Virus record (IMG/VR): IMGVR_UViG_3300019458_000021
Span: 124,001 to 188,000 of that record
Strand: one strand, 5' to 3'
DNA length: 64,000 nucleotides
Numbering within the stretch: the first letter of the stretch is position 1; the number at the start of each line of letters is the position of its first letter. Under the pieces are notes generated by a model. The model saw only the letters and a program-made list of their open reading frames with translations, was not told where the DNA came from and searched no databases. Positions 1 through 64,000 of the stretch are shown one piece after another. The position numbers and the translations under genes are program-made.

Positions 1-2
1 AC

Positions 3-488
3 GGCAATCGCTATGATTATAGCAAAGTCGAGTACAAGCGCAGCACTGAAAAAGTCAAGATCTTTTGTCCCTTACATGGTGCGTTTTTACAAGCTCCGGA
101 GAATCACGTTAACCAGAAGCAGCATTGTCCGAAGTGTGCCAATCTTCGTAAAGGAAAGCATGAACGATATAGTTTTCAATGGATGCAACAACGTCCGGAA
201 CGTGCTTATGCACCTGCCTTGTTGTATGTTGTCGACGCTGGCGCTTACATTGAACTGGGAATAAAAACGACAAGCGTAATGCCTATGAAACACAAGCTGT
301 TACACTTGCTTTACCTGTCTCTCAAAGATGCGTATCTGCTCCAGGACAAAATTGAAAAAGCACTTGAGAGTCATCGCCACGAGACGTATGATATTTACGC
401 TGAAAAATCAAAGCGTTGGAACAACAAAAAACATGTACTCGAAACTCTGCAGGAAATTTTACCGAAACCCGAGTACCCTTATAAATAA
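3..488 (+). CDS. 5'-partial homing-endonuclease-like protein with Zn-ribbon (CapR/DUF723-like) repeat
   Basis: Frame open from nt 3: GNRYDYSKVEYKRSTEKVKIFCPLHGAFLQAPENHVNQKQHCPKC, a YDYSKVEY..CPxHGxFxQ..CPKC module typical of phage HEG-associated repeats, followed by LLYVVDAGAYIELGI. Confidence 0.6.
   Translation, partial: GNRYDYSKVEYKRSTEKVKIFCPLHGAFLQAPENHVNQKQHCPKCANLRKGKHERYSFQWMQQRPERAYAPALLYVVDAGAYIELGIKTTSVMPMKHKLLHLLYLSLKDAYLLQDKIEKALESHRHETYDIYAEKSKRWNNKKHVLETLQEILPKPEYPYK
481..487 (+). promoter_or_regulatory. T4-type late promoter (ATAAATA)
   Basis: ATAAATA 36 nt upstream of the 523 ATG; AAGGAG SD follows. The same motif precedes most structural genes. Confidence 0.7.
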
Positions 489-522
489 GTCTGCAGTTCA
501 TTTTATCTAAGGAGAAGAACTA

Positions 523-2310
523 ATGTTGAACGTACCAGCACCTTTCGTACCTCTTGATGTAAGTTGGAACCGTATTGCTGAAAATACGCTTCTACTTCGT
601 GCATCAGCGGGTTACGCACATATCAAATTTGGTCCTAACTTCCCTGGTGGTAGCAGCACCCCGACAGGACTCGCGAACGACGCAACAGTATACACAGCAA
701 CAGTTCGTATCGATGGTACAAACCGTGCAGTGTCTATCGTTGGTTCCGCAGCACAAACATTCACGACACTGATGACAGAACTCAACACAGACCTCAGCAC
801 ATGGTCGACTGTTGTTCTCGATGGTGATACAATCAAAATCACGAGCTTGACGACAGGTGCAACAAGTGCAGTGTTTGTTTCCGACTCTGGTGCAAACTTC
901 TTGTTTGCAAGTCTCCGAGGCACCGGTTCGCAGAAGTTTGGCGTTACCGACTACGACTCCACACGCGGCTGGTTCAATATTGCAGCTTCTACAAACCGTG
1001 TTGGTACAAGTGTTCGTGGTAACTCACAGTACCTTCGTTGGGACAAGATGCGTGACTTCACAAACATGCAGGAAGATATTTCTGACCTTATCGACGCGTT
1101 CTTGGCAGCGGCAGCAGCAAACACGAACGTTAAGTGGCAGAATGCAGCTGCAGGTATTGTGGTTCCGACAGGCCTTCCAAATGCTGATACAAGCACAGGT
1201 TTGCTCCGCACAACGATTTACCAGTTGCGCGTCAACTTGAACGGTGCAGGTAACGTAACAGTGTTCATTGACTTGAACATTCCACAAACAACCGGCGTTT
1301 CATTCAACAACCTTGTTGCCGCATTGAACACAGGTCTGAAGACAGCTGGTCTTGCAGTTGAAGCAGTATGGCGTCCTGGTTACAGCGCTACTGTTCCACC
1401 AGCAATTGTGTTCACAGCATTCCCTGTTAACACAGCATTCACAGCAACATCAACAGGTGCGGTCCTTCAAGGAACCACATCCTCGATCGTTCTAACGGAT
1501 GGTGCAACAAACGGTATCGTTGCCGCACTTGCAGCATTTGGTGGTGCAATTGACGCAGCAGCTGAAGGTTTTGGCTGGGTTGATTTCCATCGCGTAAATG
1601 CAGCAGCAGTTTTGCCAGCAACAGTTCCTGGTGTTGCAGCTGGTAGTTATGACTTTACAGTCACAACAGAAGACGGTGCCTTCGATGTAACGGTTGTACT
1701 TGCAGGCGGTGAAACAATGACAGCAATTGCTGCATTGATGCAAACTGCTCTTCAAACAGCAACAGGTGAAGCTGAACTGGTTACTGCAGTTGGTAGCAAG
1801 TTCCTGTTCGTTAACGACGATGCAGGTTTCAATTCCGGCATCTCTGTGACAATTCCAACAGCTGGTTTAAACTCAGACCTGTTCCAGGCAATTGCAACAG
1901 CGCTCGACACAACTGTTGGTAGCATCACAACCCTGCACACGTTCTCTGGTGATGGTTGGGCAACACCTGGTGTTGACGGAACAACCAACTTGGCATTCCC
2001 AAAAACCTACAACGGTGTTGTGTACAACAACTGGTTGGAATTTTTGGCACGCTCGCCAATTGGCGGTCGTTTGTCAATGCAGTTTGCATTCGGTCCAACA
2101 GGATATGGTCCTCTGTTCACAAGTGATGGTGGTTCCGCATTCGAGAAGGAACTTCGTCCAGCATCTCGTGGCCAGTGTATCTACGGTCAGTTGTACTGGG
2201 ATGGTGCAGCATACCGCTACTTCGTGGCAGGCGATTCTAGCCGTGTAGCAGCAGATGACATCAGCGCAGGTACAAACAACCCACCGCAAGCTGACGACAA
2301 CGGTCTGTAA
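523..2310 (+). CDS. virion structural protein with repeated Ala/Thr/Gly-rich beta modules
   Basis: 595 aa ORF, strong SD, late promoter, sits before the neck gene; internal repeats ending xxLxxxLNTxL. Confidence 0.7.
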   Translation: MLNVPAPFVPLDVSWNRIAENTLLLRASAGYAHIKFGPNFPGGSSTPTGLANDATVYTATVRIDGTNRAVSIVGSAAQTFTTLMTELNTDLSTWSTVVLDGDTIKITSLTTGATSAVFVSDSGANFLFASLRGTGSQKFGVTDYDSTRGWFNIAASTNRVGTSVRGNSQYLRWDKMRDFTNMQEDISDLIDAFLAAAAANTNVKWQNAAAGIVVPTGLPNADTSTGLLRTTIYQLRVNLNGAGNVTVFIDLNIPQTTGVSFNNLVAALNTGLKTAGLAVEAVWRPGYSATVPPAIVFTAFPVNTAFTATSTGAVLQGTTSSIVLTDGATNGIVAALAAFGGAIDAAAEGFGWVDFHRVNAAAVLPATVPGVAAGSYDFTVTTEDGAFDVTVVLAGGETMTAIAALMQTALQTATGEAELVTAVGSKFLFVNDDAGFNSGISVTIPTAGLNSDLFQAIATALDTTVGSITTLHTFSGDGWATPGVDGTTNLAFPKTYNGVVYNNWLEFLARSPIGGRLSMQFAFGPTGYGPLFTSDGGSAFEKELRPASRGQCIYGQLYWDGAAYRYFVAGDSSRVAADDISAGTNNPPQADDNGL

Positions 2311-2329
2311 TCGTCGGATTCACAAGGGC

Positions 2330-2336
2330 ATAAATA
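2330..2336 (+). promoter_or_regulatory. late promoter ATAAATA
   Basis: CATAAATAG upstream of the neck gene. Confidence 0.65.
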
Positions 2337-2337
2337 G

Positions 2338-2368
2338 GGGTTGGAAGATTACTCTTCCAACCCTTTTT
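2338..2368 (+). terminator. hairpin plus T-run (intrinsic terminator-like)
   Basis: GGGTTGGAAGA-TTAC-TCTTCCAACCC, 11 bp perfect stem, then TTTTT. Confidence 0.7.
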
Positions 2369-2381
2369 GTTTGGAGCATTT

Positions 2382-3989
2382 ATGACCGAAGGTTGCGTAC
2401 CGATCCTTCCACAAGCATTAGATGAGAACGGCAACCCCGTTGACACAACGCTTTGCCCAGCTCCTTCCGATTGGTCTACGTGTCGTCCTTGGGAATTAAC
2501 GACGCAAAGTCGTACACAATGCTACATTGACAGTTTGACTCAAGAAGCTCTAAACATTGCTGGTGCAGATGTCAATGTGTACAAGCTTCTCGGTGTTCAT
2601 GAACAGACAAAACTAGTCGATTTGACGGGTGACGGGAATCCAATTTCCGGTGGCGACTATGCTTTGTTTCCTGCTTCAAATGCTTTCACGGTTTACTCAT
2701 CTGAGTGGCGTTCTGCACAAATTGGGCAAGCAGTTCTTTCCTCTGCATACATTGGTTATGATTTTGGCATCATCAAGATTTCAACAGGGCGCGCTCGTTA
2801 TGGCATCGACACAAGCATTCGCCAACACATTACCACAATTCGAATCAAGCAAGGCAACAATGCAGCGAACCGGATTGTAAAAGCACGTGTTGAACGATCA
2901 GACACAGGCACGGAGTGGTACGGTGTGGCTGTGATCAATCTGCCGAACAACGACGAGCTTAATACAATCCATTTCAAGCACTCTGTTCCAAGTCGCTTTT
3001 GGCGTCTCCGTCCGCTTGCCTTTGCAGGGGATACTTGCGACTGGTGGACGGTCAAAGCGCTAGAAATGTTTGACTACATGGCAACAGCACAAAACAACAT
3101 TCAGGACAAAGTGTTGATGGAGAACCGTGATCGAGACTACGCAAAATCGTTTGTTAAGCTCAAAGGCTATTACGATCTTGTATCAGTTGCAACAGAGTTG
3201 TCAAAGTTTGGTATCGAGATTCCAACGTCAACCTATCAGATCAAAGTGAACTTCAACTCGACCGTTGCGAAGTTGGGACGACCGATTGTTATTGGTGATA
3301 TCATCGAACTCCCGAGTGAAACACAGTACACTCCTGACTTGCGTCCTGTCAAGCGTTGGTTGGAAGTGACAGATGTATCGTGGGATCCCGGTTCATATAC
3401 ACCAGGTTGGCAACCAACACTGTTGCTCGTAACAACACAGCCAGCAATGGCAACACAAGAGACACAAGACATTTTTGGCGACCTTGCTAAGCAAGTTGAC
3501 AGTTCGGGCCTGTTCAACAACGACGACGGCAACAATCCTGTCTGGCAAGACTACAGCACAGTTGATCAAACGATCCACAACGAAGCGCTAACCGCAGTTG
3601 CGGAACGAGGCCGTGAAGGATCGAATGTAGTTCGCCAGTTCGAACAAGCAGAACTCGACACGGCAACTTCAGAAGGATTTCCGCACCTCAACAAGATTGG
3701 CTTGAATCCAACAGGATTGTACGTCGAAGACGCAATCCCTGCAAATAATGCACCTTATACACAAGGTCCAGACTTTCCTCTTACTCCTGTAAATGGTGAT
3801 TATCACCGACTGGTGTATGAAGGATTAGCAATGGATGTTCCCGCTCGTTTGTACCGTTGGTCGACTGCAAAGGGACGGTGGATTTATGAAGAAACAGACC
3901 GTCGAGCTGAATTCAATGATGAAAAGGCAAGACTGGACGAATACTTAACATCGCCAGCTGCCACCTCAGCAAGGAAGATTGGACAATGA
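2382..3989 (+). CDS. neck/head-closure protein (gp14-like) with inserted discoidin/F5-8-like domain
   Basis: QEALNIAGADVNVYKLLG and IVIGDIIELP..WLEVTDV motifs; position before gp15-like gene; ATG 2382 follows GGAG (track start 2367 is TTG). Confidence 0.65.
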   Translation: MTEGCVPILPQALDENGNPVDTTLCPAPSDWSTCRPWELTTQSRTQCYIDSLTQEALNIAGADVNVYKLLGVHEQTKLVDLTGDGNPISGGDYALFPASNAFTVYSSEWRSAQIGQAVLSSAYIGYDFGIIKISTGRARYGIDTSIRQHITTIRIKQGNNAANRIVKARVERSDTGTEWYGVAVINLPNNDELNTIHFKHSVPSRFWRLRPLAFAGDTCDWWTVKALEMFDYMATAQNNIQDKVLMENRDRDYAKSFVKLKGYYDLVSVATELSKFGIEIPTSTYQIKVNFNSTVAKLGRPIVIGDIIELPSETQYTPDLRPVKRWLEVTDVSWDPGSYTPGWQPTLLLVTTQPAMATQETQDIFGDLAKQVDSSGLFNNDDGNNPVWQDYSTVDQTIHNEALTAVAERGREGSNVVRQFEQAELDTATSEGFPHLNKIGLNPTGLYVEDAIPANNAPYTQGPDFPLTPVNGDYHRLVYEGLAMDVPARLYRWSTAKGRWIYEETDRRAEFNDEKARLDEYLTSPAATSARKIGQ

Positions 3990-4840
3990 CAAACTACTAT
4001 CAGACAACAGAATCATCTGGACGTCCTGACAAAGCGTACTATTATGATCATCAGTTCCGCAGCTATGTACTGCAATTTATGGCTATCTTTTCAGGTCTGC
4101 AAGTTCGTGTCGGAAAGCGTGCCACAGGGGAAGCTGTTCCAGTAACAGATTGTGAAGGCCAGGTGACAGAGGAACCAATCATCGCGGAAGATCGATTGAT
4201 TAGTGTGCCGATTCACTATGGACACGCTGATCGAGTTGTCGCTGCAATTCTTGCTGAAAACACTCAGAACAAAGTCCTTCGCTTGCCAGTGCTTTCGGCT
4301 TACGTTTCTGGACTGGATTTTCTTACGAACTACCAAGCTGGTATTGGCACAGAGCGCCGACAAGCATACTTACCGACCCAGGGATTGATTCCTGATGATA
4401 TTAAAGTTGTCTACCAACGTCGCGCATTCCCGTTTGAGTTGACGTTCGATCTCAACATTTACGCAAGCAACACAGACCAGCATTTTCAGATCCTTGAACA
4501 GATCTTGATGGTGTTTGACCCAATGCTGCAAATTCAGACGAGTGACGGATTATTTGACATGGGACAAATCACACACGTAGCGCTCACGAGCATGTCTCTC
4601 GACACGAATTATCCAATTGGTACAGATCGTCGAATCATCCAAAGTACCCTAACGTTTAAGATGCCAGTTTACCTGCAATCTCCGGCAGATGTCCGTAAGA
4701 ACTTCATCCAGAAAATTTATGCACGAGTTGGAGCGGTGAGTTCGACGGCTGGTAACAGCTTTGATATCATTGCAGAACTTGACGCGCAGGGCATAAATTA
4801 CGAGCTTTTGATGAGCATTGACGACTTGACCGTCACGTAA
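3986..4840 (+). CDS. tail terminator / sheath stabiliser (T4 gp15-like)
   Basis: YYYDHQFRSYVLQFMAIFSGLQV, VPIHYG, QILEQILMVFDP; directly upstream of the sheath gene. Confidence 0.75.
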   Translation: MTNYYQTTESSGRPDKAYYYDHQFRSYVLQFMAIFSGLQVRVGKRATGEAVPVTDCEGQVTEEPIIAEDRLISVPIHYGHADRVVAAILAENTQNKVLRLPVLSAYVSGLDFLTNYQAGIGTERRQAYLPTQGLIPDDIKVVYQRRAFPFELTFDLNIYASNTDQHFQILEQILMVFDPMLQIQTSDGLFDMGQITHVALTSMSLDTNYPIGTDRRIIQSTLTFKMPVYLQSPADVRKNFIQKIYARVGAVSSTAGNSFDIIAELDAQGINYELLMSIDDLTVT

Positions 4841-4869
4841 GTTTTTCCACCGTGTCAGGGCACTATTTC

Positions 4870-4876
4870 ATAAATA
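4870..4876 (+). promoter_or_regulatory. late promoter ATAAATA
   Basis: Upstream of the sheath gene; AAGGAG SD at about 4899-4904. Confidence 0.7.
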
Positions 4877-4910
4877 TCCTCAACAAGCACAGCAGTTTAA
4901 GGAGATTTCT

Positions 4911-7058
4911 ATGGCAACACTCGTTAGCCCAGGCGTAAGCGTAACCATTACGGATGAGAGCTTTTTCATCCCGGCTGCGGCTTTGACAGTTCCACTGCTT
5001 TTCATCGCTACTGCAGATGAAAAGAAACAGCCAGACGGCGTAACGGATGCTCCAGGCACCTTTGAAAGCAACGTTATTCGTACTGTCACATCGCTTCAGC
5101 AGAGCACACAACTCTATGGTATTCCGCGCTTTTTGGAAGATGAACAAGGATTGCCACTCAATGGCGATGCCCGTAACGAATACGGTCTTTTCGCTCTGAA
5201 TCAGTTTCTCGGCATTGGTGACCTCGCATACGTTATTCGTGCAAACGTCAACTTAAACGACAACCTCGATGATCTCCGCACTCTGTGGGATCAGAAAATG
5301 CAAGAAGCAAGTTTTGTTCTCGAGAACATCACTGCACAATTCATTTCTGAATACAACACAGTAAACGGTTACACACCGTCGTCAGGTGCAACATCAGGAT
5401 ATCAAGAAGCAGTTTTCGCTGCAGCAACGATCCTTCCAGCAACTGCTACAGGTCTTGTTGCTTTGACGACATACAGCTTCCAAGCAGTCGTTGATGGTGT
5501 AACATTTAACGGTTCGTTCCTTGGATCTGCTGCGTCAACGTTTGGTACATTGCTGACACAGATCAACACAATTCTTGGTGGTGTAGCTATCGCGTCGTTC
5601 TTCAATGGCGTAACACCTGCTCCAGTTGGCCCAGCAAACAGGATTCGCATTACAAGTGCAACTACTGGTCTGACATCAACAGTTGTGATTGACACAGCGT
5701 TTGTGGGCTTCGGTCCTAACGTATTCCCAGCATTGGTTGGTCCACCAGCATTCGTTACTTTGGGTCCGCAGGTGCGTGGTGACACACTGTTCAAGTACAC
5801 GGTAACTTCTGCAGAACTGCTTTCGTTGACAGAACAAGCAACAGCGTTCATCTGGGAAATGTTCTCGTTCAGCCGCGGTGTTCCGCCGCTGCATGACGAC
5901 TTCATGGATAACCACACATCGAGCCCACTTCCAGTGTTTCCGAACGGCTACGATCAGCCGCCTGTTCCGCCTGGTTATCTTGGTTTCCAAGGTATTGAAG
6001 CCGCTTGGGTTGCAGGTAATTTGGGATCGACGCCTGGTCGTGAAGACGAATGGACACCAACAGAAGCATCGAACACATTACTTGGTGCGGCAGATGATTT
6101 CAAATTCACGACTGAATTCTTGAACAAGACCGCGCTTGGCGCTAACGATGCAGCCCGTCGCGTTGCAATTGTGACCGCTCTGCAAGCATCGATCAACAGC
6201 AACACAGACATTCGTGGTGAAACATTCGAGTACAACCTGATCCTCTGCCCAGGTTACTGGGAAACCGTTGATGAGTTGAACAACCTCGTCATCGACATTC
6301 AAGAAGAGGCTATGGTTATTGCTGACACACCATTCAGTATGGATCCAGATCAAGTCGTAGCATGGGCTGCGACAACCGGTCGCACGCAAACACGTGATGT
6401 AGCATACTATTACCCACATGGCCTTGCATCGAACCTTGACGGCAAGAACGTATTCATTGCTGCTTCTGGTACAGCTCTTCGCACGATTGTGTTCAGCGAT
6501 GAAACAGCTGAGATCTGGTTTGCTCCAGCAGGTACTCGTCGTGGTCAGGTTTCCGGTGTAACAGATGTTGGTTACGTAACCGGCACACTTGGCACACCAA
6601 CAACATTCACACCAGTGGCTCTTAACCAGGGACAGCGTGATAACCTGTACAAGTACTTCACCAACGTCAACCCGATCGTGTTCTTCCCAGGCCGAGGCAT
6701 TCTAGTGTGGGGTCAGAAAACATCGGCACCAGATGCAAGCGCACTCGACCGTATCAATGTCATGCGTCTTGTCATGTATATCAAGCGTCAGCTTCGTAAG
6801 AACACAATGAGCTTCGTGTTCGAACCGAACGACCAACTGACCCGTGACAACTTAAAGGCAATGGTTGATGCATTCCTTGGTGATCTGATCGTCAAGCGTG
6901 GTCTGTTCGACTTCGCTACGGTTTGCGATGAAAGCAACAACACTCCAGATCGTATCGATAGAAACGAGATGTACATCGACGTAGCATTGAAGCCGGTGCG
7001 TGCAGCCGAATTCATCTACATCCCACTACGTATCGTTTCCACGGGAGCTCAGATCTAA
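4911..7058 (+). CDS. tail sheath protein (T4 gp18-like)
   Basis: MATLVSPGVSVT start; WFAPAGTRRG, NPIVFFPGRGILVWGQKT, DRINVMRL, FVFEPND, CDESNNTPDRID sheath C-terminal motifs. Confidence 0.95.
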   Translation: MATLVSPGVSVTITDESFFIPAAALTVPLLFIATADEKKQPDGVTDAPGTFESNVIRTVTSLQQSTQLYGIPRFLEDEQGLPLNGDARNEYGLFALNQFLGIGDLAYVIRANVNLNDNLDDLRTLWDQKMQEASFVLENITAQFISEYNTVNGYTPSSGATSGYQEAVFAAATILPATATGLVALTTYSFQAVVDGVTFNGSFLGSAASTFGTLLTQINTILGGVAIASFFNGVTPAPVGPANRIRITSATTGLTSTVVIDTAFVGFGPNVFPALVGPPAFVTLGPQVRGDTLFKYTVTSAELLSLTEQATAFIWEMFSFSRGVPPLHDDFMDNHTSSPLPVFPNGYDQPPVPPGYLGFQGIEAAWVAGNLGSTPGREDEWTPTEASNTLLGAADDFKFTTEFLNKTALGANDAARRVAIVTALQASINSNTDIRGETFEYNLILCPGYWETVDELNNLVIDIQEEAMVIADTPFSMDPDQVVAWAATTGRTQTRDVAYYYPHGLASNLDGKNVFIAASGTALRTIVFSDETAEIWFAPAGTRRGQVSGVTDVGYVTGTLGTPTTFTPVALNQGQRDNLYKYFTNVNPIVFFPGRGILVWGQKTSAPDASALDRINVMRLVMYIKRQLRKNTMSFVFEPNDQLTRDNLKAMVDAFLGDLIVKRGLFDFATVCDESNNTPDRIDRNEMYIDVALKPVRAAEFIYIPLRIVSTGAQI

Positions 7059-7064
7059 TAAATA
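7058..7064 (+). promoter_or_regulatory. late promoter ATAAATA
   Basis: Overlaps the sheath stop; AAGGAG SD before the tube gene. Confidence 0.65.
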
Positions 7065-7085
7065 GGCTAAACTAAGGAGAGCAGC

Positions 7086-7679
7086 GTGTCAACCATTAAC
7101 GATATCGGTATTCCTGGTGTAGGAAGTGGTATCCTACACCCAAAACACAAGAACCGTTGGCGTGTAACGTTCGCCAATATGGGCGGCGGAACAGACAGTC
7201 AACCAGTTTCGATGCAGGCTATTCGTTTCATGCGTCCGAAACTGAACTTCGCCGAAATCGAACTCCACCGTTACAACTCAATCGCGTACATTGCAGGTAA
7301 ACACTCGTGGGATCCAATCACATTTGTGCTACAAGATGACGTGACAGGTACTGCTTCCGCTGTTCTCAACACACAATTCCAAGCACAGCAGTGGTTGATT
7401 GGTGCAGAAGGTCAATGGTTGGCAACAGCAGGTGAGGGTTCGCTATACAAGTTCGTTACATATTGCGACATGCTCGACGGTAACGATCAGGTGATTGAAA
7501 AGTGGACGATTGAAGGTTGCTGGATTCAAGCCGGTAACTGGGGTGAACTCGACTACTCGACAGGCGATCCTATTGAACTTGAAATGACAATCCGCTTCGA
7601 CCACGCACGTCAAGTCCTTGGTGGTTACCAGCAAGGTCCAGGTGTTGCAACTGGTGGTGCAGGTCGTACAAACGGTTAA
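7086..7679 (+). CDS. tail tube protein (T4 gp19-like)
   Basis: Follows the sheath; GKHSWDPITFVLQDD, W.IEGCWI, LDYSTGDPIELEMTIRFD; GTG start. Confidence 0.9.
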   Translation: MSTINDIGIPGVGSGILHPKHKNRWRVTFANMGGGTDSQPVSMQAIRFMRPKLNFAEIELHRYNSIAYIAGKHSWDPITFVLQDDVTGTASAVLNTQFQAQQWLIGAEGQWLATAGEGSLYKFVTYCDMLDGNDQVIEKWTIEGCWIQAGNWGELDYSTGDPIELEMTIRFDHARQVLGGYQQGPGVATGGAGRTNG

Positions 7680-7700
7680 TCCATAAGCTAGAACTGCTTA

Positions 7701-7731
7701 GAAAGAGCGGATTTTTCCGCTCTTTCCTTTT
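7701..7731 (+). terminator. intrinsic terminator after tail tube gene
   Basis: GAAAGAGCGGA-TTTT-TCCGCTCTTTC, 11 bp stem, then CTTTT; late promoter ATAAATA follows at 7733-7739. Confidence 0.8.
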
Positions 7732-7757
7732 GATAAATACGATCAATAGGAGCAGAA

Positions 7758-9155
7758 ATGGCAAACGACCCACGATTTAACACGCAGTTAGTCAAGCCCT
7801 GTCCACCTTCGTATTTGGGGCGATCTGGTGCTGAGATTGCAAATGCAACCTCCGATGCACGTAAGTTCACAAACGCGGTTGGAAAGGTGGGCGATCTTGA
7901 AGTCCTGAACAATCCTCGAATCTTCGGTTCAAGTGGCTCGCGTGTTGGTCAGGGTCTTCGTACACTAGCGAGTGTTTCAAACTCTGTTCGAACTGGCTGT
8001 GGTGCGCTACCAACTGTTATCGGATCGGCTATTGAATCAACGATTGATAAAGGCGCGAACTGGGTGTTAGAAAACGTTGGTTTTAGCAAGACCCTTGTTG
8101 ACCAAGCTCAGTACTTCAGTCCAGATATTGCGAACCAAGCGTATGGACAAGCGCAGCAAATCTATGAGCAAGTTCGACAAGGAAGCTTTCGTCTTCAAGA
8201 CATTCCAAACGTACTACAAGATTTTCAGAACCTCGAACGACTAGCACGTAACATTTACAATCCGCCTTCGAGCGTTCAATCAAGGTTCCGTGAGTTTTGT
8301 GAAGCATCACCGTACGCGGTCGATCTCGTGTTACGTAAAATGAAGTACAAGTTCTTGTTCCTTGTCCAATTCATTTTCAATGACGGCTATACAGCTCTTG
8401 GCAATGCAAACTTTGCTTTCGTTGTTAAGAACTCTACACTGCCAAAGATGACAATTGAACAAGAAGATGTCAACTACTATAACTTTCGTTCGAAAGTGAT
8501 AACACGAACTCAGTTCGACGAAATGAAGATGGCTTTCCACGACGATGGGTTCAACAATGCGACACGATTTTGGGCTGCCTACCAACGAGCAACGGCACCT
8601 GTTTCTAACTTCGAAAGTTGGGCAGAGCTGTCCCTTGCGGAGGAACAAGGTCTTGACTTCGATCGTGTCAACACACAAGTGAACGAACAGCTGGGTGATG
8701 TTGTTGTTCCTGTAACGGTTTCATCGGCTTCGTTGGGCGCTCTTCAAGGAACGGCAAGAACGATTATCCAAGAGATTCGATTGTATCACCTGTTTGACTG
8801 GGGACGTTTCATGAACGTCTACAAGTTCTTCAATCCTCGTATCACTTTGCTGGAAATGGACAACGTTGATATGGCTGTGAGCGAAATTAACGAAATGAAT
8901 ATCACGTTCAACTTTGACAGTGTGTTCGTCGATACTGACGTGCCAATCGCTGACGAGTTCTATAACATCAAGAGTCAGCAACCGAGCGCGTTCTACCCGA
9001 TCAAGAACGTTACTTCTGGCGCAGAGAGTGGACCGAGCAATATTGGCTTTACATCTGGTCCTATTCCACAAAATCCAGCAGACTGCAACGCAGGCGGCAT
9101 GCAGAATACTACAATTCCGCCAGCTGTTTTGCCGCCGGGTGTCATTCCGGGGTAA
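7758..9155 (+). CDS. baseplate tail-tube initiator/cap-like protein (gp48/gp54-like)
   Basis: Tube-like fold motifs (LPKMTIEQEDVNYYNFRSKVITRTQFDEMKMAFHDD; FFNPRIT..MDNVDM..NITFNFD); position after gp19. Confidence 0.65.
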   Translation: MANDPRFNTQLVKPCPPSYLGRSGAEIANATSDARKFTNAVGKVGDLEVLNNPRIFGSSGSRVGQGLRTLASVSNSVRTGCGALPTVIGSAIESTIDKGANWVLENVGFSKTLVDQAQYFSPDIANQAYGQAQQIYEQVRQGSFRLQDIPNVLQDFQNLERLARNIYNPPSSVQSRFREFCEASPYAVDLVLRKMKYKFLFLVQFIFNDGYTALGNANFAFVVKNSTLPKMTIEQEDVNYYNFRSKVITRTQFDEMKMAFHDDGFNNATRFWAAYQRATAPVSNFESWAELSLAEEQGLDFDRVNTQVNEQLGDVVVPVTVSSASLGALQGTARTIIQEIRLYHLFDWGRFMNVYKFFNPRITLLEMDNVDMAVSEINEMNITFNFDSVFVDTDVPIADEFYNIKSQQPSAFYPIKNVTSGAESGPSNIGFTSGPIPQNPADCNAGGMQNTTIPPAVLPPGVIPG

Positions 9156-9158
9156 TAT

Positions 9159-9620
9159 ATGTCTCGGTTTCAACAGGGATTTTATACACCAAAGCATCTT
9201 GACAAGTATGTTGTCAATCCGTTTCAGCCGACGAAGAAGCCGGGCGGTTCACCACGAATTCGCTACTTATCTTCGTGGGAATTGCAACTACATGAGTTCT
9301 TTGATAACAATCCGAACGTGATTCGTTGGTCTTCAGAAGGTGTGGCAATCCCCTATGTTCAGCCTACTGACGGGAAAATCCACCGCTACTACCCGGACTA
9401 CTGGGTTGAATTCCGCAACACCAGGGGACAAATCGTTCAAGAAATCATCGAAGTAAAGCCCAAAACACAAACTAGAGCACCACGTGCGAATTCGAAAAGG
9501 AAACTGTTAGAAGCTGTACAATATGCTGTAAATATTGCTAAATGGCGAGCTTGTCAACAATGGTGTAAACAGCGGAATATAGCCTTTCGTGTTGTTACCG
9601 AAACAAGCATCTTCAAATAA
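9159..9620 (+). CDS. head completion nuclease (T4 gp4-like, TnsA-like)
   Basis: QGFYTPKHLDKY, YLSSWE, WSSE..IPY, RYYPDYW, EVKP, KW.A..WC motifs. Confidence 0.9.
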   Translation: MSRFQQGFYTPKHLDKYVVNPFQPTKKPGGSPRIRYLSSWELQLHEFFDNNPNVIRWSSEGVAIPYVQPTDGKIHRYYPDYWVEFRNTRGQIVQEIIEVKPKTQTRAPRANSKRKLLEAVQYAVNIAKWRACQQWCKQRNIAFRVVTETSIFK

Positions 9621-9631
9621 AAGGGGCAATA

Positions 9632-11410
9632 ATGCAGCTAAAAAGCCTACTGAGCGAATCGCGTTTGGACTACATCGCGAAAAAGCAGGGCGACGCTTTA
9701 ATAAAGGCTTACAGCCAAGATAAAGGTCCCAGCAAACCGAAGAACCTTCGAAAGCCGGAATCGGTTTTGAATGCCTTGGCGAACGCTGACCCATCACCGA
9801 ATCACCGGTACCTTCAATGGCTTGCTAATCGCTATATCCACAACGATTTCTCTCTCGAAGACCTTGATCGTGTCAATGCCGACCTAAACGATTTCCTTCG
9901 TGTGCGAAATCGTTTGTCGGTTCGCGACATCAATGCATATTCAGTTGATGAGTTGTACAAAGTGATGGAACCATTGCTCTCTGTTGGACAACAGGCAAGC
10001 ATGAAGCGAAAGCAACCATGGAAAGCTTCGGAAGGAGAGCAAAAGATGTTTGACGCAGGGCACGCTCGCCTGCTCTATCACGACGATCAGATTCGCGTTT
10101 TTGTACCAGACACGTTTGAAGCATCGTGCCACTTTGGTACCGGAACAAAATGGTGTACAACGTGGACGGATTCGCCCAACCACTTTACACGTTACAAAAA
10201 TCAAGGGCCGTTGTACATTGTAGACACCCCCGATGGAAAGTTTCAGTTCCACTTCGAGACGAACAGCTTCAACAATGACAAGGACCGTCCTGCCGAACTA
10301 GGCGCTCTTGTTGATCGTTATCCGCAACTGGAACGAGTATTCAAACAATTAGCCGACCAACATGGCATTCTTGGATTGCTTAAAAATCCAACTCATGAAG
10401 CTATGGTCAATTCGGTCACCCGTCGTCCAGACAGCATTCGACAGCTCCGGATCACGCACCTTACGCCTGAGATTGTTCAGAAAACGATGGATAATGTTGA
10501 CAGTTATCACGTCGACGATGTGTTCAGTTTCATCATGAAGTTTCGTCCGGATCTTGTAACAAAACATATCAAACATCTTGCGATCAAAGCCAAACCGTCG
10601 ACAATCAAGTCCATTCCGCCAGATGAATTGACAGCCCCGCAAGTGGAAGCTGCTATGAACGGAAAGAATGCTACAGACGTCGTTGAAACGTTTCGTTGGT
10701 TGGAGGCAAGCCGTCCTGAACTTGTTACCGATGATGTTCGTGTGCAAGTATTACAGAAAGACGGCCGAGTAATTGAGACGATTAAAAATCCAACACAAAC
10801 AATGGTTGAAGCAGCAATGTCTGACTTGAACACAACAAACGCCATCAAAGCGTTTAAGTGGATTATGGAACATGAGTTAAGCTCGAAGGTGAGTGACGAA
10901 GCGCTCGAAAAGATTGTTGGCCGTTCACGGCATGCGTTGAAGTTCATTCCTGAACACCGTCAAACGGATGAGATCATCAGCAAAGCATTGGAACATGATG
11001 TTGGTGCATTCTCGCACGTAAAACGAGTAACACCTGAAATCATTGCAAAGGCCGTTTCAGAAGGTGCGTTCATTATCAAAGACAATAAGTATATTAGGGA
11101 CAAAATCGATACCGCTTTGATGGTCAGAGCAGCAAAGATGAATCCTGAAGCGATGGCACATGAATTGGGAGGCTCGTACGATGTATACGATGTCGTTCCA
11201 CCATACGTCGATCTGAACAAGGTTCTTGCGGCAGCGATGCGTGAGAATGGACTTGCATTGGAACATATCAAACACGAAAAGCAGACGCCTGAGATAATCA
11301 AAGCTGCCGTTCGTAGCAATTCGGAAGCATGGAAGTTTGCGAACAAACATTTGATCGCAAAGGATCCTGTCCTGCGCGACTTGATGAAGGAGTACCAACG
11401 TGGAATTTGA
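9632..11410 (+). CDS. hypothetical protein with N-terminal phage domain and C-terminal DUF4116-like helical repeats
   Basis: 592 aa; ADPSPNHRYLQWL, ASCHFGTGTKWCT; repeats such as NGLALEHIKHEKQTPEIIKAAV. Confidence 0.65.
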   Translation: MQLKSLLSESRLDYIAKKQGDALIKAYSQDKGPSKPKNLRKPESVLNALANADPSPNHRYLQWLANRYIHNDFSLEDLDRVNADLNDFLRVRNRLSVRDINAYSVDELYKVMEPLLSVGQQASMKRKQPWKASEGEQKMFDAGHARLLYHDDQIRVFVPDTFEASCHFGTGTKWCTTWTDSPNHFTRYKNQGPLYIVDTPDGKFQFHFETNSFNNDKDRPAELGALVDRYPQLERVFKQLADQHGILGLLKNPTHEAMVNSVTRRPDSIRQLRITHLTPEIVQKTMDNVDSYHVDDVFSFIMKFRPDLVTKHIKHLAIKAKPSTIKSIPPDELTAPQVEAAMNGKNATDVVETFRWLEASRPELVTDDVRVQVLQKDGRVIETIKNPTQTMVEAAMSDLNTTNAIKAFKWIMEHELSSKVSDEALEKIVGRSRHALKFIPEHRQTDEIISKALEHDVGAFSHVKRVTPEIIAKAVSEGAFIIKDNKYIRDKIDTALMVRAAKMNPEAMAHELGGSYDVYDVVPPYVDLNKVLAAAMRENGLALEHIKHEKQTPEIIKAAVRSNSEAWKFANKHLIAKDPVLRDLMKEYQRGI

Positions 11411-11837
11411 GAAGAAGGAAAAGACAATCGCCCACCCGATGGAAGAGGTCCTAGGAATTGCGCCTGGTACAACTGTTGTTGAATACACCGACATGCTTCC
11501 GGCTGTCCCTGTTACTGCTCCTGAGTACGATGCAAAGGACGACGAAATCGAAGGTAAGATCGAAGAGATTTACGCCTTTGCAATGGCTAAAGTTGCCGGA
11601 ATTGCCGACCAGATTGATCTCGTGGAGGGTAAATACCGTGCCCGCTTGGGAGAAGTAACTGCAAACATGCTGAACATTGCTCTTGGTGCTGTTCGCGAAA
11701 AGCGTGAACTCAAACAACACAAGGACAAAATTTCCGTTCAGGACAAAGAAGCTGGCACACCACGCTCAGTAACAAACAACAACGTAATCCTCACGAGGAA
11801 TGAGCTGTTGGACATGCTCGCGAACAAGAACAAATGA
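11400..11837 (+). CDS. putative terminase small subunit
   Basis: 145 aa, HPMEEVLGI start, helical core, NNNVILTRNELLDML C-terminus like T4 gp16; upstream of TerL. Confidence 0.65.
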   Translation: MEFEKKEKTIAHPMEEVLGIAPGTTVVEYTDMLPAVPVTAPEYDAKDDEIEGKIEEIYAFAMAKVAGIADQIDLVEGKYRARLGEVTANMLNIALGAVREKRELKQHKDKISVQDKEAGTPRSVTNNNVILTRNELLDMLANKNK

Positions 11838-12568
11838 TTCTACTAGAAGTTGTCGAACAGATTGATCAACGTACAAAACAGGAACGCGTTGCAGCTGGTG
11901 CGCGAGCGCAGCGACTTGTTCGCGATGAACTGCGTCATCGTCTCGGTGATGAAATGCGTCGCGTTAAGCTTGCACGCGTTGGAAGTAAACTGTTTGACAT
12001 TCAAGCTGATATCAAAGGTGTTCGCCAACGCGTGGAAGTGAAATCGATGACGAAGGGGAAACCCCACTTTGCTTTCTTTGACACATATGTCAGCAAAGGA
12101 AGTCATAGTCCTCTACTCGACGAAATCACACAACGTGTGACACGAGGTAAGTATGAACACTTTTCCGAGTGTGTTGAGCAGGAAACGGATGGCGGATTTC
12201 CTTGTGAGAGTCAAGAGCAAGAGGTACATCGAAGTATCCGCAGCATTTTGAATCCAGGCACAACGTTTTCACCGGCACCAGCGACCCAACTTCCAAAATC
12301 TGGCCGTGTTCCAAAAGTGTTGAAGAATATCACCGATCCTTATACATTGGATTTTATTCGGTCAAAACTATTGGCAGATCTCGCAGCGAAAGACATCAAC
12401 TATCTTGCACTGCTTAACAGCACGACAGGAAAGGTTGATTATTATCACATTGTCGGTGAAAACTATATTGGTGCTCCAAACCTCCCTCAAGTTAAGCGAG
12501 CATCGTTCGACACATATGGAGCACCCCTTCAATGCTCAATGAGGGTAGTTGTAAGGATTGCCCTGTAA
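11834..12568 (+). CDS. hypothetical protein, possible PD-(D/E)xK nuclease fold
   Basis: 244 aa, FDIQADIKGVRQRVEVKS motif; ATGA overlap with the upstream gene. Confidence 0.5.
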   Translation: MILLEVVEQIDQRTKQERVAAGARAQRLVRDELRHRLGDEMRRVKLARVGSKLFDIQADIKGVRQRVEVKSMTKGKPHFAFFDTYVSKGSHSPLLDEITQRVTRGKYEHFSECVEQETDGGFPCESQEQEVHRSIRSILNPGTTFSPAPATQLPKSGRVPKVLKNITDPYTLDFIRSKLLADLAAKDINYLALLNSTTGKVDYYHIVGENYIGAPNLPQVKRASFDTYGAPLQCSMRVVVRIAL

Positions 12569-12587
12569 AAAACGTTCTATATAAGGC

Positions 12588-14183
12588 ATGAGCCGCAAGA
12601 ACGAATACATCAAGCGCAGTAACGCTACAACCGTAGAAGAGTTTACTGCAGATCAAGTTGTCGAATATACGAAGTGCATGGATGACCCTGTGTACTTCAT
12701 CCTGAATTACTGTCGTCTGCAACATCCTGTGAAAGGCGACATCGCATTTGCAATGTACCCGTATCAGAAACGTGTTGTTACAACGTTTTTCCATAACCGC
12801 CTTGTAATCGTCCTAGCAGCTCGTCAAACAGGCAAGTCATGGACTGTAGGTGCATACATGTTGTGGTATGCGATGTTCAAGAAAGACAAGACATGTATCA
12901 TTGCGTCGAACAAAGAAGAAAACGCAATGGAAATGATCCACCGTATCCGGTTCATGTACGAGCGTATTCCAAACTGGTTGAAAGCAGGCGTGACCGACGA
13001 CGGTTACAACAAGCACCGATTCTCGTTTGATAATGGATCTCGTATTCTTGCAGAGACGACAAGTGAAAACACAGGCCGTGGTAAAGGTGCTTCGTTGCTG
13101 TTTTTGGACGAATTTGCGCACGTTCGCGAAAACATTCAGGAAGAGTTTTGGACATCTACGGCACCAACATTCTCGACGGGTGGTGATTGTATTATCTGTT
13201 CAACGCCAAACGGTGACACAAACCGTTTCGCGCAGCTGTGGCGTGCGGCGGAATTGTACCAATCTGAAATCGTTCACGTTCAAGACGAACCGAAAGCCGA
13301 AAACGACATCTCTGGTGCGGATTTCATCCCGATTGAAGTAAAATGGAATGAAGCGCCCGGTCGCGATGAACGATTCAAGCAGAGCGAAATTCGTAAGATC
13401 GGTGAAGTAAAATGGCGACAAGAATACGAGTGTCAGTTTCTGTCGTCAGATCCTGTTCTTATTGATCCAGTCGTTGTTGCTCGTCTTTGGAAGGAAACGG
13501 AAAAGACGAAACCTGTTGCGGTGATTCAGGACATCGTATTCTTTGAGCTGCCAAAACCTAACGCCGTGTATCTTGTTGGTGTTGATCCTGCGACAGGGTC
13601 TGGACGTGACTACACAGCGTTCAATGTCTTCTCCCATCCAAGCATGGTACAGGTTGCTGAGTATCGCTCGAATACCATGTCAAGTGTGACAGCGTACCAA
13701 TCTTTGAAACAATTGCTCCGCGTGTACGAAAAAGCTCAATCGACTGTGTTCTTCTCGATCGAAAATAATGGTGTGGGTGAAGCAATGATTTCATTGTACG
13801 AAGCGGATGAAGCACCACCGGATACAGCCGAATTCATCAGCGAGACCGGACAAAAACGTCGTGGAATGACGACCACCGGCAAAGCAAAAATCAAAGCGTG
13901 TTTGGCACTAAAGGAAATGGTTGAACGAAACACAATCAAGCTTCACTCACCAACCCTTATTGCAGAGATGAAGAACTTCGTTAGGAAGGCGGGCTCGTAC
14001 AGTGCAAAATCAAGTTCGACAGATGATTTGATTTCTGGCTGCCTTATTGCTCTTCGTGTTCTACAAGAGATCTCGTCATTTGACCAAGACGCTTACGAAA
14101 AGCTGTACAATCCAGCGTACTATGAAATTGGTCCAGCAGAAGAATACGACGAGTCGTACGAACCAGACCCTGTTGTCATTTAA
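12588..14183 (+). CDS. terL: terminase large subunit (T4 gp17-like)
   Basis: Walker [12 protein letters not shown], Walker [21 protein letters not shown], nuclease [15 protein letters not shown]. Confidence 0.97.
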
Positions 14184-14254
14184 CCCTGTTTCATATTAGA
14201 ATCCGGTAAATACTGGATTCTGAACATGAACGCACCAACTCTTTTCATGCCAAT

Positions 14255-14669
14255 TGCACCTTATCATCAGACCCACTTTTGATTGACACTCTTGCGTTAG
14301 AGAGCCTTACAACAGAACTTAGAGGCATTACTCACATTGGTACGTTTGATGAATTTAAGTTTTATAAACAACCAACAACTGGCTCCACACTTTTAGTTGG
14401 CGTTGATCCAGCAACGGGCAATGGAGAGGACTATACAGCAATTGAAGTGTATGAGTTTCCTTCGTTAGAACAAGTGGCAGAATTTCGTTCAAACACAACA
14501 TCGTCTGTGACAGCATATCAGAAACTGAAAAAGCTTCTAAAAGTTTTAGAGAAAGCTTTCGTTTGACCAGGATGCATACGACAAGTTATTTGTTCATGCT
14601 TATAATGATGTGGATGTTAGCGAGGAGTATGATGAGAACGACGTTCCTCTACCGATTTCGTTTAGTTGA
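14255..14669 (+). pseudogene. diverged second copy of terL 3' half with large internal deletion and frameshift
   Basis: LSSDPLLID...[15 protein letters not shown]...SVTAYQKLKKLLKVLEKA (frame of 14279) then, in +1 frame from 14559, SFDQDAYDKLF...PLPISFS* matching the TerL C-terminus [11 protein letters not shown]. Confidence 0.85.
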
Positions 14670-14707
14670 CCTTACTCTTAATAGAATAATGCGGTTGTTT
14701 TCCCCAC

Positions 14708-14714
14708 ATAAATA
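14708..14714 (+). promoter_or_regulatory. late promoter in hairpin loop upstream of HNH gene
   Basis: TTTTCCC(14698-14704)..ATAAATA..GGGAAAA(14723-14729). Confidence 0.55.
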
Positions 14715-14752
14715 CATATTCAGGGAAAAGTAAATAAGCTATAAGGAACAAT

Positions 14753-15292
14753 ATGGCATACACGGAAAAACAACGTGAATACAACCGTAGATGGCGGCAA
14801 AAGGATCCCAAACGCTGGCAACGGCACCTTGCGCAAGTGAAACAATGGCGTAAGGAAAACAGAGCGAAATGGCTTGAAACACACCGAGCAACGAGGTCCC
14901 GTCCCGAATACAAGGAGCGAGAGAAAAAACGAGCAATAGAAGCCCGTCGCAACAACCCTCTTAAATATGTTGCACAAGGTCTTCAACAGAGAGCAAGAAA
15001 GCTGGGCCTTGAGTGTAACGTTAACACGCAATATCTCAAATCTATATGGACTGACCAATGTCCAATTCTGAACGTGCCGTTGTTTGCTGGTGTAAAAAGA
15101 GGGACAATACCAGAACTGAACCTTGCAAGTGTTGATCGTCTTGACAACACAAAAGGATATATAAAGGGCAACGTTCACTTTATTTCTTACAGAGTGAACA
15201 ATATAAAATCTGATGCGTCGTTTGAAGAAATCGAACGGCTGTACAACTGGTGGAAAGCAAACAAAGCGAATGAAAGTCAACCAACTACTTGA
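14753..15292 (+). mobile_element. free-standing HNH-type homing endonuclease
   Basis: Basic helical N-terminus, then CPILNVPL, SVDRLDNTKGYIKGNVHFISYRVNNIK motif. Confidence 0.8.
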
Positions 15293-15767
15293 GAACGCTC
15301 AATCAACTTTATTTGTTCCAATTAGTCCGTCAGGCGGAGGCAAATCTACTCTCTATCAAAAACTAAAAACACAAAATCCCGATCTTCTCGTTTTTTCGCT
15401 GGATATACTGCGTCATGAATTTTACGACCCTAGTGATTACGCCGCCGCTTGGAGGGCATCAAATGAAGATCCACAGTTCAAACAAAGAGCAAATGATCGT
15501 TTCCTTGAATTAATTAAAACGGGAAAAGATATCTATGTGGATAATACATCTTTGACACCTAAACGCCGCCGATTTTACCTTAATGCAGCTCGTCAACACG
15601 GTTACAAAACTATAGCCTATGTCTTTGATGTTGACCTGCCAACATTAATTGCCAGACAAAAAACCAGATCAGATAAAAGTGTGCCTGAAGAAGCCGTTCG
15701 CCAACAGTATAAGTCGTTAGTTGGTCCACAAGCGGGCGAATTTGATCAGGTTGTTAATGTAAAATAA
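15270..15767 (+). CDS. P-loop kinase (polynucleotide kinase/AAA_33-like)
   Basis: SPSGGGKST Walker A, SLDILR, IYVDNTSL, R.KTR..KSVPEEAVRQQ; ATG 15270. Confidence 0.85.
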   Translation: MKVNQLLENAQSTLFVPISPSGGGKSTLYQKLKTQNPDLLVFSLDILRHEFYDPSDYAAAWRASNEDPQFKQRANDRFLELIKTGKDIYVDNTSLTPKRRRFYLNAARQHGYKTIAYVFDVDLPTLIARQKTRSDKSVPEEAVRQQYKSLVGPQAGEFDQVVNVK

Positions 15768-16084
15768 TGAATACTTACTTAATTTACAAACACACGTCTC
15801 CCTCTGGAAAAAGTTATATAGGACAAACGGGGGCGTTCAAAAGGAGAACACAGGAACATTTATCGTCAAAGTCTTGTTGCCGAGCCTTTCTGAAAGCTAT
15901 ACAAAAATATGGCTGGGAGTCCTTTACGCATGAAATTTTAGCGCAAGAGCTGACATTAGATGAAGCCAACCGGTTGGAGAAAAAGTATATCGTTGAACAC
16001 AACACCCTTGTCCCAAACGGATATAACCTGACGTCTGGTGGAAGCAATTATCAATTATGCTCGTGCTTGGAAGATGTCGACTGA
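15767..16084 (+). mobile_element. GIY-YIG endonuclease, catalytic domain only (3'-truncated)
   Basis: YLIYKHTSPSGKSYIGQT, RR..EH, AIQKYG, LEKKYI, NGYNLTSGG; no DNA-binding tail. Confidence 0.8.
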
Positions 16085-16385
16085 AGACTCGCAGTTTGGC
16101 AAGAAGGCGAACGATGAGTATTTGCGCTTGTTAGATGAAGGTATCGATCTGTACGTTGACAACATGAACCTTTCACCAAAGAAACGGAAGTGGTTCTTGG
16201 AACAAGCAAAGAAGCGTGGTTACAAAACGGTGGCGGTAGTGTTTCCGAACGTAACACTGGATGTGCTGTTGGCTCGCCAAAAGACGCGAGGCGACAAGAA
16301 TGTACCAGAAGCTGCTGTTCGTCAGCAGTGGATGGCTTTGAAAGGACCTGAACGCGGTGAATTCGACACAATCATTAGCGCTTAA
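16038..16385 (+). pseudogene. 5'-truncated paralog of the upstream kinase (no P-loop)
   Basis: YARAWKMSTEDSQF..ANDEYL.L...DLYVDNMNLSPKKR..GYKTVAVVF..RQKTRGDKNVPEAAVRQQ..GEFD aligns with residues from about 55 to the end of the 15270 kinase. Confidence 0.8.
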
Positions 16386-16935
16386 GCTGATCCGAGGTTG
16401 CCGTATTCTCGATCAGCTTAAGCTACTAGCTGAAGACAGCACATATCCGGAGTTGTACACCGATATCCAGCGCGGATTTCCGAACACACAACGACGTCAG
16501 CATGCGACAAATGAAGTGTCGATTCGGCAGCTGTCATATCTGCCGTATATTGGAATGAAAATGCTGCAGATTCGTGCTCAATGTCGTAGCAATCAACATG
16601 ACTATCAACCGATTCTTCAATTGTTGAACGTCACGTTCGAAAACGCTGACTCTCCAGAGAACGTCACATTCAACGCACAGGGCACAGATTATCACATGCA
16701 GCCTGTTGACCTTGATCAAAGTCGGGTGAAAGTTCGCTGCAACTGTCTTGACTTCTACTACCGATTTGCAATGACGAATTTTAACGACAACAGTCTTGTT
16801 GGTCGTTCACCACCAGTGTACCGTCGGGTGCCAGGATCGAACCGACCACCAGCAAATCCGATGAACGTTCCTGGGCTTTGCCGCCATTTAATCAAGGTTG
16901 TTCAGCGGTTGCAACAGTTAGGATTCGTTCGATAG
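16357..16935 (+). CDS. conserved jumbo-phage protein with SWIM-like Zn motif
   Basis: VKVRCNCLDFYYRF...GLCRHLIKV; start codon uncertain (GTG). Confidence 0.65.
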   Translation: MNSTQSLALKLIRGCRILDQLKLLAEDSTYPELYTDIQRGFPNTQRRQHATNEVSIRQLSYLPYIGMKMLQIRAQCRSNQHDYQPILQLLNVTFENADSPENVTFNAQGTDYHMQPVDLDQSRVKVRCNCLDFYYRFAMTNFNDNSLVGRSPPVYRRVPGSNRPPANPMNVPGLCRHLIKVVQRLQQLGFVR

Positions 16936-16984
16936 GTCTCTCTGTTCTTCTGGATTCTATATAACAAAAACCAGGAGATAACAG

Positions 16985-17956
16985 ATGGATACCCGAACTA
17001 TACAACACATTCTTCGTTGGGAATGGTTACCAGTCGTTGGTGATAATTTCCGTAAAGCTCGTATCGAAAGAGAAGAAGCTGCTGAATATCAAAAGATGTT
17101 TGAGGCACAGCTTCATTGGTTGAAGGCAATGGCCGGAGCTCCACACGATCTAGCAAAGAAAAAGCTCCATCACGATGCATATTGGCGCAAGCGCTGGGAA
17201 AAACGAAGCAACGAACCAATTTCACTCGCCCCAGTCTTTCCATTCTTTGGAACACCTGGAGACGTGTCTACGACGGCGCGTCCAATCGAAGAAATTATCG
17301 AAGCAATTCCTGACAAACGTATCCCGAAATTTGACGAAGACACCACACTTGCTGAACTTTTGTATCCGACAAAAAGAGTTCTGCCAAGTATTTCTCAAGA
17401 AGAAGCGGTAGCTCGAATCACAAGACTGGCAGGTCAGTGGTACGATCGGATTGATAGAATTGGTTTGAAACACAACTGGAGTATTGAACATCTTGAAGGA
17501 ATCGAGCTTGAAGATGTCTTTCTTCACCTTCTCGGAAATCTAGGCAATGTGCAAGCATCTGGTTATGCTGACGATCCTGACATCCAGCTTGTGTTTTTCG
17601 TTCATTCGCCTCGTTTTATTCCTGCATGCATCGAGAAAGATTGCGACAGTTCGAACAGCATCATCATTCCGTTCAGCCCAAATTGTACATGGCAAGGTCG
17701 TGGCTTGCTGAATTTTGACACAAGCATGAGAATCGCTCGTTGGTTTGATTGTGAATTGAAACCAGTCGCTGATGAGTGGCGAGCAACGTTTATGCTTGAT
17801 CGGACATGTTCATGGCAATCGAAGAATCCATCTGAAGCAATCCTGAAAGCACTTTTACAGGCTAGGATCCTTGAGATTCAGACAGGGCTTTCCGCACAGC
17901 TGCCGCCTTTTCCTCCAAACGACGCTTCGTCGGAAGATCTGGTTCTAGTCCAGTAA
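16985..17956 (+). CDS. hypothetical protein
   Basis: 323 aa ORF with AGGAG SD. Confidence 0.7.
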   Translation: MDTRTIQHILRWEWLPVVGDNFRKARIEREEAAEYQKMFEAQLHWLKAMAGAPHDLAKKKLHHDAYWRKRWEKRSNEPISLAPVFPFFGTPGDVSTTARPIEEIIEAIPDKRIPKFDEDTTLAELLYPTKRVLPSISQEEAVARITRLAGQWYDRIDRIGLKHNWSIEHLEGIELEDVFLHLLGNLGNVQASGYADDPDIQLVFFVHSPRFIPACIEKDCDSSNSIIIPFSPNCTWQGRGLLNFDTSMRIARWFDCELKPVADEWRATFMLDRTCSWQSKNPSEAILKALLQARILEIQTGLSAQLPPFPPNDASSEDLVLVQ

Positions 17957-18662
17957 TAACCGGCTTGCCTTCTGTGGTACGTTGAAACAAGAAACCAGGC
18001 TTCTCTGGTTTCTTTTGTTTGCCAAATGTTTCTCGAACAACATCATCGAGCTTTTCCTCATCTGTGTCTTCATCTTCAGGCATATCACGGTGATCGCTTT
18101 TCATGCGCTCATCACCTTCAACATCATGATCGGGTGGAAACTCAGGACGTGTGAACTGGTTTGTTGGAGCAGGTTGCTGGTCAATTTGCACACCACCTCC
18201 ACCAGTTGTTTCCTCTACATTCTTTTCGTCTTTCTTTTGTTCGATTGGACCCTCTTTTTCCTTCGTTTCAACCGGTTCTGATTTGTCCTTGTTGGGCTGC
18301 TCAATCTTGGCAGTTACTTGTGGTTTGGACGCTTTTTGAAGCGTTACTTCAGGATCCTTCAACACAATCAGATTACCTGTTGCTGGTTCGAAGTAGTATC
18401 CGTCGATAACCACCTCGATTCGAAAAGCGTGAGCATTTGAACTTTGGCTTAAGAACGACAACGGAGCAAGTTTAACGTACCATTTTGTTGAGCTATCAGC
18501 ACGTCGTTCGCACTTGAATGACAAATCGCCCTTGTGAACGTCTGTAATCACAAAACGAACCTGCGCAGCATTCTCTGGTTCTTCTACAGAGATCCCTTGA
18601 ATGTTGACTTCAAACTCGAGTTCTGTCTCACGAGCACTGTTTACACGGATATTCGCGTCCAC
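17862..18662 (-). CDS. hypothetical (probably late/virion) protein, Ig-like N-domain plus acidic tail
   Basis: 266 aa; GTG start with GAGG SD; minus-strand ATAAATA at 18683-18689. Confidence 0.65.
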   Translation of the reverse strand: MDANIRVNSARETELEFEVNIQGISVEEPENAAQVRFVITDVHKGDLSFKCERRADSSTKWYVKLAPLSFLSQSSNAHAFRIEVVIDGYYFEPATGNLIVLKDPEVTLQKASKPQVTAKIEQPNKDKSEPVETKEKEGPIEQKKDEKNVEETTGGGGVQIDQQPAPTNQFTRPEFPPDHDVEGDERMKSDHRDMPEDEDTDEEKLDDVVRETFGKQKKPEKPGFLFQRTTEGKPVITGLEPDLPTKRRLEEKAAAVRKALSESQGS

Positions 18663-18681
18663 TGATGTTTCCTCTAATCAC

Positions 18682-19074
18682 TTATTTATCAACAAACCAT
18701 GCCGTAACTGTGCGAACCGCTTGTTTCAAACCATGCACAGCGATTGATGTTTTGTCCTTGATTGTATTGATGAAACCAATGATCTCAATCAAAATTGCAG
18801 CTTTCTTCCGGTCAACAACGTACATTTTCTTCCATTGGTGCTCTCTTGTTGTCACAGTGATCATCACCATCCTAGTGTTTGTGTCGATCTTTTGACCAAT
18901 AGGAGTGAAGTATGCAGGGATGTGAAATGGGCCACCACCCTTGGCCTCTTCTACAACGACGACGATTTGACAACCGCAGATCAGACCGAAGTTGGCCGTC
19001 AACAACGCACAGCAAGCAGGAAAACATAGTCCCTTGGTGATGATCGCACTATACGTGTGAGTAGGTATCGTCAT
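18682..19074 (-). CDS. hypothetical protein
   Basis: 130 aa, ATGA-coupled to the upstream minus-strand gene; Cys cluster. Confidence 0.6.
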   Translation of the reverse strand: MTIPTHTYSAIITKGLCFPACCALLTANFGLICGCQIVVVVEEAKGGGPFHIPAYFTPIGQKIDTNTRMVMITVTTREHQWKKMYVVDRKKAAILIEIIGFINTIKDKTSIAVHGLKQAVRTVTAWFVDK

Positions 19075-19658
19075 GGACAGAATTGTGGGTCTCTCTCACA
19101 CACCTCAACAACGCTCGGAGCACCAAACTGATCACGCAAGTCGAATACTTGGAGTGGCGTAACGCAGTCATCGTCATAAACCGTCAACGTTTTTGCAACG
19201 GGGTCAATTCTTGTTCTGTTTCGCTCGTATTTCAACAAAGTTTGAATCAAAGAAATTGCGGTGGCAACACTTATGATAATGCTCGTTGTGTCCGCCTTAA
19301 TAGCGTTCAATACGAAACCCGTTGTACCAAGATTCAAGTGATTGGCCGCTGGTTCCTCCCATGTAGAAAAAGCAACGTCGTCATGATAGCTTTCATTGAC
19401 AGTTGCTTGATACCGTTCTCCCGGACACGTTGTAGATCCGCCGTCGACCGTAACAGTATAGTTGAAGGCCCGATCATATGTTGTGAAATCGTATCGATAC
19501 CAACCATTTGCCACTTCTGTCATAGCTGCTGCATTAACGGCAGTTGTAAACAGAGCAGGGTTGAGCGGATCGAGTTCGAGAATCGTTACCGTAGGCGTCA
19601 ACCCAGTTTTTGGAATACCTGCTTGTGTAAGAAAGGCTGTGATGATTTTCGTTGTCAT
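19071..19658 (-). CDS. hypothetical virion protein
   Basis: 195 aa; GLTPTVTI..MTEVANGWYRYDF, RIDPVAKTLTVYDDD. Confidence 0.65.
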   Translation of the reverse strand: MTTKIITAFLTQAGIPKTGLTPTVTILELDPLNPALFTTAVNAAAMTEVANGWYRYDFTTYDRAFNYTVTVDGGSTTCPGERYQATVNESYHDDVAFSTWEEPAANHLNLGTTGFVLNAIKADTTSIIISVATAISLIQTLLKYERNRTRIDPVAKTLTVYDDDCVTPLQVFDLRDQFGAPSVVEVCERDPQFCP

Positions 19659-19667
19659 TATGAACCC

Positions 19668-19882
19668 TCAAGATGTCTGTCTGAGATACGCTATCGCAGC
19701 TTGCAAAATCGCATGCCCTGTTGCTCTCGCAACAGCTGAACATCCTTCAGTGTAATACCATATAGCGATTTAATCCGCGCATTGTGTTTTGGTATTCGTA
19801 GTTTGTCTCGATTATCAGCATGATATTGGCGTTGATAATCTTTATACGCCTGCAAATTTGCTTCAGCCCACTTATTCTGCAT
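19668..19882 (-). pseudogene. endonuclease VII-like HNH gene with catalytic core deleted
   Basis: N-terminal KSLYGITLKDVQLLREQQG joined (frame change) to C-terminal AILQAAIAYLRQTS*; the CxxC/DHDH/RGLLC core is missing. Confidence 0.7.
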
Positions 19883-19900
19883 ACCTTGCCCCCTTGAGAC

Positions 19901-19928
19901 TATTTATCGTTCAATTTCTATGTAAATA
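19901..19928. promoter_or_regulatory. divergent late promoters
   Basis: TATTTAT (19901-19907, minus-strand ATAAATA) and GTAAATA (19922-19928, plus) between divergent operons. Confidence 0.55.
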
Positions 19929-19949
19929 CACGGAACATTTGAGGAACTC

Positions 19950-21107
19950 ATGAGTGTAATCACTACCAGACCAACCGGCGTTGCTGCATGCTGTCCTATT
20001 TTGTCCAATATTCCAGTTGTTGCTCAACTGCAGCCAATTGCTGGAATGGTTATTGTCAATGCCGCTGCCACAACAGCGATTGACGCGATCCCATTGGCGG
20101 ATTATCGTGGTGCGAAATGGTTCGTTGCTGTTGTAAACCACCACACGAACGATGTTGACATGTACGAAGTGTATGGGATCCACCAAGACGGAACAGCACC
20201 GTTCCATACTGTGTATTCGATCCAAGGCAATGGTGTCAATCACACGGTTGATGTCGTGATCAGTGGCGCCAATCTCCAGTTGGAGGTGACAAACAACGAA
20301 TCTAATGAAATAGTTGTTTATGTCACAAGAATGCCTGTACCACGAGTAACTACACCAACTATACCAATTCCTACAGATTTTGAAGCAATCCACGTTATTC
20401 AAATTCCTGACACAACAATTCCTGCTGGGGACACGGTAAATGTTGATACGGTTCCTTTTCGGTATCATAAAGCTGAAAAATGGTTGTTAACACTGCTTGA
20501 TCTTACAGCAGGGAATATTGAAGCACGTGAAGTATACAGCGTGCACGGAGTTGGACAATTCACTGATACGGAATATGCTATTGTAGGTCCTGTAGGAATA
20601 AATGCAACAATCGAAGTCGTTGTTTCTGGTACAACGGTTGTTCTGCGCGTTGAGAACAATGAAGCAAACGACATTGCGATTGTTGGTTCGCGCGTGCCGA
20701 TTTCGACAAATCAAATCACCGTAACAGCTCCGACAACGAATTGTGTAACTATTCCAGGAAATTGCATCGGAGATGTGGACTGCGCGATTCTGTTAACGTA
20801 TGCAACGGGTGTAAGTATTCCACCAGCAACAACGGTAATTGTTGATCAGGTAAATCATGTAAATTATCATCAAGTCAAGTGGTTGTTAGCTGCTTCAGAT
20901 GATTCAACGGATACAACAATGGGCTTTCAAGTGAACATGGTGTCACATTATGGAAACCCATCTCATACTGTTTATTCACAAATTGCTGCTGGATTAAATC
21001 TTGACGTTGATGTCGTGACGTCTGGTTTGAATGTTAATCTAGAAATCACGAACAATGAGGCATTTACCGTCGTTGTCGACGTAGTTCGAGTGCCTGTTTC
21101 AATGTGA
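19950..21107 (+). CDS. virion protein with three tandem beta-sandwich repeats
   Basis: Three KW(F/L)..., (Y/R)EVY..H, ...NL.LE(V/I)TNNE units. Confidence 0.7.
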   Translation: MSVITTRPTGVAACCPILSNIPVVAQLQPIAGMVIVNAAATTAIDAIPLADYRGAKWFVAVVNHHTNDVDMYEVYGIHQDGTAPFHTVYSIQGNGVNHTVDVVISGANLQLEVTNNESNEIVVYVTRMPVPRVTTPTIPIPTDFEAIHVIQIPDTTIPAGDTVNVDTVPFRYHKAEKWLLTLLDLTAGNIEAREVYSVHGVGQFTDTEYAIVGPVGINATIEVVVSGTTVVLRVENNEANDIAIVGSRVPISTNQITVTAPTTNCVTIPGNCIGDVDCAILLTYATGVSIPPATTVIVDQVNHVNYHQVKWLLAASDDSTDTTMGFQVNMVSHYGNPSHTVYSQIAAGLNLDVDVVTSGLNVNLEITNNEAFTVVVDVVRVPVSM

Positions 21108-21113
21108 TAAATA
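21107..21113 (+). promoter_or_regulatory. late promoter ATAAATA
   Basis: Upstream of the 21136 gene. Confidence 0.6.
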
Positions 21114-21135
21114 ACTGATAACAAAGGATTGCTAG

Positions 21136-24100
21136 ATGCGCGATTTTCACCGTATAACGAAAGGTTTGGAGATTGATAGAGCTGCGCGAGTTCTTCAAGG
21201 GAGCGGTGCTCCAGGAACAACCACTGATACAAATACAGCACAGATTGGTTCGCTCTATCTTAACACACTTGGTGATTTGTCTGTTAAACAATTAGCTGGA
21301 TCAGGTACTAACAAGTGGCAAACGCTAGCAACCGAGTCTTTTGTCCTCTCTGCACTATCATGGCGTGAACCAGTCGAAGTCGCTGACACAACATCTGCTG
21401 TTCTACCGTCTGGAACACCCGGCAATCCAATTATCGTCGACGGTGAATCAATTACTGATGGTCAACGAGTTCTATTTGCAATAATTAGTGGTGGCAACGG
21501 CCCAAATATTTACATCTATGATCAACCGTCAGGCTTATTCACAGAGGATACAAATCCTGAAACACAAGGTGATAGCGTAGTAGTTAAACGTGGCACATAT
21601 GCCAACCGTCGATTTGTGTTCGATTCTGTTTCGTGGCTAACATATGACGCGCTATTTCAAAACACAGTTGTCGTACAAAAGGATCCCGGTATTCATCAAT
21701 TTGATAGCATTAAGGATGCTATTGATTTTGTTGCAGCACAAGTACCAAGTGCTTCAAATCCGTGGGCCGTGTTTGTTTATCCTGGAATTTATACTGAAGA
21801 CACAATTACAGTGCCTCAGTGGACAGCCTTGATGTCTGTTGCGGTTGGAGCAGCGACAATTATACCGTCGGATCCCGATAATGATATCATTGTAATTGGT
21901 GGGTCTTTTGCTGCAATTAATGGTTTTATAATCACTGGTGCAACAGGTGTTGGTGCTGCTGGTGTTCGTGTTAATAGTTCTCCTCTTCCAAGCGTTCTTA
22001 TTCTTAATGAGATTGGAGATTGCTATGAAAACCTAGTACTTGAAACGACTGGTGCGAATGCTATTCCGCTTGCAGGTTTACAAAATCGTCTTGTGGCTGG
22101 TACAGGAACAATTCGCCTCGTTCGTCTTGAAGCAAATGGTAGTGTGCCCGTTACATTTAGGGGCTTTAGTAGCTTTTACATTGATGGACTTAGCACCGGC
22201 TTACAGGACGCGATTCTTATCACGGGAACAGGCGCAGAGATGATTCTTGGAGGTACGCTTGTTTCAAGCACAACCGGTGAAGGTTATGGAATTCGAGTTG
22301 CTGATGGTGGTGTGTGCGCTTCACATTCTGGATTTACTGTTGATGGTTTCGATACAGGAATCTACGGCGAAGCAGGCGGTGCGGCAATTCGTTTTGAAAT
22401 TGACGTTGGTATTGTAAACAGTGGTACACTGGATCTTAATATCGACCATCCATCTGCAACTGGTTTTATTAGTGGAGCATTCGATCCTTCGCTTGTTGTC
22501 ATTGACAATAACAGTACCGTAAGTTTGTTGTTTAATCACACCAACTTTACCAAGGGAATTAGTATTGTAGGTGATTTGTTCCTTGGAACACAAAATGATA
22601 CTAAAACGAACGTGACTGATTTGATTCAGGAATCAACACCTATAGGTGCTCTTAGTGACTTTGAATTTCTTTCTCCAGGCGTCAATCCGTTAGATATAGA
22701 TGTTGCTGCAGGACATGGATACTGTGAGAATACTGTCATTACAAAAAGTCGTCGTGTAGAATGGAGTGCAGCAACACTAACACTCGCCGACGATGCAAAC
22801 AACTTTATCTATGTAACTGCAGCTGGTGTTGTATCAAGTGCAACTAGCGAACCAAATCCAATTGAAACAGTTCGTTTGGGACGAGTTCGTACACAAGACG
22901 GAGCAATTGCATTTATTGCAGAAACAGCACGGTATGCAGAACATTTGTCATCGCTTTTGGATGATTTTCTACGAGATGCAGTCGGTCCATTGTTCACAGA
23001 TGGATGCATTACAACAGAGAATGCAGTTACCGATCGGGCGCTAGACGTTACAAATGGAACATATCGATTTGGACCATTAGTGTTTACGCCAACAGGAGGT
23101 ACTGAAATTTCGTTTATCCCACACTACCACACCGGTGGTGTGTGGGGTGGTAATCCAGCTGAGACGATTGTTGATAACACTCAATATGATGATGGTACAG
23201 ATTTAACAGCATTGACTGCTGGATTTTATACAAAACACGCATTGTATGTCGGCGGACAAGGTGCTGAGGAAACATATAAACTTGTTTATGGTAGTGCTGA
23301 GTATGCCACACAAAATGGTGCGGAAACTGCTCCACTGCCCGCACCGCCACCATACTTTAATGACATTGTTGTGCCAATTGCAGCATTGGTTGTACAAGAA
23401 GGCAATACGAATATCGTGACGATTTTTGACATACGACCAAGAATCGGGTTTGCATCAAGCGTTGCCGGTGTAACGGATCATGGTGATTTGACGGGTCTAC
23501 TTGATAATGATCATCCACAGTACTTGCTACGAAACGGAACCAACGATATGCTTGGTAACCTGGACATGGGAGGAAATAACATTGTCGATGTGAATTTAGT
23601 TGATGGCATTGATGTAACGGCACATGCATCCCGTCATTTACCGTCCGGTGCGGATGCAATAACGACAGCGTCTGCTGTTGGATTGACACCTTCCTCTACA
23701 AATACAACTGGTACGGCAAACTCGCTTGCGCGAAGCGATCACACTCACCAAGTTACTGGTTTTTCAACGGCAACATTCTTACAACGTTTTACGTTCCAGG
23801 CAGATCAGTTCGATAATCCAGTCACAGCAAACTGGGCAATTAACGCTCTAGCACCAGCGTCCGCAGACACTGCAAACTCTGCTTTGACAGTTCGTCGGTT
23901 TGACGATACAACAGAAGAAGGTGTTGGTGGTCAAGTTACAGTGCCGTCTGGTGCAGTGAATGTCACATTCTATTTCAAGAGTCGAGCACAAACGGCGCCT
24001 GGTGCAACAGCAGGTGTACAACCAACGTTTTACCACCGATTGATTCCTGACAATGCCGCAGTCGGTGCCTGGTCGGCGGCATTGAACTTAACTGCGATTT

Positions 24101-24276
24101 CAATCCCGACAAACACTAACTTCCAGTACGACAGCCAAACAATTTCACTTGCAACGCTTGGTTGGAGTGCTGGAGAACATCGCCAATTTGAGTTGACACG
24201 CCGTGGCACACAAGGGGGCGACACTTTAACAGGCGACTGGGACTTGTTGGAAATGATCATGGAGTTCACAACATGA
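21136..24276 (+). CDS. large fibre/spike protein with probable beta-helix region
   Basis: 1046 aa; FDSIKDAID..VFVYPGIYTE beta-helix entry motif; DHGDLTGLLDNDHPQYL; H.SRHL motif. Confidence 0.65.
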   Translation: MRDFHRITKGLEIDRAARVLQGSGAPGTTTDTNTAQIGSLYLNTLGDLSVKQLAGSGTNKWQTLATESFVLSALSWREPVEVADTTSAVLPSGTPGNPIIVDGESITDGQRVLFAIISGGNGPNIYIYDQPSGLFTEDTNPETQGDSVVVKRGTYANRRFVFDSVSWLTYDALFQNTVVVQKDPGIHQFDSIKDAIDFVAAQVPSASNPWAVFVYPGIYTEDTITVPQWTALMSVAVGAATIIPSDPDNDIIVIGGSFAAINGFIITGATGVGAAGVRVNSSPLPSVLILNEIGDCYENLVLETTGANAIPLAGLQNRLVAGTGTIRLVRLEANGSVPVTFRGFSSFYIDGLSTGLQDAILITGTGAEMILGGTLVSSTTGEGYGIRVADGGVCASHSGFTVDGFDTGIYGEAGGAAIRFEIDVGIVNSGTLDLNIDHPSATGFISGAFDPSLVVIDNNSTVSLLFNHTNFTKGISIVGDLFLGTQNDTKTNVTDLIQESTPIGALSDFEFLSPGVNPLDIDVAAGHGYCENTVITKSRRVEWSAATLTLADDANNFIYVTAAGVVSSATSEPNPIETVRLGRVRTQDGAIAFIAETARYAEHLSSLLDDFLRDAVGPLFTDGCITTENAVTDRALDVTNGTYRFGPLVFTPTGGTEISFIPHYHTGGVWGGNPAETIVDNTQYDDGTDLTALTAGFYTKHALYVGGQGAEETYKLVYGSAEYATQNGAETAPLPAPPPYFNDIVVPIAALVVQEGNTNIVTIFDIRPRIGFASSVAGVTDHGDLTGLLDNDHPQYLLRNGTNDMLGNLDMGGNNIVDVNLVDGIDVTAHASRHLPSGADAITTASAVGLTPSSTNTTGTANSLARSDHTHQVTGFSTATFLQRFTFQADQFDNPVTANWAINALAPASADTANSALTVRRFDDTTEEGVGGQVTVPSGAVNVTFYFKSRAQTAPGATAGVQPTFYHRLIPDNAAVGAWSAALNLTAISIPTNTNFQYDSQTISLATLGWSAGEHRQFELTRRGTQGGDTLTGDWDLLEMIMEFTT

Positions 24277-25643
24277 TGGATTTTGACGGTGTAAATGATT
24301 GGGTGGATTTGCGTGCTGGTGGAGCAGTGCTCGATTTCATCAACGGCGCTTCCGGAACAAGTTTACTAGGGTGGTTTGATTTGGACGCCACAACCGATGA
24401 ACACTTGATTGGACTATCGATAAACAATGGTGGTGTCCCTATTGCTGATTCTCGAGCGGAACTACAGTTAACGCCTGGTGGTGTTCTTGGGTATAACTTT
24501 CGCATTGGTGATGGCGATGCACTTGAGACGGGTGATGATGGTGGTGGAAATGTCGGAACAGCGTTGGCCCATTTCGCGATAACAGCCGACGGTCCCGGTG
24601 ATACTGTTCGTCTGTATCGTAATGGACTGTTGACAGCAACAAATGCTGTGACATTTGCAGGCGCTGCGTTCACTGGTACAGGTTGTGCATCTGCCGCACT
24701 CATGGCTCAGGATGACGGCTTAACACTTTTTGCTGATGGACGTGCAACGGATTTGCGAGTTTACAATCGTGTTTTGTCCGATGCTGAAATTGCTACAATT
24801 TACCAGTCACGTGGACATGATAACATCGTTTCTGGCTTAGTGGCAAAGTATCAGTTAACGGAAGCACCACCTACGGTAACGTTGCAACAGAGTCCGCAAA
24901 TTGCCTCCATTACCAACACTGCATCAGCAACTGATGGTACAACACACAATGTCAGCATGCCTGCAACAGTTAACAAGTCAGATTTGTTGCTGGTCTTTAT
25001 TGTCGTTGAAGGTGACAACACTGCAACTTTTACTCCTACACCGACAGGCTGGACGCCTTTGTTTTCGTCTGGGGCAGGTACCACAAATTTAACAGGAGGA
25101 TTTGCCAAGATTGCCGATGGTACTGAAGGAGGAACAACGGTTGATTTTGCTACGAGCAACACAGGTGGATTTGCGGCACACACGTATCGTATTACTGATT
25201 GGTATGGTACTCTTGCAGGTGTTACCACTGGTACAACGGCAACTTCTGCAGGCACTACTACACCAAATCCTCCAAACAACGCCCCTACCTGGGGTACCAC
25301 AGTCCAACAAACACTATGGATTGCTGTGGTAGGAAGTACCGATGACGATGAAACAGCAACAACAGCTCCTGCTGGGTTTGGTGGTCTAACGTCAACAATT
25401 GTTGGAGGTGGTGCAAACGACGGTGGTGCAATGTCAAGTGCAAATGTTGTGTCCGCTGTTGCGTCTAACAATCCTGGAACGTTTACGCTTACCGGCTCGG
25501 AAGCAACGGTTGCACAAACAATATCGATTCGACCCCAACAAGTTGTTAAGGACTCCTCGATCTCAACTCGCCATGGTACAGCCAATGGTGGAGTTGTTGG
25601 GTTTGAGAACACTGCAATTTCAAAAAGAAGGAGATATCACTAA
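24273..25643 (+). CDS. virion protein with LamG/concanavalin A-like domain
   Basis: MDFDGVNDWV, HFAIT, RLYRNG, DLRVYNRVLSDAEIATIY. Confidence 0.75.
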   Translation: MMDFDGVNDWVDLRAGGAVLDFINGASGTSLLGWFDLDATTDEHLIGLSINNGGVPIADSRAELQLTPGGVLGYNFRIGDGDALETGDDGGGNVGTALAHFAITADGPGDTVRLYRNGLLTATNAVTFAGAAFTGTGCASAALMAQDDGLTLFADGRATDLRVYNRVLSDAEIATIYQSRGHDNIVSGLVAKYQLTEAPPTVTLQQSPQIASITNTASATDGTTHNVSMPATVNKSDLLLVFIVVEGDNTATFTPTPTGWTPLFSSGAGTTNLTGGFAKIADGTEGGTTVDFATSNTGGFAAHTYRITDWYGTLAGVTTGTTATSAGTTTPNPPNNAPTWGTTVQQTLWIAVVGSTDDDETATTAPAGFGGLTSTIVGGGANDGGAMSSANVVSAVASNNPGTFTLTGSEATVAQTISIRPQQVVKDSSISTRHGTANGGVVGFENTAISKRRRYH

Positions 25644-26227
25644 TGGCCGATGCCTTTAATACAGTCACAAAGGAATTGATCCAAAGCGTTGACGCAACGC
25701 TTGTGAGGTCTGATCACATTCTCTTCATTAAAAGCCGTGACAACTCCGACTATCAAGCGTTGGTTCAAGCTGGTGTACCAATGAGATATTGGAAGGTGGT
25801 CGCTGACCGGCTTGTTGAAATGTCAACACCTGAGAAAGATGCCGTTGATGCAATACTGCTTGGCACACTTAAGGATCGTGTTATCAATAAAATCAGTGTG
25901 CAGGAAGAAAAGTACTTCCGTCATGTGGCAACATTTAGCTGGAATGGATTTGCTTTCAGTCTTAGTCTCGATTCACAAGTGAAATGGTTGTACTTGTTTC
26001 AGGCGAGGAACTCTTTGACTTATCCGTATCGCGTGGCTGCACGAAACGATGTCGATTTTTACGACGTTCCAGATGCCAGCACAATTGTGTCGATGTCACA
26101 AGCTGCCATGGCAGCAATGAACAACGTTTTCACTAAAGTAACAACTGCAAAAGAACAAATTAGGCAAGCAACAACTGTCGATGAAATTCAGACGATTTAT
26201 GACAACTTGGTTGCAAGCGTAGGATAA
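25643..26227 (+). CDS. fibre-associated/assembly protein (DUF4376-like C-terminus)
   Basis: FSLSLDSQVKW, AKEQIRQATTVDEI. Confidence 0.55.
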   Translation: MADAFNTVTKELIQSVDATLVRSDHILFIKSRDNSDYQALVQAGVPMRYWKVVADRLVEMSTPEKDAVDAILLGTLKDRVINKISVQEEKYFRHVATFSWNGFAFSLSLDSQVKWLYLFQARNSLTYPYRVAARNDVDFYDVPDASTIVSMSQAAMAAMNNVFTKVTTAKEQIRQATTVDEIQTIYDNLVASVG

Positions 26228-26232
26228 ACACA

Positions 26233-26952
26233 ATGACCACTGATTTCCACCGAGCGAAACGAGGACTAGAGATTGTCGTTAGTCCAACTTCTTTCGTTCA
26301 GTTGTTAACCGACACCGCAGCACCAAACGTGCAGCCAGATGCGCAAAATGCACCAGTCGGTTCATTGTGGATCGTCAACGCGGGCACGCCCATTACAACA
26401 GCCATTTACCAGAAATTCCAGGACGTGTTCAACACAAGTGCAGACTGGGTCAACGTTACAAGTGGTTCAACGGAGGAAGCTGCGATACGAGCGTTCATTG
26501 GTAAGGACGCAGCGGGCATGGAAACGCCAGATTATGCCAACCCAACAGGGGGTGGTCCGTATGATGTTGGTAACATCATTGGTACAAATGACAACCTTGA
26601 ATTAGCCACAGCGAAACTTAACGCTTTTGTCTATCAGAACAACGCTGAGACAAAAGGAACAAACGTACTAACGATTTCAGACACGTTGCCGGTGGGCGTA
26701 AATATTGCAAAATGGCTTGTTCGGGTCAATGGAAATGCTGACCCGACGCGTGTTCGAGCACGTGAAGTATTCGCGATTCGAAATAACGCAAACACCGTTG
26801 ACTTTTCAACATCCAACTTGTTGTCGTTGGGGAGTACAGTTACTGGTTTGACTTACACTGTTACGTCTGTTGGATCGCAGCTGATTTTAACCGTATCGGC
26901 AGCAATAGCATTCGACTATGAAATCAAGCGCTTGGCCGCTGTAGGACCATAA
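26233..26952 (+). CDS. virion protein
   Basis: DFHRAKRGLEI N-terminus shared with 21136 (DFHRITKGLEI); C-terminal AKWLV..RAREVFA unit shared with 19950. Confidence 0.65.
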   Translation: MTTDFHRAKRGLEIVVSPTSFVQLLTDTAAPNVQPDAQNAPVGSLWIVNAGTPITTAIYQKFQDVFNTSADWVNVTSGSTEEAAIRAFIGKDAAGMETPDYANPTGGGPYDVGNIIGTNDNLELATAKLNAFVYQNNAETKGTNVLTISDTLPVGVNIAKWLVRVNGNADPTRVRAREVFAIRNNANTVDFSTSNLLSLGSTVTGLTYTVTSVGSQLILTVSAAIAFDYEIKRLAAVGP

Positions 26953-26953
26953 C

Positions 26954-28417
26954 ATGCCTGATATCTCTCTTGCATATACTTTGAATGAAAATGGTCTGGC
27001 GTTGTTAATCAACGACACGCCAACACATTCATCCGTTACGGCAGGTGTTGCTGATCCAACAGTCACCGGATTTTCAACCGAACAAGGTGCGATTTACCTG
27101 CGCACAGATGGCACCTTGTACATCAAAACTGGCGCATTGGACACGGATTGGTCTATCGCTGCGACGGAAGATTTCGTTGCTGCCGGTTTTCAGCCTTTAG
27201 ATTCCGACCTAACAGCGTTAGCAAGCACGGTTACGACCGGCCTGTATACGATCACCGGTGTCGGAACATCAGCAACTCGATCTCTTGTTCAACCAGCTGC
27301 TGGCATCACAATCACCAATCCAGATGGTGTTGCTGGCAACCCGACGTTTGCACTCGCAAATGATTTGGCTGCATTGGAAGGTTTGGCCGGAACTGGACTT
27401 GCCGTTCGGATCGCTCTTGATACGTGGACCCAACGAACAATTCAAGGAACAACGAACAGAATCTCTGTGTCAGACGGCAACGGTGTTGCAGCTGATCCGG
27501 CAATTGACATTGCTGCAACCTACGTTGGACAAACATCAATTACAACACTTGGTACGATTACAACCGGCGTGTGGAATGGTACAACAATAGCAATTGCCAA
27601 CGGTGGTACAGGACAAACAACGCAAACAGCGGCCTTTGACGCGTTAGCGCCAACAACAACGAAGGGCGATTTGATTGTTCATGATGGTGTTGATAACGTT
27701 CGTCAAGCGGTCGGAACCAACAACTTTGTTTTGACTGCCGACTCATCAACAGGCACGGGCATTAAGTGGGCAGCTGTTGCTGGTACGGTTTTGCAACTGT
27801 ATCACGAAAATCCCGTCACGCCGACAGCAAGTACAGTTGGTGGCAACAACTCAGTTGCAATTGGACAAGGACAAACAGCATCTGGTCAAGACAGCATTGT
27901 TGTGGGTGGAGCCAACAATACAGCTTCAGCTACGTATTCGTTTGCTCAAGGCAATCGTGCCGTAGCAAGCAGTTACGGACAAGCATCCCAAGCAAGTGGA
28001 CGCTTCACGGCAGATGGGGATGCTCAAACGTCCGTGCTTGTTCTACGAACACAAACAATCAATACTGCAACAGTCACTGAAATGTTTCTAGATGGGGTAG
28101 GTGGTACACAACGAATGGTACTCCCGAACGATACAACCTGGGGATTTCGAATTCTTGTTGCTGCTCGTGAAACGGGTGCTGACAACTTCTCTGCAATTTA
28201 CTCATTTGTTGGAGGTATTGATAGAAATGCATCTGCGGCATCAACGGCAATTGTTGGCACAGTCAGCAAGACTGTCGTTGCTGAAGATGACGTTGATTGG
28301 GATTGCAACGTTAACGCTGATACAACTAACGGATCGCTGCGTATTCAAGTTACGGGTGAAGTAGGAGATGACATCAACTGGGTAGCTCGAGTTGAACGGG
28401 TGGAGGTAACAGGCTAA
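26954..28417 (+). CDS. tail fibre-like protein
   Basis: PAAG..NPT.ALANDLAALEG module, YadA-like AIGQGQTAS repeats, C-terminal beta domain. Confidence 0.7.
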   Translation: MPDISLAYTLNENGLALLINDTPTHSSVTAGVADPTVTGFSTEQGAIYLRTDGTLYIKTGALDTDWSIAATEDFVAAGFQPLDSDLTALASTVTTGLYTITGVGTSATRSLVQPAAGITITNPDGVAGNPTFALANDLAALEGLAGTGLAVRIALDTWTQRTIQGTTNRISVSDGNGVAADPAIDIAATYVGQTSITTLGTITTGVWNGTTIAIANGGTGQTTQTAAFDALAPTTTKGDLIVHDGVDNVRQAVGTNNFVLTADSSTGTGIKWAAVAGTVLQLYHENPVTPTASTVGGNNSVAIGQGQTASGQDSIVVGGANNTASATYSFAQGNRAVASSYGQASQASGRFTADGDAQTSVLVLRTQTINTATVTEMFLDGVGGTQRMVLPNDTTWGFRILVAARETGADNFSAIYSFVGGIDRNASAASTAIVGTVSKTVVAEDDVDWDCNVNADTTNGSLRIQVTGEVGDDINWVARVERVEVTG

Positions 28418-28578
28418 TGGAACTTCTCACACGAGCACAAGCCATTAAACTTGATCTACCAAAGTATTTCACTGGAAAACCGTGTAAATATGTTTGTGGT
28501 TTACACTGTTGGGCTAACTTACAGTTACTGGACAAGTCTGCTAATGGAAGTAAGCACGACACATATCAAGCAGACTAG
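28417..28578 (+). pseudogene. HNH endonuclease stub with in-frame internal deletion (53 aa; not in the ORF track)
   Basis: MELLTRAQAIKLDLPKYFTGKPCKY fused to VCGLHCWANLQLLDKSANGSKHD; both halves are typical ends of phage HNH proteins; TAATG coupling. Confidence 0.75.
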
Positions 28579-28593
28579 TAAGGGAGAACTACC

Positions 28594-30366
28594 ATCGATT
28601 TCGATTTTAGTACGGAAACAATCACTCCTACCACAGGTACGACATTAACATTGTCGGCCATTGGTTCCGTCGTGATTCCTTTTGGTGCAACGGGCGATCG
28701 TCCGGGCGTGCCGGGCGCTGGTCACACTCGATACAATACAACTCTAGATACTTTGGAGTTTTATAACGTCACCGCCACCGCATGGCAAATCGCTGGTAAT
28801 ACCGAAACGAATGGTATTGGTGGCCTAACAACAACCGGTGTGGTTGTTCGGACAGGTACTGGTACGTACACAACTCGAACAATTGCCGGTACAGCAAACC
28901 AGATTACATTAACGAATGGTGATGGTGTTGCGGCTGCGCCAACAGTATCAGTACCATCTACATTTATCGCGCCTGGTACGGTTCAAGCCACAGGCAGCTT
29001 CATTGCAGCTACTGCAACCAACTCGTACACCTCAACTACAGGCACAGCAATAACATTACATCCAGGAGCTGCTGCTACAGCAACGTCTGTTGGAAACACT
29101 TTAACGTTGACTGGTGGAGCTGGTGGTGGCACATCTGGCGCCGGTGGTGCACTTACACTTAATGGAGGTGTCCCAACTTCTGGTGCTGGAGGAGCAATCA
29201 CGATCGCAGCTGCAGCAGGCGTCGGTGGCAATAACGTCGGTGGCAACTTGTCGTTAACTTCTGGCAATTCCGTCGGTTCGGGTACAGGCTCAACTGTTAC
29301 GGTTACGTCAGGTGCTGGTGGTTCAACGGGAGTTGGTGGAGCAATCTCTATCACGTCAGGTGCTGGTGGAAGCACATCCGGTTCAAGTGGTGCTATTACA
29401 ATTCTGACGGGAACAGTGACAAGTGGAACACCAGGCACTCTTACATTGCAAACTTCGAATGCGACTGGTACAAACCAAAATGGTAGCAACGTAATTGTTA
29501 CAGCTGGCACTGGTACAGGCAATGGTACAAACGGTTATGTTGACATGAGTGCAACAATTAATAGTTTGTTGCTTCCAACTGGTACAACAGCACAACGCTC
29601 AGGTACAGCTACAGCCGGTATGATCCGTCATAATACCAGCACGAACATTCCTGAAATCTTCCACAGCAGTGAGTGGGTTGAAATTGGTATGGATGGTGCT
29701 CGTGGATTTGGTATGTTGTGGGACGACTTTATCAAAGATGTTCTCAATGGTACGACGTGGGAAGTTACACTTTCGGGTACTGGTGCAACGGTTGATAGTG
29801 TTTCAACGGGGGTTAACTCAACCGACTCGGCACTTGGTGTAATGCAACTTGAAACAGGAACGACAACAACTGGTCGTGCAGCTGTTGGTTCAAGTAATGT
29901 CGGACTTGCTTTTGGATTCGGCTATCACTATCTAGAAATGCGAGTAATGTTCCCAACACTATCAACCGCAGCGCAAGAATATGATGGTTACGCGGGTTTT
30001 ATGGACATGTTTGGAGCAAGTGGTAACGGTACCGACGGTGCGTATTTTCACTATGATAGAAACAACTCGACGAACTGGCGAATTCGTGTCATTGGTGGTG
30101 GCACATCATCCGTAACAAGCACTTCGACAGCTGTTACTGCAGGGCAGTGGTATCGTTTGGGTATTGAAGTAAATGCAGCGGGTACAACCGTTGATTTCTA
30201 TATCAATGGTGTTAATGTTGGTCAACACACGGGCGGTAACATTCCAACTGCTGGTGAATTCTTTGGACTTGGATGGAAAATTGAAAAACAAGCTGGTACA
30301 ACGAACAGAACAATGCTAGTCGATTACATTAAATATGCATATCGATTAACCAATGCAAGGACATAA
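28594..30366 (+). CDS. Gly-rich tail fibre-like protein; probable ATC start
   Basis: SD AAGGGAG then 7 nt then ATC GAT TTC GAT TTT, in frame with the track ORF 28651..30366; (G/S)GAGGAIT repeats; C-terminal lectin-like domain. Confidence 0.7.
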   Translation: MDFDFSTETITPTTGTTLTLSAIGSVVIPFGATGDRPGVPGAGHTRYNTTLDTLEFYNVTATAWQIAGNTETNGIGGLTTTGVVVRTGTGTYTTRTIAGTANQITLTNGDGVAAAPTVSVPSTFIAPGTVQATGSFIAATATNSYTSTTGTAITLHPGAAATATSVGNTLTLTGGAGGGTSGAGGALTLNGGVPTSGAGGAITIAAAAGVGGNNVGGNLSLTSGNSVGSGTGSTVTVTSGAGGSTGVGGAISITSGAGGSTSGSSGAITILTGTVTSGTPGTLTLQTSNATGTNQNGSNVIVTAGTGTGNGTNGYVDMSATINSLLLPTGTTAQRSGTATAGMIRHNTSTNIPEIFHSSEWVEIGMDGARGFGMLWDDFIKDVLNGTTWEVTLSGTGATVDSVSTGVNSTDSALGVMQLETGTTTTGRAAVGSSNVGLAFGFGYHYLEMRVMFPTLSTAAQEYDGYAGFMDMFGASGNGTDGAYFHYDRNNSTNWRIRVIGGGTSSVTSTSTAVTAGQWYRLGIEVNAAGTTVDFYINGVNVGQHTGGNIPTAGEFFGLGWKIEKQAGTTNRTMLVDYIKYAYRLTNART

Positions 30367-30368
30367 TA

Positions 30369-33300
30369 GTGGATTCCGGCTACACACTAACACTAGACGA
30401 ACTTAAGGAATACAATATTCGTCTCGTAAATGAAATTTACGAAGAAACGATTAACGGAGGATTTAGTTACGATAGTAATATCTATGCTTCATCAGAAGAT
30501 GCACGCGACGATATTGACAATGCTATCGTTAATGCACTTACTCGTCGTGTTCAGGATGAACAATTTGATCCAGGATTTGTGTGGTATACAGCAGCCGGCA
30601 CAGCTGTTACTTTTACAGCTGATGAGATTATTGAGCTTGGTGATACGCTGCGACAGTTTCTTGCAGCCGCTAAAAGCAACGCACAGGATCATATTGATGC
30701 AATTAATGCATTTAGTGTGTATCAAGACTTGGCTGATTACGACATCACAACCGGCTGGCCAACCAACACAACGATGTGGACGCCTGAAACATTTGTTGCG
30801 TTAAGTTCTCCAAGCGTACAAGACTCTGATGCTGATCTGGACGCAATCGCAGGGTTGTCAACTACAGGTATTATTGCGAGGACAGGGCCTGGCACAGCAA
30901 CGACTAGAACAATAACACAACCAGCTGCTGGTATTACAGTAACTGACGGCGACGGTGTTGCTGGAAATCCAACTTTGGCTTTGGCAAACGATCTTGCTGC
31001 TTTAGAAGGTTTTGGAAGCACCGGTTTTGCAGTACGTATTGCCAGCGATAGTTGGGCTCAACGGACAATCACCGGCGCCACGGGTCAGATTACGTTAACA
31101 TTTGGTAATGGTGTAGCTGCTAACCCTCTTATTCAAATTGCATCTAATCCAACATTGCCTGGCAACCAATATGTAATTCTGCCAGGTGGAAGTACGGCAA
31201 ATCGTCCTTCCACACCATCCGGAGCAATGGCACGGTACAACGCCGAGTTGCATATTTTCGAAGGCTATATTGCTGGTAGTACAAACGATTGGCTTGATCT
31301 TACAAAGCAAGGAACTGTTACGTCCGTTGACGTAACAGGCAGTACAGGGCTGACGCCTTCTGGTGGTCCGATCACAACTTCCGGATCAATCACACTAACA
31401 CTTGATACTGGTCTTCAGAATCTTGCAACATTTGCGTCAACAGGTCTTGTTGTTGCAACTGGCACAGATACATGGACGGCACGATCTCTTGCGTCTGGAG
31501 CAGGAATCAATATAACAAACGCTGACGGCGTAAGTGGTAACCCAACAATTTCAAGTACAATTACTCAATATACAGACGAATTGGCACAAGATGCGATAGG
31601 AACTATTTTGACAGATAGTTCATCGATTGATTTCACATATGATGATGGTGCACCAAGTATTACAGCTACCGTTATCGACAACACTTCAACACAAAGAGTC
31701 GAAGTGGTAAAAAATAGTGGTGCTGTTGTCGGAACACGCAAACAACTGAATTTTGTTGAAGGCAGTAATATTACTTTAACGATTGCTGACGATACAGGCA
31801 ACGATCAAGTTGATATTACTATTGCATCGTCAGGTGGTGGAGGCGGAGCTCCTGCAGACGCAACGTACGTTACATTAACTACAAATGCGACTCTTACTAA
31901 TGAACGTGTACTAACAGGCACAATAAACCAGATTGATATTACAGATAATGGTGCTGGAAATACTGTTGTTCTTTCCTTACCATCAATCTTAGTTGCACCA
32001 GGAAGCGTTCAAGCAACAACTAATTTTATTGCAGGAACAGCAACAGACTCGTTCACAACAACGACTGGTACAAATTTAACTATCCACCCTGGTGCAGCAT
32101 CGAACGCAACAGCTGTTGGAAACACTTTAACCGTAAGCGGAGGTCCTGGTGGTGGGACTTCAGGTGCAGGTGGTGCTGTTACCATTCAAGGTGGTATAGC
32201 AACAAGTGGTGCAGGTGGTGCTGTTACCATCGCGGGTCGAGTCGGCGTTGGCACAAATCAAGATGGTGGAAATGTTTCAATCACCGCTGGTAATCCAACT
32301 GGTACGGGCACAGCTGGAGCAGTTACAATCTCGTCTGGAGCACTCCAGGGTGCTGGAACGCCTGGTAATATTAACATATTAGCTGGCAATGGTAACGGCA
32401 GTACAACCGGTGGACAGATTCTTATTCGTGGTGGTTCTGGTGGAACGTCAGGTAATGGTGCACAAGTAACTGTTACAGGAGGACTTGGTGGTTCTACATC
32501 CGGTAACGGTGGTTCTGTTCTTATCCAGGGCGGACAAACATTTGGAGGTGCTGGAGGCGTCGTAACCGTTCAAGGCAACAATGGTGTTGGCACAAATCAA
32601 GCAGGTGGTGGTGTAACTATTAAAGGAGGATCCGCAACTGGTTCTGGTGCTGCTGGATTAACTCGAGTTGTTGGTGCTACAGGCGCAACAAATGAAACGC
32701 CTGGTGCTGTCTCAATTGAAGGCGGTCCTGCTCAGGGAAGTTCTTTGGGTGGTCAAGTTGTTATTATTGGTGGTACGGCTGCTGGTGTAGGAGCTGGAGG
32801 TCAAGTCAGTATTTCTGGTGGTACAGGAGGTAGTACCAGTGGTGTTGGCGGTGAAGTTTTGATTCGTGGAGGACTTCCAGTTTCCGGTGCCGGTGGACCT
32901 GTTAACATCACTGGTCGTGATGGTGTTGGTACGAACCAAAATGGCGGTGCAATTACACTAACAGGTGGTGCTGCAACTGGTTCTGGATCCGGTGGTAATA
33001 TAAGCTTTATAGCTGGACCTTCACCATCAGGCACAGATGGATCAATCATCTTCACTACAGATGGTACCGAACGATTTGAAATTCGTGGTAATGGCGGATG
33101 GGAAGTTGGTGGTTTACAAGGCACCTCCGGGCAAGTTTTAACGTCAAACGGTGCAAACACCCCACCAACATGGTCAACTATGATCTTCACCCGAGGAGGT
33201 ACGGTTTTATCTCCATCGGTTGCTAATATAATAGTATGGAGAGCGCCGTTTGCGTGTACGGTAACAAATGTTCGTGGTTATCGAGTAGGCGGAACAGGTG

Positions 33301-33500
33301 CGACCATTAACGCTCGAAGGAATGGTACCAGTAACCATCTTTCATCCGCGCTTTCGGTAACTTCAACGGATACGTGGATGGACGGTGGTGCTGTGCAAAA
33401 TACCGCCTATGTTGCTGGAGACAAGATGGAGATTATGATCGCTAGTGTTAGCGGTTCACCAGCGCAAGTAGCGGTCCAAGTAGACTTAACCAGACCGTAA
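30369..33500 (+). CDS. long Gly-rich fibre protein with N-terminal DUF4376-like domain
   Basis: 1043 aa; INGGFSYDSNIYASSEDAR..W.TA.G..V.FTADEI; PAAG module; many GGAVTI.GG repeats. Confidence 0.75.
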   Translation: MDSGYTLTLDELKEYNIRLVNEIYEETINGGFSYDSNIYASSEDARDDIDNAIVNALTRRVQDEQFDPGFVWYTAAGTAVTFTADEIIELGDTLRQFLAAAKSNAQDHIDAINAFSVYQDLADYDITTGWPTNTTMWTPETFVALSSPSVQDSDADLDAIAGLSTTGIIARTGPGTATTRTITQPAAGITVTDGDGVAGNPTLALANDLAALEGFGSTGFAVRIASDSWAQRTITGATGQITLTFGNGVAANPLIQIASNPTLPGNQYVILPGGSTANRPSTPSGAMARYNAELHIFEGYIAGSTNDWLDLTKQGTVTSVDVTGSTGLTPSGGPITTSGSITLTLDTGLQNLATFASTGLVVATGTDTWTARSLASGAGINITNADGVSGNPTISSTITQYTDELAQDAIGTILTDSSSIDFTYDDGAPSITATVIDNTSTQRVEVVKNSGAVVGTRKQLNFVEGSNITLTIADDTGNDQVDITIASSGGGGGAPADATYVTLTTNATLTNERVLTGTINQIDITDNGAGNTVVLSLPSILVAPGSVQATTNFIAGTATDSFTTTTGTNLTIHPGAASNATAVGNTLTVSGGPGGGTSGAGGAVTIQGGIATSGAGGAVTIAGRVGVGTNQDGGNVSITAGNPTGTGTAGAVTISSGALQGAGTPGNINILAGNGNGSTTGGQILIRGGSGGTSGNGAQVTVTGGLGGSTSGNGGSVLIQGGQTFGGAGGVVTVQGNNGVGTNQAGGGVTIKGGSATGSGAAGLTRVVGATGATNETPGAVSIEGGPAQGSSLGGQVVIIGGTAAGVGAGGQVSISGGTGGSTSGVGGEVLIRGGLPVSGAGGPVNITGRDGVGTNQNGGAITLTGGAATGSGSGGNISFIAGPSPSGTDGSIIFTTDGTERFEIRGNGGWEVGGLQGTSGQVLTSNGANTPPTWSTMIFTRGGTVLSPSVANIIVWRAPFACTVTNVRGYRVGGTGATINARRNGTSNHLSSALSVTSTDTWMDGGAVQNTAYVAGDKMEIMIASVSGSPAQVAVQVDLTRP

Positions 33501-33505
33501 TACGA

Positions 33506-33607
33506 TTACAACTCGTCTTGAATCCAAGAAACGAACGAAGCAGTGGCTGCAGGTGCAGGATATGGAACTAAATCCTCATCAAACCACGCTTCAATTATCA
33601 AATACAT
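33506..33607 (-). CDS. 33 aa small ORF MYLIIEAWFDEDLVPYPAPAATASFVSWIQDEL
   Basis: Strong AAGGAG SD (plus strand CTCCTT 33615-33620); repeats the IEAWF end of the upstream gene. Confidence 0.45.
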   Translation of the reverse strand: MYLIIEAWFDEDLVPYPAPAATASFVSWIQDEL

Positions 33608-33638
33608 TACTGATCTCCTTTGTTACAAAACAATCGTT

Positions 33639-34402
33639 CTAAAACCAAGCTTCAATTCTAACATCTGGAAACAACCCCTCGCCCCCACTTTGATCTACTA
33701 AGTAGAGAGTTGGTTTCTCCTTCCCTTCGGGTGGAGGTATAATACCGCGAAGCGTTAATAAATACACACAGGCTCCACCATCTTCTGGTGGAACATCCCA
33801 CTCGCTGTTATAAGGTCCTATGGTTGGAGCAAGTTTCCAACCGATGCCGCCAACAAAGCGCGGCGTGGCCCCGTCCGTTACCGTTTGTACAACTGTGAAT
33901 CCGGTATTTTCCGTAACTGTAGTATTCGCCCCAGCACCTTGGAAAACAACAGAAACTAATAACTCATCTTTGAACAGAGTTGTCTCGGTAGTACTATCAT
34001 ACGGGCCCACTTGAGTCGTGTAGGTAGCGACGCCTTCTTGGTCCAGGAATCCCCTATCACCTCTAAAAAGAATAAGGTGAGGCTCATATCGTTTGGGGGG
34101 TCTGTAAGCGTAACCGTTACAGTGTGACCAGACCCCCCGACACCGTTTTCGCAAATAAAGATTCTAGCTTGTGGATCAGAAGTTGGACCGTACGAAGCTT
34201 GTGTTCCAATCGTGGTATAAGTGTTGCCCTTGCTGTCCACAATCGATTCAAAATTCGCGACTGATGGGGTTGGTCGATCCCAAGTGATAGCAGCGATAAA
34301 GGTGCTACCAGAGACATTAGTCGTTACGGCAGCAGTTGTAACAGAATCGTTACTACTAGGCGCAATGCCCTCACTAGACGCTCCAGCAACAGGGGCCGTC
34401 AT
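33639..34402 (-). pseudogene. virion/lectin-like protein with single frameshift at G4 run
   Basis: ORFs 33956-34402 and 33639-34154 join into about 254 aa if one nt is added at 34051-34054 (..FFLEVIG / FLDQEGVAT..). Confidence 0.6.
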
Positions 34403-34405
34403 GAT

Positions 34406-34828
34406 TTACTCAACCACATTATAATGAAGGTGGATTCTATCCACTGGTGCAAGATGTACAACCTCGTGTAGCCTTAGAAAATCAACTTCATAGAGCCAGC
34501 CTTGCTCCATGTGTACTTCCACACCGTCGTCCGGCCAGCACATCTTAACGTCCGGATGAGTGATTAAAGGTATGTGAAACCGCTTACCTAAATTCGGTGT
34601 GTTCCCCCAGAGATCAATGTGGGGAGGGATTCCTTGGTAAGGGGGGAGTTTTCGCAAACAAATAAACGTAACCTTGCCTGGAGGTTCCAATGTTTTAATA
34701 AAAGGAAGCAGCCAGTCCGGTTTAGCCACCCAACCATTGGTGCCTTTGGTGTCAACAAAATTAACTGTTGGCAATAAGGACAGTGGTCCACTGATATCGA
34801 TCGGTCTGATTTTACGATAGCACTTCAT
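34406..34828 (-). CDS. Asp/Asn beta-hydroxylase-like 2OG-Fe(II) oxygenase
   Basis: IPPHID (HxD), RFHIPLITHPDV, HMEQGWLYEVDF..LHEV, DRIHL. Confidence 0.75.
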   Translation of the reverse strand: MKCYRKIRPIDISGPLSLLPTVNFVDTKGTNGWVAKPDWLLPFIKTLEPPGKVTFICLRKLPPYQGIPPHIDLWGNTPNLGKRFHIPLITHPDVKMCWPDDGVEVHMEQGWLYEVDFLRLHEVVHLAPVDRIHLHYNVVE

Positions 34829-35367
34829 CGGACCTCCGACGGCACCAAAGCCTTTAACTCCTCCACATCTTGAGCTGCATCGATACGCGGATCATTTACA
34901 AATTTTCGCAATTTTTTCCGAATGGCATCTATGTCTTCGGCGGCCTTGGTATCCCCTATTGCTGTAGCATCAACCCACTCGCGGTCGAGAGTTAGTAATT
35001 TTTCTCCATTAAGATGACGTAGTACTGCACGATGCAATTCACAAGCTTTTTTCATGTTGTGTTTAATGGCACCTCCCACGTCCTCCAGAGCATTACGGTA
35101 GTCTCGTTCTTTTCCAAACATTTCGTGTTGTTCTTGATTTAATCGTCGCCAGCTAATCGTAGCTTTTCCGTCCTGCTGCCAATGACGAGACGCTCTTGCT
35201 ACCTCGTATTCAATATTCACATCACTCGCATCGCGCGAATAAAAACCGTCCTTGTCTGGTCCAACCCAAGGACCTCCTGGATTTCCAGGAGCTCGCATTT
35301 TGGTCTGAAAAGCCATATGAGCGACGGAGCCATCAGAAAGAGAAATTGCAATGTAAACCTCAGACAT
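34825..35367 (-). CDS. tail-fibre assembly/chaperone-like protein
   Basis: YRNALED, HNMKKACELHR, IDAAQDVEELKA. Confidence 0.55.
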   Translation of the reverse strand: MSEVYIAISLSDGSVAHMAFQTKMRAPGNPGGPWVGPDKDGFYSRDASDVNIEYEVARASRHWQQDGKATISWRRLNQEQHEMFGKERDYRNALEDVGGAIKHNMKKACELHRAVLRHLNGEKLLTLDREWVDATAIGDTKAAEDIDAIRKKLRKFVNDPRIDAAQDVEELKALVPSEVR

Positions 35368-35743
35368 GTTTAACAGCCTCCCCTAACAAGCTCGACATCC
35401 AATCGATTTCGGTGGACGCAACGCCGGTAACGCGGATGCGGATATCTGAGTCGACGGCATCCACCATAGCAACCACAGTCGCAAGCGCGATCAAATCCCC
35501 CAGAGTGCCCTTCGTACTCAACAAGGAAACCCCAAAAACATCGGCATCCTCCTCGCCTCTCTTGAACCCAAGAGAGAAGTCGAAAACCTTGGTAGCACCG
35601 TCTGAAACCCGACGTGCCACGACACGCACGGTGAGCCAACCGGCACTGTTTTCCGGAACGGTGAGCACCTGTAACGTTTGCTGAGTAGCGTTGTTGAAAG
35701 TGGTAACTTCGTTAGCACCGAAGCCTTCAATTTGAGCGGTCAT
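35360..35743 (-). CDS. small beta-sandwich virion protein
   Basis: ATG 35743 overlaps the upstream TGA (ATGA); resembles the C-terminal domains of 26954 and 36661. Confidence 0.6.
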   Translation of the reverse strand: MTAQIEGFGANEVTTFNNATQQTLQVLTVPENSAGWLTVRVVARRVSDGATKVFDFSLGFKRGEEDADVFGVSLLSTKGTLGDLIALATVVAMVDAVDSDIRIRVTGVASTEIDWMSSLLGEAVKHV

Positions 35744-36540
35744 GGCTGGTCTCCGTAACAAGCCCAAAAATAAGCTTGTGGGTCTTGTGCAGCAAATAGA
35801 ATTGCTGTGTGGTCATAGGATTCGATTTCAAACGAACCGGCGGCCTGACTGTTGTTTCGGATGTTATTGTCTTCTACTCCTGTAGCAGTCAAAGACGTGA
35901 CACTACGTTGCAAGGTACAAACAATGGAATAATCACTACTGCTAAAGTCGGTTCCAATATTGACACCTAGTCGGCCAGTACCTGTATCCGAAATACTACT
36001 TACGTTGTAGTTCACAATCAAAGAAGTCCCAGCACCGTTTGCCTTGCCCCAAACCTTAGCGATACCCGGATGGAAGTGCATCCGCCCTGGAGAAACGGTT
36101 GTAACTAAACTAGTTGCCGCCTCCATCTCGTTTTGCGAAGCAATTGCTCCAACTTGGGGGTATACACCACCGTTTGCATCATAGTGAACCCACACGCCTC
36201 CTTGAGTAAACACAAGTGTTTCGCTAGCAAGCAATGTTACCTCAGCTAACGTTTCTACGTTTGTGCCGTCAGTATGTTGTACCGTAACCAAACAGTCTTG
36301 TGAAGCGTGATTATTGTAAATGTTCAGGTGTTTGACATTGCGTTTACGGTTTGCTGCCGGTGAAGGAACTACCGTTGTCGCCGTAGGAGTTGTAATACTA
36401 GCCGTGTTTGTACGACCAATGTCCTGAACAACAGGAGGCACTGAATTGTCTGCTTCCATCCACGAGGCATGGACTTCGACGTCAGCCGCCGATCCGGTGA
36501 TAACTTGAATTAAATCCGAAGTACTTGTAAGCAATAACAA
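35740..36540 (-). CDS. virion/tail-associated protein
   Basis: GGAG SD; C-terminal AKVW..NYNVSSISDTGTG..FSSSDY fibre-type domain. Confidence 0.65.
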   Translation of the reverse strand: MLLLTSTSDLIQVITGSAADVEVHASWMEADNSVPPVVQDIGRTNTASITTPTATTVVPSPAANRKRNVKHLNIYNNHASQDCLVTVQHTDGTNVETLAEVTLLASETLVFTQGGVWVHYDANGGVYPQVGAIASQNEMEAATSLVTTVSPGRMHFHPGIAKVWGKANGAGTSLIVNYNVSSISDTGTGRLGVNIGTDFSSSDYSIVCTLQRSVTSLTATGVEDNNIRNNSQAAGSFEIESYDHTAILFAAQDPQAYFWACYGDQP

Positions 36541-36627
36541 ATTGCTCTCCTTATAATTCTGAGCTGTTGCGTTTCTATATATGGTTTATCTTCGCTTCGA
36601 TTTGCAGACGAATTGTTGGGGTAATGA

Positions 36628-36634
36628 ATAAATA
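36628..36634 (+). promoter_or_regulatory. late promoter ATAAATA
   Basis: Upstream of the 36661 gene. Confidence 0.6.
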
Positions 36635-36660
36635 CAAAACTCCAAAAGGACATTAATTTA

Positions 36661-39600
36661 ATGGCTCAAATATCATTTCGACAGGGTATTATTCGATATC
36701 CATCAACAGGCTCCCTTCAAGCGTTTCTTGTTAAATCAGGCGCGAACGTCAATTTACAAACCACAAATGGCATAGTTGACGTTGCACTTGCACATAAAGA
36801 TACGAACTATCTATTGACGGAAACAACGTCCATACCAGCTGCATGGACGGGTATTCCACCAAGCACAGACACGTGGATATATTGGGATATCAATCTTAAT
36901 ACGGGTGTTCGAACATTCGGACAGACTTTGCTTGCTCCAGTTTTTGGAACCGCCGCACCATCATCACCACAAGAAGATCAGCATTGGTTCAACACTTTAT
37001 CAGCAACCATGTTTGTGTTTAGCAATGGATTTTTCCGAGAAGTTATTCGTGTTTTTGCTGCAAAAGTTAACAACACAACATTCACGCCAATGGGAACGAT
37101 CCAAAGTCAACCGTTTGCTGGTTCTCAAGTTGGTTTGAACAACACTCCAAGTTTTGTAGGTCGGATCATTTTTGATGATGATGGTAATCCGATCCGTCGT
37201 CGGAACGGCACGCTGTTTACAACAGAAGATCAGTTTTATATCAATGGTTCCCCAGCAAATACGCTAAAATTTGAAGCAAATGTTCTCACAGCAATTGGTG
37301 ACGAAACAATCCCACAATTTTCAGTGGTTAAACTTGTTGATTTTGGCAAAATTCTCCTAGCCGGCTTCAACGATCTTAACACGACATTCATCGGTATGGC
37401 CATGCAAAATGGCAATGTCGGTGAAGTTGTCACAATGGTTTCGCAAGGCACAATTACAAATCCTGTTTGGGATTGGCAAGTTCCTGGTGCACCTTTGTGG
37501 GTTCTTGAAAATGGTGAACTGACAGAAGATGATCCAAATCTTGTTGATACTGTTACATATCCAACACCAAAACCACCGATCGCCCGCATAATTACACCGA
37601 CTCAGATCTTTTTCGATCAAGGCCTCGGTGGACGGGGTGCACAAGGAGATCCCGGTGAAGTCAGTCTTGCAACAGATTTGATACACGGCATTTCCCGTCT
37701 GTCCGTATCAGCAGTATTGGTCAGCGACCCAATTGTAGTTGGTGACAATGACCCACGTAATACAAACGCTCGTGTGCCATTGGCTCACTCACAAGCAGCG
37801 AGCACAATTCTCACACCAACGTATCTTACATTAACAGCACCGACATTAGATTTTCAATTACAACAATTGTATGATCAAACGTTGAAGCTCGCTGGTGGTA
37901 CAATGACAGGTGCATTAGTACTTGGTACTGGTGCAAGTTTGGATGCTAATAGCAAACCTGTAATAAATGTCCCGACACCAGCAGCTGGTACAGATGCAGC
38001 AAACAAGGCATACGTTGACAATCGATCACTGGATAACCTAACCGATGTTGTCATTACATCACCAGTTCTAAACAACACTCTATCATACAACGGTACAACT
38101 TGGGTTAACTCTCCATTTCCGTTCATTCCAAGTGTCTTAGATGATTTGACAGATGTAACAATTAGTGCTCCAGTTGCAGGGCATATCCTGCGATACAATG
38201 GCACTCAATGGATTAACCAAGTATTGAATCTTGATGATCTCAACGATGTTGTAATTACAGGACCAGTTAATGGTCAAGTTCTGACATACAGCGCAGGCAC
38301 GTGGGTAAACGCAGCTGGCGGTGGCGGTGGTGCCTCAGCTCCATTATATGAAGTTGTTTATGGTACGGGTGCTAGTGTAACAAGTGATCCAACATTTCTG
38401 GCTACACTTACTGCATACGATGAAGTATTCTTTAGCGTTGCAAAAACAGGCGGTGATAGTACGGGACTTGCAAATGATGCAACAGTCTACACAGCCACTG
38501 TTGCGGTTGATGGAGGGTTACCGCAACCAATTGCGGTAACCGGTTCAACTGCACAAACTTATACAACACTGATTAGTGAACTAAATGCCGATACAACTGG
38601 CGCAACGTGGGCACTTGTTAACGGTAATTTGCGTTGTACTTCAGATACACCAAACTCTTCGGCATCTGTTGCAATTGTAGATGTTGATTTATTTGCAACA
38701 TTAACAGACTTTTCTTTCATTTTCCCAACAGCTGCTTACTTAATTCTTTTGCTTGGTGATGAAGGAATTTCAGCAGAAATTCGTGCACCAGCAGCAACAA
38801 CTCTTGATGCATTTGGCGGTTCATTAAGTGTATTTGGTGGGCAAGGCGATGGAACAGGTTGGGGTGGCAGTTTATTCCTTGCTGGTGGTGACGGTGGATT
38901 GACAAGTGGTGAGGGTGGTGGAATAACAATACTTGCTGGCGGTGGTGGCACTCCTAATGGATCAGGAGGTGATCTTTCATTATTTGCGGGTGGCGCGAGT
39001 GGTACAGGTGACGGCGGCGATGTTCAGATCACATGTGGTTCGAATGGTGGCTCCTTCCAGCTTACAGCAGGGAATGGTACCTCATCAGGAATCAGTGGTG
39101 GCATTGTTACCATATTAACCGGTACTGGCTTCTCAGCCGGTCCAGGTGAAGCAGCAGGTTTCGGAGGAGGAGTTGACATAATCGCATCTCCAGCTGGTTC
39201 GAGTTCAGAAATTGACACCACTGCTGTAGGAGGCATAGGTGGCTCAATTGGTTTGAGTTGTGGTAGTGGTGGAAATGCCGATAGTGTTGACGACGGTGGA
39301 AGTCCAGAAGCTAACGGTGGAAACGGTGGCGATGTAATCATAAACGCTTCTAGTGGTGGAGCGGCATTTATCTTCGCCGGTACAGGTCCAGGAGACGGAG
39401 ACGCTGACGGTGGAAACGGCGGTAGTGTTCTGATCTCTGCGTTGGGTGGCGGCGATGCGGATGTACCTAATGATGGTAATGCCGATGGTGGAGATGGCGG
39501 CGACGTTGAAATTGCAGCTGGTGCAAGAGGGACAGCATCGGTAGGAGGCGTTGGAACTGCAACAAACGGTCGACCTGGTAATATTCTCGAACGAACAACT

Positions 39601-40071
39601 GCTGGATTTTGGCAAAAAGAAGCTGGTGGATTTGCTGAAGGAGTAGCGACTAATAAGACGTTCTTGGTGCGAAATGTTACTGTTGACGATACAGCGACAG
39701 AACTATTTCGTGATGGAACACAGGAAACACTACGAATTGAACTTCCTGATGTTGGTGTCAATTTAGCCACTTGGAAATTTGATGTTCACCTTGTTGCCCA
39801 TGAGGTCGACAACCCAGGCATGGGTGGTGGATGGCATTACGCTGGTGTAATTTATTTTGATAGCACTGGTCCAACAACGGCACTAATCGGTACCATACAA
39901 ACAATTATGATGCCACAGGAATCTTGGACTGCTGGTGGATCGGCAACAATATCAATTACTGCTGGCACTGGAACTTTGGATATTACCGTTACTGCACCAG
40001 CTGGTACTGTTGATGAAATTTACTGGCACGCCTATGTAAACGTCGTCGAAGTAACGTTTACAGATACATAA
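36661..40071 (+). CDS. long tail fibre protein
   Basis: 1136 aa; FRQG..PQEDQHWF..FAAK N-domain; L.DL.DV repeats; acidic Gly-rich repeats. Confidence 0.75.
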   Translation: MAQISFRQGIIRYPSTGSLQAFLVKSGANVNLQTTNGIVDVALAHKDTNYLLTETTSIPAAWTGIPPSTDTWIYWDINLNTGVRTFGQTLLAPVFGTAAPSSPQEDQHWFNTLSATMFVFSNGFFREVIRVFAAKVNNTTFTPMGTIQSQPFAGSQVGLNNTPSFVGRIIFDDDGNPIRRRNGTLFTTEDQFYINGSPANTLKFEANVLTAIGDETIPQFSVVKLVDFGKILLAGFNDLNTTFIGMAMQNGNVGEVVTMVSQGTITNPVWDWQVPGAPLWVLENGELTEDDPNLVDTVTYPTPKPPIARIITPTQIFFDQGLGGRGAQGDPGEVSLATDLIHGISRLSVSAVLVSDPIVVGDNDPRNTNARVPLAHSQAASTILTPTYLTLTAPTLDFQLQQLYDQTLKLAGGTMTGALVLGTGASLDANSKPVINVPTPAAGTDAANKAYVDNRSLDNLTDVVITSPVLNNTLSYNGTTWVNSPFPFIPSVLDDLTDVTISAPVAGHILRYNGTQWINQVLNLDDLNDVVITGPVNGQVLTYSAGTWVNAAGGGGGASAPLYEVVYGTGASVTSDPTFLATLTAYDEVFFSVAKTGGDSTGLANDATVYTATVAVDGGLPQPIAVTGSTAQTYTTLISELNADTTGATWALVNGNLRCTSDTPNSSASVAIVDVDLFATLTDFSFIFPTAAYLILLLGDEGISAEIRAPAATTLDAFGGSLSVFGGQGDGTGWGGSLFLAGGDGGLTSGEGGGITILAGGGGTPNGSGGDLSLFAGGASGTGDGGDVQITCGSNGGSFQLTAGNGTSSGISGGIVTILTGTGFSAGPGEAAGFGGGVDIIASPAGSSSEIDTTAVGGIGGSIGLSCGSGGNADSVDDGGSPEANGGNGGDVIINASSGGAAFIFAGTGPGDGDADGGNGGSVLISALGGGDADVPNDGNADGGDGGDVEIAAGARGTASVGGVGTATNGRPGNILERTTAGFWQKEAGGFAEGVATNKTFLVRNVTVDDTATELFRDGTQETLRIELPDVGVNLATWKFDVHLVAHEVDNPGMGGGWHYAGVIYFDSTGPTTALIGTIQTIMMPQESWTAGGSATISITAGTGTLDITVTAPAGTVDEIYWHAYVNVVEVTFTDT

Positions 40072-40095
40072 TCATCGGTTTTTGGGGCAGTTACA

Positions 40096-40102
40096 ATAAA
40101 TA
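40096..40102 (+). promoter_or_regulatory. late promoter ATAAATA
   Basis: Upstream of the 40130 gene. Confidence 0.6.
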
Positions 40103-40129
40103 ATCTCAAAGACTCTTCGGGAGAATAAC

Positions 40130-43100
40130 ATGCGTGTTACTTTTAGACAAGGTACAGTTGCCAACGCTGTCGTTTCAACATACAGCATGGGCACCAGCAA
40201 TATTTCAGGTTTTTTCGTTAACCTGAGTGTGCCAAACCCGAACTTCCCAGTAACATACCATTTCGCTGACGGGAACCGAAACTATTTGCATGCATTCCGT
40301 TTGACACGTGCAGATGCTTGGGGTCCTTTCCTTCCTGGCATTGACGCATATCTGTACGTTGATATCAACACAAGTACAGGTGCAATCAGCTTCGGGTCAA
40401 GCGCATTTGATCCAGTTGTTGCAGTAACTGCTCCACCATCACCAGCACAAGATCAGCACTGGTTCGACATGCTGAACAAGCAGATGAAGGTGTGGGATAG
40501 CGTTGCAATGCAATGGGTTCGCAAGGTTCGTGTGTTCGTTGGCAAGTTGTCGCTTGGCGCTCTGCCACTAGTCAGCATGTCTATCAACGCTGGTTTGTCG
40601 AACTCCAACGCAAGCTACTACCTTGGCACAACAATTGGTGATCAGTCACCAAACTCTGCTGGTTTCATCCTGTTCAACAACAATGGTGATGTTCTCCGTC
40701 GTAGTGATGGTACATTCATCACTACTGAAGACACACTGATCGCTGAAGGTGTTCAAGAATCCGCTCCAATCACATTTGCGACAAACACACTTGCAGCTGT
40801 TGCAAGCGCCTCTCTATCCGCATACACAATGGTTGCGTTTTCAGCACCAGGTGAAGTTAGTGCGATGACCGACCTTGATGTCAACTCAAAGGTATACGGT
40901 ATCATCGTTGAGAGCGTAGCAATGGGTGGAACGGTCACAGTTGTCACACAGGGTATTGTTAACAACCCGCTGTGGAGCTGGCCAACGGTTAATGCTCCGT
41001 TGTATGTCGACGGTACAGGCCAACTGACAACAACTCGTCCAGCTTCTGCGCCAGATCCTGTTGCAGCAGTTGTCGATGAATTCACAATCTACTTACTCGC
41101 ATGCGACGTCAACGTTCCAAGTGATATCTTCGATATTACATACGTGAACACAGCTGGCGATACAATGACCGGTTCGTTGATCATGACCGGCGCTGGCACA
41201 CAGGTCGTTCTAACAAACGCACCAACACTCGGTTCACACGCTGTCAACAAGACCTACTCCGATGCTCAGCTCGCTGCACACGCTGCTGATTTCACCCTGC
41301 ATGTAACAGCAAACCAGAATGGCATGCTAGACACGTTAGAAGCAGGCGGCAACGGAATCGTTGTTAAGAATGCAACGGCAACAACAGTCACACGCTCGCT
41401 TGTAGCACCTGCAGCTGGCTTGACAATCACAAACCCAGATGGTGTTGTTGACAACCCAACGTTTGCTCTTGCAAATGATCTTGCAGCGCTTGAAGGTCTT
41501 GGAACATTTGGATTTGCAACGCGTACTGGTGTTGATACGTGGTTGACACGTACAATGACAGGCACAGCTGGCAACATCGTAGTAACAAACGGTGATGGTG
41601 TTTCAGGTGTCCCAACATTTGACTTGGCTCCTATCGTCCAAGGCGTTGGCGGTACACTTAGCAAAGTCACACTCGACGGTTTCGGTCGTGTAACACAAAA
41701 CACACCAGTGGTTGTAGCAGACATTACAGCGCTCGTTGATGGAACGTATGTCAACGTAACCGGTGACACAATGTCCGGCAACTTGGCAATGGGTGGTTTC
41801 AAGGTTACTGGTCTTGCAAATGGTACGGTATCCGGTGATGCGCTTCATTTTGGTCAGATCGGTGCTCAAGTTCAAGGATGGGACGCAGATCTTGACGCAG
41901 TCGCAGCGCTTGCATCAACGGGATTGATGGTTCGCACAGGTGCTGGTACAGCAGCAACACGTTCGCTTGTAACAGCTAGCTCAGCACGTATCACTGTTGC
42001 AGATGGTGACGGTGTTGCCGCAAATCCAACGGTTGATCTTGCACTCCTTGCTGATGCCGGTACAGGTACGTTCCTGAAGATTACTCGCGATGCGTGGGGC
42101 CGTGTGTCTGGAACGACACCAGTTCTCGCAGCCGACGTGACAGGTTTGATTAGTGCAACATATGTTGACACAGCTGGCGACACAATGACCGGTGCTTTGT
42201 TGCATCCTGCAGGTACAGCAGCAGCTCCATCGATTTCATTCTCAGGCGGCGTTGGACACACAAACAAGGGTTGGTACAATAGTGGCGTTGATGAGTTCAG
42301 TGCAGCCATTGCTGGTGCGCAGAAGGTTTTGATTGATGCGGCTGGTGTAACAACATTCAGCGGATTCATTCAGGGAGCACCTGGCTCGTTGGCTTTGGAG
42401 TCAGCAGTTAACGCGCCAGGTATGGTTGGTGTTAACTTCCTTCTTCCAGGTACAATGGACGTGTTCATTGGCGGAGCGCCTATCGCAACATTTGGTCCTG
42501 GTCCAACATTCACTATTGGTGGTTCTGTAGCTCTAACAGCTGCAGATCTTGGCGTAACCGTTCAAGATTGGAGTGCAACGCTTGATGCCGTAACAGCAGG
42601 AACATATACTGGTGCAGCATCAATCACAACCGTTGGAACAATCACAACTGGTGTTTGGGATGGCACAGATGTTGCTGTTACAGCAGGTGGTACAGGTGCA
42701 TCAACCGCCGCTGGCGCTAGGACAAATCTGGGTGTTGGAACGGGCGACAGTCCAGAATTCCTGGCTGTTAACATTGGTCACGCTTCCGATACAACCATTA
42801 CCCGGGTAAGTGCTGGTGTAATTGCTGTTGAAGGTTCCAACGTATTGCTAGCAAGTGGTCTTGGTTCTATCACACAGGCTTGGGACGCAGGTCTTGATGA
42901 ATTGGCCGCACTAGCAACAAATGGTCCAATCCGTAGGACTGGCGGTGCATTTGTTGTAGGTAGCCCAACACTTGATGAAGTTACAAACGCTGCTGCAAGT
43001 GCTTCTCGCTCACACGGCAACAACACAATTGAATGGGAATGGTCCCGTACATCTATTGGACCAACGTTCTGGTTTGATGAAGCCGCTGCCGCAACGGGTG

Positions 43101-43765
43101 GTAGTGATCTAAACCAGCCTCTGGTTTTGGTTCGAACATTAGCTGGATCAACAGCAGCTCCGTTTGCTGTGTTAAGCACAGAAGGTTCCGCAAGTTACTT
43201 GATGGCCGTTGCTCGTGTAGCAACAACAACCGGTTACGATCTGCGACTTCGAAGTGGTGATCATACAACAGGCCACGCTGGTAACGTTACGGTCACAGGT
43301 GGTAGTGGTATTGCAGCCGCAAGCAATGGTGGTAACGTTACTCTTACAGCTGGTACAGGTACAACAACTGGTGCTGGTGGTGACATTTCTATTACTGCAG
43401 GTGCAACAGGTACCTCAGGGCTTGCTGGTGACATCGTCGTGACCGCGGGTGCTGGAGGAACTACCGGTACAGCTGGTGTTATTACAATCTCTGGTGGCGC
43501 CGGCGGTACCACAACAGGAAATGGTGGTAATGTTCGTATGCAGGGTGGTGCGTTTACTTCAGGTGACACAGGAAACGTTGTTGCAGGTCGTGGTACAACA
43601 ACCACGACTCGTAACGGTGACTTCTTGCAGATTCCAACAGTATCAGGAGCTCCAACAGGAACACCAGTGAACGAATCAGGTATGGTTTCAATTGTCTTCC
43701 GTACTGACACAAACCAAATCTATGTTTACGACGGTGCATGGTTGTCAACAGCAGCCCTCACATAA
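40130..43765 (+). CDS. long tail fibre protein (paralog of 36661)
   Basis: 1211 aa; same N-domain (FRQG, PAQDQHWF, RRSDGTFITTED); PAAG modules; Gly-rich C-terminal region. Confidence 0.75.
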   Translation: MRVTFRQGTVANAVVSTYSMGTSNISGFFVNLSVPNPNFPVTYHFADGNRNYLHAFRLTRADAWGPFLPGIDAYLYVDINTSTGAISFGSSAFDPVVAVTAPPSPAQDQHWFDMLNKQMKVWDSVAMQWVRKVRVFVGKLSLGALPLVSMSINAGLSNSNASYYLGTTIGDQSPNSAGFILFNNNGDVLRRSDGTFITTEDTLIAEGVQESAPITFATNTLAAVASASLSAYTMVAFSAPGEVSAMTDLDVNSKVYGIIVESVAMGGTVTVVTQGIVNNPLWSWPTVNAPLYVDGTGQLTTTRPASAPDPVAAVVDEFTIYLLACDVNVPSDIFDITYVNTAGDTMTGSLIMTGAGTQVVLTNAPTLGSHAVNKTYSDAQLAAHAADFTLHVTANQNGMLDTLEAGGNGIVVKNATATTVTRSLVAPAAGLTITNPDGVVDNPTFALANDLAALEGLGTFGFATRTGVDTWLTRTMTGTAGNIVVTNGDGVSGVPTFDLAPIVQGVGGTLSKVTLDGFGRVTQNTPVVVADITALVDGTYVNVTGDTMSGNLAMGGFKVTGLANGTVSGDALHFGQIGAQVQGWDADLDAVAALASTGLMVRTGAGTAATRSLVTASSARITVADGDGVAANPTVDLALLADAGTGTFLKITRDAWGRVSGTTPVLAADVTGLISATYVDTAGDTMTGALLHPAGTAAAPSISFSGGVGHTNKGWYNSGVDEFSAAIAGAQKVLIDAAGVTTFSGFIQGAPGSLALESAVNAPGMVGVNFLLPGTMDVFIGGAPIATFGPGPTFTIGGSVALTAADLGVTVQDWSATLDAVTAGTYTGAASITTVGTITTGVWDGTDVAVTAGGTGASTAAGARTNLGVGTGDSPEFLAVNIGHASDTTITRVSAGVIAVEGSNVLLASGLGSITQAWDAGLDELAALATNGPIRRTGGAFVVGSPTLDEVTNAAASASRSHGNNTIEWEWSRTSIGPTFWFDEAAAATGGSDLNQPLVLVRTLAGSTAAPFAVLSTEGSASYLMAVARVATTTGYDLRLRSGDHTTGHAGNVTVTGGSGIAAASNGGNVTLTAGTGTTTGAGGDISITAGATGTSGLAGDIVVTAGAGGTTGTAGVITISGGAGGTTTGNGGNVRMQGGAFTSGDTGNVVAGRGTTTTTRNGDFLQIPTVSGAPTGTPVNESGMVSIVFRTDTNQIYVYDGAWLSTAALT

Positions 43766-43783
43766 TTCGTTTAACCTAAACCA

Positions 43784-43811
43784 AGGGCCGCCTTGTGCGG
43801 CCCTGTTGTTT
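43784..43811 (+). terminator. hairpin after fibre gene
   Basis: AGGGCCGC-CTTGT-GCGGCCCT followed by a GTTGTTT tail. Confidence 0.55.
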
Positions 43812-43815
43812 GGTG

Positions 43816-43823
43816 TATAAATA
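43816..43823 (+). promoter_or_regulatory. late promoter TATAAATA (full T4 consensus)
   Basis: Exact TATAAATA, then AAGGAG SD. Confidence 0.75.
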
Positions 43824-43842
43824 AAGCATAAGGAGAAACAAA

Positions 43843-44475
43843 ATGAAGTACTTCTTGTGCGCCCTCACTCTTGCATTTTTCTCATCTTCCGTTTTTGGTA
43901 CAGTTGTTGCAAACGGTTGCAAAATCAACGCTGATACGTTGAAAGAATCTTTGGAACACTCAATCCGAATCGTTCGAGATCCACAAGGACGACAACGCGT
44001 TGAATCACAACCTTGCAATAGAGCATTTCGAATCGAATTCTTCATTGCTCCGTATTCCCTTGCAAAGCATACAAATGATGAGTTTCTTGGTGTTGATGAA
44101 GAAGGACTAGACCAAACAGACCAGTACGTGAATTACCTCGTGTACTTGCCAAGCGTCAAGATCAACATTCCGATCATGAATGAGGGTGACGCAAAGAAAT
44201 TTGACGACAGTAATATTGGTTGGACTGGACCAACATTGCCCCTTAGCGTAGATATTAAAGGTATATTTTCAGGCGCGCCCCGACTGATGGCGGCACACAA
44301 AGCTTACAAACGATTGCTGGTTGTTGGACGAACGAATGCAGCAATTCAATTCGAGTTGTATATTTCACTACCAGATCGAGTTTACAATGATCCACAAAGT
44401 CTCAAAGATGCCCTGGACAACACGTTCCGACGTGTAAGGATCAATTCGGTAGGTGGCATAAGTGTTACTGAATGA
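43843..44475 (+). CDS. hypothetical protein with predicted signal peptide
   Basis: MKYFLCALTLAFFSSSVFG N-terminus; strong SD. Confidence 0.7.
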   Translation: MKYFLCALTLAFFSSSVFGTVVANGCKINADTLKESLEHSIRIVRDPQGRQRVESQPCNRAFRIEFFIAPYSLAKHTNDEFLGVDEEGLDQTDQYVNYLVYLPSVKINIPIMNEGDAKKFDDSNIGWTGPTLPLSVDIKGIFSGAPRLMAAHKAYKRLLVVGRTNAAIQFELYISLPDRVYNDPQSLKDALDNTFRRVRINSVGGISVTE

Positions 44476-44521
44476 TTGGTGGTTTGACTTCGATCAATCA
44501 TAAATACCCATGGTGTTGAAG

Positions 44522-44550
44522 TTGACACCAATCAGAAGTGAATGTAAAGT
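44522..44550 (+). promoter_or_regulatory. sigma70-like promoter
   Basis: TTGACA-17 nt-TAAAGT upstream of gp32. Confidence 0.6.
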
Positions 44551-44608
44551 GAACCAGCTTTTTTCTTGAAGAGAAAAGTTATAACAATTAGAAGCGAGGA
44601 TAACAACT

Positions 44609-45562
44609 ATGACAACAAAACTCACTCTCGAACAGCTTCGCGCTAACATCGGTCAAGATGAACAAGGCGAACGCGTCGGTCTCCCAAACAACTACTTTCC
44701 ATTCTGGAAGATGAAAGAAGGCGAACGAGCAGTTATTCGTTTCCTACCCGATAAGAATCCAGAGAACCCACGTGGCTTCCTAGCACAGAAGGTAATGCAC
44801 GTTCTCGAAATCAATGGGGAAAAGAAGTCTGTCCCATGTCTTTCGATGTACGGTGAAGATTGCCCAATTTGCAAGGCATCTCAAGACTTTTACAAGGTTG
44901 AGGGAAAGGAAAGCCCAAACGGTAAGAAGTACTGGAAGAAGAAGCAGCACATCGCACAGGCAATCGTTCTGGAAGATCCACTTCCAGCCGACGAGAAGAC
45001 TGGTGAAACACATGTAGGCAGGGTTCGCTACATCGCTCTCGGATTCCAACTGTGGCAGATCATTCAGAACGCATTTAAGAGCTCTGAAACACTGGAAAGC
45101 ATCCCGTACAACTTCGATGATGGATATGACTTCATCATTCAGAAGGACAAGGGACCGAAGTACCCAACATACCAACTCAACTCGAAGTTCCGCGCTAGGC
45201 AGCGTGCACTCACAGAAGACGAACTCGCAATCGCAGCGGAAGGCATGTCAGATCTGGCAGCGCTTCTTCCAAAGCACCCAGGTCGTGAGAAAGTCGAAGA
45301 GATGCTTCACGCAGCTCTGACAGGTGCGAACTATCAGGGTAGTGGTGTCGACGGGGACAGTATTCCTGATCCGGATGATGTTACGCCAGCACGGAAGCCA
45401 GTGGTAGCCGTTAAGCCTACTCTTGACGATGAACCATTTGTAGCTCCAAAACAAACTGCACCTGCTAAGCCAGAGTCTGCAGACGCGCAAAGCGACGTTG
45501 ATGAAATGCTCGCTACGATCAAAGCACGTCGAGCAGCTCAAAAGGCAGCATCAGCAGCGTAA
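44609..45562 (+). CDS. single-stranded DNA-binding protein (T4 gp32-like)
   Basis: IRFLPDKN, CLSMYGEDCPICK, GYDFIIQK..YPTY, acidic/Ala-rich tail; upstream of UvsX. Confidence 0.85.
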   Translation: MTTKLTLEQLRANIGQDEQGERVGLPNNYFPFWKMKEGERAVIRFLPDKNPENPRGFLAQKVMHVLEINGEKKSVPCLSMYGEDCPICKASQDFYKVEGKESPNGKKYWKKKQHIAQAIVLEDPLPADEKTGETHVGRVRYIALGFQLWQIIQNAFKSSETLESIPYNFDDGYDFIIQKDKGPKYPTYQLNSKFRARQRALTEDELAIAAEGMSDLAALLPKHPGREKVEEMLHAALTGANYQGSGVDGDSIPDPDDVTPARKPVVAVKPTLDDEPFVAPKQTAPAKPESADAQSDVDEMLATIKARRAAQKAASAA

Positions 45563-45567
45563 TGAAC

Positions 45568-45595
45568 AAGAGGGTGGCTCAGCCACCCTCTTTCT
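45568..45595 (+). terminator. intrinsic terminator
   Basis: AAGAGGGTGGC-TCA-GCCACCCTCTT followed by TCTC. Confidence 0.7.
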
Positions 45596-45610
45596 CACAA
45601 GGAGACTACC

Positions 45611-46717
45611 ATGGGAAATAGTTTAGGGTTTCTCGACGACTTTAACAAAGAACTCGAGGAAATGGAAGGTGTTGGCACATCTTCAAAACCACCACGTTAT
45701 TGGTACTCAACTGGTAACTTCGTTCTCAACAAGATCATCTCTGGCAGTTTCGCCAAAGGTATCCCACAAGGACGTGTGACGAATCTTGCTGGACCATCAG
45801 GTGCTGGTAAGAGTTTCGTTGCAGCAAACATTGTTCGTGAAGCACAGCGTCGAGGTGCGATTACACTGGTTATCGACAGTGAGAATGCGCTTGATGACGA
45901 CTTCATGGGCAAGATCGGTGTAAACACCGATCGTTCAACAAAGAAGTACTTCTATGCGGGTGTGGTCACCGTTCAAGATGTAACGCGTGTGTTCTCGAAG
46001 TTCATGAACGCATACAAAGAATCGTGTGCGGAAGATCCAGAAAATGGTCAGGAAATTCTGATCGTTTTAGATAGCATCGACATGCTGCTGACTGAAACAG
46101 AGCAAGAAAACTACGACAAAGGTGTACAGAAAGGCGACCAAGGTCAGAAGAACAGGCAGACGAAAAAGCTACTGAAAACAATGGTTCAAGACATCAAGCC
46201 GTACAACGTAGCTGTGGTTGTAACATCACAGGTCTATCGTAACCAAGATTTGTTAAATGGTGAAGGTCTTTGGATCATCAGTGAAGCGGTGAAGTTCTCT
46301 GCGTCACAGATCATCATGCTGACAAAGCTCAAACTGAAGGAAGCGGGCGAATCAATTGTCCACGGCATTCGTATGAAGTGTGAAGGTTACAAAACACGAT
46401 TTACTAAGCCGTATCAAACAGTGACAATCGAAGTTCCGTATGATACTGGGATGGATCCATACTCCGGTCTTATCGAAACTGCAGTCGAAATGGGTGTGGT
46501 TGAGACGAAGGGCTCGCGGTACGTGATCGACGGCGAAGACGAATCATGGTATAAAAAGGATGTTGCAGCCGTTGCTGATCGAATCTTGGTCAAGGCGGAG
46601 GCAAAAACAGAAGCATATCTTAAAGCTCGTATTGATGAGGCGATGGAAGCTGAAGAGGATGGTGAGTCGAAAGACGACACAGCAACACGCCGTCGCTTGA
46701 AGAGGGCAAAAAAATGA
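45611..46717 (+). CDS. uvsX: RecA-like recombinase
   Basis: WYSTGNFVLN, GPSGAGKS Walker A, IDSENALD, LDSIDML, SR/KTRFTKPYQTVTIEVPYDTGMDPYSGL. Confidence 0.92.
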   Translation: MGNSLGFLDDFNKELEEMEGVGTSSKPPRYWYSTGNFVLNKIISGSFAKGIPQGRVTNLAGPSGAGKSFVAANIVREAQRRGAITLVIDSENALDDDFMGKIGVNTDRSTKKYFYAGVVTVQDVTRVFSKFMNAYKESCAEDPENGQEILIVLDSIDMLLTETEQENYDKGVQKGDQGQKNRQTKKLLKTMVQDIKPYNVAVVVTSQVYRNQDLLNGEGLWIISEAVKFSASQIIMLTKLKLKEAGESIVHGIRMKCEGYKTRFTKPYQTVTIEVPYDTGMDPYSGLIETAVEMGVVETKGSRYVIDGEDESWYKKDVAAVADRILVKAEAKTEAYLKARIDEAMEAEEDGESKDDTATRRRLKRAKK

Positions 46718-46908
46718 AGGCGAGCCAACTACCAGCGTATAAAATCATCACATCGTTAAGCTACGACCTTGATAGGTTGACAGCAGCCGTCAATCAATTT
46801 GTTGCAGAGACGCCTGGTCAGTGGATCTGTGTTGGCCCTCCGTTCCAAGCATCGATAGCGGCCGGTGAGCACCGCGGCATGGCACAAGCGTTGGAGCGAA
46901 AAGATTGA
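46714..46908 (+). CDS. small protein, DUF1737-like
   Basis: 64 aa; ATGA overlap; AVNQF..W.CVGPPF..QAL. Confidence 0.5.
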   Translation: MKASQLPAYKIITSLSYDLDRLTAAVNQFVAETPGQWICVGPPFQASIAAGEHRGMAQALERKD

Positions 46909-46959
46909 CCTTTAATCCAAAATAGTGGACGGTAGTCCGTTCCTTATTAGGAGCTTAAC

Positions 46960-47350
46960 ATGTTCGATAGAAAGAAGCAACGATTGAAGTGGGGAAGGGC
47001 AAACGGCGCGCCATCGCGAAAGTCGGACGTGATAGACGAAAGCAAGAAATGCCTATTCCAGACATGATTCGACGATCGAAGTTTCGTGCTAAACGATTAG
47101 GGTTAGAATTTAATTTATCTGTAGAGGAGTTAACATTACCTTCTTTGTGCCCAGTGTTAGGCATTCCATTATTTTTACATATGGAAAGATCACTCCTAAC
47201 ACACCATCTCAATTGATAGGATTGATAGTTCGCGTGGATATGTGAGTGGGAATTGTCGAATTATCAGCTCACGAGCAAACACTCTTAAAAATGATGCAAC
47301 TGTTACGGAAATGACATTGATTCTTGAAGACCTCAAAAGGATAAACAATG
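46960..47350 (+). pseudogene. degenerate HNH endonuclease (about three frameshifts), same family as 14753
   Basis: SD TAGGAG plus ATG 46960; pieces in different frames: AKRLGLEFNL..CPVLGIPL / TYGKITPNTPS / IDRIDSSRGYVSGNCRIISSRANTLKNDA. Confidence 0.75.
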
Positions 47351-47881
47351 GAAATCTACGACGCACAAGAACTGGCGCAGAGGAATTTGATTGTAAAGCA
47401 CTACGCTGGATCACATGCATACGGTACAGCTCTGCCTACATCCGACATTGACTTTCGCGGAATTTTTGTCGCTCAGCCTGTCAACGTTCGGACACCTTTC
47501 TTTCCAATCACGGAAGTTGAAGTGTCGACTGAACAAGATACAAAACTGTACGAGTTGGCAAACTTCATGAAGCTTGTTGTTGACTGCAACCCGAACGTTG
47601 TTGAAACATTGTGGGTTGCAGATCGCGACATTGTATTCCGTACTCCTGCATACGATTTGCTTCGTAGGCACGCGCCCGATCTGTTGTGTTCGAAGATTGC
47701 TTTCACAACGAGTGGCTATGCCTTGGCACAGTTGAAACGGATCAAGGGACATAACAAATGGATTACACAGGCTGATAAAGGTATAAAAAAACTGCGTCAT
47801 GCTTTCAAGATGAGTGAAATAGATTACAAATGGCTTGAAGAACATTTTGATGAAACAATCGTTAAACGAGTGGTTGAGTAA
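47348..47881 (+). CDS. DNA pol beta-superfamily nucleotidyltransferase, N-terminal half
   Basis: AGSHAYGTALPTSDIDFRGIF (GS..DxD), CNPNVVETLW, GYALAQLKRIKGHNKW. Confidence 0.9.
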   Translation: MEIYDAQELAQRNLIVKHYAGSHAYGTALPTSDIDFRGIFVAQPVNVRTPFFPITEVEVSTEQDTKLYELANFMKLVVDCNPNVVETLWVADRDIVFRTPAYDLLRRHAPDLLCSKIAFTTSGYALAQLKRIKGHNKWITQADKGIKKLRHAFKMSEIDYKWLEEHFDETIVKRVVE

Positions 47882-48006
47882 TGTTTTACGTTTATGGTCT
47901 AATCGATAGTTTCACCAATAAAGTTTTCTATGTTGGTAAGGGCTGCAAAGATACCATCGGAAACACGAGAGAAAATTCGTGCAACACTCAAAAGGAAAGC
48001 AAATGA
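47881..48006 (+). pseudogene. GIY-YIG endonuclease stub between the nucleotidyltransferase halves
   Basis: MFYVYGLIDSFTNKVFYVGKG, plus out-of-frame PSETREKIRATLKRK (NUMOD3-like); TAATG and ATGA couplings on either side. Confidence 0.7.
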
Positions 48007-49802
48007 GCAGAGACACTTTACTTAATGATCCTGACGTGATGTTGCTTTGTAAACATTCTCCACGTCAAATTGACTTTGTCTCATTGGTGCACAACTTTAC
48101 GCCTGAAAAACGGTTTAAGGTTGACCTTAGTGAGTTCCACAAAGGCTACCGATTGGTACCATTTGCAGCGGACACATATGGTGTATACGAATCTGCCAAT
48201 CATGAAACGTTCACGGAAAGCGACGGAACGTTGAACACCGTGTATGAAGGTAATACACACGAGTTGGGTTCACCGTTGATGATTGTTAAATTCAACAAAG
48301 ACGTCTATCTGAGTGCAAAGGAAAAATGGAGTCAATATTGGACGTGGAAGAGAGAACGAAACGTTGTACGAAACGCTTTGGAAGAGCAATTTGGATATGA
48401 TTGTTATACTGACGATACAGAGTTTCTTACGAACGATGGTTGGAAAAAGTTTGATGAGGTGTCAGAAACGGACACTCTCGCTACTTTCAATCCATTATCT
48501 CATAAGGTTGAATATCAAACGCCGAGAGAACGAATTGAAGGAACGTTTACCGGAAATCTGTATCATTTTACAGGCCAACACGTAGACGTATGTGTTACAC
48601 CAAATCATAAAATGTACATAAGAGAGTTTTCACGGACGCTTGACAAACATGTGAGTGATTGGTCATTTGTTGATGCAGCGTTTGTTCCGGAATGTTTTGA
48701 TACACTTCACACCATAGTACCGAAAAAAGCGCGACAGAATTTGCCCAAAGGATTCACTAAAGCAATCTTAGATTACATTCCACTGCACTCCTACTTACGA
48801 GTCTTGGGATGGTACATTAGTGACGGAAGTTGCTCCTTTCAACCGAACGGTTGCGTTTCATGTGTATCGATTTCACAATCGAAACCACAATCGCGATTGA
48901 CACAAAACCTGACTCGCCAACGTAAACTCAACAAAATAAAATGTACGGAGAAGGTATACGAGGCAAAAGGAATAGCAAACTTTCCTGAAAAGCGTTGGTT
49001 TTTCGATCAAAAACTGTCCACAATGATATACGAAGATTGTGGACATGGTAGTCATCAAAAGCGAATTCCTCAATGGTGCTTTGAGTTGACACAGCGTGAG
49101 ATGAACATACTCCTTACGTGCTTGTTGCAAGGCGACGGAACAAAAAAGAACCATCAAGAAGAAACTTATGTTTATTATACAATCAATGCAGCACTTGCTG
49201 ACGATGTACAACGATTGGCCTTTTTGTGTGGGTTTGAAACATCAAAATGGGGTCCTTATTATTCGTCAACGTTGTTTGATGATAATCTGGAAATGTACCA
49301 AGTGCATATAAACAAGAAAGCGTCTAATACAAAAAGAACTTATCGTAGTAACAATAATATTCAAACAATACCCGTTGTAAATCAAAGAATTGTTTGTTTT
49401 ATGACTTCCAACCACACTCTTGTTACACGAAGAAACGGAAAAATAGCACTCCACTCGAATTCAAAGCATGCAATGCACTTGGTTCGCTTGCTTCGCATGG
49501 GCGTGGAAGCTCTAACTGAAGGCAAGATCATCGTTCGTCGTCCAGACGCAAAAGAACTGTTGGAGATCAGAGCTGGTTCGTGGACTTATGAGCAGGTGGT
49601 GGAGTACGCTGAAAAGATGGACGTCATGGTCCGTGAACAGCTATATCCAACAACCAGCTTGCCTAAGAAGCCGAACTACAAACTTGCGGCACAGTTGACG
49701 ATTGAGGTTCAAGACATGATGTGGAACCGAACCATTCGCACAATGAGTGAAGAGGAGAAGTTTCTGATCGTTGGCAACCAACAATACAGGATCACAGACT
49801 AA
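48003..49802 (+). CDS. nucleotidyltransferase C-terminal half containing an intein
   Basis: PRQIDFVSLV, W..YW.WKRERN..R..LEEQFGYD|intein|SKHAMHLVRLLRMG.E.L..G.I.VRRPDA.ELLEIR.G. Confidence 0.85.
   Translation: MSRDTLLNDPDVMLLCKHSPRQIDFVSLVHNFTPEKRFKVDLSEFHKGYRLVPFAADTYGVYESANHETFTESDGTLNTVYEGNTHELGSPLMIVKFNKDVYLSAKEKWSQYWTWKRERNVVRNALEEQFGYDCYTDDTEFLTNDGWKKFDEVSETDTLATFNPLSHKVEYQTPRERIEGTFTGNLYHFTGQHVDVCVTPNHKMYIREFSRTLDKHVSDWSFVDAAFVPECFDTLHTIVPKKARQNLPKGFTKAILDYIPLHSYLRVLGWYISDGSCSFQPNGCVSCVSISQSKPQSRLTQNLTRQRKLNKIKCTEKVYEAKGIANFPEKRWFFDQKLSTMIYEDCGHGSHQKRIPQWCFELTQREMNILLTCLLQGDGTKKNHQEETYVYYTINAALADDVQRLAFLCGFETSKWGPYYSSTLFDDNLEMYQVHINKKASNTKRTYRSNNNIQTIPVVNQRIVCFMTSNHTLVTRRNGKIALHSNSKHAMHLVRLLRMGVEALTEGKIIVRRPDAKELLEIRAGSWTYEQVVEYAEKMDVMVREQLYPTTSLPKKPNYKLAAQLTIEVQDMMWNRTIRTMSEEEKFLIVGNQQYRITD
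48402..49460 (+). mobile_element. intein (353 aa) with LAGLIDADG-type endonuclease domain
   Basis: Begins CYTDDTEFLT..GWK; block B VTPNHKM; LGWYISDGS and LLQGDGT motifs; ends HTLVTRRNGKIALHSN before +1 Ser; removal restores GYD-SKHAMH. Confidence 0.92.
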
Positions 49803-50375
49803 ATGATCGACGAAGAACTAGAAAAAGAAATCATACAGTTACTGCAGTTGTTTGAACAGCGAGAACAATTATTCACCGTTGGCACAGGAAAAATCATCGA
49901 GAAACTCGGTCCAACTGTTCTCGCTGCACTTTACGAGTTCTTCAACGTCTCGTATGACGCAATTTCGTGGCTGTTGATCGACGTCAATGACGGCACATTG
50001 ATGATAGGTGCTGTTGTCTCGTATAAAAACACCGATTTGGTGCCGGAGGCAATCAATCGCTTGTCACCTATGACAGGTGAAGTACCAGAAGAAGGAAACC
50101 TAACCGAGGTTCAACGTCTGATGCGAATTGGTATTCCCTTGGCAATGGTGTTCCAGCCAAAAGAAGAGATTGTTCGTTTTCTCAACAGCCGCGTTGCTCA
50201 ACAAGCAACGCCAGAGGCTCCAACTCCAACTGTGTTCGTCAACAAAGCAACGGGCGAAGTGCTTGAAGCGAAACAAAAACCCGAAGAAAGCGATTTCGAC
50301 AACAGTAAGCTTTCACGTGAGCAACTCGCCTCGTTACTCCAATCTCAACATCTGATCAAGGGAACAAAACACTAA
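49803..50375 (+). CDS. hypothetical protein
   Basis: 190 aa ORF in a coupled operon. Confidence 0.7.
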   Translation: MIDEELEKEIIQLLQLFEQREQLFTVGTGKIIEKLGPTVLAALYEFFNVSYDAISWLLIDVNDGTLMIGAVVSYKNTDLVPEAINRLSPMTGEVPEEGNLTEVQRLMRIGIPLAMVFQPKEEIVRFLNSRVAQQATPEAPTPTVFVNKATGEVLEAKQKPEESDFDNSKLSREQLASLLQSQHLIKGTKH

Positions 50376-50854
50376 TGGCAGATCCAACAAACATATTCCA
50401 AAAACTCGAACCAAAAGACAGTATAGCGTTTCGCCTGCTTCTTGAACGACACGTGCAACTGGAAGAAGAGTACGACCTTGCTCGGCAGAGCTTAACATTC
50501 AAAGGTAAGACGCTAGCGCAGGCAAACAATGATCAAGCCGAATGGCCGATCTACGTTGACGAACGACTTTCCGAACTTAAAACAATCTGTAAACGACTAG
50601 AAACCGTTGTGGATATGGTTCGGGGAAACATTGTTCGGCAGCTCAAGGGTGGCAGTGGGCTTGATTTAGGTCGCGACCTCACTCGCTACGTTGACCGTGA
50701 CGACAAGTTCCTTGATGCTCAGGAACGATTCCTGATGTTTGACGAACTCCGTGAAAAGTATGCAGCACTTTCCGAAGCATGGACCACAAGGGGGTATGCT
50801 TTGAAGAACAGAGTGGACATGTTGGTACATCAGGTAAAAGACAACCTGTTATAA
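50375..50854 (+). CDS. recombination mediator (UvsY-like)
   Basis: Helical 159 aa protein with YVDRDD, directly upstream of UvsW. Confidence 0.65.
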   Translation: MADPTNIFQKLEPKDSIAFRLLLERHVQLEEEYDLARQSLTFKGKTLAQANNDQAEWPIYVDERLSELKTICKRLETVVDMVRGNIVRQLKGGSGLDLGRDLTRYVDRDDKFLDAQERFLMFDELREKYAALSEAWTTRGYALKNRVDMLVHQVKDNLL

Positions 50855-50856
50855 AC

Positions 50857-52374
50857 ATGCAAATACGAATAAGGATACTGAATGAAGTATACGTTGTTGT
50901 TCTGGATCTTCTACCAGAGCACGTCGATTACTTCTACGAAAAATACGCTGTTCATGCGCCGAACTACTTCTTCAATCCGCGCTACAAACTAGGCCAGTGG
51001 GACGGTAAGATTCGCTTCTTTCACAAGACGGGCAAGACATACTTGTACCTGTTGGAAGACCTCTTGCCGCGTATCGTCAATCTTGGCTACAAGGTCGTCT
51101 TAGAAGACCTGCGTGACAACGTTCTGGTTGCAGCCGACGAAATCGATGCTGACTTGTTTAACGCCGTAAAGCATCCTGACACAGGTGAAGCTACGGTACT
51201 TCGCGAACATCAGGTTGCAGCTGTAAATTCACTTATCCGAGAAGGTTTTGGTACAGTGATAGCATCAACCGGATCTGGCAAAACTCTAATGTGTGCTGCG
51301 TTGTGTTATCAGTATGATAAGTTTGGATTGAAGTCGTTAACAATCGTTCCAAACAAGGACTTGATTCGTCAAACACGCCAAACATACATTCATTACGGAC
51401 TCGACACAGGCGAATATAGCGGCGAACGAAAGACACTTGGACATCAACACGTTGTTTCAACGTGGCAAGCACTTAAGAATGCACCGGAAGTGATCACGAT
51501 GTTCAACATTGTCATCGTCGATGAGGCGCATGGTTTGAAAGGCAATGTCCTGTCAACAATCCTGACCGACCATGCTGCAAAGGTCCCGTATCGCTTTGGT
51601 TTCACTGGTACGCTGCCAAAGGACAAATCTGATGCTTGGGCTGTTCATGTGGCCGTTGGTCCAGTCCGCTACCAAGTTCCAGCTTTTGAACTGATCGAGA
51701 AGGGACTTCTTGCCAAGATCAATATTGATGTGGTCCAACTGACTGAAGATCTGACTGAAGAGTACGACCAATTCATTGCCGACACACCAAACATTCCCAA
51801 TAATGAGCAGCCGACGTATGCAGAGTTCAAAGAAGGCTACTTTCCAGACTTTACAGCTGAGAAGTCATACTTGCAACACAAGGAAGACCGGATCACATAT
51901 CTTGCGCAGTATATTGAAGCAAAGCGGGATGCAAAAAGGGGAAACGTTCTCTGTCTCATAGACAACATTGCATTTGGTCGAAAACTCGCTGCAGAAATCA
52001 ATGGAGCTATTTTCGTCAATGGTAAGGATGTTAGATCAACGAAGGAACGAAAACAGATCTATGACTTGTTTGCTTCTCACGACGATCTTGTCGTGATTGC
52101 TACGGTCCACATTGCAGGAACTGGCATTGACATTCACCGCATCTTCAACCTAATGTTAATCGATATTGGAAAATCATTCATTCGAGTGATCCAAGCAATT
52201 GGTCGAGGACTGCGCATGGCAGAAGACAAGGATAGCGTTCACATCTCTGATTTGACGAGCGATTTAAAGTACAGTCGCAAACATATGCGAGAGCGAATAA
52301 AGTTCTACAAAGAAGCTCAATACCCTCATAAGCTACACAAAATCAACTACTCGAAGCTTGTCCTCGAGGACTAA
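50857..52374 (+). CDS. uvsW: SF2 DNA helicase
   Basis: FFNPRYKLGQWDGKI, LREHQ, STGSGKT, VDEAH, GFTGT, QAIGRGLR; ATG 50857. Confidence 0.92.
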   Translation: MQIRIRILNEVYVVVLDLLPEHVDYFYEKYAVHAPNYFFNPRYKLGQWDGKIRFFHKTGKTYLYLLEDLLPRIVNLGYKVVLEDLRDNVLVAADEIDADLFNAVKHPDTGEATVLREHQVAAVNSLIREGFGTVIASTGSGKTLMCAALCYQYDKFGLKSLTIVPNKDLIRQTRQTYIHYGLDTGEYSGERKTLGHQHVVSTWQALKNAPEVITMFNIVIVDEAHGLKGNVLSTILTDHAAKVPYRFGFTGTLPKDKSDAWAVHVAVGPVRYQVPAFELIEKGLLAKINIDVVQLTEDLTEEYDQFIADTPNIPNNEQPTYAEFKEGYFPDFTAEKSYLQHKEDRITYLAQYIEAKRDAKRGNVLCLIDNIAFGRKLAAEINGAIFVNGKDVRSTKERKQIYDLFASHDDLVVIATVHIAGTGIDIHRIFNLMLIDIGKSFIRVIQAIGRGLRMAEDKDSVHISDLTSDLKYSRKHMRERIKFYKEAQYPHKLHKINYSKLVLED

Positions 52375-52386
52375 CGTCGCTATAAT
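52358..52386 (+). promoter_or_regulatory. sigma70-like promoter
   Basis: TTGTCC-17 nt-TATAAT. Confidence 0.5.
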
Positions 52387-52392
52387 AGAACG

Positions 52393-52884
52393 ATGCTGAT
52401 TTTTGACACTGAAAACAAGCCTGTCCTTTTAGACAGCATTTACACCCCGACGTTGACTGATCATATGTGGGTTCTTGATTTGAACCTCATGGACTTTACA
52501 ATGTCTCCCTTGCTTGTCCTTGAGGAGATTGTGTGTCCGGTAATTGTTGTCGCGGTTAGAGGCTTCGAGTTTCCTCTGCCAGCAAATTGGAACATTCTCG
52601 TGTACGACACAGACACATCACAGCTTGATGTGATTGAGGTTGCAGAGGCTGCTGGACGTGAGTTCACTGCACTGGTGTATGGACCGAACAAGGCGAATTT
52701 CGGTGCGGGAATTGTCTCAGTGACAAACTACTTCGCTGAGTTCCGTATTGTTGCCCCCTCATTAAACAAACATCAAATGTTGTGTCATCCAATTGGACCA
52801 GACGAATGGGTAACGGTCTCTCCATCTGACGGGTACAACAAGTATTTGAAGGGTCGGATCGTTGGTGACCTAATAGGATATTGA
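52393..52884 (+). CDS. conserved jumbo-phage hypothetical protein
   Basis: 163 aa; MLIFD, WVLDL..DF, PANWNILV, KHQMLCHPI. Confidence 0.7.
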   Translation: MLIFDTENKPVLLDSIYTPTLTDHMWVLDLNLMDFTMSPLLVLEEIVCPVIVVAVRGFEFPLPANWNILVYDTDTSQLDVIEVAEAAGREFTALVYGPNKANFGAGIVSVTNYFAEFRIVAPSLNKHQMLCHPIGPDEWVTVSPSDGYNKYLKGRIVGDLIGY

Positions 52885-52948
52885 ACAATTTGAGTGGTAT
52901 ATCTGTCAAAAATTGTTGTAAATAACAGCTTAGGTGAACTAATAGGAT

Positions 52949-53350
52949 ATGAACATGGCAGAGAAAAAAGAAAAGAAACTCACAGTCAAAGAGTTCAAAT
53001 ACTGGCTTGAAGGTGTCGAAGAAATGCAAGATGAAGGCTGGTATCCCGATCCGCGCCAATGGAAACGCATTCGCGAAAAGATAGGACTGCTTGACGAGGC
53101 CGCCTCAATGATGACTGAAGTTCAGGCTGCTGGACTTACGTCAATTGCCCCTGGTATAATGGCATTTCCTCCAAATGTGAATCCAAACAATCCGTTGGAA
53201 CGAATGAACATTGATCCAGCTAACTTTCCACAACCGACTGCTCGTCCACCAGGCAATGGCCCGTTCTTAAACGATGACACATCCAAACCAGCCAAGACCC
53301 CAAACATCGACACCGGACCGGGTAAGCCTTACGCAAGCTCATTTACATAG
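52949..53350 (+). CDS. hypothetical protein
   Basis: EFKYWLEGVEEMQ..WYPDPRQWKRIREKI; Pro-rich tail. Confidence 0.7.
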   Translation: MNMAEKKEKKLTVKEFKYWLEGVEEMQDEGWYPDPRQWKRIREKIGLLDEAASMMTEVQAAGLTSIAPGIMAFPPNVNPNNPLERMNIDPANFPQPTARPPGNGPFLNDDTSKPAKTPNIDTGPGKPYASSFT

Positions 53351-53873
53351 TACAACGCTGAAAGACCGCACCCTTTGGTTTGATGGTGATTCGTCGTTCA
53401 ACTCAGATACGTTGTACGACGCCGTTCAGAAGTATGACGTAAAGTTTGTCGATTGGATCTCACCTCTCGTTGCCCAATACAATCGTCAAGTTCAGACCGA
53501 TCAAGAACTCACTGTCAAAACACGATGCAAGCCTTTAACGTTTGACTGGACGATTCCTGAGAAGTACGCTAAACTTGACATTGTGCAGCATATCGCCGAC
53601 AAGCATTGGGCTGTCTTGCGGACGTGCCCGGAACAGGAGTGGGAAGATCGCGAACTTCGCCTCGTTTCAGAGCTACGGAACTATCAGAAGCGGAATTTGT
53701 ACGGCGTTTTACGCGTAATCATTTTCGTCATAAATACCTTAACCGACAATGATATAGTGTGGGGTGTCGGCCGTGGCAGCAGCGTGTCGTCTTATGTCTT
53801 GTATGTGATAGGTGTTCACGACGTGGATAGCTTTGCATATGATCTCGACGTCGACGACTTCCTGCACGATTAG
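53274..53873 (+). CDS. DNA polymerase III alpha (DnaE)-like fragment
   Basis: WGVGRGSSVSSYVLYVIGVHDVD..YDL motif; start uncertain. Confidence 0.8.
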   Translation: MTHPNQPRPQTSTPDRVSLTQAHLHSTTLKDRTLWFDGDSSFNSDTLYDAVQKYDVKFVDWISPLVAQYNRQVQTDQELTVKTRCKPLTFDWTIPEKYAKLDIVQHIADKHWAVLRTCPEQEWEDRELRLVSELRNYQKRNLYGVLRVIIFVINTLTDNDIVWGVGRGSSVSSYVLYVIGVHDVDSFAYDLDVDDFLHD

Positions 53874-53882
53874 GAGAGGGTT

Positions 53883-54143
53883 ATGCGAAAAGGAGTGCGT
53901 AGTGCGCGCGGCGTTGAAGTCAACTTCGACCTGCTCAAAATCAAACAACAGATTGCTTCTGCTCCGAAAACAACGGAAGTGAAAGCGCGCGAGAGCTTTA
54001 TTGATCAGAAGTTCAAGCGCCGGCTTAAGAGGGTACAGGCACAAGTGACGGATAATACAATTCCGCCACCAGGACCACAAGTATTTCCTGAAGTCGTCGT
54101 CGAGAAAAAGTTACCGGAGTCAGACGAACCAAAAGAACAATAA
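53883..54143 (+). CDS. hypothetical protein
   Basis: VRSARGVEVNFDLLKIKQQI; GGAGAGG SD. Confidence 0.65.
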   Translation: MRKGVRSARGVEVNFDLLKIKQQIASAPKTTEVKARESFIDQKFKRRLKRVQAQVTDNTIPPPGPQVFPEVVVEKKLPESDEPKEQ

Positions 54144-54158
54144 TACGGAGTGCATATT

Positions 54159-54752
54159 ATGAAACTTAGACCCATACAAAACCATATCATCTTTCGCTTT
54201 CTTGAAACCGTTGATTCAAAAGGATATTTCACTAAAAAGCTCGACTGGGGATTTGAAGTACAAGGACATGCTGACGATAGTGCAAAATCTCCTCGTTGGG
54301 TGAAAGTCCTTGATGTAGGACCAGATTGTAAAGGCGTAAAGCCAGGTGATGATATTCTTGTTAAGCCATTGATGTGGTCGTTGCGATTCAAGGTCGACGG
54401 CGAACAACTATGGCGAACCGATGAAAGCAAGATCATTGCCGCAGATACGATAACAACGGACGAAGCAGGAAACATCAAACACGACTTTCGTGCTTTCGGT
54501 AAGAGTGTAATTTTCCATCGCATGGACGTTCAGAAAAACGTCACCGAATCTGGTCTCCATGTCGAAGGCAAAATAAACGATGATACGGCATACGGACAAG
54601 TTGTTGACCTTGGCCCGGATGCGGTTTCCGAGCTCAAAAACGCAAAAGTATACTTCCTGGACCAGAACTTCTTTGGTTACTTCGAGTACAGAGGCGTTAA
54701 GTTCTGCTATATCGAAGAAAACGAGATTCTGGCATACGAACCTAAGGAGTAA
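54159..54752 (+). CDS. co-chaperonin with two tandem GroES-like domains
   Basis: Domain 1: MKLRPIQNHII..VLDVGPDC..VKPGD..DESKIIA; domain 2: FRAFGKSVIF..TESGLHV..VVDLGPDA..EENEILA. Confidence 0.75.
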   Translation: MKLRPIQNHIIFRFLETVDSKGYFTKKLDWGFEVQGHADDSAKSPRWVKVLDVGPDCKGVKPGDDILVKPLMWSLRFKVDGEQLWRTDESKIIAADTITTDEAGNIKHDFRAFGKSVIFHRMDVQKNVTESGLHVEGKINDDTAYGQVVDLGPDAVSELKNAKVYFLDQNFFGYFEYRGVKFCYIEENEILAYEPKE

Positions 54753-54754
54753 CA

Positions 54755-55963
54755 ATGCTGTTCATTGCCATGTTGATTGCTACAACAATAGCAATCGCAG
54801 GATCTGCTGCTTACTTTAGCGTGTATGGTCTTGCGTATACGTTCAGTGGGATGTTCTGGTATGTTGTTGTTATGGGAGCATCTCTTGAAGCTGGTAAACT
54901 GATGTCCGCTTCGTATCTTTACCGATACTGGTCAAAGATGGGTGGGTGGACGTGGCTTCGATACTACATGATTGCTGGTATTCTGGCGTTGATGTTTCTG
55001 ACGTCTGCTGGCATTTTCGGCTTCTTGTCATCTGGTTATCAGGCAGATGTCCTTCCGTTGAAACAGAAAGAAGCACAAGTCAAGCTTCTTGAGGACGAAA
55101 AGGTCCGTAAGCTTGCTCGGAAACAACAAATAGACGACCTGATCGCCCGATCTCCAATAGTGCAAAATCTTGAGCGTAACGGCGAGATCGACCGTCGCGC
55201 AATGCTTGTGTTGCGCGAAAGCACACGCGCACGAGACAGTTTGACCCGACAGTATAAGGCAGAACAGACCGAAGTCACGAAGCGACTGAATGAACTCGAC
55301 AAAGAGATCCTTGCGCTTCAACAAGAAATCATCAAGACAGAAGCACATATTGGTCCGATTACCTACATCGCGAAGGCGTTTGGTTATGAAACGGATCAAG
55401 CAACAAAGTACCTGATCTTCATAATCATCTTTGCGTTCGACCCAATGGCAATCGCTTTGACGCTCGGCGTGAACATCGCTTTGCGAGTCCGTAATAACGA
55501 ACGGCGACCAATGCCAGAGATCAAACCTCGCGAATCGATGCTGCCTGAACCAAAACACACACCACCAATGCCAGAGATCAAACAGCATCCAAAGCAGGAG
55601 ATTGACCCTCGTGAATTCATTGGAGAACTGTTGCCCGAACCAAAACACACACCACCAATGCCAGAGATCGAACAGCCTCACGCTGTTCGAGCAGAAATTC
55701 TTCCGGTAAAGATTCCAATTTCAGAGCCTGTTGTTGAGAAAAAACCTGAACAGCCTGTTGAAAAACGCATTCGTCCACGATACATTGACGAACTGGCCGC
55801 AAGTAGTGGTGCGATCAACCCCGATGCGCTATACGAATTGATCAGCTACTATCGTGAACTAAAGGCGAAGCCTCATCCTTTAACGGGTCAAGACCTTGTT
55901 GACAAGCACGCAATCGAGAACATTCTTCGTAGTCATGGATTGATGTTATACTTCAACGAGTAG
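54755..55963 (+). CDS. membrane protein with coiled coil and Pro-rich repeats
   Basis: Three N-terminal hydrophobic segments (SLEAGK), coiled coil, IIIFAFDPMAIAL. Confidence 0.75.
   Translation: MLFIAMLIATTIAIAGSAAYFSVYGLAYTFSGMFWYVVVMGASLEAGKLMSASYLYRYWSKMGGWTWLRYYMIAGILALMFLTSAGIFGFLSSGYQADVLPLKQKEAQVKLLEDEKVRKLARKQQIDDLIARSPIVQNLERNGEIDRRAMLVLRESTRARDSLTRQYKAEQTEVTKRLNELDKEILALQQEIIKTEAHIGPITYIAKAFGYETDQATKYLIFIIIFAFDPMAIALTLGVNIALRVRNNERRPMPEIKPRESMLPEPKHTPPMPEIKQHPKQEIDPREFIGELLPEPKHTPPMPEIEQPHAVRAEILPVKIPISEPVVEKKPEQPVEKRIRPRYIDELAASSGAINPDALYELISYYRELKAKPHPLTGQDLVDKHAIENILRSHGLMLYFNE
55508..55679 (+). repeat. 90-nt-period direct repeat within CDS
   Basis: GAACCAAAACACACACCACCAATGCCAGAGATC at about 55547 and 55637, plus a partial copy at 55508; encodes PEPKHTPPMPEI. 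Confidence 0.85.
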
Positions 55964-55991
55964 TTGATTTGTTCCTTGTAGTCGGTATAAT
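55964..55991 (+). promoter_or_regulatory. sigma70-like promoter
   Basis: TTGATT-16 nt-TATAAT, then AAGGAG SD. Confidence 0.5.
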
Positions 55992-56015
55992 AGTACGATA
56001 CCAAGGAGCATCCTA

Positions 56016-56945
56016 ATGCAAGATAAGCATAAGCTTTGGGTCGAAAAATACAGACCCTCTGCAATAGAAGACTACATTTTTCACGACGGACATCAACGGG
56101 CCTCATTCGAGGTGATGATTGCAAATAAAACGATCCCACACCTACTTTTGTCTGGTGTTCAAGGATCTGGTAAGACAACAATCGCTCGAATCCTTATCAG
56201 TGCAATGGAACTTGACAACAGTGATGTGCTGAAGATCAACGCTTCACGAGAAAACACCGTTGAAGTGGTTCGTGAGAAGATTCAAAGCTTCGTTTCCACG
56301 TTCGCAATGAGTGACTTCAAGGTTGTGTACCTCGAAGAAGCGGACTACATCACGTTGAACGGTCAAGCCGTAATGCGCAATATCATGGAACAGTATTCGA
56401 ATCACGTCCGGTTCCTACTAACTTGTAACTACGCCCATCGAATCATGCCCGCTATCGTGTCGCGATGCCAACACTTCCATTTCAAAGCTCCGCCAAAAGC
56501 AGAAGTAGCAAGCTACTGCTATGAAATTCTTGGCCGGGAACGAATCAACTTCTCCGATGCGACGTTGATCAAATACATAACGCACGGCTATCCGGACATT
56601 CGCAAGATCGTCAATTCGTTACAACAGAATTCGAGTACTGGTGAGCTTCTTGATCCAAAGCTAGAAGGCGCTGCCGGTGATTGGAAGTTCCAACTGATCG
56701 ACATGATTGAACAGAATAAGTGGAATGAAGCTAGGAAACTGGTGTGTGCGAGTGTTGATGGAGAAGAGTGGGTCGAATTGTACAGATTCCTCTACGAGAA
56801 TCTACGTCGAGGCCTCAAGTTTCAAGACACTGCAAAGTGGGAGGAAGGAATTCTCACGATTGCAAAACATCTATACCAGCATGGTGTTGTTGCTGATCCC
56901 GAGATCAATGCAGCTGCCATGTTTATCAGCTTAGGACAACTATAA
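56016..56945 (+). CDS. sliding-clamp loader AAA+ subunit (T4 gp44/RFC-like)
   Basis: LWVEKYRP, GVQGSGKTT, LEEAD, RFLLTCN, SRC, DIRK. Confidence 0.93.
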   Translation: MQDKHKLWVEKYRPSAIEDYIFHDGHQRASFEVMIANKTIPHLLLSGVQGSGKTTIARILISAMELDNSDVLKINASRENTVEVVREKIQSFVSTFAMSDFKVVYLEEADYITLNGQAVMRNIMEQYSNHVRFLLTCNYAHRIMPAIVSRCQHFHFKAPPKAEVASYCYEILGRERINFSDATLIKYITHGYPDIRKIVNSLQQNSSTGELLDPKLEGAAGDWKFQLIDMIEQNKWNEARKLVCASVDGEEWVELYRFLYENLRRGLKFQDTAKWEEGILTIAKHLYQHGVVADPEINAAAMFISLGQL

Positions 56946-57310
56946 TGGCTCGTAGAAAGAAACCAGACGCAGAGACGCCTGAACAGGCGAGACAACGAAG
57001 AATTTTCGAGACGATTTGTGACCATGCAACGCGTGGTGAAAAGGTATCGTGGAATCGATTGATGGACAACATGGTGTCTTTGCTTGCAAAGTTAAAACCG
57101 ATTGAAGACAAAATCGTCGCGCTGCAGTCACAGAAACTTCCGATCATTGACGAAGTTGCGAATCTTCGCCGACGAATGGTAATGGACTGTGTTCATCCGT
57201 ATGAACAACTAGTGCTTACTGCTGAACACGTTGAGTGCAAATTCTGCATGAGGCGCTTTCGCGTGCCAAATATGCACGACGATAGCGTGTTGAGTCAGGA
57301 TTCCCAATGA
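56945..57310 (+). CDS. hypothetical protein with coiled coil and CxH..CxxC
   Basis: 121 aa, coupled start. Confidence 0.65.
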   Translation: MARRKKPDAETPEQARQRRIFETICDHATRGEKVSWNRLMDNMVSLLAKLKPIEDKIVALQSQKLPIIDEVANLRRRMVMDCVHPYEQLVLTAEHVECKFCMRRFRVPNMHDDSVLSQDSQ

Positions 57311-58239
57311 ACAAGGAACTATTGAACTATCTTCGTCATCTTTCCGAAGAAGACATCAAATCACTTTCACAGCGAGCTCTGAAAACGTGTGAAGAAGTTG
57401 GTGAGCTCGCTCGTGTTGTTTTGCCTTATGACGGAGCATATGCAACAAATCATCGTTTTGCGACCCGCGAGGATATTCTCGAAGAAGCTGTCGATACGGT
57501 GTTCTGTGCTTTATCAGTTGCTCATGCGCTTCAGTTTACCGACGAAGAAATTGAAGATATGATGTGGCTGAAAGCGGAAAAGTGGGCTCGACTGCAACAC
57601 AACGAAAAGAACCTGAAATACCCAGTACCATTTGAGATTCATATTACTGTTGAACTGGATCCAATGATAGAAGATTCCGAGCGATTCAAAACAACATGCG
57701 CCGAGGCGAACGTAAAACCACTTGATCTCGTAACACAAACAAGAACGATCAAAGATGTGATGACATCATCAAAACATTTCGGAGACAATCGGTCGGCCTA
57801 TGAAGAGATGAAACGAATTACTGGCCGTTTGATGGCAGCAGGATTCATGGTAGTTCGAGAAAAGATTGAAACTGTTTCTTGGCATCCAGCCGCTCCACAA
57901 CACATCGGTGATGGTTCAAAAATGCCAGAGAATTGCTATTTTGAAAGTCATATTCCTGTTCGACTCCATCCAAATGATATGGATATTCTTACTCGTCGTT
58001 GTAAGGAAATGGATCTACATCTTTCCCGAAATGGCTTTAAGACACACGAAGACGGTGACGTGACATACATGGCAACATATCGAGTATATGAAGGCACCAA
58101 TGAACAGTTCCGTGCATATGTAGATCAGGCCGTTCAATATCTTGACGCCCAGGAATACATCGTTGGAAAACCAATGAACGAATTTAGCGTATATGATACG
58201 AAAGTGAGCCACGACGCAAAATGGCTGACCGGAAACTAA
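57307..58239 (+). CDS. MazG-like NTP pyrophosphohydrolase fused to an unknown domain
   Basis: KTCEEVGELA..EEAVD; C-terminal FEIHITV, YFESHI, HLSRN. Confidence 0.7.
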   Translation: MNKELLNYLRHLSEEDIKSLSQRALKTCEEVGELARVVLPYDGAYATNHRFATREDILEEAVDTVFCALSVAHALQFTDEEIEDMMWLKAEKWARLQHNEKNLKYPVPFEIHITVELDPMIEDSERFKTTCAEANVKPLDLVTQTRTIKDVMTSSKHFGDNRSAYEEMKRITGRLMAAGFMVVREKIETVSWHPAAPQHIGDGSKMPENCYFESHIPVRLHPNDMDILTRRCKEMDLHLSRNGFKTHEDGDVTYMATYRVYEGTNEQFRAYVDQAVQYLDAQEYIVGKPMNEFSVYDTKVSHDAKWLTGN

Positions 58240-58682
58240 ACCTATTCGAACTGCTAGGAGCTATTAGTGAGAAAAACACTGGCTACTATCAAAATCTGAC
58301 AGATGAAGAACTGAAAGAGCTTCAACCGTTTGTCATCATGCGATGGCTAACGGGAACGTCAAGCAAACGACAAGTGTACCTTTTGAATGCTGTTGTAAAT
58401 CCATTCGTGTTCGATCTTGGACAGCATAAACAGTTGTTGTTCTATCTTCTGACGTTGTGTACTCAGCACGCGCAACGATACAACTGGATCAAACCACCCA
58501 GCTCAAAACGGCTGGGCAAATTAGCGGTGACGGTCCTGTGTGATTACTTCAAGTACACAAAACGACAAGCAATTGATGCTGCGAAACTTTTGCAATCAGA
58601 AGACATTCTGGACTATGCCGAACAATTAGGTTGGCAAAAAGAAGAGATCGCTAAGCTGAAAAAAGAGCTAAAAGGCGACTGA
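58221..58682 (+). CDS. clamp loader small subunit (gp62-like)
   Basis: LFELLGAI..K, PFVIMRWL, YNWIKP, YFKY..RQA. Confidence 0.6.
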   Translation: MADRKLNLFELLGAISEKNTGYYQNLTDEELKELQPFVIMRWLTGTSSKRQVYLLNAVVNPFVFDLGQHKQLLFYLLTLCTQHAQRYNWIKPPSSKRLGKLAVTVLCDYFKYTKRQAIDAAKLLQSEDILDYAEQLGWQKEEIAKLKKELKGD

Positions 58683-59395
58683 TGTTGGGACTGACAATGA
58701 CGAAATCGCCAACAAAATACAAGGCGGCATACACATGCAAGTATTGTTCCCACACGTTTGTTCACGAGAACAGATACTTGCAGCACAAGTGCAAGCAAAT
58801 GAAACGGCTGGAAGAATTCCAGACACCAGAAGGGCAAGCTGCGTGGCTACATTATCAACAATGGCTCCGTGCTCAGAAACGAATGCCACCTCCAGCGAAA
58901 TCATTTCTTACGTCGAAGTATTACAGAACGTTTGTTAACTTTGCCAAGCATGTTAAAGCAGTCGGGCTACCAAAGGCGGAAAAGTTCATCTGGTTAATGC
59001 AGGAAAAGGGCTTGCAACCGTCGATTTGGACGTCGGATGAAGTGTACTCGCTATACCTAGAACACCTTGATCGAAACACACTGCCTGTCGAGCAGGCAAA
59101 GATGTCGATTGATACGCTGCTTAATCTAGCAGATCAGAAAGGAACGGACGTTTCGACTGTGTTTGAGGTTTTGACACCTATTGACGTGATCTATCTACTT
59201 CGAACTCGCCAACTATCACCATGGTTCTTACTGCGGAGCCGCAAGTTCAAGCAACTGTTCAAAGACAAGGCATCCCCCGAGCAGCAAGTGATCCTTGAAA
59301 CGATCATTCGGCCAGATTACTGGCTTGAGAAATTCGAAAAACACCCCAAAGAACTCGCTGAAATCAACAAGTACGTTGCCGCTCTGGACTTATAG
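58682..59395 (+). CDS. conserved hypothetical protein with N-terminal Zn finger
   Basis: CKYCSHTFVHENRYLQHKC. Confidence 0.7.
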   Translation: MLGLTMTKSPTKYKAAYTCKYCSHTFVHENRYLQHKCKQMKRLEEFQTPEGQAAWLHYQQWLRAQKRMPPPAKSFLTSKYYRTFVNFAKHVKAVGLPKAEKFIWLMQEKGLQPSIWTSDEVYSLYLEHLDRNTLPVEQAKMSIDTLLNLADQKGTDVSTVFEVLTPIDVIYLLRTRQLSPWFLLRSRKFKQLFKDKASPEQQVILETIIRPDYWLEKFEKHPKELAEINKYVAALDL

Positions 59396-59402
59396 CTCTT
59401 CC

Positions 59403-59409
59403 ATAAATA
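59403..59409 (+). promoter_or_regulatory. late promoter overlapping hairpin
   Basis: ATAAATA; AAATAGAG/CTCTATTT 8 bp stem. Confidence 0.65.
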
Positions 59410-59442
59410 GAGGTTACAATCTCTATTTCAGGGGAAGCTCTC

Positions 59443-60681
59443 ATGACAACGTACGTAATCGATTTTTCGGACCCTCTTAAAGATGGGTTTTCGATCGCAC
59501 CAGGTGGATTCAACGGACCTGGCGGTTCTGCCTCAAATACATCTCTCCGTCTTTACGGTCGAGGCGCACTAGAATGGGGCGAATCTGTTAACGAAGACCT
59601 CGTCCGTCTTACAGAAAACTTCAACAGCGCTACACCACCTATTACACCAGTTGACGGTATGTTGTGGTTGCGAACAAAGTACTACTGGCTCCGCACGGCA
59701 GTTGATTGGTATGTTCGTGATCCTGATTCACCTGCTGCTTGGGTATTCCTGTCAACAATTGCAACCGGTGGTGTTGTCAACGGTGGTGCTGTAGGTACAA
59801 ACGTAGCTCCAGCTCACGCGATCGGTGTGTATTGGTACACAGGTGGTGCTCCAACTGATCCTCTGACATCGAACCTTGACGCGTTTGGTGACCCACTCAC
59901 ACCCACAACATTGTATCGTTGGGACTCAGCATACAAGCAAATTCCAGCCGGTTGGATGCCACAAGCATTCACACAAAATGCAGCTGCTCCAACTGCTGCA
60001 AACTTCCCGGAGAAGAGCTTGTTGGTTTGGGACGCGTTCCAGGGTGTTAGCGGAACGTTCGTTGCTCCACCAATTTCGATTGTTGCACCAACTCAACCAG
60101 CACAGGCAACGGAAGGTACATTGTGGTGGGATAGTGTCAACAACATTCTGTATGTGTGGAACGATTTCACGACAACATGGCAGCCATTGGTTACAGGAGG
60201 CGGTGGCGGATCTGGTGATACGACTTATCTACGTCTTGATGGCACAAACACACCAACAGCTAACCTAAACATTGGTGGCTTCCGTCTGACAAACATTACA
60301 ACAAACGTAGGTGTAGCAACTGACGCTTTGAGTGTCGGTGCCGCCGATACTCGTTACGTAAACATAACCGGTGATACAATGACTGGCGTGCTGGCGATGG
60401 GTGCATTCAACATCACCGGCCTACCTGTCATGTCTTACCCTGACTTGGTCAACACCGAGTTTGCAGCAACAAAGAACTACGTTAATACTGCAGTCACGTC
60501 GATTACAAGCGGTGGCGGTTCGGTTACTGTTCCGTCGGTGTTTGTATCGCCAGCAGTTCCGACCTATAAGGCTGGTGACATCTATGTCTTGGGCGCTGTG
60601 ATCTACATTGCTATCGGCGTAGGTGTAGGTGCTCCTCCGGGTGGTAACTGGCGACAAGTGTTCCCAGCACAGTACTCATAA
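59443..60681 (+). CDS. virion structural protein (baseplate/short fibre-like)
   Basis: TSLRLYGRG..WGESVNEDLVRLTENF..PP..PVDGMLW; W..VFPAQYS end; late promoter. Confidence 0.7.
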   Translation: MTTYVIDFSDPLKDGFSIAPGGFNGPGGSASNTSLRLYGRGALEWGESVNEDLVRLTENFNSATPPITPVDGMLWLRTKYYWLRTAVDWYVRDPDSPAAWVFLSTIATGGVVNGGAVGTNVAPAHAIGVYWYTGGAPTDPLTSNLDAFGDPLTPTTLYRWDSAYKQIPAGWMPQAFTQNAAAPTAANFPEKSLLVWDAFQGVSGTFVAPPISIVAPTQPAQATEGTLWWDSVNNILYVWNDFTTTWQPLVTGGGGGSGDTTYLRLDGTNTPTANLNIGGFRLTNITTNVGVATDALSVGAADTRYVNITGDTMTGVLAMGAFNITGLPVMSYPDLVNTEFAATKNYVNTAVTSITSGGGSVTVPSVFVSPAVPTYKAGDIYVLGAVIYIAIGVGVGAPPGGNWRQVFPAQYS

Positions 60682-60683
60682 AG

Positions 60684-60712
60684 TTGAGATTGTGACCGAG
60701 TTGTAGTATGAT
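60684..60712 (+). promoter_or_regulatory. sigma70-like promoter for the radical SAM operon
   Basis: TTGAGA-17 nt-TATGAT, then AAGGA SD. Confidence 0.5.
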
Positions 60713-60732
60713 CGACAGACAAGGAAAAGGTA

Positions 60733-61908
60733 ATGACAGGAGCTGCAGTCTCATTCTACAAGCGATCTGACGCGGGTACATTGCGTAAGCATACACCGTC
60801 AGCATTCAAAACAGCTCCCCTTGCAATTGCTCCTCAGCTAATGCTGACAGAGCTAATGGTGTATTTGAAGACGACTGAAACCTGTCAACTCAACTGCGCA
60901 CACTGCTTCACCAACGGAATCAACGGACGAAAAATCTACTTCGATCCAGCTCGAACAATCGATTGGTTCCATCGTCTCCATGCAGTAAATCCAACCCTGG
61001 CGGGAGGAAGTGTCGCTTTTCATGGTGGGGAGCCAATGCTTGCTCCAATCGCCGATATGCGTCGTACATGGGAAGCGTGCAAGGATTTGTGGCCAACAGT
61101 TTGGTGGACAACAACGACAAACCTTGTATACAAACTCGACGATGAAAAGCGCCTATTCTTCAAGGAATGCTTTACAGACGGCATCTCAACTTCTTGGGAC
61201 AAGAATATCCGATTTGATAACGAAAAACAGGAAGCTCTGTGGGCTAAAAACGTCCAAACACTTCTCGATGATGGGCATAAGATCACGCTTATGGTAAGCT
61301 TAAATCGTGCGATCACTGATATGAACCCGGAAGATTTCCTGCGTTGGGTTGGTGATATCGGCGTTCACTATTTGCATCTTGAACGAATCACCCCAAATGG
61401 TAACGCAACTCGCAACCCACACATCCTTCCTTCAAATAAAGAACTCGATGCTTGGATGCTGCGATTATGGGATGCAAGTTTGAAGCTTGGCACACATAAG
61501 TACTTTGCTAATCTGTTTTTGAACGGAATTTTGTCGAGCTTTGTGTCATTAACACATTCGGGTTGTCGTTGTCGAAGTTGCGAGAAGAAGATTTTCACCC
61601 TGAACGCAGATGGAACAATTGGCGGATGTCCAAACAGTGCAGTAGACAACACGTTCGGAACAATGGAAGATGATATTTTCTCGTTGCTTAGCAGCGAGGG
61701 GCGAATCGAAAACATTGCTTGTGAAACACAACGCAATCCGCTGTGCTACACGTGCGATGTTTATGACGTTTGCAACGGTGATTGTCACCAACTTGCATGG
61801 GAAGGCGACGTTTGTGCAAGTCCGAAATCGTTGATGCGTCGATTCAAAGCAGAGAACAATAGAGAACAGTATGAGATGTTCCTTAACGGGTTCATCGGCA
61901 AGGAGTAA
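60733..61908 (+). CDS. radical SAM enzyme with SPASM domain
   Basis: CQLNCAHC (CxxxCxxC), FHGGEP, C-terminal C..GGCP..CxxCxxxxxCxGxC..C. Confidence 0.92.
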   Translation: MTGAAVSFYKRSDAGTLRKHTPSAFKTAPLAIAPQLMLTELMVYLKTTETCQLNCAHCFTNGINGRKIYFDPARTIDWFHRLHAVNPTLAGGSVAFHGGEPMLAPIADMRRTWEACKDLWPTVWWTTTTNLVYKLDDEKRLFFKECFTDGISTSWDKNIRFDNEKQEALWAKNVQTLLDDGHKITLMVSLNRAITDMNPEDFLRWVGDIGVHYLHLERITPNGNATRNPHILPSNKELDAWMLRLWDASLKLGTHKYFANLFLNGILSSFVSLTHSGCRCRSCEKKIFTLNADGTIGGCPNSAVDNTFGTMEDDIFSLLSSEGRIENIACETQRNPLCYTCDVYDVCNGDCHQLAWEGDVCASPKSLMRRFKAENNREQYEMFLNGFIGKE

Positions 61909-61910
61909 CT

Positions 61911-62564
61911 ATGGCTATCGCTGGCACAGACATCACGAAAGACAATATCACTGGATCAGGTGGCGTTGACTTGAACTCGTTCAAGCAACAAATCACCGAC
62001 GTTGTCAACGCACTCACAAAAACAACAAGCGTGTCCGCAAACGGGACTGCACTAGGTCAAAAGCCATTTGGTAGTGGTGCACCAATTAGTGGATCGTTGT
62101 CAAGCACCAACTATGGTGGAACACCTCCTCTGTCTGCGCCACTTGTCGCTCCTGGCACGGTGACGAATTCACCACAAGCAAGTGACATTGCAGGTGCGAA
62201 CATTGCAGCAGCCACTCTGATCACATTGTTCCAAAACACAGCTGTATTACTGTCCCGTGTTCGTCGCTATTCAATGGTAAAAACATACCTTAGTCCAGCG
62301 CCTGTTATCCAACTATCACTTACAGAACCAGGCCGCTATGGTTATCTGACAACAACGTACCAAGCAAATCCAGCAACAACAACACCAGCAATCACGACAT
62401 CTTTGGCAGCTCTTACTGGCGATATTAGTGCAGCAACGTTAAACACAGTAATTGACAACGTTGACACCGCAATTACGAACCACAGAAACACAACCGTCGC
62501 GTTCACGGAAACGTGGTGTCACTCAAGCTGTCACAGCAGTCATAGTTCAAGGAACCGTCGCTAA
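61911..62564 (+). CDS. virion-like protein with C-terminal His-Xaa-Ser repeat; putative radical SAM substrate
   Basis: Thr/Ala/Ser/Gly-rich 217 aa ending TWCHSSCHSSHSSRNRR; starts 2 nt after the rSAM stop. Confidence 0.75.
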   Translation: MAIAGTDITKDNITGSGGVDLNSFKQQITDVVNALTKTTSVSANGTALGQKPFGSGAPISGSLSSTNYGGTPPLSAPLVAPGTVTNSPQASDIAGANIAAATLITLFQNTAVLLSRVRRYSMVKTYLSPAPVIQLSLTEPGRYGYLTTTYQANPATTTPAITTSLAALTGDISAATLNTVIDNVDTAITNHRNTTVAFTETWCHSSCHSSHSSRNRR

Positions 62565-63328
62565 TGACCACAGTTACAACAGAACTTCCGCTTTCAATGG
62601 ACGCCTTGCGTCAGGTAATTACACAACCAGATGCAGGAGTGGTTGTTGACTACAACAACAGTAACCTCAAAGGCCGTGCAGCGCTCATTTACATGACGAA
62701 TACAAACTTACCAAATGTTGCTCTGAACATGACAGATGTGTCTCTCGAAGAGAAGTTTGTACTCGTTGACGACTACATCACTCACAAGTCAATCCTGCAT
62801 GTAGCACAACTAGTCAACACCGTTTTGAATGTGTTATTCGCCGTTCGGAAAGTTGACATTGGTGCTGAACAAGACATATTGGATCAAGTGTCGCTATTTC
62901 CACAAGAACATGTCGGCGAATATCTTGCAAATCCAACACGAGCTGAACACATCAACAAGCTGATTGAACTTCTCGACAGTCTACCTCTGTACGCTGTAAC
63001 GTGTTCAACATCATTCCGCGAAGTATACGGTAAAGGAAAAGAAGCGTTTGAGCCGGTTAACGACATTGATCATACTGGTTTCACATTCGTCCACCTGTTG
63101 ACTCATCCGTTGTTCCTCGAATATTTCACACAACCAGCTACGACGACACTGAAGTATTACGTTCAGCAGTTCGACGAGTACATGTATAACGGAAAATCGT
63201 TGTTTCCATTTTTGGTAAACTCGCCTGTATTCGGTATTCTTGAGTGTTACATCACAGGGGCGGTGGACCTTGATCAGCTGCTTACAGCACACTCAGAAAT
63301 GAATGCTTTGGAAGGAGCTGCAGCCTAA
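62564..63328 (+). CDS. hypothetical protein of the radical SAM operon
   Basis: 254 aa; TAATG coupling on both sides. Confidence 0.75.
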   Translation: MTTVTTELPLSMDALRQVITQPDAGVVVDYNNSNLKGRAALIYMTNTNLPNVALNMTDVSLEEKFVLVDDYITHKSILHVAQLVNTVLNVLFAVRKVDIGAEQDILDQVSLFPQEHVGEYLANPTRAEHINKLIELLDSLPLYAVTCSTSFREVYGKGKEAFEPVNDIDHTGFTFVHLLTHPLFLEYFTQPATTTLKYYVQQFDEYMYNGKSLFPFLVNSPVFGILECYITGAVDLDQLLTAHSEMNALEGAAA

Positions 63329-64000
63329 TGCTACACCTGTTCAACAAGATATACGTCAAGGGAGATCATCTTGTGAAAGGTTCGCGAGATGCAATTATCA
63401 TCTCGCCGACCTATGGAAATGTTCCATTTTACACGACGAAATTCTCAACTCGGGCAAACAACGAAAAAACAGGCCAACTGTGCTATTCAGCAACGTCGCT
63501 CAAAGAACTGCTCGACACTCACTTTGGTGGATCTGATGCAAAATTCTTCAATTACCTCATGAAATGGCCTGCCGAGAAACGATTAACGATCTACGCCGAT
63601 CTTCCGACAATGGTTGATATTGCAACGAGATTCTTCAAAACAGTATTCCCAAAGATGACGGAAGACACATATGTTGTGGTGATGAAGTTACTGCTCTCCC
63701 GTATCAACTACTACCTAGGCGGAGCTGTTTTGCCATTCGTAACATTAACAGAGGACCAGGCAAATTCATACCGCGTCGAAACACTTCAAATTCTTGAAGA
63801 TGTTGCTGGATTGCGCCATCGATTTCAAGAAACTGCACGCTGGCGCCTGACAAAAGTGGCACGTGACAGTATCATCCGCAACTGCAGCGTTGAATACCAA
63901 TTGGCGACCTATCTAACAAATCCAAAATGGGCACATGCTCGTGCGTTTGAGAAAAAGGCTGTGTCAATGGCTAAGAAGCAAATCATTCACGAATATGCTC
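63328..64000 (+). CDS. hypothetical protein (3'-partial)
   Basis: MLHLFNKIYVK... open to the window end; TAATG coupling. Confidence 0.75.
   Translation, partial: MLHLFNKIYVKGDHLVKGSRDAIIISPTYGNVPFYTTKFSTRANNEKTGQLCYSATSLKELLDTHFGGSDAKFFNYLMKWPAEKRLTIYADLPTMVDIATRFFKTVFPKMTEDTYVVVMKLLLSRINYYLGGAVLPFVTLTEDQANSYRVETLQILEDVAGLRHRFQETARWRLTKVARDSIIRNCSVEYQLATYLTNPKWAHARAFEKKAVSMAKKQIIHEYA

What the first reader, a model, noticed from the sequence alone, without database searches (positions are those of the whole stretch)
19668..48006. Recurring hollowed-out homing endonucleases: only the N- and C-terminal stubs survive
Seen: three unrelated endonuclease families have each lost their middle while keeping both ends: EndoVII-like 19668-19882, HNH 28417-28578 and GIY-YIG/NUMOD3 47881-48006. 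The duplicate terL fragment (14255-14669) shows the same kind of internal deletion. The 28417 and 47881 stubs stay start/stop-coupled to neighbours, and the 19668 stub lies between a promoter and the next gene. Inference: this genome disarms invaders by one large deletion, possibly microhomology-driven, and keeps the ends because they now carry the coupling, RBS or promoter signals of flanking genes. That differs from gradual decay, which the 46960 HNH shows.
Basis: partly seen in the sequence, partly recalled or inferred. Interest (0 to 1): 0.68.

Follow-up and report, generated by a model that had tools for sequence, protein, structure and literature searches.

The report
Hollowed-out homing endonuclease gene scars
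A cave-metagenome jumbo phage carries several dead homing-endonuclease genes reduced to their two ends by internal deletions; this is the ordinary decay of selfish genes wedged between packed essential genes, and a sister strain shows one such deletion freshly made.

Summary
Stub 1 (19668-19882, minus strand) keeps 56 N-terminal and 14 C-terminal residues of an endonuclease-VII-like gene. Stub 2 (28417-28578) keeps 24 N-terminal and 28 C-terminal residues of a ~170-180-aa HNH gene. Stub 3 (47881-48006) keeps the first 24 residues of a GIY-YIG gene; its "NUMOD3" end is not verifiable. The terL fragment is internally deleted (aa 384-496 missing), but it is also 5'-truncated and foreign (53% identical to the resident terL).

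A 60-70%-identical relative (G001) has empty sites at all three stubs. Independent assemblies of two samples reproduce the junctions.

Two new findings:
- A 99.9%-identical sister strain (G002) has lost 250 bp (47007-47256, 2-bp microhomology) from the already frameshifted HNH at 46960. That leaves exactly an N+C stub, so hollowing follows point decay rather than replacing it.
- Stub 3 sits inside a host gene. An RlaP-like nucleotidyltransferase that is one ORF in relatives is split here, and the scar supplies the stop, Shine-Dalgarno sequence and ATG.

Best reading: the standard homing-endonuclease degeneration cycle, with random internal deletions filtered by lethality of damage to neighbours. 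It is not a genome "strategy". This is a new example of a known kind (compare T4 I-TevIII and the Aeh1 split nrdA).

The parts
19715..19882 (-). Stub 1, N-terminal part: 56 codons of an endonuclease-VII-like homing endonuclease gene, ending ...LLREQQG.
   Evidence: phrog_2914 E 0.0036. Top tblastn hit of three EndoVII queries in the 237-kb genome. Alignment.
19668..19712 (-). Stub 1, C-terminal part in another frame: 14 codons plus the original TGA. The TGA overlaps the Shine-Dalgarno sequence (GAGGG) of gene 19071-19658.
   Evidence: 8 of 14 residues (57% by tblastn) match the extreme C-terminus of R3-22-T1 EndoVII. Sequence read.
28417..28578 (+). Stub 2: in-frame 53-codon remnant of an HNH gene. 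N part 28417-28488, one odd codon (Y), C part 28492-28578. Its ATG overlaps the stop of gene 26954-28417 (TAATG).
   Evidence: No protein of 29-93 aa resembles it among 5.8 billion clusters.
47881..47952 (+). Stub 3, N part: first 24 codons of a GIY-YIG homing endonuclease (through YVGKGCKD). Its ATG overlaps the stop of the upstream nucleotidyltransferase piece (TAATG).
   Evidence: phrog_5356 E 3.6e-5. tblastn to annotated GIY-YIG homing nucleases. Alignments.
47957..48025 (+). Stub 3, NUMOD3-like stretch in the +1 frame (unverified). Its DNA carries the Shine-Dalgarno sequence (AAGGAAAG) and the ATG (48003) of the downstream piece.
   Evidence: Frame translation. Pfam finds nothing. Own HMM: rank 13 of 8921 fragments.
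47768..48057 (+). Whole scar inside the host gene: 290 bp here against 19 bp in G001. It adds a 37-aa tail to the N piece, the 41-codon stub ORF, and a 19-aa leader to the C piece.
   Evidence: Nucleotide alignment to G001. Fused ORFs in G001 and G005.
47348..47881 (+). N piece (177 aa) of the split RlaP-like nucleotidyltransferase gene.
   Evidence: PF10127 E 9e-10. 71% identical to the N part of the single 702-aa ORF of G001.
48003..49802 (+). C piece (599 aa) of the split gene. It contains an intein-like 353-aa insert at 48402-49460.
46960..47345 (+). HNH pseudogene (phrog_3322 family) decayed by frameshifts and a stop. It is an insertion relative to G001, and its 3' end carries the Shine-Dalgarno sequence of the nucleotidyltransferase gene.
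47007..47256 (+). 250 bp present here and absent in sister strain G002. The position is ambiguous by 2 nt because of CG microhomology. The deletion turns the pseudogene into an N+C stub.
   Evidence: Both alleles are seen in JGI, ENA and Logan assemblies of the two samples.
14261..14657 (+). Foreign terL 3' fragment: aa 285-383 (14261-14557), then aa 497-529 (14559-14657) in another frame.
   Evidence: tblastn E 1e-31 and 6e-10, 53-55% identity to the resident terL. The region is absent between terL and the kinase gene in G001.
14753..16084 (+). Rest of the inserted cassette: intact HNH (14753-15292), full-length foreign AAA_33 kinase (15213-15767), and a GIY-YIG catalytic domain only (15767-16084).
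16038..16385 (+). 5'-truncated resident kinase gene. It shows a deletion that crossed a gene border where the neighbour was redundant.
   Evidence: 54% identical to aa 75-182 of the upstream kinase. Orthologous to the G001 kinase. AAA_33 profile positions 65-140 only.

Best explanation
These are scars of free-standing homing endonuclease genes (HEGs) at different stages of the ordinary HEG life cycle. Each HEG inserted between or inside tightly packed phage genes, so that its start overlapped the upstream stop and its 3' end came to hold the Shine-Dalgarno sequence or start codon of the downstream gene. Once fixed, the endonuclease is no longer selected. It collects frameshifts and stops, and sooner or later a spontaneous illegitimate deletion with little or no microhomology. 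A deletion that reaches an essential neighbour or its signals kills the phage, so only deletions lying wholly inside the HEG survive, and those necessarily leave both ends. Where the neighbour is redundant, as with the duplicated kinase, the deletion may cross the border. The terL fragment is foreign flank DNA that arrived with an HEG cassette and is decaying the same way. Shown: remnant identity, empty sites in a relative, junctions in independent assemblies, one fresh deletion between sister strains, and the signal overlaps. Inferred: the order of events for stubs 1-3, the viability filter, and that the split gene still works.
For: - Remnant identity.
- Empty sites: G001 is empty at all three stub sites and at the 46960 HNH.
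- Not an assembly artefact: Logan contigs of two cave-metagenome runs from two studies span 14100-20000 in one piece. Stubs 2 and 3 are identical in JGI, ENA-MEGAHIT and Logan assemblies of two samples. G002 is gapless and free of differences at stubs 1-2.
- Deletion seen in action: G002 lacks 47007-47256 of the already broken HNH, with 2-bp microhomology.
- Over about 180 kb shared by the two strains there are only two differences larger than 100 bp. One is this deletion; the other is a 1002-bp in-frame indel in a repeat-bearing fibre-like gene.
- Mixed decay states: four intact phrog_3322 HNH genes, one other HNH, one intact 246-aa GIY-YIG gene, one decayed gene, one 3'-truncated gene and three stubs.
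- Only 1 of 5 deletions is in frame, close to the 1/3 expected by chance, so the remnants are not kept as proteins.
- No conserved small-protein relatives: stub 1 finds only itself among 1.84 billion representatives. Stub 2 finds only itself among 5.8 billion clusters.
- Precedents: T4 I-TevIII is inactive through a large internal deletion, and promoters embedded in seg/mob genes oppose their deletion (PMC2988022, PMC2790892). ICP1 gp174 has a polymorphic 228-bp in-frame deletion (PMC10448857).
Against: - Apart from the junction itself, stubs 1-3 carry no stops or frameshifts in about 500 bp. The 386-bp HNH pseudogene has at least two frameshifts and a stop. The stubs may therefore have been deleted early, or their short ORFs may be kept open by selection for coupling.
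- The viability filter is inferred, not measured.
- Only one junction could be mapped exactly, so the deletion mechanism for stubs 1-3 is unknown.
- The EndoVII assignment of stub 1 rests on E-values of about 0.004-0.01.
- The C-terminal identity of stub 3 is unproven.
Confidence: 0.75

Rival explanations
1. One reading: this phage lineage has a characteristic way of disarming invading HEGs by one large, microhomology-driven deletion, distinct from gradual decay, and selection specifically keeps the ends for their signals.
For: Four or five remnants share the same geometry in one genome. The stub remainders are free of further lesions. The ends do hold the Shine-Dalgarno sequence, start or stop of neighbours.
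Against: The one datable deletion hit a gene that was already dead from frameshifts. Its microhomology is only 2 bp. About six HEGs remain intact. Retained ends are several times longer than the signals need. The geometry follows trivially from gene packing.
Confidence: 0.12
2. The stubs, or some of them, are now functional: short ORFs kept open as translational-coupling bridges that deliver ribosomes to the next gene, or micro-proteins. For example, stub 2 retains a Cys/His cluster.
For: TAATG and ATGA overlaps. The gene after stub 2 has ATC where G001 has ATG, 15 nt after the stub's stop codon. Both pieces of the split gene remain intact ORFs although the splitter has decayed.
Against: No homologous small proteins exist anywhere. 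Stub 1's ORF now ends 33 nt before the next start codon rather than 10 nt. There are no expression data, and no variation is available to test for constraint.
Confidence: 0.1
3. Assembly collapse or chance similarity: the junctions are artefacts, or the short matches are noise.
For: The matches are short and Pfam is silent on stubs 1 and 2. The two samples are related cave metagenomes.
Against: Three assemblers on two samples give the same junctions. The N and C matches are collinear, lie at the termini of the full-length proteins, and fall at sites that are empty in G001.
Confidence: 0.03

Closest known systems
T4 I-TevIII (HNH endonuclease of the nrdB intron), inactive through a large internal deletion while RB3 keeps the intact gene (Eddy & Gold 1991, as cited in PMC2988022 and PMC2790892)
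   Same: A phage HEG is inactivated by one big internal deletion that keeps both ends. A close relative shows the undeleted state, as window versus G002 does for the 46960 HNH.
   Different: I-TevIII is intron-encoded. The genes here are free-standing and lie between or inside genes. Several families in one genome show the pattern. For stubs 1-3 no intact allele is known.
Aeromonas phage Aeh1 nrdA split by the HNH gene mobE, 'genes in pieces' (Friedrich et al. 2007, cited in PMC2988022)
   Same: A free-standing HEG inserted inside a conserved enzyme gene creates two ORFs with a new stop and a new start. Relatives have one ORF.
   Different: The host gene here is an RlaP-like nucleotidyltransferase. 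The splitter has decayed to a 126-bp ORF while the split persists. Function of the two pieces is untested (the complex prediction gave no verdict).
Embedded host promoters and signals in T4 seg and mob genes (PMC2988022, section on transcriptional regulation)
   Same: Signals of essential neighbours lie inside the HEG, so deletions that remove them are counter-selected.
   Different: The signals seen here are translational (stop/start overlaps and Shine-Dalgarno sequences). Promoters are not demonstrated.
Vibrio phage ICP1 gp174, polymorphic 228-bp in-frame deletion inside a T5orf172 HEG (PMC10448857)
   Same: An HEG-internal deletion is polymorphic among near-identical phage isolates.
   Different: That deletion arose between degenerate internal repeats and may only retune specificity. 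The 250-bp deletion here has 2-bp microhomology and hits a pseudogene.
Cyclical HEG life cycle: invasion, fixation, degeneration, loss (yeast studies cited in PMC2988022, refs 81-82)
   Same: Intact, point-decayed, hollowed and empty states all occur within one phage clade.
   Different: In a packed phage genome the 'loss' step stalls at a scar, because precise excision is improbable and imprecise excision is lethal.

Membership tests
Degenerate free-standing homing endonuclease gene (HEG remnant) | Sequence similarity to a known HEG family | tested here: met
   Stub 2. Stub 3 N part. Stub 1: (weaker, E 0.004-0.01).
Degenerate free-standing homing endonuclease gene (HEG remnant) | Presence/absence at the same locus among related genomes (an empty site exists) | tested here: met
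   G001 has 12 bp, about 77 bp and 19 bp where the window has stubs 2, 1 and 3. G001 also lacks the 46960 HNH.
Degenerate free-standing homing endonuclease gene (HEG remnant) | Catalytic core missing or broken | tested here: met
   By alignment, stub 1 lacks the Cys cluster and the D-H...N core, stub 2 lacks the D-H of HNH, and stub 3 stops before the conserved Arg/His/Glu.
Degenerate free-standing homing endonuclease gene (HEG remnant) | Ancestral copy was a site-specific, mobile endonuclease | not testable with these tools
   No intact allele of stubs 1-3 was found.
Endonuclease VII, Pfam PF02945 (stub 1) | Match to the family model over its cut-off | tested here: not met
   No Pfam hit at E<=10. 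This is expected if the core is deleted. Only PHROG 2914 hits, at E 0.0036.
GIY-YIG, Pfam PF01541 (stub 3) | Match to the catalytic-domain model over its cut-off | tested here: not met
   Only LEM-3_GIY-YIG at 15.7 bits against a cut-off of 27. The GIY and YIG strands are present and the rest is absent. PHROG 5356 hits at 3.6e-5.
NUMOD3, Pfam PF07460 (3' part of stub 3) | Match to the NUMOD3 model | tested here: not met
   No hit. tblastn of the 24 aa finds nothing. Own HMM gives rank 13 of 8921 fragments, i-Evalue 29.
Genes-in-pieces (host gene split by an HEG) | Orthologues are one continuous ORF across the split point | tested here: met
   G001 has a 702-aa ORF. G005 is unsplit and lacks the intein.
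Genes-in-pieces (host gene split by an HEG) | An HEG, or its remnant, lies exactly at the split and provides the stop and restart | tested here: met
   TAATG at 47879-47883; Shine-Dalgarno sequence plus ATGA at 47990-48006.
Genes-in-pieces (host gene split by an HEG) | The two polypeptides assemble into an active enzyme | tested here: inconclusive
   Complex prediction gave no verdict. Both pieces are intact ORFs 61-71% identical to G001.

The most novel reading that the evidence does not exclude
HEG scars are not just inert leftovers. They are retained short ORFs on which the neighbours now depend. The split RlaP-like nucleotidyltransferase still works as two chains long after its splitter died. 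The fibre-like gene after stub 2 has ATC in place of the ATG seen in G001, and it is translated mainly by ribosomes that terminate on the stub ORF 15 nt upstream. Dead selfish genes would then have been co-opted as translational couplers.
Probability: 0.15. Interest if true: 0.55.

Novelty: new member of a known kind. Interest (0 to 1): 0.35.

Why it matters
The window gives a clean natural series of HEG decay states in one uncultured jumbo phage: intact, frameshifted, freshly hollowed, old stub, and empty site in a relative. One deletion is mapped to the base between two co-occurring strains.

It shows why gene callers report orphan 40-60-aa ORFs wedged between phage genes. It warns that such ORFs and duplicate gene fragments (terL, kinase) are scars and not new genes.

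The split nucleotidyltransferase is a second kind of "genes-in-pieces" case, in which the splitter has died but the split stays. That bears on how selfish elements permanently reshape host gene architecture. None of this overturns current understanding.

Tried and rejected
- megablast of 18 kb against GenBank phages found no match. The phage is known only from metagenomes.
- Pfam on the stubs gave nothing usable.
- Looking for near-identical intact alleles, to test microhomology at stubs 1-3, failed. The IMG/VR protein-pattern scan with stub 2 found only relatives of 72% identity or less. A degenerate DNA pattern for stub 3 found only the sister strain. phmmer of stub 1 against 1.84 billion representatives found only itself. 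The word search with stub 2 found only itself. Microhomology at those three junctions therefore remains untested.
- Search for the donor of the terL fragment: the best other terL is 40-49% identical, so the donor is unknown.
- The idea that the 37-aa tail of the N piece is a diverged duplicate of the start of the C piece was rejected. The alignment score was reached by 62% of shuffles.
- NUMOD3 reading of stub 3: not supported.
- Sigma-70-like promoter scans around the stubs gave no more sites than in shuffles.
- Complex prediction of the N piece with residues 1-133 of the C piece gave no verdict, which is neither for nor against.
Within-sample allele frequencies could not be seen.

Full report
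**Context.** The window is bases 124001-188000 of a 237-kb IMG/VR viral contig, about 68% complete by CheckV. The source is JGI cave metagenome 3300019458. An ENA assembly of the same phage reaches 352 kb. It is an uncultured jumbo phage. Its large terminase is at most 50% identical to that of Xanthomonas phage XacN1, and nothing in GenBank phages matches at DNA level.

Two comparators were decisive:
- G002 (IMGVR_UViG_3300019487_000018) is a sister strain from a second sample, 99.9% identical over about 180 kb.
- G001 (IMGVR_UViG_3300019487_000019) is a syntenic relative at 60-70% protein identity.

**Stub 2 (28417-28578).**
- The 53-codon ORF aligns by residues 1-24 to the N-terminus and by residues 26-53 to the C-terminus of 166-182-aa HNH proteins. 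Examples are Vibrio phage 1.038.O and an intact copy elsewhere in G001.
- The missing ~120 codons include the D-H of the HNH motif.
- Of the 80 best IMG/VR relatives, 42 carry both end motifs, always 304-670 nt apart. Only this phage has them adjacent.
- No protein of 29-93 aa in 5.8 billion clusters resembles the stub. It is not a small protein family of its own.
- G001 has just 12 bp between the two flanking fibre-like genes.

**Stub 1 (19668-19882, minus strand).**
- The first 56 codons hit phrog_2914 'endonuclease VII', profile positions 44-97 of 190, E 0.0036.
- They are also the best hit in the whole genome for three different EndoVII proteins, E 0.005-0.011.
- Two bases further on, in another frame, 14 codons match the last 14 residues of the 93-aa EndoVII of Xanthomonas phage R3-22-T1 (8 of 14 identical, 57% by tblastn). 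Both end at the stop codon.
- About 50 codons holding the Cys cluster and the catalytic core are gone.
- Pfam PF02945 is silent, as expected when the core is missing.
- phmmer against 1.84 billion representatives finds only the stub itself.
- G001 has a ~77-bp divergent intergenic region here.
- The old TGA of the endonuclease overlaps the GAGGG Shine-Dalgarno sequence of gene 19071-19658.

**Stub 3 (47881-48006).**
- The first 24 codons are a clear GIY-YIG N-terminus.
- The 'NUMOD3' stretch is in the +1 frame. Neither Pfam, tblastn nor a small HMM of my own (rank 13 of 8921 six-frame fragments) establishes it.
- In the intact 246-aa GIY-YIG paralogue of this genome (genome 103801-104538, minus strand), the comparable motif lies mid-protein. 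'C-terminal stub' is therefore not shown.

**Stub 3 sits inside a host gene.** This was the more important finding at this locus.
- In G001 one 702-aa ORF covers what the window encodes as 47348-47881 (177 aa, RlaP nucleotidyltransferase family, PF10127) plus 48003-49802 (599 aa). The short contig G005 has the same gene unsplit.
- The scar (47768-48057, 290 bp against 19 bp in G001) supplies the stop codon of the first piece (TAATG) and the stub ORF.
- Within the NUMOD3-like DNA, the scar also supplies the Shine-Dalgarno sequence and the ATG of the second piece (ATGA overlap at 48003-48006).
- This is a 'genes-in-pieces' arrangement like Aeh1 nrdA/mobE (cited in PMC2988022), but with the splitter itself now dead.
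- Both host pieces are intact ORFs, which suggests they are still selected. A complex prediction gave no verdict.

**terL fragment and cassette.**
- The fragment matches terL aa 285-383 (E 1e-31) and then jumps to aa 497-529 (E 6e-10) with a frame change at 14557/14559. The internal deletion is real.
- It is only 53% identical to the resident terL, and 47% identical to G001's terL. The resident gene is 68% identical to G001's. Its conserved motifs are intact.
- It is therefore recently acquired foreign DNA and not a duplicate.
- It heads a ~1.9-kb cassette absent from G001. The cassette holds the terL' fragment, an intact HNH (14753-15292), a full-length foreign AAA_33 kinase (15213-15767) and a GIY-YIG catalytic domain only (15767-16084). 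It abuts the resident kinase, which is cut down to its last ~110 residues (16038-16385).
- Here a deletion crossed a gene border, and it did so where the neighbour was redundant.

**A deletion caught in the act.**
It is an insertion relative to G001.
- In G002 the same pseudogene lacks 250 bp (window 47007-47256). The junction is ambiguous by the dinucleotide CG.
- What remains is 16 N-terminal and about 30 C-terminal codons in different frames, which is exactly the 'hollowed-out' geometry.
- Both alleles are reproduced by JGI, ENA-MEGAHIT and Logan assemblies of the two samples.
- Across the ~180 kb shared by the strains there are only two differences above 100 bp. One is this deletion. The other is a 1002-bp in-frame indel in a repeat-bearing fibre-like gene.
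- Hollowing can thus follow point decay, with minimal microhomology.

**Artefact check.**
- Logan contigs from two runs of two studies each cover 14100-20000 in one piece, with 1 and 4 base differences (the second also has a 2-bp insertion).
- G002 has no differences in stubs 1 and 2.
- Stubs 2 and 3 are identical in four further assemblies.
- Assembly collapse is excluded as far as contigs can show. Raw reads were not available.

**Inventory.** Besides the stubs, the genome holds:
- four intact HNH genes of the phrog_3322 family and one other HNH;
- one intact GIY-YIG gene;
- an intein-like element;
- the truncated GIY-YIG and the decayed HNH.

The genome does not uniformly 'disarm' its invaders.

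**Interpretation.** The pattern is what the known HEG life cycle predicts for a genome in which genes overlap by start and stop.
- Deletions are random. Only 1 of 5 is in frame, the retained ends are 45-170 nt, and the one exact junction has 2-bp microhomology.
- Only deletions wholly inside the HEG are viable, so both ends always remain. The ends do carry the neighbours' stop codons, Shine-Dalgarno sequences and start codons.
- Both elements of the idea are already published for T4: I-TevIII is inactivated by a large internal deletion, and signals embedded in seg/mob genes oppose deletion (PMC2988022, PMC2790892). A polymorphic HEG-internal deletion is known in ICP1 (PMC10448857).
- One loose end favours a stronger role for the scars. 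The stub remainders carry no further lesions, and the gene after stub 2 has ATC where G001 has ATG, 15 nt after the stub's stop codon. I give about 15% to real dependence on the stub ORFs for translation.

Noticed in passing
window 48402-49460: The C piece of the split nucleotidyltransferase carries a 353-aa intein-like insert. It starts with Cys and ends ...HSN followed by Ser. It gives weak hits to a solved intein (E 0.021) and to LAGLIDADG_3 (E 0.008). It is present in G001 and precisely absent in G005. With the upstream HNH pseudogene and the GIY-YIG scar, that makes three selfish elements on one gene.
   Followed up: partly
window 28579-28660: The fibre-like gene after stub 2 (SO2946-like C-terminal domain) has ATC at 28594 where G001 has ATG. 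A good Shine-Dalgarno sequence (AAGGGAGA) lies 6 nt upstream. The first canonical start codon is TTG at 28651, although the 19 codons before it are conserved with G001. Gene callers start it at 28672. The sequence is identical in four assemblies.
   Followed up: partly
G001 (reverse complement of 40001-120000), about 25844-26860: The relative's terL has an in-frame insert of about 1 kb with LAGLIDADG-like motifs in the Walker-A region (a probable intein). The insert is absent from the window's terL. The window instead has the HEG cassette just downstream. terL is a hot spot in both phages.
   Followed up: partly
window about 41896-42880: A 1002-bp in-frame indel separates the window from sister strain G002 inside the 1211-aa fibre-like gene 40130-43765. 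It is bounded by 17 identical bases. Fibre genes here share repeated segments (for example 27290, 30918, 41380, 42601).
   Followed up: partly
window 15213-16385: There are two AAA_33 kinase copies: a full-length foreign one (15213-15767) and a 5'-truncated resident one (16038-16385, 54% identical). A 105-aa GIY-YIG catalytic domain without a DNA-binding region lies between them.
   Followed up: partly
window 14750-14753: G002 and the second sample carry an extra AT directly before the ATG of the intact HNH gene 14753-15292. This changes the spacing between its Shine-Dalgarno sequence and its start codon.
   Followed up: no
window 47768-47880 and 48003-48059: The 37-aa tail of the N piece and the 19-aa leader of the C piece have no detectable relatives (PHROGs found none for the tail). 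The tail is not a diverged copy of the C piece, and the origin of both stretches is unexplained.
   Followed up: partly
window 46714-46908: A 64-codon ORF with no family match sits between the RecA/UvsX-like gene (45611-46717) and the HNH pseudogene. It lies in DNA that G001 lacks.
   Followed up: no
G001 (reverse complement), 31051-31740: The relative has an intact 229-aa HNH plus NUMOD3 endonuclease gene between the homologues of window genes 18682-19074 and 19071-19658. That site is empty in the window, so HEG occupancy differs site by site between the two phages.
   Followed up: no

What the first reader, a model, noticed from the sequence alone, without database searches (positions are those of the whole stretch)
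47348..49802. Nucleotidyltransferase invaded twice: split into two genes by an endonuclease remnant and carrying an intein
Seen: the catalytic GS/DxD half (47348-47881) ends with a novel tail after GHNKW. A 41-codon GIY-YIG stub follows (TAATG overlap). The second half starts by ATGA overlap at 48003 with a novel leader before PRQIDFVSL and holds a 353 aa intein. Established: an endonuclease splitting an essential gene into two complementing polypeptides is known for phage Aeh1 nrdA/mobE. Inference: the enzyme works as a heterodimer whose new terminal extensions may aid assembly, and it also needs protein splicing. RNA-level splicing of the roughly 300 nt insert is an alternative.
Basis: partly seen in the sequence, partly recalled or inferred. 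Interest (0 to 1): 0.7.

Follow-up and report, generated by a model that had tools for sequence, protein, structure and literature searches.

The report
Twice-invaded, split phage RNA-repair nucleotidyltransferase
A T4-like phage from a cave metagenome carries its RlaP/NrdC.11-type nucleotidyltransferase gene as two separate genes, split by the decayed stump of a homing endonuclease gene and also interrupted by an intein; each kind of invasion is already known, and the split form turns out to be common in uncultured relatives.

Summary
The N half is 47348-47881 (177 aa, GS/DxD). A 41-codon GIY-YIG stub is 47881-48006. The C half is 48003-49802 (599 aa) and holds a 353-aa intein (48402-49460). 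About 60 distinct relatives have one uninterrupted gene. At least 12 other metagenomic phages are split at exactly this point, with an intact endonuclease gene between the halves, and 44 protein clusters are N halves that carry the tail. The "novel" tail and leader are therefore not novel. They are conserved in all split alleles, are predicted helical, and probably match an internal segment of jumbo-phage homologs. The unit that is present or absent is tail + endonuclease + leader versus a 6-aa linker, and it is scattered on the gene tree (at least 6 changes). Only the window's lineage (four assemblies) has the GIY-YIG gene reduced to a stump. The stump keeps the stop/start overlaps and the ribosome site of the C half. 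The intein sits at the same GYD|(T/S/C)KH site as the known nucleotidyltransferase inteins of cluster C1 mycobacteriophages and of coliphage TH47. Both halves keep 48 of 48 residues that are invariant in unsplit homologs, so the gene is very likely functional. No intron signal was found. Assembly of the halves and protein splicing remain inferred. This is a new member of a known kind.

The parts
46989..47347 (+). Upstream HNH homing-endonuclease pseudogene, a third, decayed mobile element that abuts the nucleotidyltransferase start.
   Evidence: phrog_3322 endonuclease matches lie in two different frames. The homologous protein sequence continues across three reading frames. Sibling contigs and run X2 lack 47007-47256.
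47348..47881 (+). Nucleotidyltransferase N half, 177 aa. Residues 1-141 are the Pol-beta catalytic domain (47348-47770; G21 S22, D33, D35, D64, invariant RIKGHNKWI). Residues 142-177 are the tail (47771-47878).
   Evidence: PF10127 at 39.1 bits against a cut-off of 23, and phrog_388 E 1.8e-36. All invariant residues are kept. In the model the tail extends the long helix to residue 154 and adds two short helices, with pLDDT 88-95.
47881..48025 (+). GIY-YIG homing-endonuclease remnant. The 41-codon stub ORF is 47881-48006. Its first 24 codons (47881-47952) are the true N-terminus. The last NUMOD3-like module (about 47951-48025) survives in another frame. About 170-175 of about 220 codons are lost, including the catalytic core.
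   Evidence: BLASTP to the L006 endonuclease gives 18/24 identical, E 1e-10. tblastn to L115 gives 78% identity, E 3e-12. The 3' module matches in frame 3 with E 0.004-0.01. PF22945 scores only 15.7 bits against a cut-off of 27.
47992..48005 (+). Shine-Dalgarno-like AAGGAAAG (47992-47999) and the ATG of the C half (48003-48005), both inside the 3' end of the endonuclease remnant. The ATG overlaps the stub's TGA.
   Evidence: Read directly from the sequence. L006 has the same AAAGGAAA-n-ATGA arrangement inside the 3' end of its intact endonuclease gene.
48003..48401 (+). C half, N-extein (133 aa). The leader is residues 1-19 (48003-48059). The conserved core from PRQIDF onward is the beta-rich middle domain.
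   Evidence: Alignment to unsplit homologs. The leader is conserved among split alleles, consensus L.DPD[IV].LL.K..P.Q.
48402..49460 (+). Intein, 353 aa. It has Cys1, block B TPNH (48597-48608), LAGLIDADG motifs LGWYISDGS (48804-48830) and LLQGDGTKK (49122-49148), block F (49392-49439), terminal HSN, and +1 Ser at 49461.
   Evidence: It is absent from about 60 homologs at GYD|TKHAMH. It is 54-63% identical to inteins at the same site in L010, L049 and L063, 48% to TH47 and 32% to mycobacteriophage Cali gp3. It matches PDB 6zgq, the AceL NrdHF intein, at E 1.4e-4.
49461..49802 (+). C-extein (113 aa plus stop), the C-terminal helical domain. Conserved K, H, H and R residues lie just after the intein site.
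   Evidence: phrog_388 profile positions 234-342. Invariant residues are kept. The model of unsplit homolog L009 has pLDDT 93.5.
48392..48532 (+). Gene-conversion tract shared with the intein of a co-occurring phage (L010).
   Evidence: There are 2 mismatches in 141 nt, against 63-74% identity in the flanks. A separate 141-nt unitig has higher depth in both runs.

Best explanation
The locus is the RlaP-family (PF10127, T4 NrdC.11-like) nucleotidyltransferase of a T4-like phage, lying between uvsX and uvsW. Two independent selfish elements have interrupted it.

1. A free-standing GIY-YIG homing-endonuclease block replaced the 6-aa interdomain linker that follows the invariant RIKGHNKWI helix. 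The block is a 36-aa tail, a stop codon, the endonuclease gene, a ribosome site with a start codon, and a 19-aa leader. It turned one gene into two. In this lineage the endonuclease gene later lost about 80% of its length. Only its two ends remain. Those ends carry the stop/start overlaps and the ribosome site and start codon of the downstream half, so the gene stays in pieces although the endonuclease is dead.

2. A class-1 intein with a LAGLIDADG endonuclease sits in the conserved GYD|(S/T)KH motif of the C-terminal helical domain. This is the same site as in known phage nucleotidyltransferase inteins.

The inferred working order is as follows. One mRNA carries the N half (20 kDa), the 41-codon stub and the C-half precursor (599 aa). 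The intein excises itself and leaves a 246-aa C half. The two polypeptides then associate across the normal interdomain interface to rebuild the active-site cleft. By family-level evidence, the enzyme adds nucleotides to the 3' ends of damaged RNA.

Shown here: the anatomy, the homologies, the intact state of both halves and of the intein's catalytic residues, the spread of the split form, and its patchy distribution. Inferred: translation coupling, protein splicing, association of the halves, and enzyme activity.
For: - Unsplit state in relatives: about 60 distinct loci join N-half residue 141 to C-half residue 20 through 15-30 nt in one frame.
- Same split point with intact endonuclease genes: L006, L055, L087, L088/89, L090/91, L096, L097, L114 and L115-117 carry a 191-224 aa GIY-YIG gene with NUMOD3 motifs. 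L092/93 and L098-100 carry a different 340-aa endonuclease-like ORF.
- Spread: 44 clusters (90% identity) of half-size N halves end in a tail.
- Stub homology: E 1e-10 to 3e-12 for the first 24 codons, and the last module survives in another frame.
- Indel boundaries: in L087 versus L009, DNA homology stops at GHNKWI and resumes at P.Q.DF.
- Patchy distribution: the split state needs at least 6 changes on the core-extein tree, with split/short sister pairs at 99% SH-aLRT support.
- Function retained: the window's halves keep 48 of 48 residues invariant in 48 unsplit homologs.
- Site of the split: in the L009 model (pLDDT 93.5) it is the loop 142-151 between helix 119-141 and the beta domain.
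- Tail structure: the tail is predicted to be structured helices.
- Intein: same site and homology in L010, L049, L063, TH47 and Cali gp3. Nucleotidyltransferase inteins are documented in 23 cluster C1 mycobacteriophages, and a non-His penultimate residue is compatible with splicing (PMC5050341).
- Family function and architecture: the N-terminal nucleotidyltransferase domain and C-terminal helical domain form the cleft, and the last helix packs on the N domain (PMC12776372).
- Precedents for functional split enzymes: Aeh1 nrdA/mobE and phage 25 gp43A/B (PMC2988022).
Against: - There is no transcript, protein or activity data. No RNA run could be listed.
- The complex prediction gave no verdict.
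- The LAGLIDADG Pfam match is below the cut-off (16.8 against 22.5 bits).
- The penultimate intein residue is Ser, not His.
- The nearest comparators are only 53-75% identical, so recent loss of function could not be detected by comparison. The four near-identical assemblies differ at 2 sites in the gene, too few to measure selection.
- The direction of change (gain of the block versus its loss) cannot be read from the unrooted tree.
Confidence: 0.8

Rival explanations
1. The interruption between the halves is a degenerate group I intron carrying an endonuclease ORF remnant. It is removed from the mRNA, so a single polypeptide is made.
For: Phage GIY-YIG endonucleases are often intron-encoded (PMC2988022). 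About 290 nt are extra relative to short homologs.
Against: No Rfam family matches 46500-50500 even at E 1. The fold of 47771-48059 is not unusual (z -1.47). In L055 and other relatives the three ORFs abut by ATGA overlaps, which leaves no room for intron core helices. The tail and leader are conserved as protein across 44 clusters and are probably in-frame protein sequence in jumbo phages. The N and C halves are in different frames.
Confidence: 0.04
2. The nucleotidyltransferase is a dead gene. The split and the intein are stages of decay, and neither half functions.
For: Two neighbouring endonuclease genes (HNH 46989-47347 and the GIY-YIG stub) are visibly decaying. The family is probably dispensable in the laboratory (own knowledge of T4 nrdC.11).
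Against: The 177 + 599 codons have no stop or frameshift. All 48 invariant family residues are kept. The intein's Cys1, TxxH, terminal Asn and +1 Ser, and both LAGLIDADG acidic residues, are kept. The split form persists in lineages that are 45-69% identical, which implies long-term purifying selection.
Confidence: 0.08
3. The tail and leader are halves of a split intein. This would be a 'fractured gene', in which an endonuclease gene sits inside an intein and the halves are joined by trans-splicing into one polypeptide.
For: Exactly this gene order (half gene, free-standing endonuclease, half gene) defines the fractured genes of Dassa et al. 2009 (PMC2677866, abstract seen).
Against: The tail is 36 aa and the leader 19 aa, far below the size of intein halves. 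The tail starts with Ile-Thr-Gln, not Cys or Ser. The leader has no Asn-Cys/Ser/Thr junction. Jumbo-phage homologs appear to keep the equivalent segment inside the mature continuous protein.
Confidence: 0.02
4. The split is vertically inherited from one ancient invasion. The short unsplit alleles are all secondary precise losses, so the block is not currently mobile.
For: Split alleles are old (45-69% identical), and synteny is conserved.
Against: This would need at least 6 independent precise replacements by the same 6-aa linker. Two unrelated endonuclease types occupy the same site. Exchange of alleles by recombination between co-infecting phages, driven by the endonuclease, explains both gain and loss more simply.
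Confidence: 0.15

Closest known systems
Aeromonas phage Aeh1 nrdA-a / mobE / nrdA-b (Friedrich et al. 2007, as reviewed in PMC2988022)
   Same: A free-standing homing-endonuclease gene inside a conserved enzyme gene of a T4-like phage splits it into two ORFs. That split enzyme retains activity and no RNA splicing is involved.
   Different: The endonuclease here is GIY-YIG rather than HNH, and it is decayed to a 41-codon stump. The host gene is an RlaP nucleotidyltransferase. The split form is widespread and patchy, whereas Aeh1 is a single case. The C half also carries an intein.
Split DNA polymerase gene 43A/43B of Aeromonas phages 25 (seg43(25)) and 44RR (endonuclease-free intercistronic sequence), per PMC2988022
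   Same: One split point exists both with an endonuclease gene and with only a short non-endonuclease spacer. The halves co-purify and are active.
   Different: In the window the spacer is demonstrably the remnant of the endonuclease gene (both ends retained). For 44RR the origin of the spacer is unresolved.
Nucleotidyltransferase inteins of cluster C1 mycobacteriophages such as Cali gp3 (Kelley et al. 2016, PMC5050341) and of Escherichia virus TH47
   Same: The same extein family (PF10127) and the same insertion site, G[YW]D|[TSC]K. It is a class-1 intein with a LAGLIDADG domain ending H-(G/S)-N. Identity over the full length is 32-48%.
   Different: The host is a T4-like phage from a cave metagenome. 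The penultimate residue is Ser and the +1 residue is Ser. The extein gene is also split.
Pectobacterium phage CB7 selfish elements (PMC7344957)
   Same: Single genes are hit by two different element types: NrdA has an intein plus an intron, and NrdB has an intron plus an intein. Its NAMPT gene is split by an HNH gene that is not spliced out.
   Different: The host genes and endonuclease families differ. CB7 has RT-PCR evidence, and none exists here.
RlaP (PF10127) RNA-repair nucleotidyltransferases, PfRlaP/PaRlaP and T4 NrdC.11 (PMC12776372)
   Same: The family match is above the Pfam cut-off. There are three conserved acidic residues, and an N-terminal nucleotidyltransferase domain with a C-terminal helical domain forming the cleft.
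   Different: The phage clade has an extra beta-rich middle domain (model residues about 156-227). The activity of the phage enzyme is untested. The window's version is made of two polypeptides.

Membership tests
Genes-in-pieces made by a free-standing homing endonuclease (Aeh1 nrdA/mobE type) | The gene is continuous in related genomes that lack the endonuclease. | tested here: met
   About 60 distinct loci have one ORF with a 15-30 nt linker.
Genes-in-pieces made by a free-standing homing endonuclease (Aeh1 nrdA/mobE type) | A homing-endonuclease ORF lies between the two halves. | tested here: met
   The endonuclease is intact in at least 12 relatives. In the window only a remnant is left, homologous at E 1e-10 to 3e-12.
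Genes-in-pieces made by a free-standing homing endonuclease (Aeh1 nrdA/mobE type) | The insert is not removed from the RNA. | tested here: inconclusive
   There is no Rfam match, no unusual fold, and the ORFs overlap tightly. No RNA run could be listed.
Genes-in-pieces made by a free-standing homing endonuclease (Aeh1 nrdA/mobE type) | The two polypeptides assemble into an active enzyme. | not testable with these tools
   The complex prediction gave no verdict. The only indirect support is that 48 of 48 invariant residues are kept.
Class-1 intein with LAGLIDADG endonuclease | An in-frame insert, absent from homologs, lies in a conserved motif. | tested here: met
   The site is GYD|TKHAMH, with D263, K265, H266, H269 and R272 invariant around it.
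Class-1 intein with LAGLIDADG endonuclease | Cys/Ser at position 1, block B TxxH, C-terminal Asn, and a +1 Cys/Ser/Thr. | tested here: met
   The window has C1, T66-P-N-H69, N353 and S+1, all conserved in four homologs.
Class-1 intein with LAGLIDADG endonuclease | Penultimate His. | tested here: not met
   The residue is Ser in the window and Gly in relatives, Cali and TH47, with His at -3. Phage class-1 inteins with Gly, Ser or Lys at this position are known, and one was shown to splice (PMC5050341), so this feature is not strictly defining.
Class-1 intein with LAGLIDADG endonuclease | Homology to established inteins. | tested here: met
   The profile matches PDB 6zgq, the AceL NrdHF intein, at E 1.4e-4. 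The intein is 32% identical over its full length to the mycobacteriophage nucleotidyltransferase inteins. Intein-containing NCBIfam models match weakly.
Class-1 intein with LAGLIDADG endonuclease | Two LAGLIDADG motifs with acidic residues. | tested here: inconclusive
   The motifs LGWYISDGS and LLQGDGTKK are present, but PF14528 scores 16.8 bits, below the 22.5 cut-off.
Class-1 intein with LAGLIDADG endonuclease | Protein splicing occurs. | not testable with these tools
   This needs expression and a gel or mass spectrometry.
PF10127 RlaP / T4 NrdC.11-like nucleotidyltransferase | A family profile match above the curated cut-off, and the GS...DxD...D catalytic residues. | tested here: met
   PF10127 scores 39.1 against 23 bits. 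G21, S22, D33, D35 and D64 are invariant. The fold is nearest to Pol-beta nucleotidyltransferases such as ANT(4'), HalB and MNT, but only weakly.
PF10127 RlaP / T4 NrdC.11-like nucleotidyltransferase | Adds NMP to RNA 3'-OH. | not testable with these tools
   The activity is known for the Pseudomonas enzymes only (PMC12776372).
GIY-YIG homing endonuclease (the stub itself) | A complete catalytic domain of about 90 aa, including the conserved Arg, Glu and Asn after the GIY and YIG motifs. | tested here: not met
   Only 24 native codons remain. PF22945 scores 15.7 against 27 bits. The intact relatives pass at 33.8-47.2 bits. The stub is a remnant, not a working member.
Group I intron | A conserved catalytic RNA core. 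| tested here: not met
   There is no Rfam hit at E <= 1, and the fold z-score is -1.47.
Fractured gene with split intein (Dassa 2009) | The halves end and begin with split-intein parts bearing the splice-junction residues. | tested here: not met
   The tail is 36 aa and starts ITQ. The leader is 19 aa and has no N|C/S/T junction.

The most novel reading that the evidence does not exclude
The tail, endonuclease gene and leader together form a portable gene-splitting cassette. The endonuclease travels with two structured terminal extensions. These probably derive from the internal segment of long-form jumbo-phage homologs, or that segment is itself a healed scar of such a cassette. The extensions let the cassette replace the interdomain linker of a conserved enzyme without killing it. 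The cassette has been exchanged at least six times among T4-like phages, and two unrelated endonuclease types use homologous extensions at the same site. Once the cassette is in, the split is a ratchet: the endonuclease can die, as in this window, but its two ends must stay because they carry the translation signals of the halves.
Probability: 0.35. Interest if true: 0.6.

Novelty: new member of a known kind. Interest (0 to 1): 0.4.

Why it matters
The locus adds a well-populated natural example to the few known enzymes split by homing endonucleases (Aeh1 NrdA, T4 gp39/60, phage 25 gp43): dozens of lineages, two endonuclease types, and one decayed stump. It is the same enzyme family whose intein allele was already known from mycobacteriophages. 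Unsplit, split-with-live-endonuclease, split-with-dead-endonuclease and intein-bearing alleles all exist in related phages. The family is therefore a convenient natural series for three questions: how an enzyme tolerates being cut at an interdomain linker, whether the conserved tail and leader act as assembly aids, and why a split persists after the selfish element dies. For annotation, half-size RlaP ORFs next to small endonuclease genes in T4-like metagenomic contigs should be read as one functional gene, not as fragments.

Tried and rejected
- **Complex prediction.** The window N half was the partner, with the N-extein and C-extein as separate chains. The verdict was 'no answer', because one control (chain 1 replaced) scored as high as the real complex.
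- **RNA evidence.** No RNA run could be listed. Only two DNA runs from cave metagenomes hold the sequence.
- **Intron hypothesis.** The Rfam scan was negative and the fold z-score was not significant.
- **Near-identical phage isolates.** megablast against the phage collection found nothing. No isolate phage was found with the split form. The L006 endonuclease has only about 30% identical hits in isolates, and none lies in a nucleotidyltransferase gene.
- **Folding a long-form jumbo-phage homolog.** The aim was to see how the tail-like and leader-like segments pack.
- **Homology of the tail and leader to the jumbo-phage segment.** With the conserved flanks removed, hhalign gives only P 0.001 and 0.004, although at colinear positions. 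This is suggestive, not proven.
- **Co-conversion tracts next to the block.** In the sister pairs L087/L009 and L096/L029 no local change of identity is visible at 75-79% DNA identity.
- **Promoter and terminator scan.** Counts between the halves were at chance level.
- **Structure search for a close solved relative.** Only weak Pol-beta nucleotidyltransferase hits came back (E about 5e-3, TM about 0.3).
Full report
**Observation**

The window is part of a 237-kb IMG/VR virus record from a cave metagenome. The neighbourhood is T4-like: gp32, UvsX/RecA, the locus, two small ORFs, then UvsW. The Pfam labels come from the 99.9% identical contig L094.

- A 177-aa ORF (47348-47881) has G21-S22 and D33-x-D35.
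- Its TAA stop overlaps the ATG of a 41-codon ORF (47881-48006) that starts with a GIY...YIG motif.
- The TGA stop of that ORF overlaps the ATG at 48003 of a 599-aa ORF that ends at 49802.

Pfam and PHROG scans identify the two large ORFs as the front and back of one nucleotidyltransferase. PF10127 RlaP scores 39.1 bits against a cut-off of 23. phrog_388 matches profile positions 30-194 and 234-342. The same structure occurs in three other assemblies and in two sequencing runs, so it is real DNA.

**The split**

A scan of viral contigs plus phage isolates gave about 60 distinct relatives with a single ORF. In these, residue 141 of the N half (...RIKGHNKWI) is joined to residue 20 of the C half (P.Q.DF..LVHNF) by only 15-30 nt.

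Two viral contigs (L006, L055) are split at exactly this place. Each has an intact GIY-YIG/NUMOD3 endonuclease gene of 195 or 211 aa between the halves, partly with ATGA overlaps.

A length-restricted protein search returned 44 clusters of half-size N halves that end in a tail. Every context I fetched showed the same order: N half, endonuclease gene, C half.
- L087, L088/89, L090/91, L096, L097, L114 and L115-117 carry GIY-YIG genes of 191-224 aa.
- L092/93 and L098-100 carry an unrelated 340-aa endonuclease-like ORF with its own tail type.

Without an endonuclease gene the gene is whole. With one it is split.

**The stub**

The first 24 codons of the stub are 75-78% identical to the N-termini of the intact endonucleases (E 1e-10 to 3e-12). 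After that the stub ORF runs in a wrong frame. The last NUMOD3-like module of the endonuclease (IPSETREKIRATLKRKANEQ) survives in another frame up to 48025. About 170-175 of about 220 codons are gone, including the catalytic core.

What remains are the two ends of the gene. The 5' end abuts the stop codon of the N half. The 3' end contains the AAGGAAAG ribosome site (47992-47999) and the ATG of the C half. The same arrangement lies inside the intact L006 gene. I infer that these ends are retained because the C half cannot be translated without them. Among the 12 split lineages inspected, only the window's lineage has a decayed GIY-YIG gene. L099 has a truncated copy of the other endonuclease type.

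**Tail and leader**

These are not novel. The tail is conserved across the GIY-YIG-type split alleles, with consensus W[IL].Q.D.G..KL......I...WLE..F.E.[IV]...V. The second cassette type has a recognisably similar pattern. The leader is conserved too, with consensus L.DPD[IV].LL.K..P.Q.

A model of the window's N half, built with 40 homologs, predicts that the tail prolongs the long helix to residue 154 and adds two short helices, with pLDDT 88-95.

Jumbo-phage homologs (GAP32, CBB, XaC1, RaK2, TH47, EJP2) have a continuous 67-aa segment at this position. Its ends align colinearly with the tail and the leader. With the conserved flanks removed, the profile comparison is only weakly significant (P 0.001 and 0.004), so I call this homology probable.

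**Mobility**

On a tree of the core exteins (76 distinct rows; tail, leader and intein columns excluded) the split state needs 8 changes, at least 6 of them forced by well-supported branches. The sister pairs L087(split)/L009(short), L096/L029 and L091/L067 each have 99% SH-aLRT support.

In L087 versus L009, DNA homology stops at GHNKWI and resumes at P.Q.DF. The unit that is present or absent is therefore exactly tail + endonuclease + leader against a 6-7 aa linker. This fits allelic exchange by recombination between co-infecting phages, with the endonuclease driving gain. The direction of each change is not resolved.

**Where the cuts fall in the protein**

A confident model of the unsplit L009 protein (pLDDT 93.5) puts the split in the loop 142-151. 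That loop lies between the last helix of the N-terminal nucleotidyltransferase domain (119-141) and a beta-rich middle domain.

The intein site falls in the short turn between helices 251-260 and 264-283 of the C-terminal helical domain, amid invariant residues D263, K265, H266, H269 and R272.

The family's crystal structure is described as an N-terminal nucleotidyltransferase domain and a C-terminal helical domain forming the substrate cleft, with the last helix packing on N-domain helices (PMC12776372). This makes non-covalent reassembly plausible, and it means both halves are needed for activity.

**The intein**

The 353-aa insert (48402-49460) has:
- Cys1 and block B TPNH;
- two LAGLIDADG motifs with their acidic residues;
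- block F, a terminal Asn and a +1 Ser.

Homologous inteins, 54-63% identical, occupy the same site in the unsplit genes of L010/L011, L049 and L063. Others sit at the same site in Escherichia virus TH47 (48% identity) and in cluster C1 mycobacteriophages such as Cali gp3 (32% identity over the full length). Kelley et al. 2016 list 23 nucleotidyltransferase inteins in these mycobacteriophages.

The profile also matches a solved intein, PDB 6zgq, at E 1.4e-4. The penultimate residue is Ser here and Gly in relatives. Such phage inteins are known, and one with Gly splices well. The intein is therefore a new member of an already described intein allele.

**Is the gene alive?**

Both halves keep all 48 residues that are invariant in 48 unsplit homologs, as do L006, L055, L088 and L097. 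There are no stops or frameshifts. The split form persists in lineages only 45-69% identical to each other. This argues for long-term purifying selection on the two-piece enzyme.

**Alternatives**

- Intron: no Rfam hit at E <= 1, a fold z-score of -1.47, tight ORF overlaps in relatives, and protein-level conservation of the tail and leader.
- Split intein ('fractured gene', PMC2677866): the extensions are far too short and lack the junction residues.
- Pseudogene: contradicted by the retained residues.

**Not obtained**

- No RNA run could be listed.
- The complex prediction gave no verdict, so it counts neither way.

**Comparison and verdict**

The locus works like Aeh1 nrdA/mobE and the split gp43 of phages 25 and 44RR (PMC2988022). 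Like CB7's RNR genes (PMC7344957), it combines two kinds of selfish element in one gene. Its intein is the known nucleotidyltransferase allele.

Three things are new here. The first is the host gene of the split, an RlaP/NrdC.11-type enzyme. The second is the abundance and patchiness of the split allele together with its conserved tail and leader. The third is a clear case in which the endonuclease has died but the split persists.

The finding is a new member of a known kind and of moderate interest.

Noticed in passing
window 46989-47347: An HNH homing-endonuclease pseudogene (phrog_3322) lies directly upstream of the nucleotidyltransferase. Its homologous protein sequence continues across three reading frames. 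The near-identical sibling contigs L005, L094 and L095, and run X2, lack 47007-47256 (250 nt). The remnant is therefore being deleted within the population.
   Followed up: partly
window 48392-48532: A 141-nt tract across the N-extein/intein junction has 2 mismatches to the intein of L010. L010 is a different phage from the same IMG sample as the sibling contig L005. The flanks are only 63-74% identical. The tract forms a separate unitig with higher depth in both runs. This looks like recent gene conversion between the inteins of co-occurring phages.
   Followed up: partly
L092:4530-5552, L098:4600-5622, L100:2892-3914, L099:4600-5379: A second, unrelated 340-aa endonuclease-like ORF (weak HNH and homing-endonuclease PHROG hits) occupies the same split site. 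It has a different tail (KRLKQSKKKVNYLPDL...) and an altered GHNKW motif. About 13 N-half clusters are of this type. The L099 copy is truncated to 259 aa.
   Followed up: partly
L090:6396-8525, L091:4170-6299, L114:3191-4165: The downstream UvsW helicase carries an intein in some relatives, with LAGLIDADG_3 or Hint/Intein_splicing hits. The window's UvsW (50779-52374) does not.
   Followed up: no
own genome outside the window: G000:C1:104188-104526 (-) and G000:C1:102432-102641 (+): There is another GIY-YIG ORF in a 253-aa open frame, 41% identical to the N-terminal half of the L006 endonuclease. Nearby, a weak intein-like match lies inside a 651-aa open frame. The genome therefore holds further mobile elements.
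   Followed up: no
L003:1967-2986 (Vibrio phage 2.275.O, MG592671): In this isolate a 339-aa GIY-YIG domain protein abuts the start of an unsplit nucleotidyltransferase gene. This gene attracts endonucleases at its borders as well as inside.
   Followed up: no
L096:3490-4038: A different HNH-like ORF (182 aa) overlaps the start of the split nucleotidyltransferase in L096. It sits at the same position as the window's HNH pseudogene but is not homologous to it.
   Followed up: partly

Follow-up and report, generated by a model that had tools for sequence, protein, structure and literature searches.

A jumbo-phage radical-SAM cassette adjoining a virion-type protein, inferred to act on a fibre component

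Results

Gene content of the locus

We analyzed a 64,000-nt stretch of IMG/VR record IMGVR_UViG_3300019458_000021 (positions 124,001 to 188,000; hereafter, the window), which derives from a jumbo phage and whose last genes form the start of a large, widespread, and so far undescribed cassette. The following features, all on the + strand, are found there.

59443..60681 (+), gene for a 412-aa fibre-like virion protein directly upstream of the cassette
60684..60712 (+), sigma-70-like promoter match TTGAGA-17-TATGAT in the only intergenic gap
60733..61908 (+), rSAM1, a 391-aa radical SAM/SPASM enzyme, the first of four rSAM-type genes in the cassette
61911..62564 (+), 217-aa T/A/S/G-rich protein (the tail protein), the putative substrate and virion component
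62517..62561 (+), C-terminal tail CHSS-CHSS-HSS-RNRR, with the conserved (C-H-x-S/N)x3 core
62564..63328 (+), 254-aa conserved partner protein (phrog_20767)
63328..64000 (+), first of two paralogous ~360-aa "LFN...ISP" proteins, cut by the window end (complete at L005:12488-13591; names beginning with L denote loci of our analysis)

The first-pass annotation had described a CxxxCxxC + SPASM enzyme followed 2 nt later by a 217-aa protein with a His-Xaa-Ser tail and then by two TAATG-coupled genes, and each of these sequence statements was confirmed. In rSAM1, CQLNCAHC lies at aa 51-58 (nt 60883-60906) and GGEP at aa 98, and the full 7-Cys SPASM pattern (nt 61564-61815) comprises C278..C283-x10-G-x4-C299, then C338-x2-C-x5-C-x3-C351, and then C361. 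The tail ORF starts 2 nt after the rSAM1 stop, with AAGGAG 5 nt upstream of its ATG. The protein is 45.6% T/A/S/G, its only two Cys are C203 and C207, and it ends WCHSSCHSSHSSRNRR (nt 62514-62561). TAATG stop/start overlaps occur at 62562-62566 and 63326-63330. The annotation had also placed the genes behind a sigma70-like promoter. That site matches the consensus at 10 of 12 positions, but 6 such sites were found in 4.7 kb against 5.9 expected from shuffles; therefore, it is a consensus match only and remains unproven as a promoter.

The window holds only the first four genes of the cassette, and the operon that had been proposed comprises no more than these. Beyond the window end, the cassette continues with three more rSAM-type genes (two radical SAM/SPASM enzymes and one divergent CxxxCxGC protein) and two 2OG-Fe(II) oxygenases, which lie at L005:14674-20980. 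No peptidase, protease, transporter, or exporter gene was present in the cassettes inspected. In addition, no RRE/PqqD-type recognition domain was found by Pfam or NCBIfam searches of the cassette proteins.

Conservation of the enzyme-tail pair

To determine whether the pairing of rSAM1 with the tail protein could be due to chance, we carried out surveys from both directions. Starting from the enzyme, which has 385 relatives in viral contigs, we found that 68 of 69 viral loci have a tail-type ORF within 2.6 kb downstream, with 57 of them directly adjacent. The one exception, L011, has no tail motif within 21 kb. Lack of conservation of the tail in homologues that retain the rSAM gene had been named beforehand as a possible refutation, and this result fails to refute the interpretation. 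Starting from the tail motif, we found 141 in-frame C-terminal tails in 118 of 120 viral loci (at least 118 viral loci), as well as 38 genome loci carrying the motif in frame at an ORF end. Of 87 tail-anchored viral loci with room upstream, 68 have rSAM1 on the same strand, 59 of them within 50 nt. Accordingly, the pairing is far beyond chance. However, a second architecture has tails without an rSAM1 orthologue, so rSAM1 is not the only possible tail enzyme.

The tail protein belongs to a family of 759 clusters at 50% identity (459 clusters at E<=1e-10), all unnamed and without a Pfam or NCBIfam model. The body of the protein is only 18-31% identical between lineages, and the tail is its only strictly conserved part. 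The conserved unit is C-H-x-(S/N), repeated three times within the C-terminal 12-16 residues and usually followed by RxRR: the three His are always kept, two or three Cys are kept, and position 4 is S (about 87%) or N. Thus, Cys is nearly as conserved as His, whereas the W that had been included in the proposed modification site is not conserved. RxRR is replaced by a single L/I in about a quarter of the enzyme-anchored tails. The Cys-less third repeat of the window is also present in a second contig from another sample (L006) and in a 75%-identical relative (L182), so it is not a sequencing error. Synonymous codons vary freely, and Ser uses both AGY and TCN codons, so selection acts on the amino acids.

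In rSAM1, the cluster motifs are invariant in 24 homologues, and 59 alignment columns are invariant, including all cluster cysteines. The N-terminal extension carrying the ..FYK.. motif is conserved in relatives without a cupin gene. The partner protein (phrog_20767, E 1e-35) is present in 85 of 120 tail-anchored loci and in every complete cassette inspected. Homologues of the LFN protein are RSL2 ORF069, DT01 PA10_00063, and genes in L179 and L260. Collectively, a conserved core of rSAM1, the tail protein, phrog_20767, and the 365-aa and 412-aa rSAM enzymes is found in Atu_ph07, Phosso, RSL2, DT01, metagenomic phages, and Bdellovibrionota, in whose chromosomes the cassette lies next to fibre genes.

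Association with virions and fibre genes

The fibre-like gene directly upstream of rSAM1 has PHROG hits to a virion structural protein (phrog_14394, E 4.5e-5) and a tail fibre (phrog_16472, E 0.008). Its N-terminal domain is 44% identical over 48 aa (E 2e-10) to Atu_ph07 gp176, which is a proteomically confirmed virion protein. Homologues occupy the same position in L007, L010, L182, Atu_ph07, and Phosso. Indeed, fibre-like genes lie upstream almost everywhere, and fibre-type genes lie directly upstream in the window, L007, L010, L182, L186, L179, L260, and Atu_ph07.

The Atu_ph07 homologue of the tail protein, gp170 (31.9 kDa), is present in purified virions with 8 peptides and 35% coverage, and it is most abundant in gel band 1, where proteins above 120 kDa run (PMC6102473, Table S5). 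By contrast, the enzymes gp165-169, 171, and 172 are absent from virions. The gel behavior of gp170 could also reflect an SDS-stable fibre-like oligomer, since the tail-fibre proteins gp288, gp327, and gp472 also run high.

These data also bear on an alternative in which the tail is an unmodified metal-binding or Fe-S-binding motif of a trimeric fibre protein, three chains of which would supply Cys and His ligands, as the HxH iron sites (e.g., the iron-binding His motifs of T4 gp37) do in T4-type fibres. The rSAM enzymes would then act on something else, such as the fibre proteins, a small molecule, or DNA. Cys and His are classical ligands, here with a regular i, i+4 spacing, and such motifs can simply bind metal; moreover, the protein is in virions and no modification has been observed for any member. 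Nevertheless, we consider this alternative unlikely, as it explains neither the near-obligate, often overlapping adjacency to rSAM1 across very divergent phages and bacteria, nor the strong conservation of Ser/Asn at position 4 through two codon families.

A second alternative is that the tail is the core of a released ribosomal natural product or peptide-derived cofactor of the PQQ or mycofactocin type, with the ~190-aa body serving as a long leader or carrier. The core-like part is short and invariant, and the cassettes carry many tailoring enzymes (four to seven rSAM-type genes, 2OG oxygenases, and a cupin). We regard this as improbable because no protease or exporter was found in any cassette inspected, the body is itself a conserved family, and the homologue is found at 35% coverage in virions.

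Comparison with known radical-SAM systems

We next compared the cassette with known maturation systems. The bacterial HxsABCD (His-Xaa-Ser) system of Pseudomonadota matures an HxS-repeat protein with two rSAM enzymes and blocks phage DNA entry (PMC13128918). In both cases a full-size protein of about 200 aa, rather than a short peptide, is involved (in our cassette, as the putative substrate), the His-x-Ser-type repeat is rich in Ser and basic residues, and more than one rSAM is present, more than one being needed in Hxs. The modified HxsA motif S-H-R-S-S also resembles C-H-x-S-C with Ser in place of Cys. The tail of the window protein does contain three H-x-S units (H204, H208, and H211), but these have period 4 with a leading Cys and sit at the C-terminus. 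There was no hit to HxsA (TIGR03979; NCBIfam, E<=0.1) for 8 tail proteins from different lineages, namely that of the window and seven homologues from Atu_ph07, RSL2, L179, L260, L012, and L186. No HxsB or HxsC hit was listed for rSAM1, the only HxsC hit was that of the 412-aa rSAM (32 bits against a 268-bit cut-off, over the rSAM core only), and no cassette protein scanned against NCBIfam hit HxsD. The tail protein has no Pfam domain, and thus no peptidoglycan-binding domain, and its N-terminus is hydrophilic, with no signal-like stretch. In addition, the cassette has four or more rSAM-type genes plus oxygenases, is phage- or predator-encoded, and is linked to fibre genes. The cassette is therefore not a member of the bacterial Hxs system. 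A phage-borne version of the HXS defence, acting in superinfection exclusion or counter-defence by binding incoming DNA through basic HxS repeats, is suggested by the three H-x-S units plus RxRR but appears very unlikely, given these negative results, the absence of RxRR from about a quarter of the enzyme-anchored tails, the virion location of the homologue, and the position of the genes among fibre genes.

The best NCBIfam hit of rSAM1 is the anaerobic sulfatase-maturating enzyme (anSME, TIGR03942), but with 42 bits against a 349-bit cut-off, so the enzyme is not a housekeeping sulfatase maturase. anSME structures (4k36-4k39, 35 bits) are also among the best PDB sequence hits, and the last repeat, C-H-x-S-R, loosely recalls the C-x-P-x-R motif (target C/S-x-P/A-x-R). 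This sulfatase-like reading was rejected because the Arg is lacking in the tails ending in L/I, and there is no sulfatase gene nearby.

Three-residue cyclophane-forming maturases (triceptides: XyeB, GrrM, and FxsB with FxS-type precursors) likewise pair a SPASM enzyme with a precursor containing repeated aromatic-x-(Ser/Asn) units, and His-x-Ser/Asn fits this motif logic. However, rSAM1 scored only 17.1 bits against 450 for XyeB and 14.2 against 370 for FxsB. Moreover, the Cys preceding each His, which is almost as conserved as the His, has no role in that chemistry, and the putative substrate is a virion protein.

Ranthipeptide and sactipeptide maturases (PapB with repeated Cys-x3-Asp, SCIFF/CteB) make thioether rings within short repeated Cys-x(n) units, and QhpD cross-links the QhpC protein subunit, which stays in a complex. 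We observed weak full-length similarities of rSAM1 to PapB (24.9 bits against 340), and of the 365-aa rSAM to PapB (25.6 against 340) and QhpD (25.2 against 453), i.e., all far below cut-off. In our cassette, the acceptor would be Ser/Asn or His rather than Asp/Glu, and one Cys can be lost while the His is kept. The remaining NCBIfam hits of rSAM1 were DynA (38 bits) and DarE (30 bits), both far below cut-off, and the SPASM domain (TIGR04085, 23.7 bits), just under its 27-bit cut-off. Its PHROG hit was phrog_1802 (E 2e-57).

Interpretation

The observation itself, an rSAM/SPASM enzyme paired with a His-x-Ser-tailed protein, is real. As for its interpretation, that the phage crosslinks the tail of a full-size, structural-looking protein in the manner of Hxs and cyclophane-forming systems, our data support it in part: the pair is conserved and the tail sits on a full-size protein that is virion-associated in a cultured relative, whereas Hxs membership is not supported, and the proposed His-to-Ser cyclophane chemistry is one of at least three options.

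We favor, with moderate confidence, the explanation that the window contains the 5' end of a multi-enzyme maturation cassette for a fibre-associated virion protein, with the C-terminal triple repeat most likely the site of a covalent modification of a host-recognition fibre component. In this view, rSAM1, translationally coupled to the tail gene, would bind the unstructured tail and use a 5'-deoxyadenosyl radical to abstract a hydrogen, forming covalent bonds within each C-H-x-S/N unit. The bond could be a Cys-S thioether to a neighboring carbon, as in ranthipeptides and sactipeptides, or a His-ring-to-Ser/Asn C-beta link, as in three-residue cyclophanes. The other two conserved rSAM orthogroups and the oxygenases would then tailor the product further, and the matured protein would be built into the virion with the fibre proteins, where a rigid Cys/His-derived knot would act as a staple, a metal site, or an adhesive tip. 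Our analysis establishes the gene pairing and its conservation, the cassette content, the selection on the tail residues, and, for one homologue, virion presence and anomalous high-molecular-weight gel migration; that the tail is the substrate and is covalently changed by the enzyme, the type of bond, and the role in the virion are inferred.

A further-reaching possibility, which we consider doubtful, is that jumbo phages and predatory Bdellovibrionota share a dedicated machine of three or more radical SAM enzymes that builds a new Cys/His-derived cross-linked or metal-binding structure on the C-terminus of a fibre-tip protein. This would be the first radical-SAM post-translational modification of a virion structural protein, used for attaching to or penetrating prey cells, and it may also covalently staple fibre components together.

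Radical SAM maturation is known for small peptides, cofactors, and a few cellular proteins, but our literature search found no report of it for a virus particle component, and a comparative review of jumbo phages (PMC7824862) does not mention radical SAM genes. The family occurs in cultured phages of Agrobacterium, Sinorhizobium, Ralstonia, Burkholderia, and Pseudomonas, where papers list the genes only as accessory proteins of unknown function. The system thus offers a new putative enzyme/substrate pair with a very simple 12-residue core that is easy to test, a possible explanation for an anomalously migrating virion protein, a possible attachment chemistry shared between phages and bacterial predators, and a useful comparison for the still unsolved +8 Da chemistry of the Hxs defence system.

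Additional similarity and structure searches

A DNA similarity search of 59400-64000 against 50,697 GenBank phages found no match, and neither did tblastn of the tail protein against the same set; homologues were only seen by reading the genes next to the rSAM hits. Look-ups of two Bdellovibrionota tail proteins found no record. PDB sequence and profile searches gave nothing for the tail, phrog_20767, LFN, and CxxxCxGC families and only weak generic hits for rSAM1, so the chemistry cannot be read from relatives. The LFN protein also has no Pfam or NCBIfam hit. The AlphaFold model of the tail protein was poor (pLDDT 58), giving no indication of its place in a fibre, and its Foldseek search gave nothing (best E 2.8). 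The phrog_20767 model was confident (pLDDT 90.9, pTM 0.86) yet had no PDB fold match (best E 0.46), which is in line with a predicted novel fold.

PADLOC gave only rSAM-core similarity to viperins. A haem-c-type reading (CX3CH) was considered but appears implausible for a cytoplasmic phage protein with no haem lyase. Among the 47 pattern hits in the genome contigs, 9 are chance matches that are not at ORF ends. The second CH..CH match in the window (6758, + strand) lies in a short out-of-frame stretch overlapping the tail-sheath gene, and we take it as chance.

Sequence features of the radical SAM locus

We first examined the ORF list and the raw sequence of the window, and every sequence statement of the first-pass annotation was confirmed. 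The features concerned are as follows.

60684-60712: promoter-like site TTGAGA-17-TATGAT
60733-61908 (+ strand): 391-aa radical SAM/SPASM ORF (rSAM1)
61911-62564: 217-aa ORF with the C-terminal tail
62564-63328: ORF following through a TAATG overlap (the phrog_20767 partner protein)
63328 to the window end: second ORF following through a TAATG overlap

The rSAM1 ORF carries CQLNCAHC at residues 51-58 and GGEP at residue 98, together with a complete SPASM-type cysteine pattern (C278..C283-x10-G-x4-C299, then C338-x2-C-x5-C-x3-C351, then C361). The 217-aa ORF starts two nucleotides after the rSAM1 stop and 5 nt after an AAGGAG. It is 45.6% Thr/Ala/Ser/Gly, its only two cysteines are C203 and C207, and it ends WCHSSCHSSHSSRNRR (62514-62561). 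Although the promoter-like site exists, such matches are no more frequent here than in shuffled sequence (6 against 5.9), and therefore it remains only a consensus match. The protein encoded at 62564-63328 is predicted to fold, with confidence (pLDDT 90.9), into an alpha/beta-plus-helical structure that has no detectable relative in the PDB.

The window is from a phage and encodes a tail sheath (4911-7058, E 6e-161), tail-fibre and structural proteins, and a helicase. Over the part compared (window 60001-64000), it is identical to a 237-kb IMG/VR contig (L005) and closely matches a second contig from another sample (L006), which shows the same tail variant. No GenBank phage matches at the DNA level.

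The pairing of rSAM1 with the C-terminal tail is conserved

Homologues of rSAM1 with 38-55% identity were found in cultured jumbo phages of two unrelated lineages, namely Atu_ph07 and Phosso; RSL2, RSF1, the FLC phages, and SURPRISE13; and pPa_SNUABM_DT01. In all four records inspected, the next gene ends in CHxSCHxSCHxxRxRR. Three further surveys were performed to make this observation unbiased.

In the first survey, which was anchored on the enzyme, a profile of rSAM1 found 385 relatives in viral contigs. Among the best 80 of these, 69 loci have at least 700 nt downstream, and 68 of the 69 have a tail-type ORF within 2.6 kb, with 57 having it directly adjacent, whereas the one exception is cut short. 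In addition, a viral contig (L011, IMGVR_UViG_3300033182_000152) carries a 46%-identical rSAM1 homologue with a cupin upstream and two further rSAM genes downstream, but no CH..CH motif anywhere in the 21 kb examined; this may be a cassette whose substrate is encoded elsewhere.

In the second survey, which was anchored on the tail alone, a degenerate DNA pattern gave at least 120 viral stretches, and 118 of the 120 contain the motif in frame at the very end of an ORF of 61-364 aa (median 184). Of 87 loci with room upstream, 68 have rSAM1 on the same strand, 59 of them within 50 nt. The same pattern gave 47 hits in 596 Gb of bacterial and archaeal genomes, of which 38 are real tails with the cassette and 9 are chance matches that are not at ORF ends. 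In the third survey, an exhaustive profile search uncovered 759 clusters at 50% identity, 459 of them at E<=1e-10. A separate word-seeded search found at least 740 clusters at 90% identity; all of the 120 listed are unnamed or called 'hypothetical protein', and none has a Pfam domain.

Conservation is concentrated in the tail residues

Between lineages, the protein bodies are only 18-31% identical, and the invariant columns are those of the tail. Among 150 diverse representatives, 133 end in (CHxx)3-RxRR, with position 4 of each unit being Ser (about 87%) or Asn and position 3 being free. About a quarter of the enzyme-anchored tails end in (CHxx)3 followed by a single Leu or Ile, without RxRR. 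Variants that lose a Cys keep the His: the window and the related locus L182 have CHSS-CHSS-HSS, and two further variants (P0148 and P0183) have CHSN-H(A/S)NT-CHxS. Codons vary freely at every fixed residue, and Ser uses both the AGY and TCN codon families, and therefore the constraint is on the amino acids and not on a DNA repeat. The Trp that the first-pass annotation had counted as part of the motif is not conserved.

The cassette extends well beyond the window

The cassette is much larger than the first-pass annotation had described. On L005, the genes after the window end are a second 'LFN' paralogue; a 345-aa protein of a divergent family (14674-15711); a radical SAM/SPASM protein ('rSAM_412'); a 174-aa ORF (16851-17375); another radical SAM/SPASM protein ('rSAM_365'); two uncharacterised ORFs; and two 2OG-Fe(II) oxygenases. 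The 345-aa family (family A6) has no Pfam, NCBIfam, or PDB hit, but it displays an invariant CxxxCxGC and a C-terminal group of four Cys; it looks like a very divergent radical SAM family and is present in 0-4 paralogues per cassette. The 174-aa ORF, which lies between two rSAM genes, has no hit in Pfam, NCBIfam, or PADLOC, and since it is absent at that position from the close relative L179 (a Bdellovibrionota genome contig), it may be an insertion. Some relatives (the related viral contigs L007 and L010) carry seven rSAM-type genes.

The set shared by all complete cassettes comprises rSAM1, the tail protein, phrog_20767, rSAM_365, and rSAM_412, and this holds for Atu_ph07, Phosso, RSL2, DT01, metagenomic phages, and Bdellovibrionota. 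No peptidase or transporter was seen in any cassette inspected. A cupin gene with an HxD...H motif directly upstream of rSAM1 (loci L180-L259; also L001:4424-5008, L003:4499-4987, and L004:4480-4986) co-occurs only with tails ending in RxRR (33 of 46 against 0 of 27; Fisher p 3e-10, not corrected for phylogeny, by which the comparison is confounded). This hints that the cupin acts on the Arg end. The window's phage has RNRR but no cupin.

A tail-protein homologue is present in virions, and fibre-type genes lie upstream

In the published Atu_ph07 virion proteome (PMC6102473, Table S5), the tail-protein homologue gp170 has a stated mass of 31.89 kDa, matching its 296 aa, and it was found with 8 unique peptides and 35% coverage. 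It appeared in gel bands 1-9 and was most abundant in band 1, the top of the gel, where proteins above 120 kDa run, whereas other proteins of about 30 kDa peak in bands 7-8. Indeed, gp170 is the only well-supported protein under 40 kDa that peaks in band 1. The enzymes (gp165-169, 171, and 172) were not detected, whereas gp176 and gp177, encoded upstream, were detected. The 412-aa ORF upstream of the cassette in the window shares its N-terminal domain with gp176 (E 2e-10), and it also has fibre and structural PHROG hits.

Fibre-type genes precede the cassette elsewhere as well. Three Peptidase_S74 proteins precede it in L179; this domain (Pfam PF13884) is the intramolecular chaperone domain of fibres. 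ORFs of 400-800 aa that look structural precede it in the loci L186, L190, and L203. In a second architecture of the same system, found in viral contigs (L012:2523-3286, L089:7783-8555, L099:4689-5452, and L084:2791-3620), giant fibre-like ORFs of 700-2700 aa that end ..GIA.SD..G.VEVK(V/I) are followed directly by one or two ~127-aa CHxS-tail proteins and then by 3-5 divergent CxxxCxGC proteins, with no rSAM1 orthologue.

The cassette also occurs in Bdellovibrionota

Most of the real genome hits are in Bdellovibrionota, a group of predatory bacteria. In some of them (contigs L152, L154, L175, L260, and L179), the cassette sits on large contigs (1.3-2.8 Mb) or has housekeeping flanks, next to Peptidase_S74 fibre-type proteins. 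One hit lies on a 176-kb contig flanked by housekeeping genes, next to a Peptidase_S74 protein with a pilin-like N-terminus. These are metagenome-assembled genomes, and some contigs could be mis-binned phage; L179 is an example, as it has the same gene order as the window and its rSAM1 matches at E 5e-168.

Comparison with known radical SAM systems

HxsABCD was recently shown to be an anti-phage defence, in which two rSAM enzymes and HxsD mature HxsA, a protein with a peptidoglycan-binding domain; HxsA acquires a +8 Da change on an S-H-R-S-S motif and blocks DNA entry (PMC13128918). The phage system would work on the same kind of motif and also on a full-size protein. However, it fails every HMM-based membership test for Hxs, and it lacks the export and cell-wall features. 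Among other named rSAM families, rSAM1 scores 42 bits against anSME (cut-off 349), 38 against DynA, 25 against PapB, 17 against XyeB, and 14 against FxsB, and its profile finds only weak PDB relatives. It is therefore a separate deep SPASM family.

Papers on the cultured phages list the genes only as cupin, Fe-S oxidoreductase, radical SAM, and 2OG oxygenase accessory proteins, and a broad jumbo-phage review does not mention them. Further literature searches found no description of the system.

Putative maturation of a fibre-associated virion protein

The best-supported reading is that the tail is the substrate core of a multi-step radical SAM maturation and that the product is a fibre-associated virion protein. 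The gene pairing, its conservation, the content of the cassette, the selection on the tail residues, and the presence of one homologue in virions with its top-of-gel migration are shown by the data, whereas the role of the tail as a substrate, its covalent modification, and the association of the product with fibres are inferred. Several bond types could be envisaged: a thioether from each Cys fits the Cx3 repeat logic of ranthipeptides, a His-to-Ser/Asn cyclophane fits the stricter conservation of His and of position 4, and an Hxs-like carbon insertion is also possible. The top-of-gel migration of gp170 is compatible with intermolecular cross-links, but it is also compatible with an SDS-stable oligomer. 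Rival readings are that the tail is an unmodified metal site, that it gives rise to a released peptide or cofactor, or that the protein is an Hxs-like exclusion protein.

Collectively, the observation made in the first-pass annotation is real and non-random, and it points to a large undescribed system. Its interpretation was supported in part: the core idea, namely an rSAM enzyme acting on the tail of a structural-looking protein, is largely borne out on present evidence, whereas the assignment to the Hxs family, the extent of the operon, and the specific chemistry are not. Radical SAM protein maturation is already known, and we regard this system as a form of it that differs from the Hxs system in the features compared here.

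Other genes in the window

A 607-aa ORF (47979-49802) has a thymidylate-synthase-like segment (aa 127-231) and a nucleotidyltransferase segment (aa 484-590), and it could be a nucleotide or base-modification enzyme. In addition, a MazG-like pyrophosphatase (57307-58239; phrog_1247, E 3e-38) lies upstream of the cassette. The gene order MazG, a 153-aa clamp-loader-like ORF, a 237-aa ORF, and then the fibre-like gene is kept in the related contig L007, and from the 153-aa ORF onward in L009/L010.
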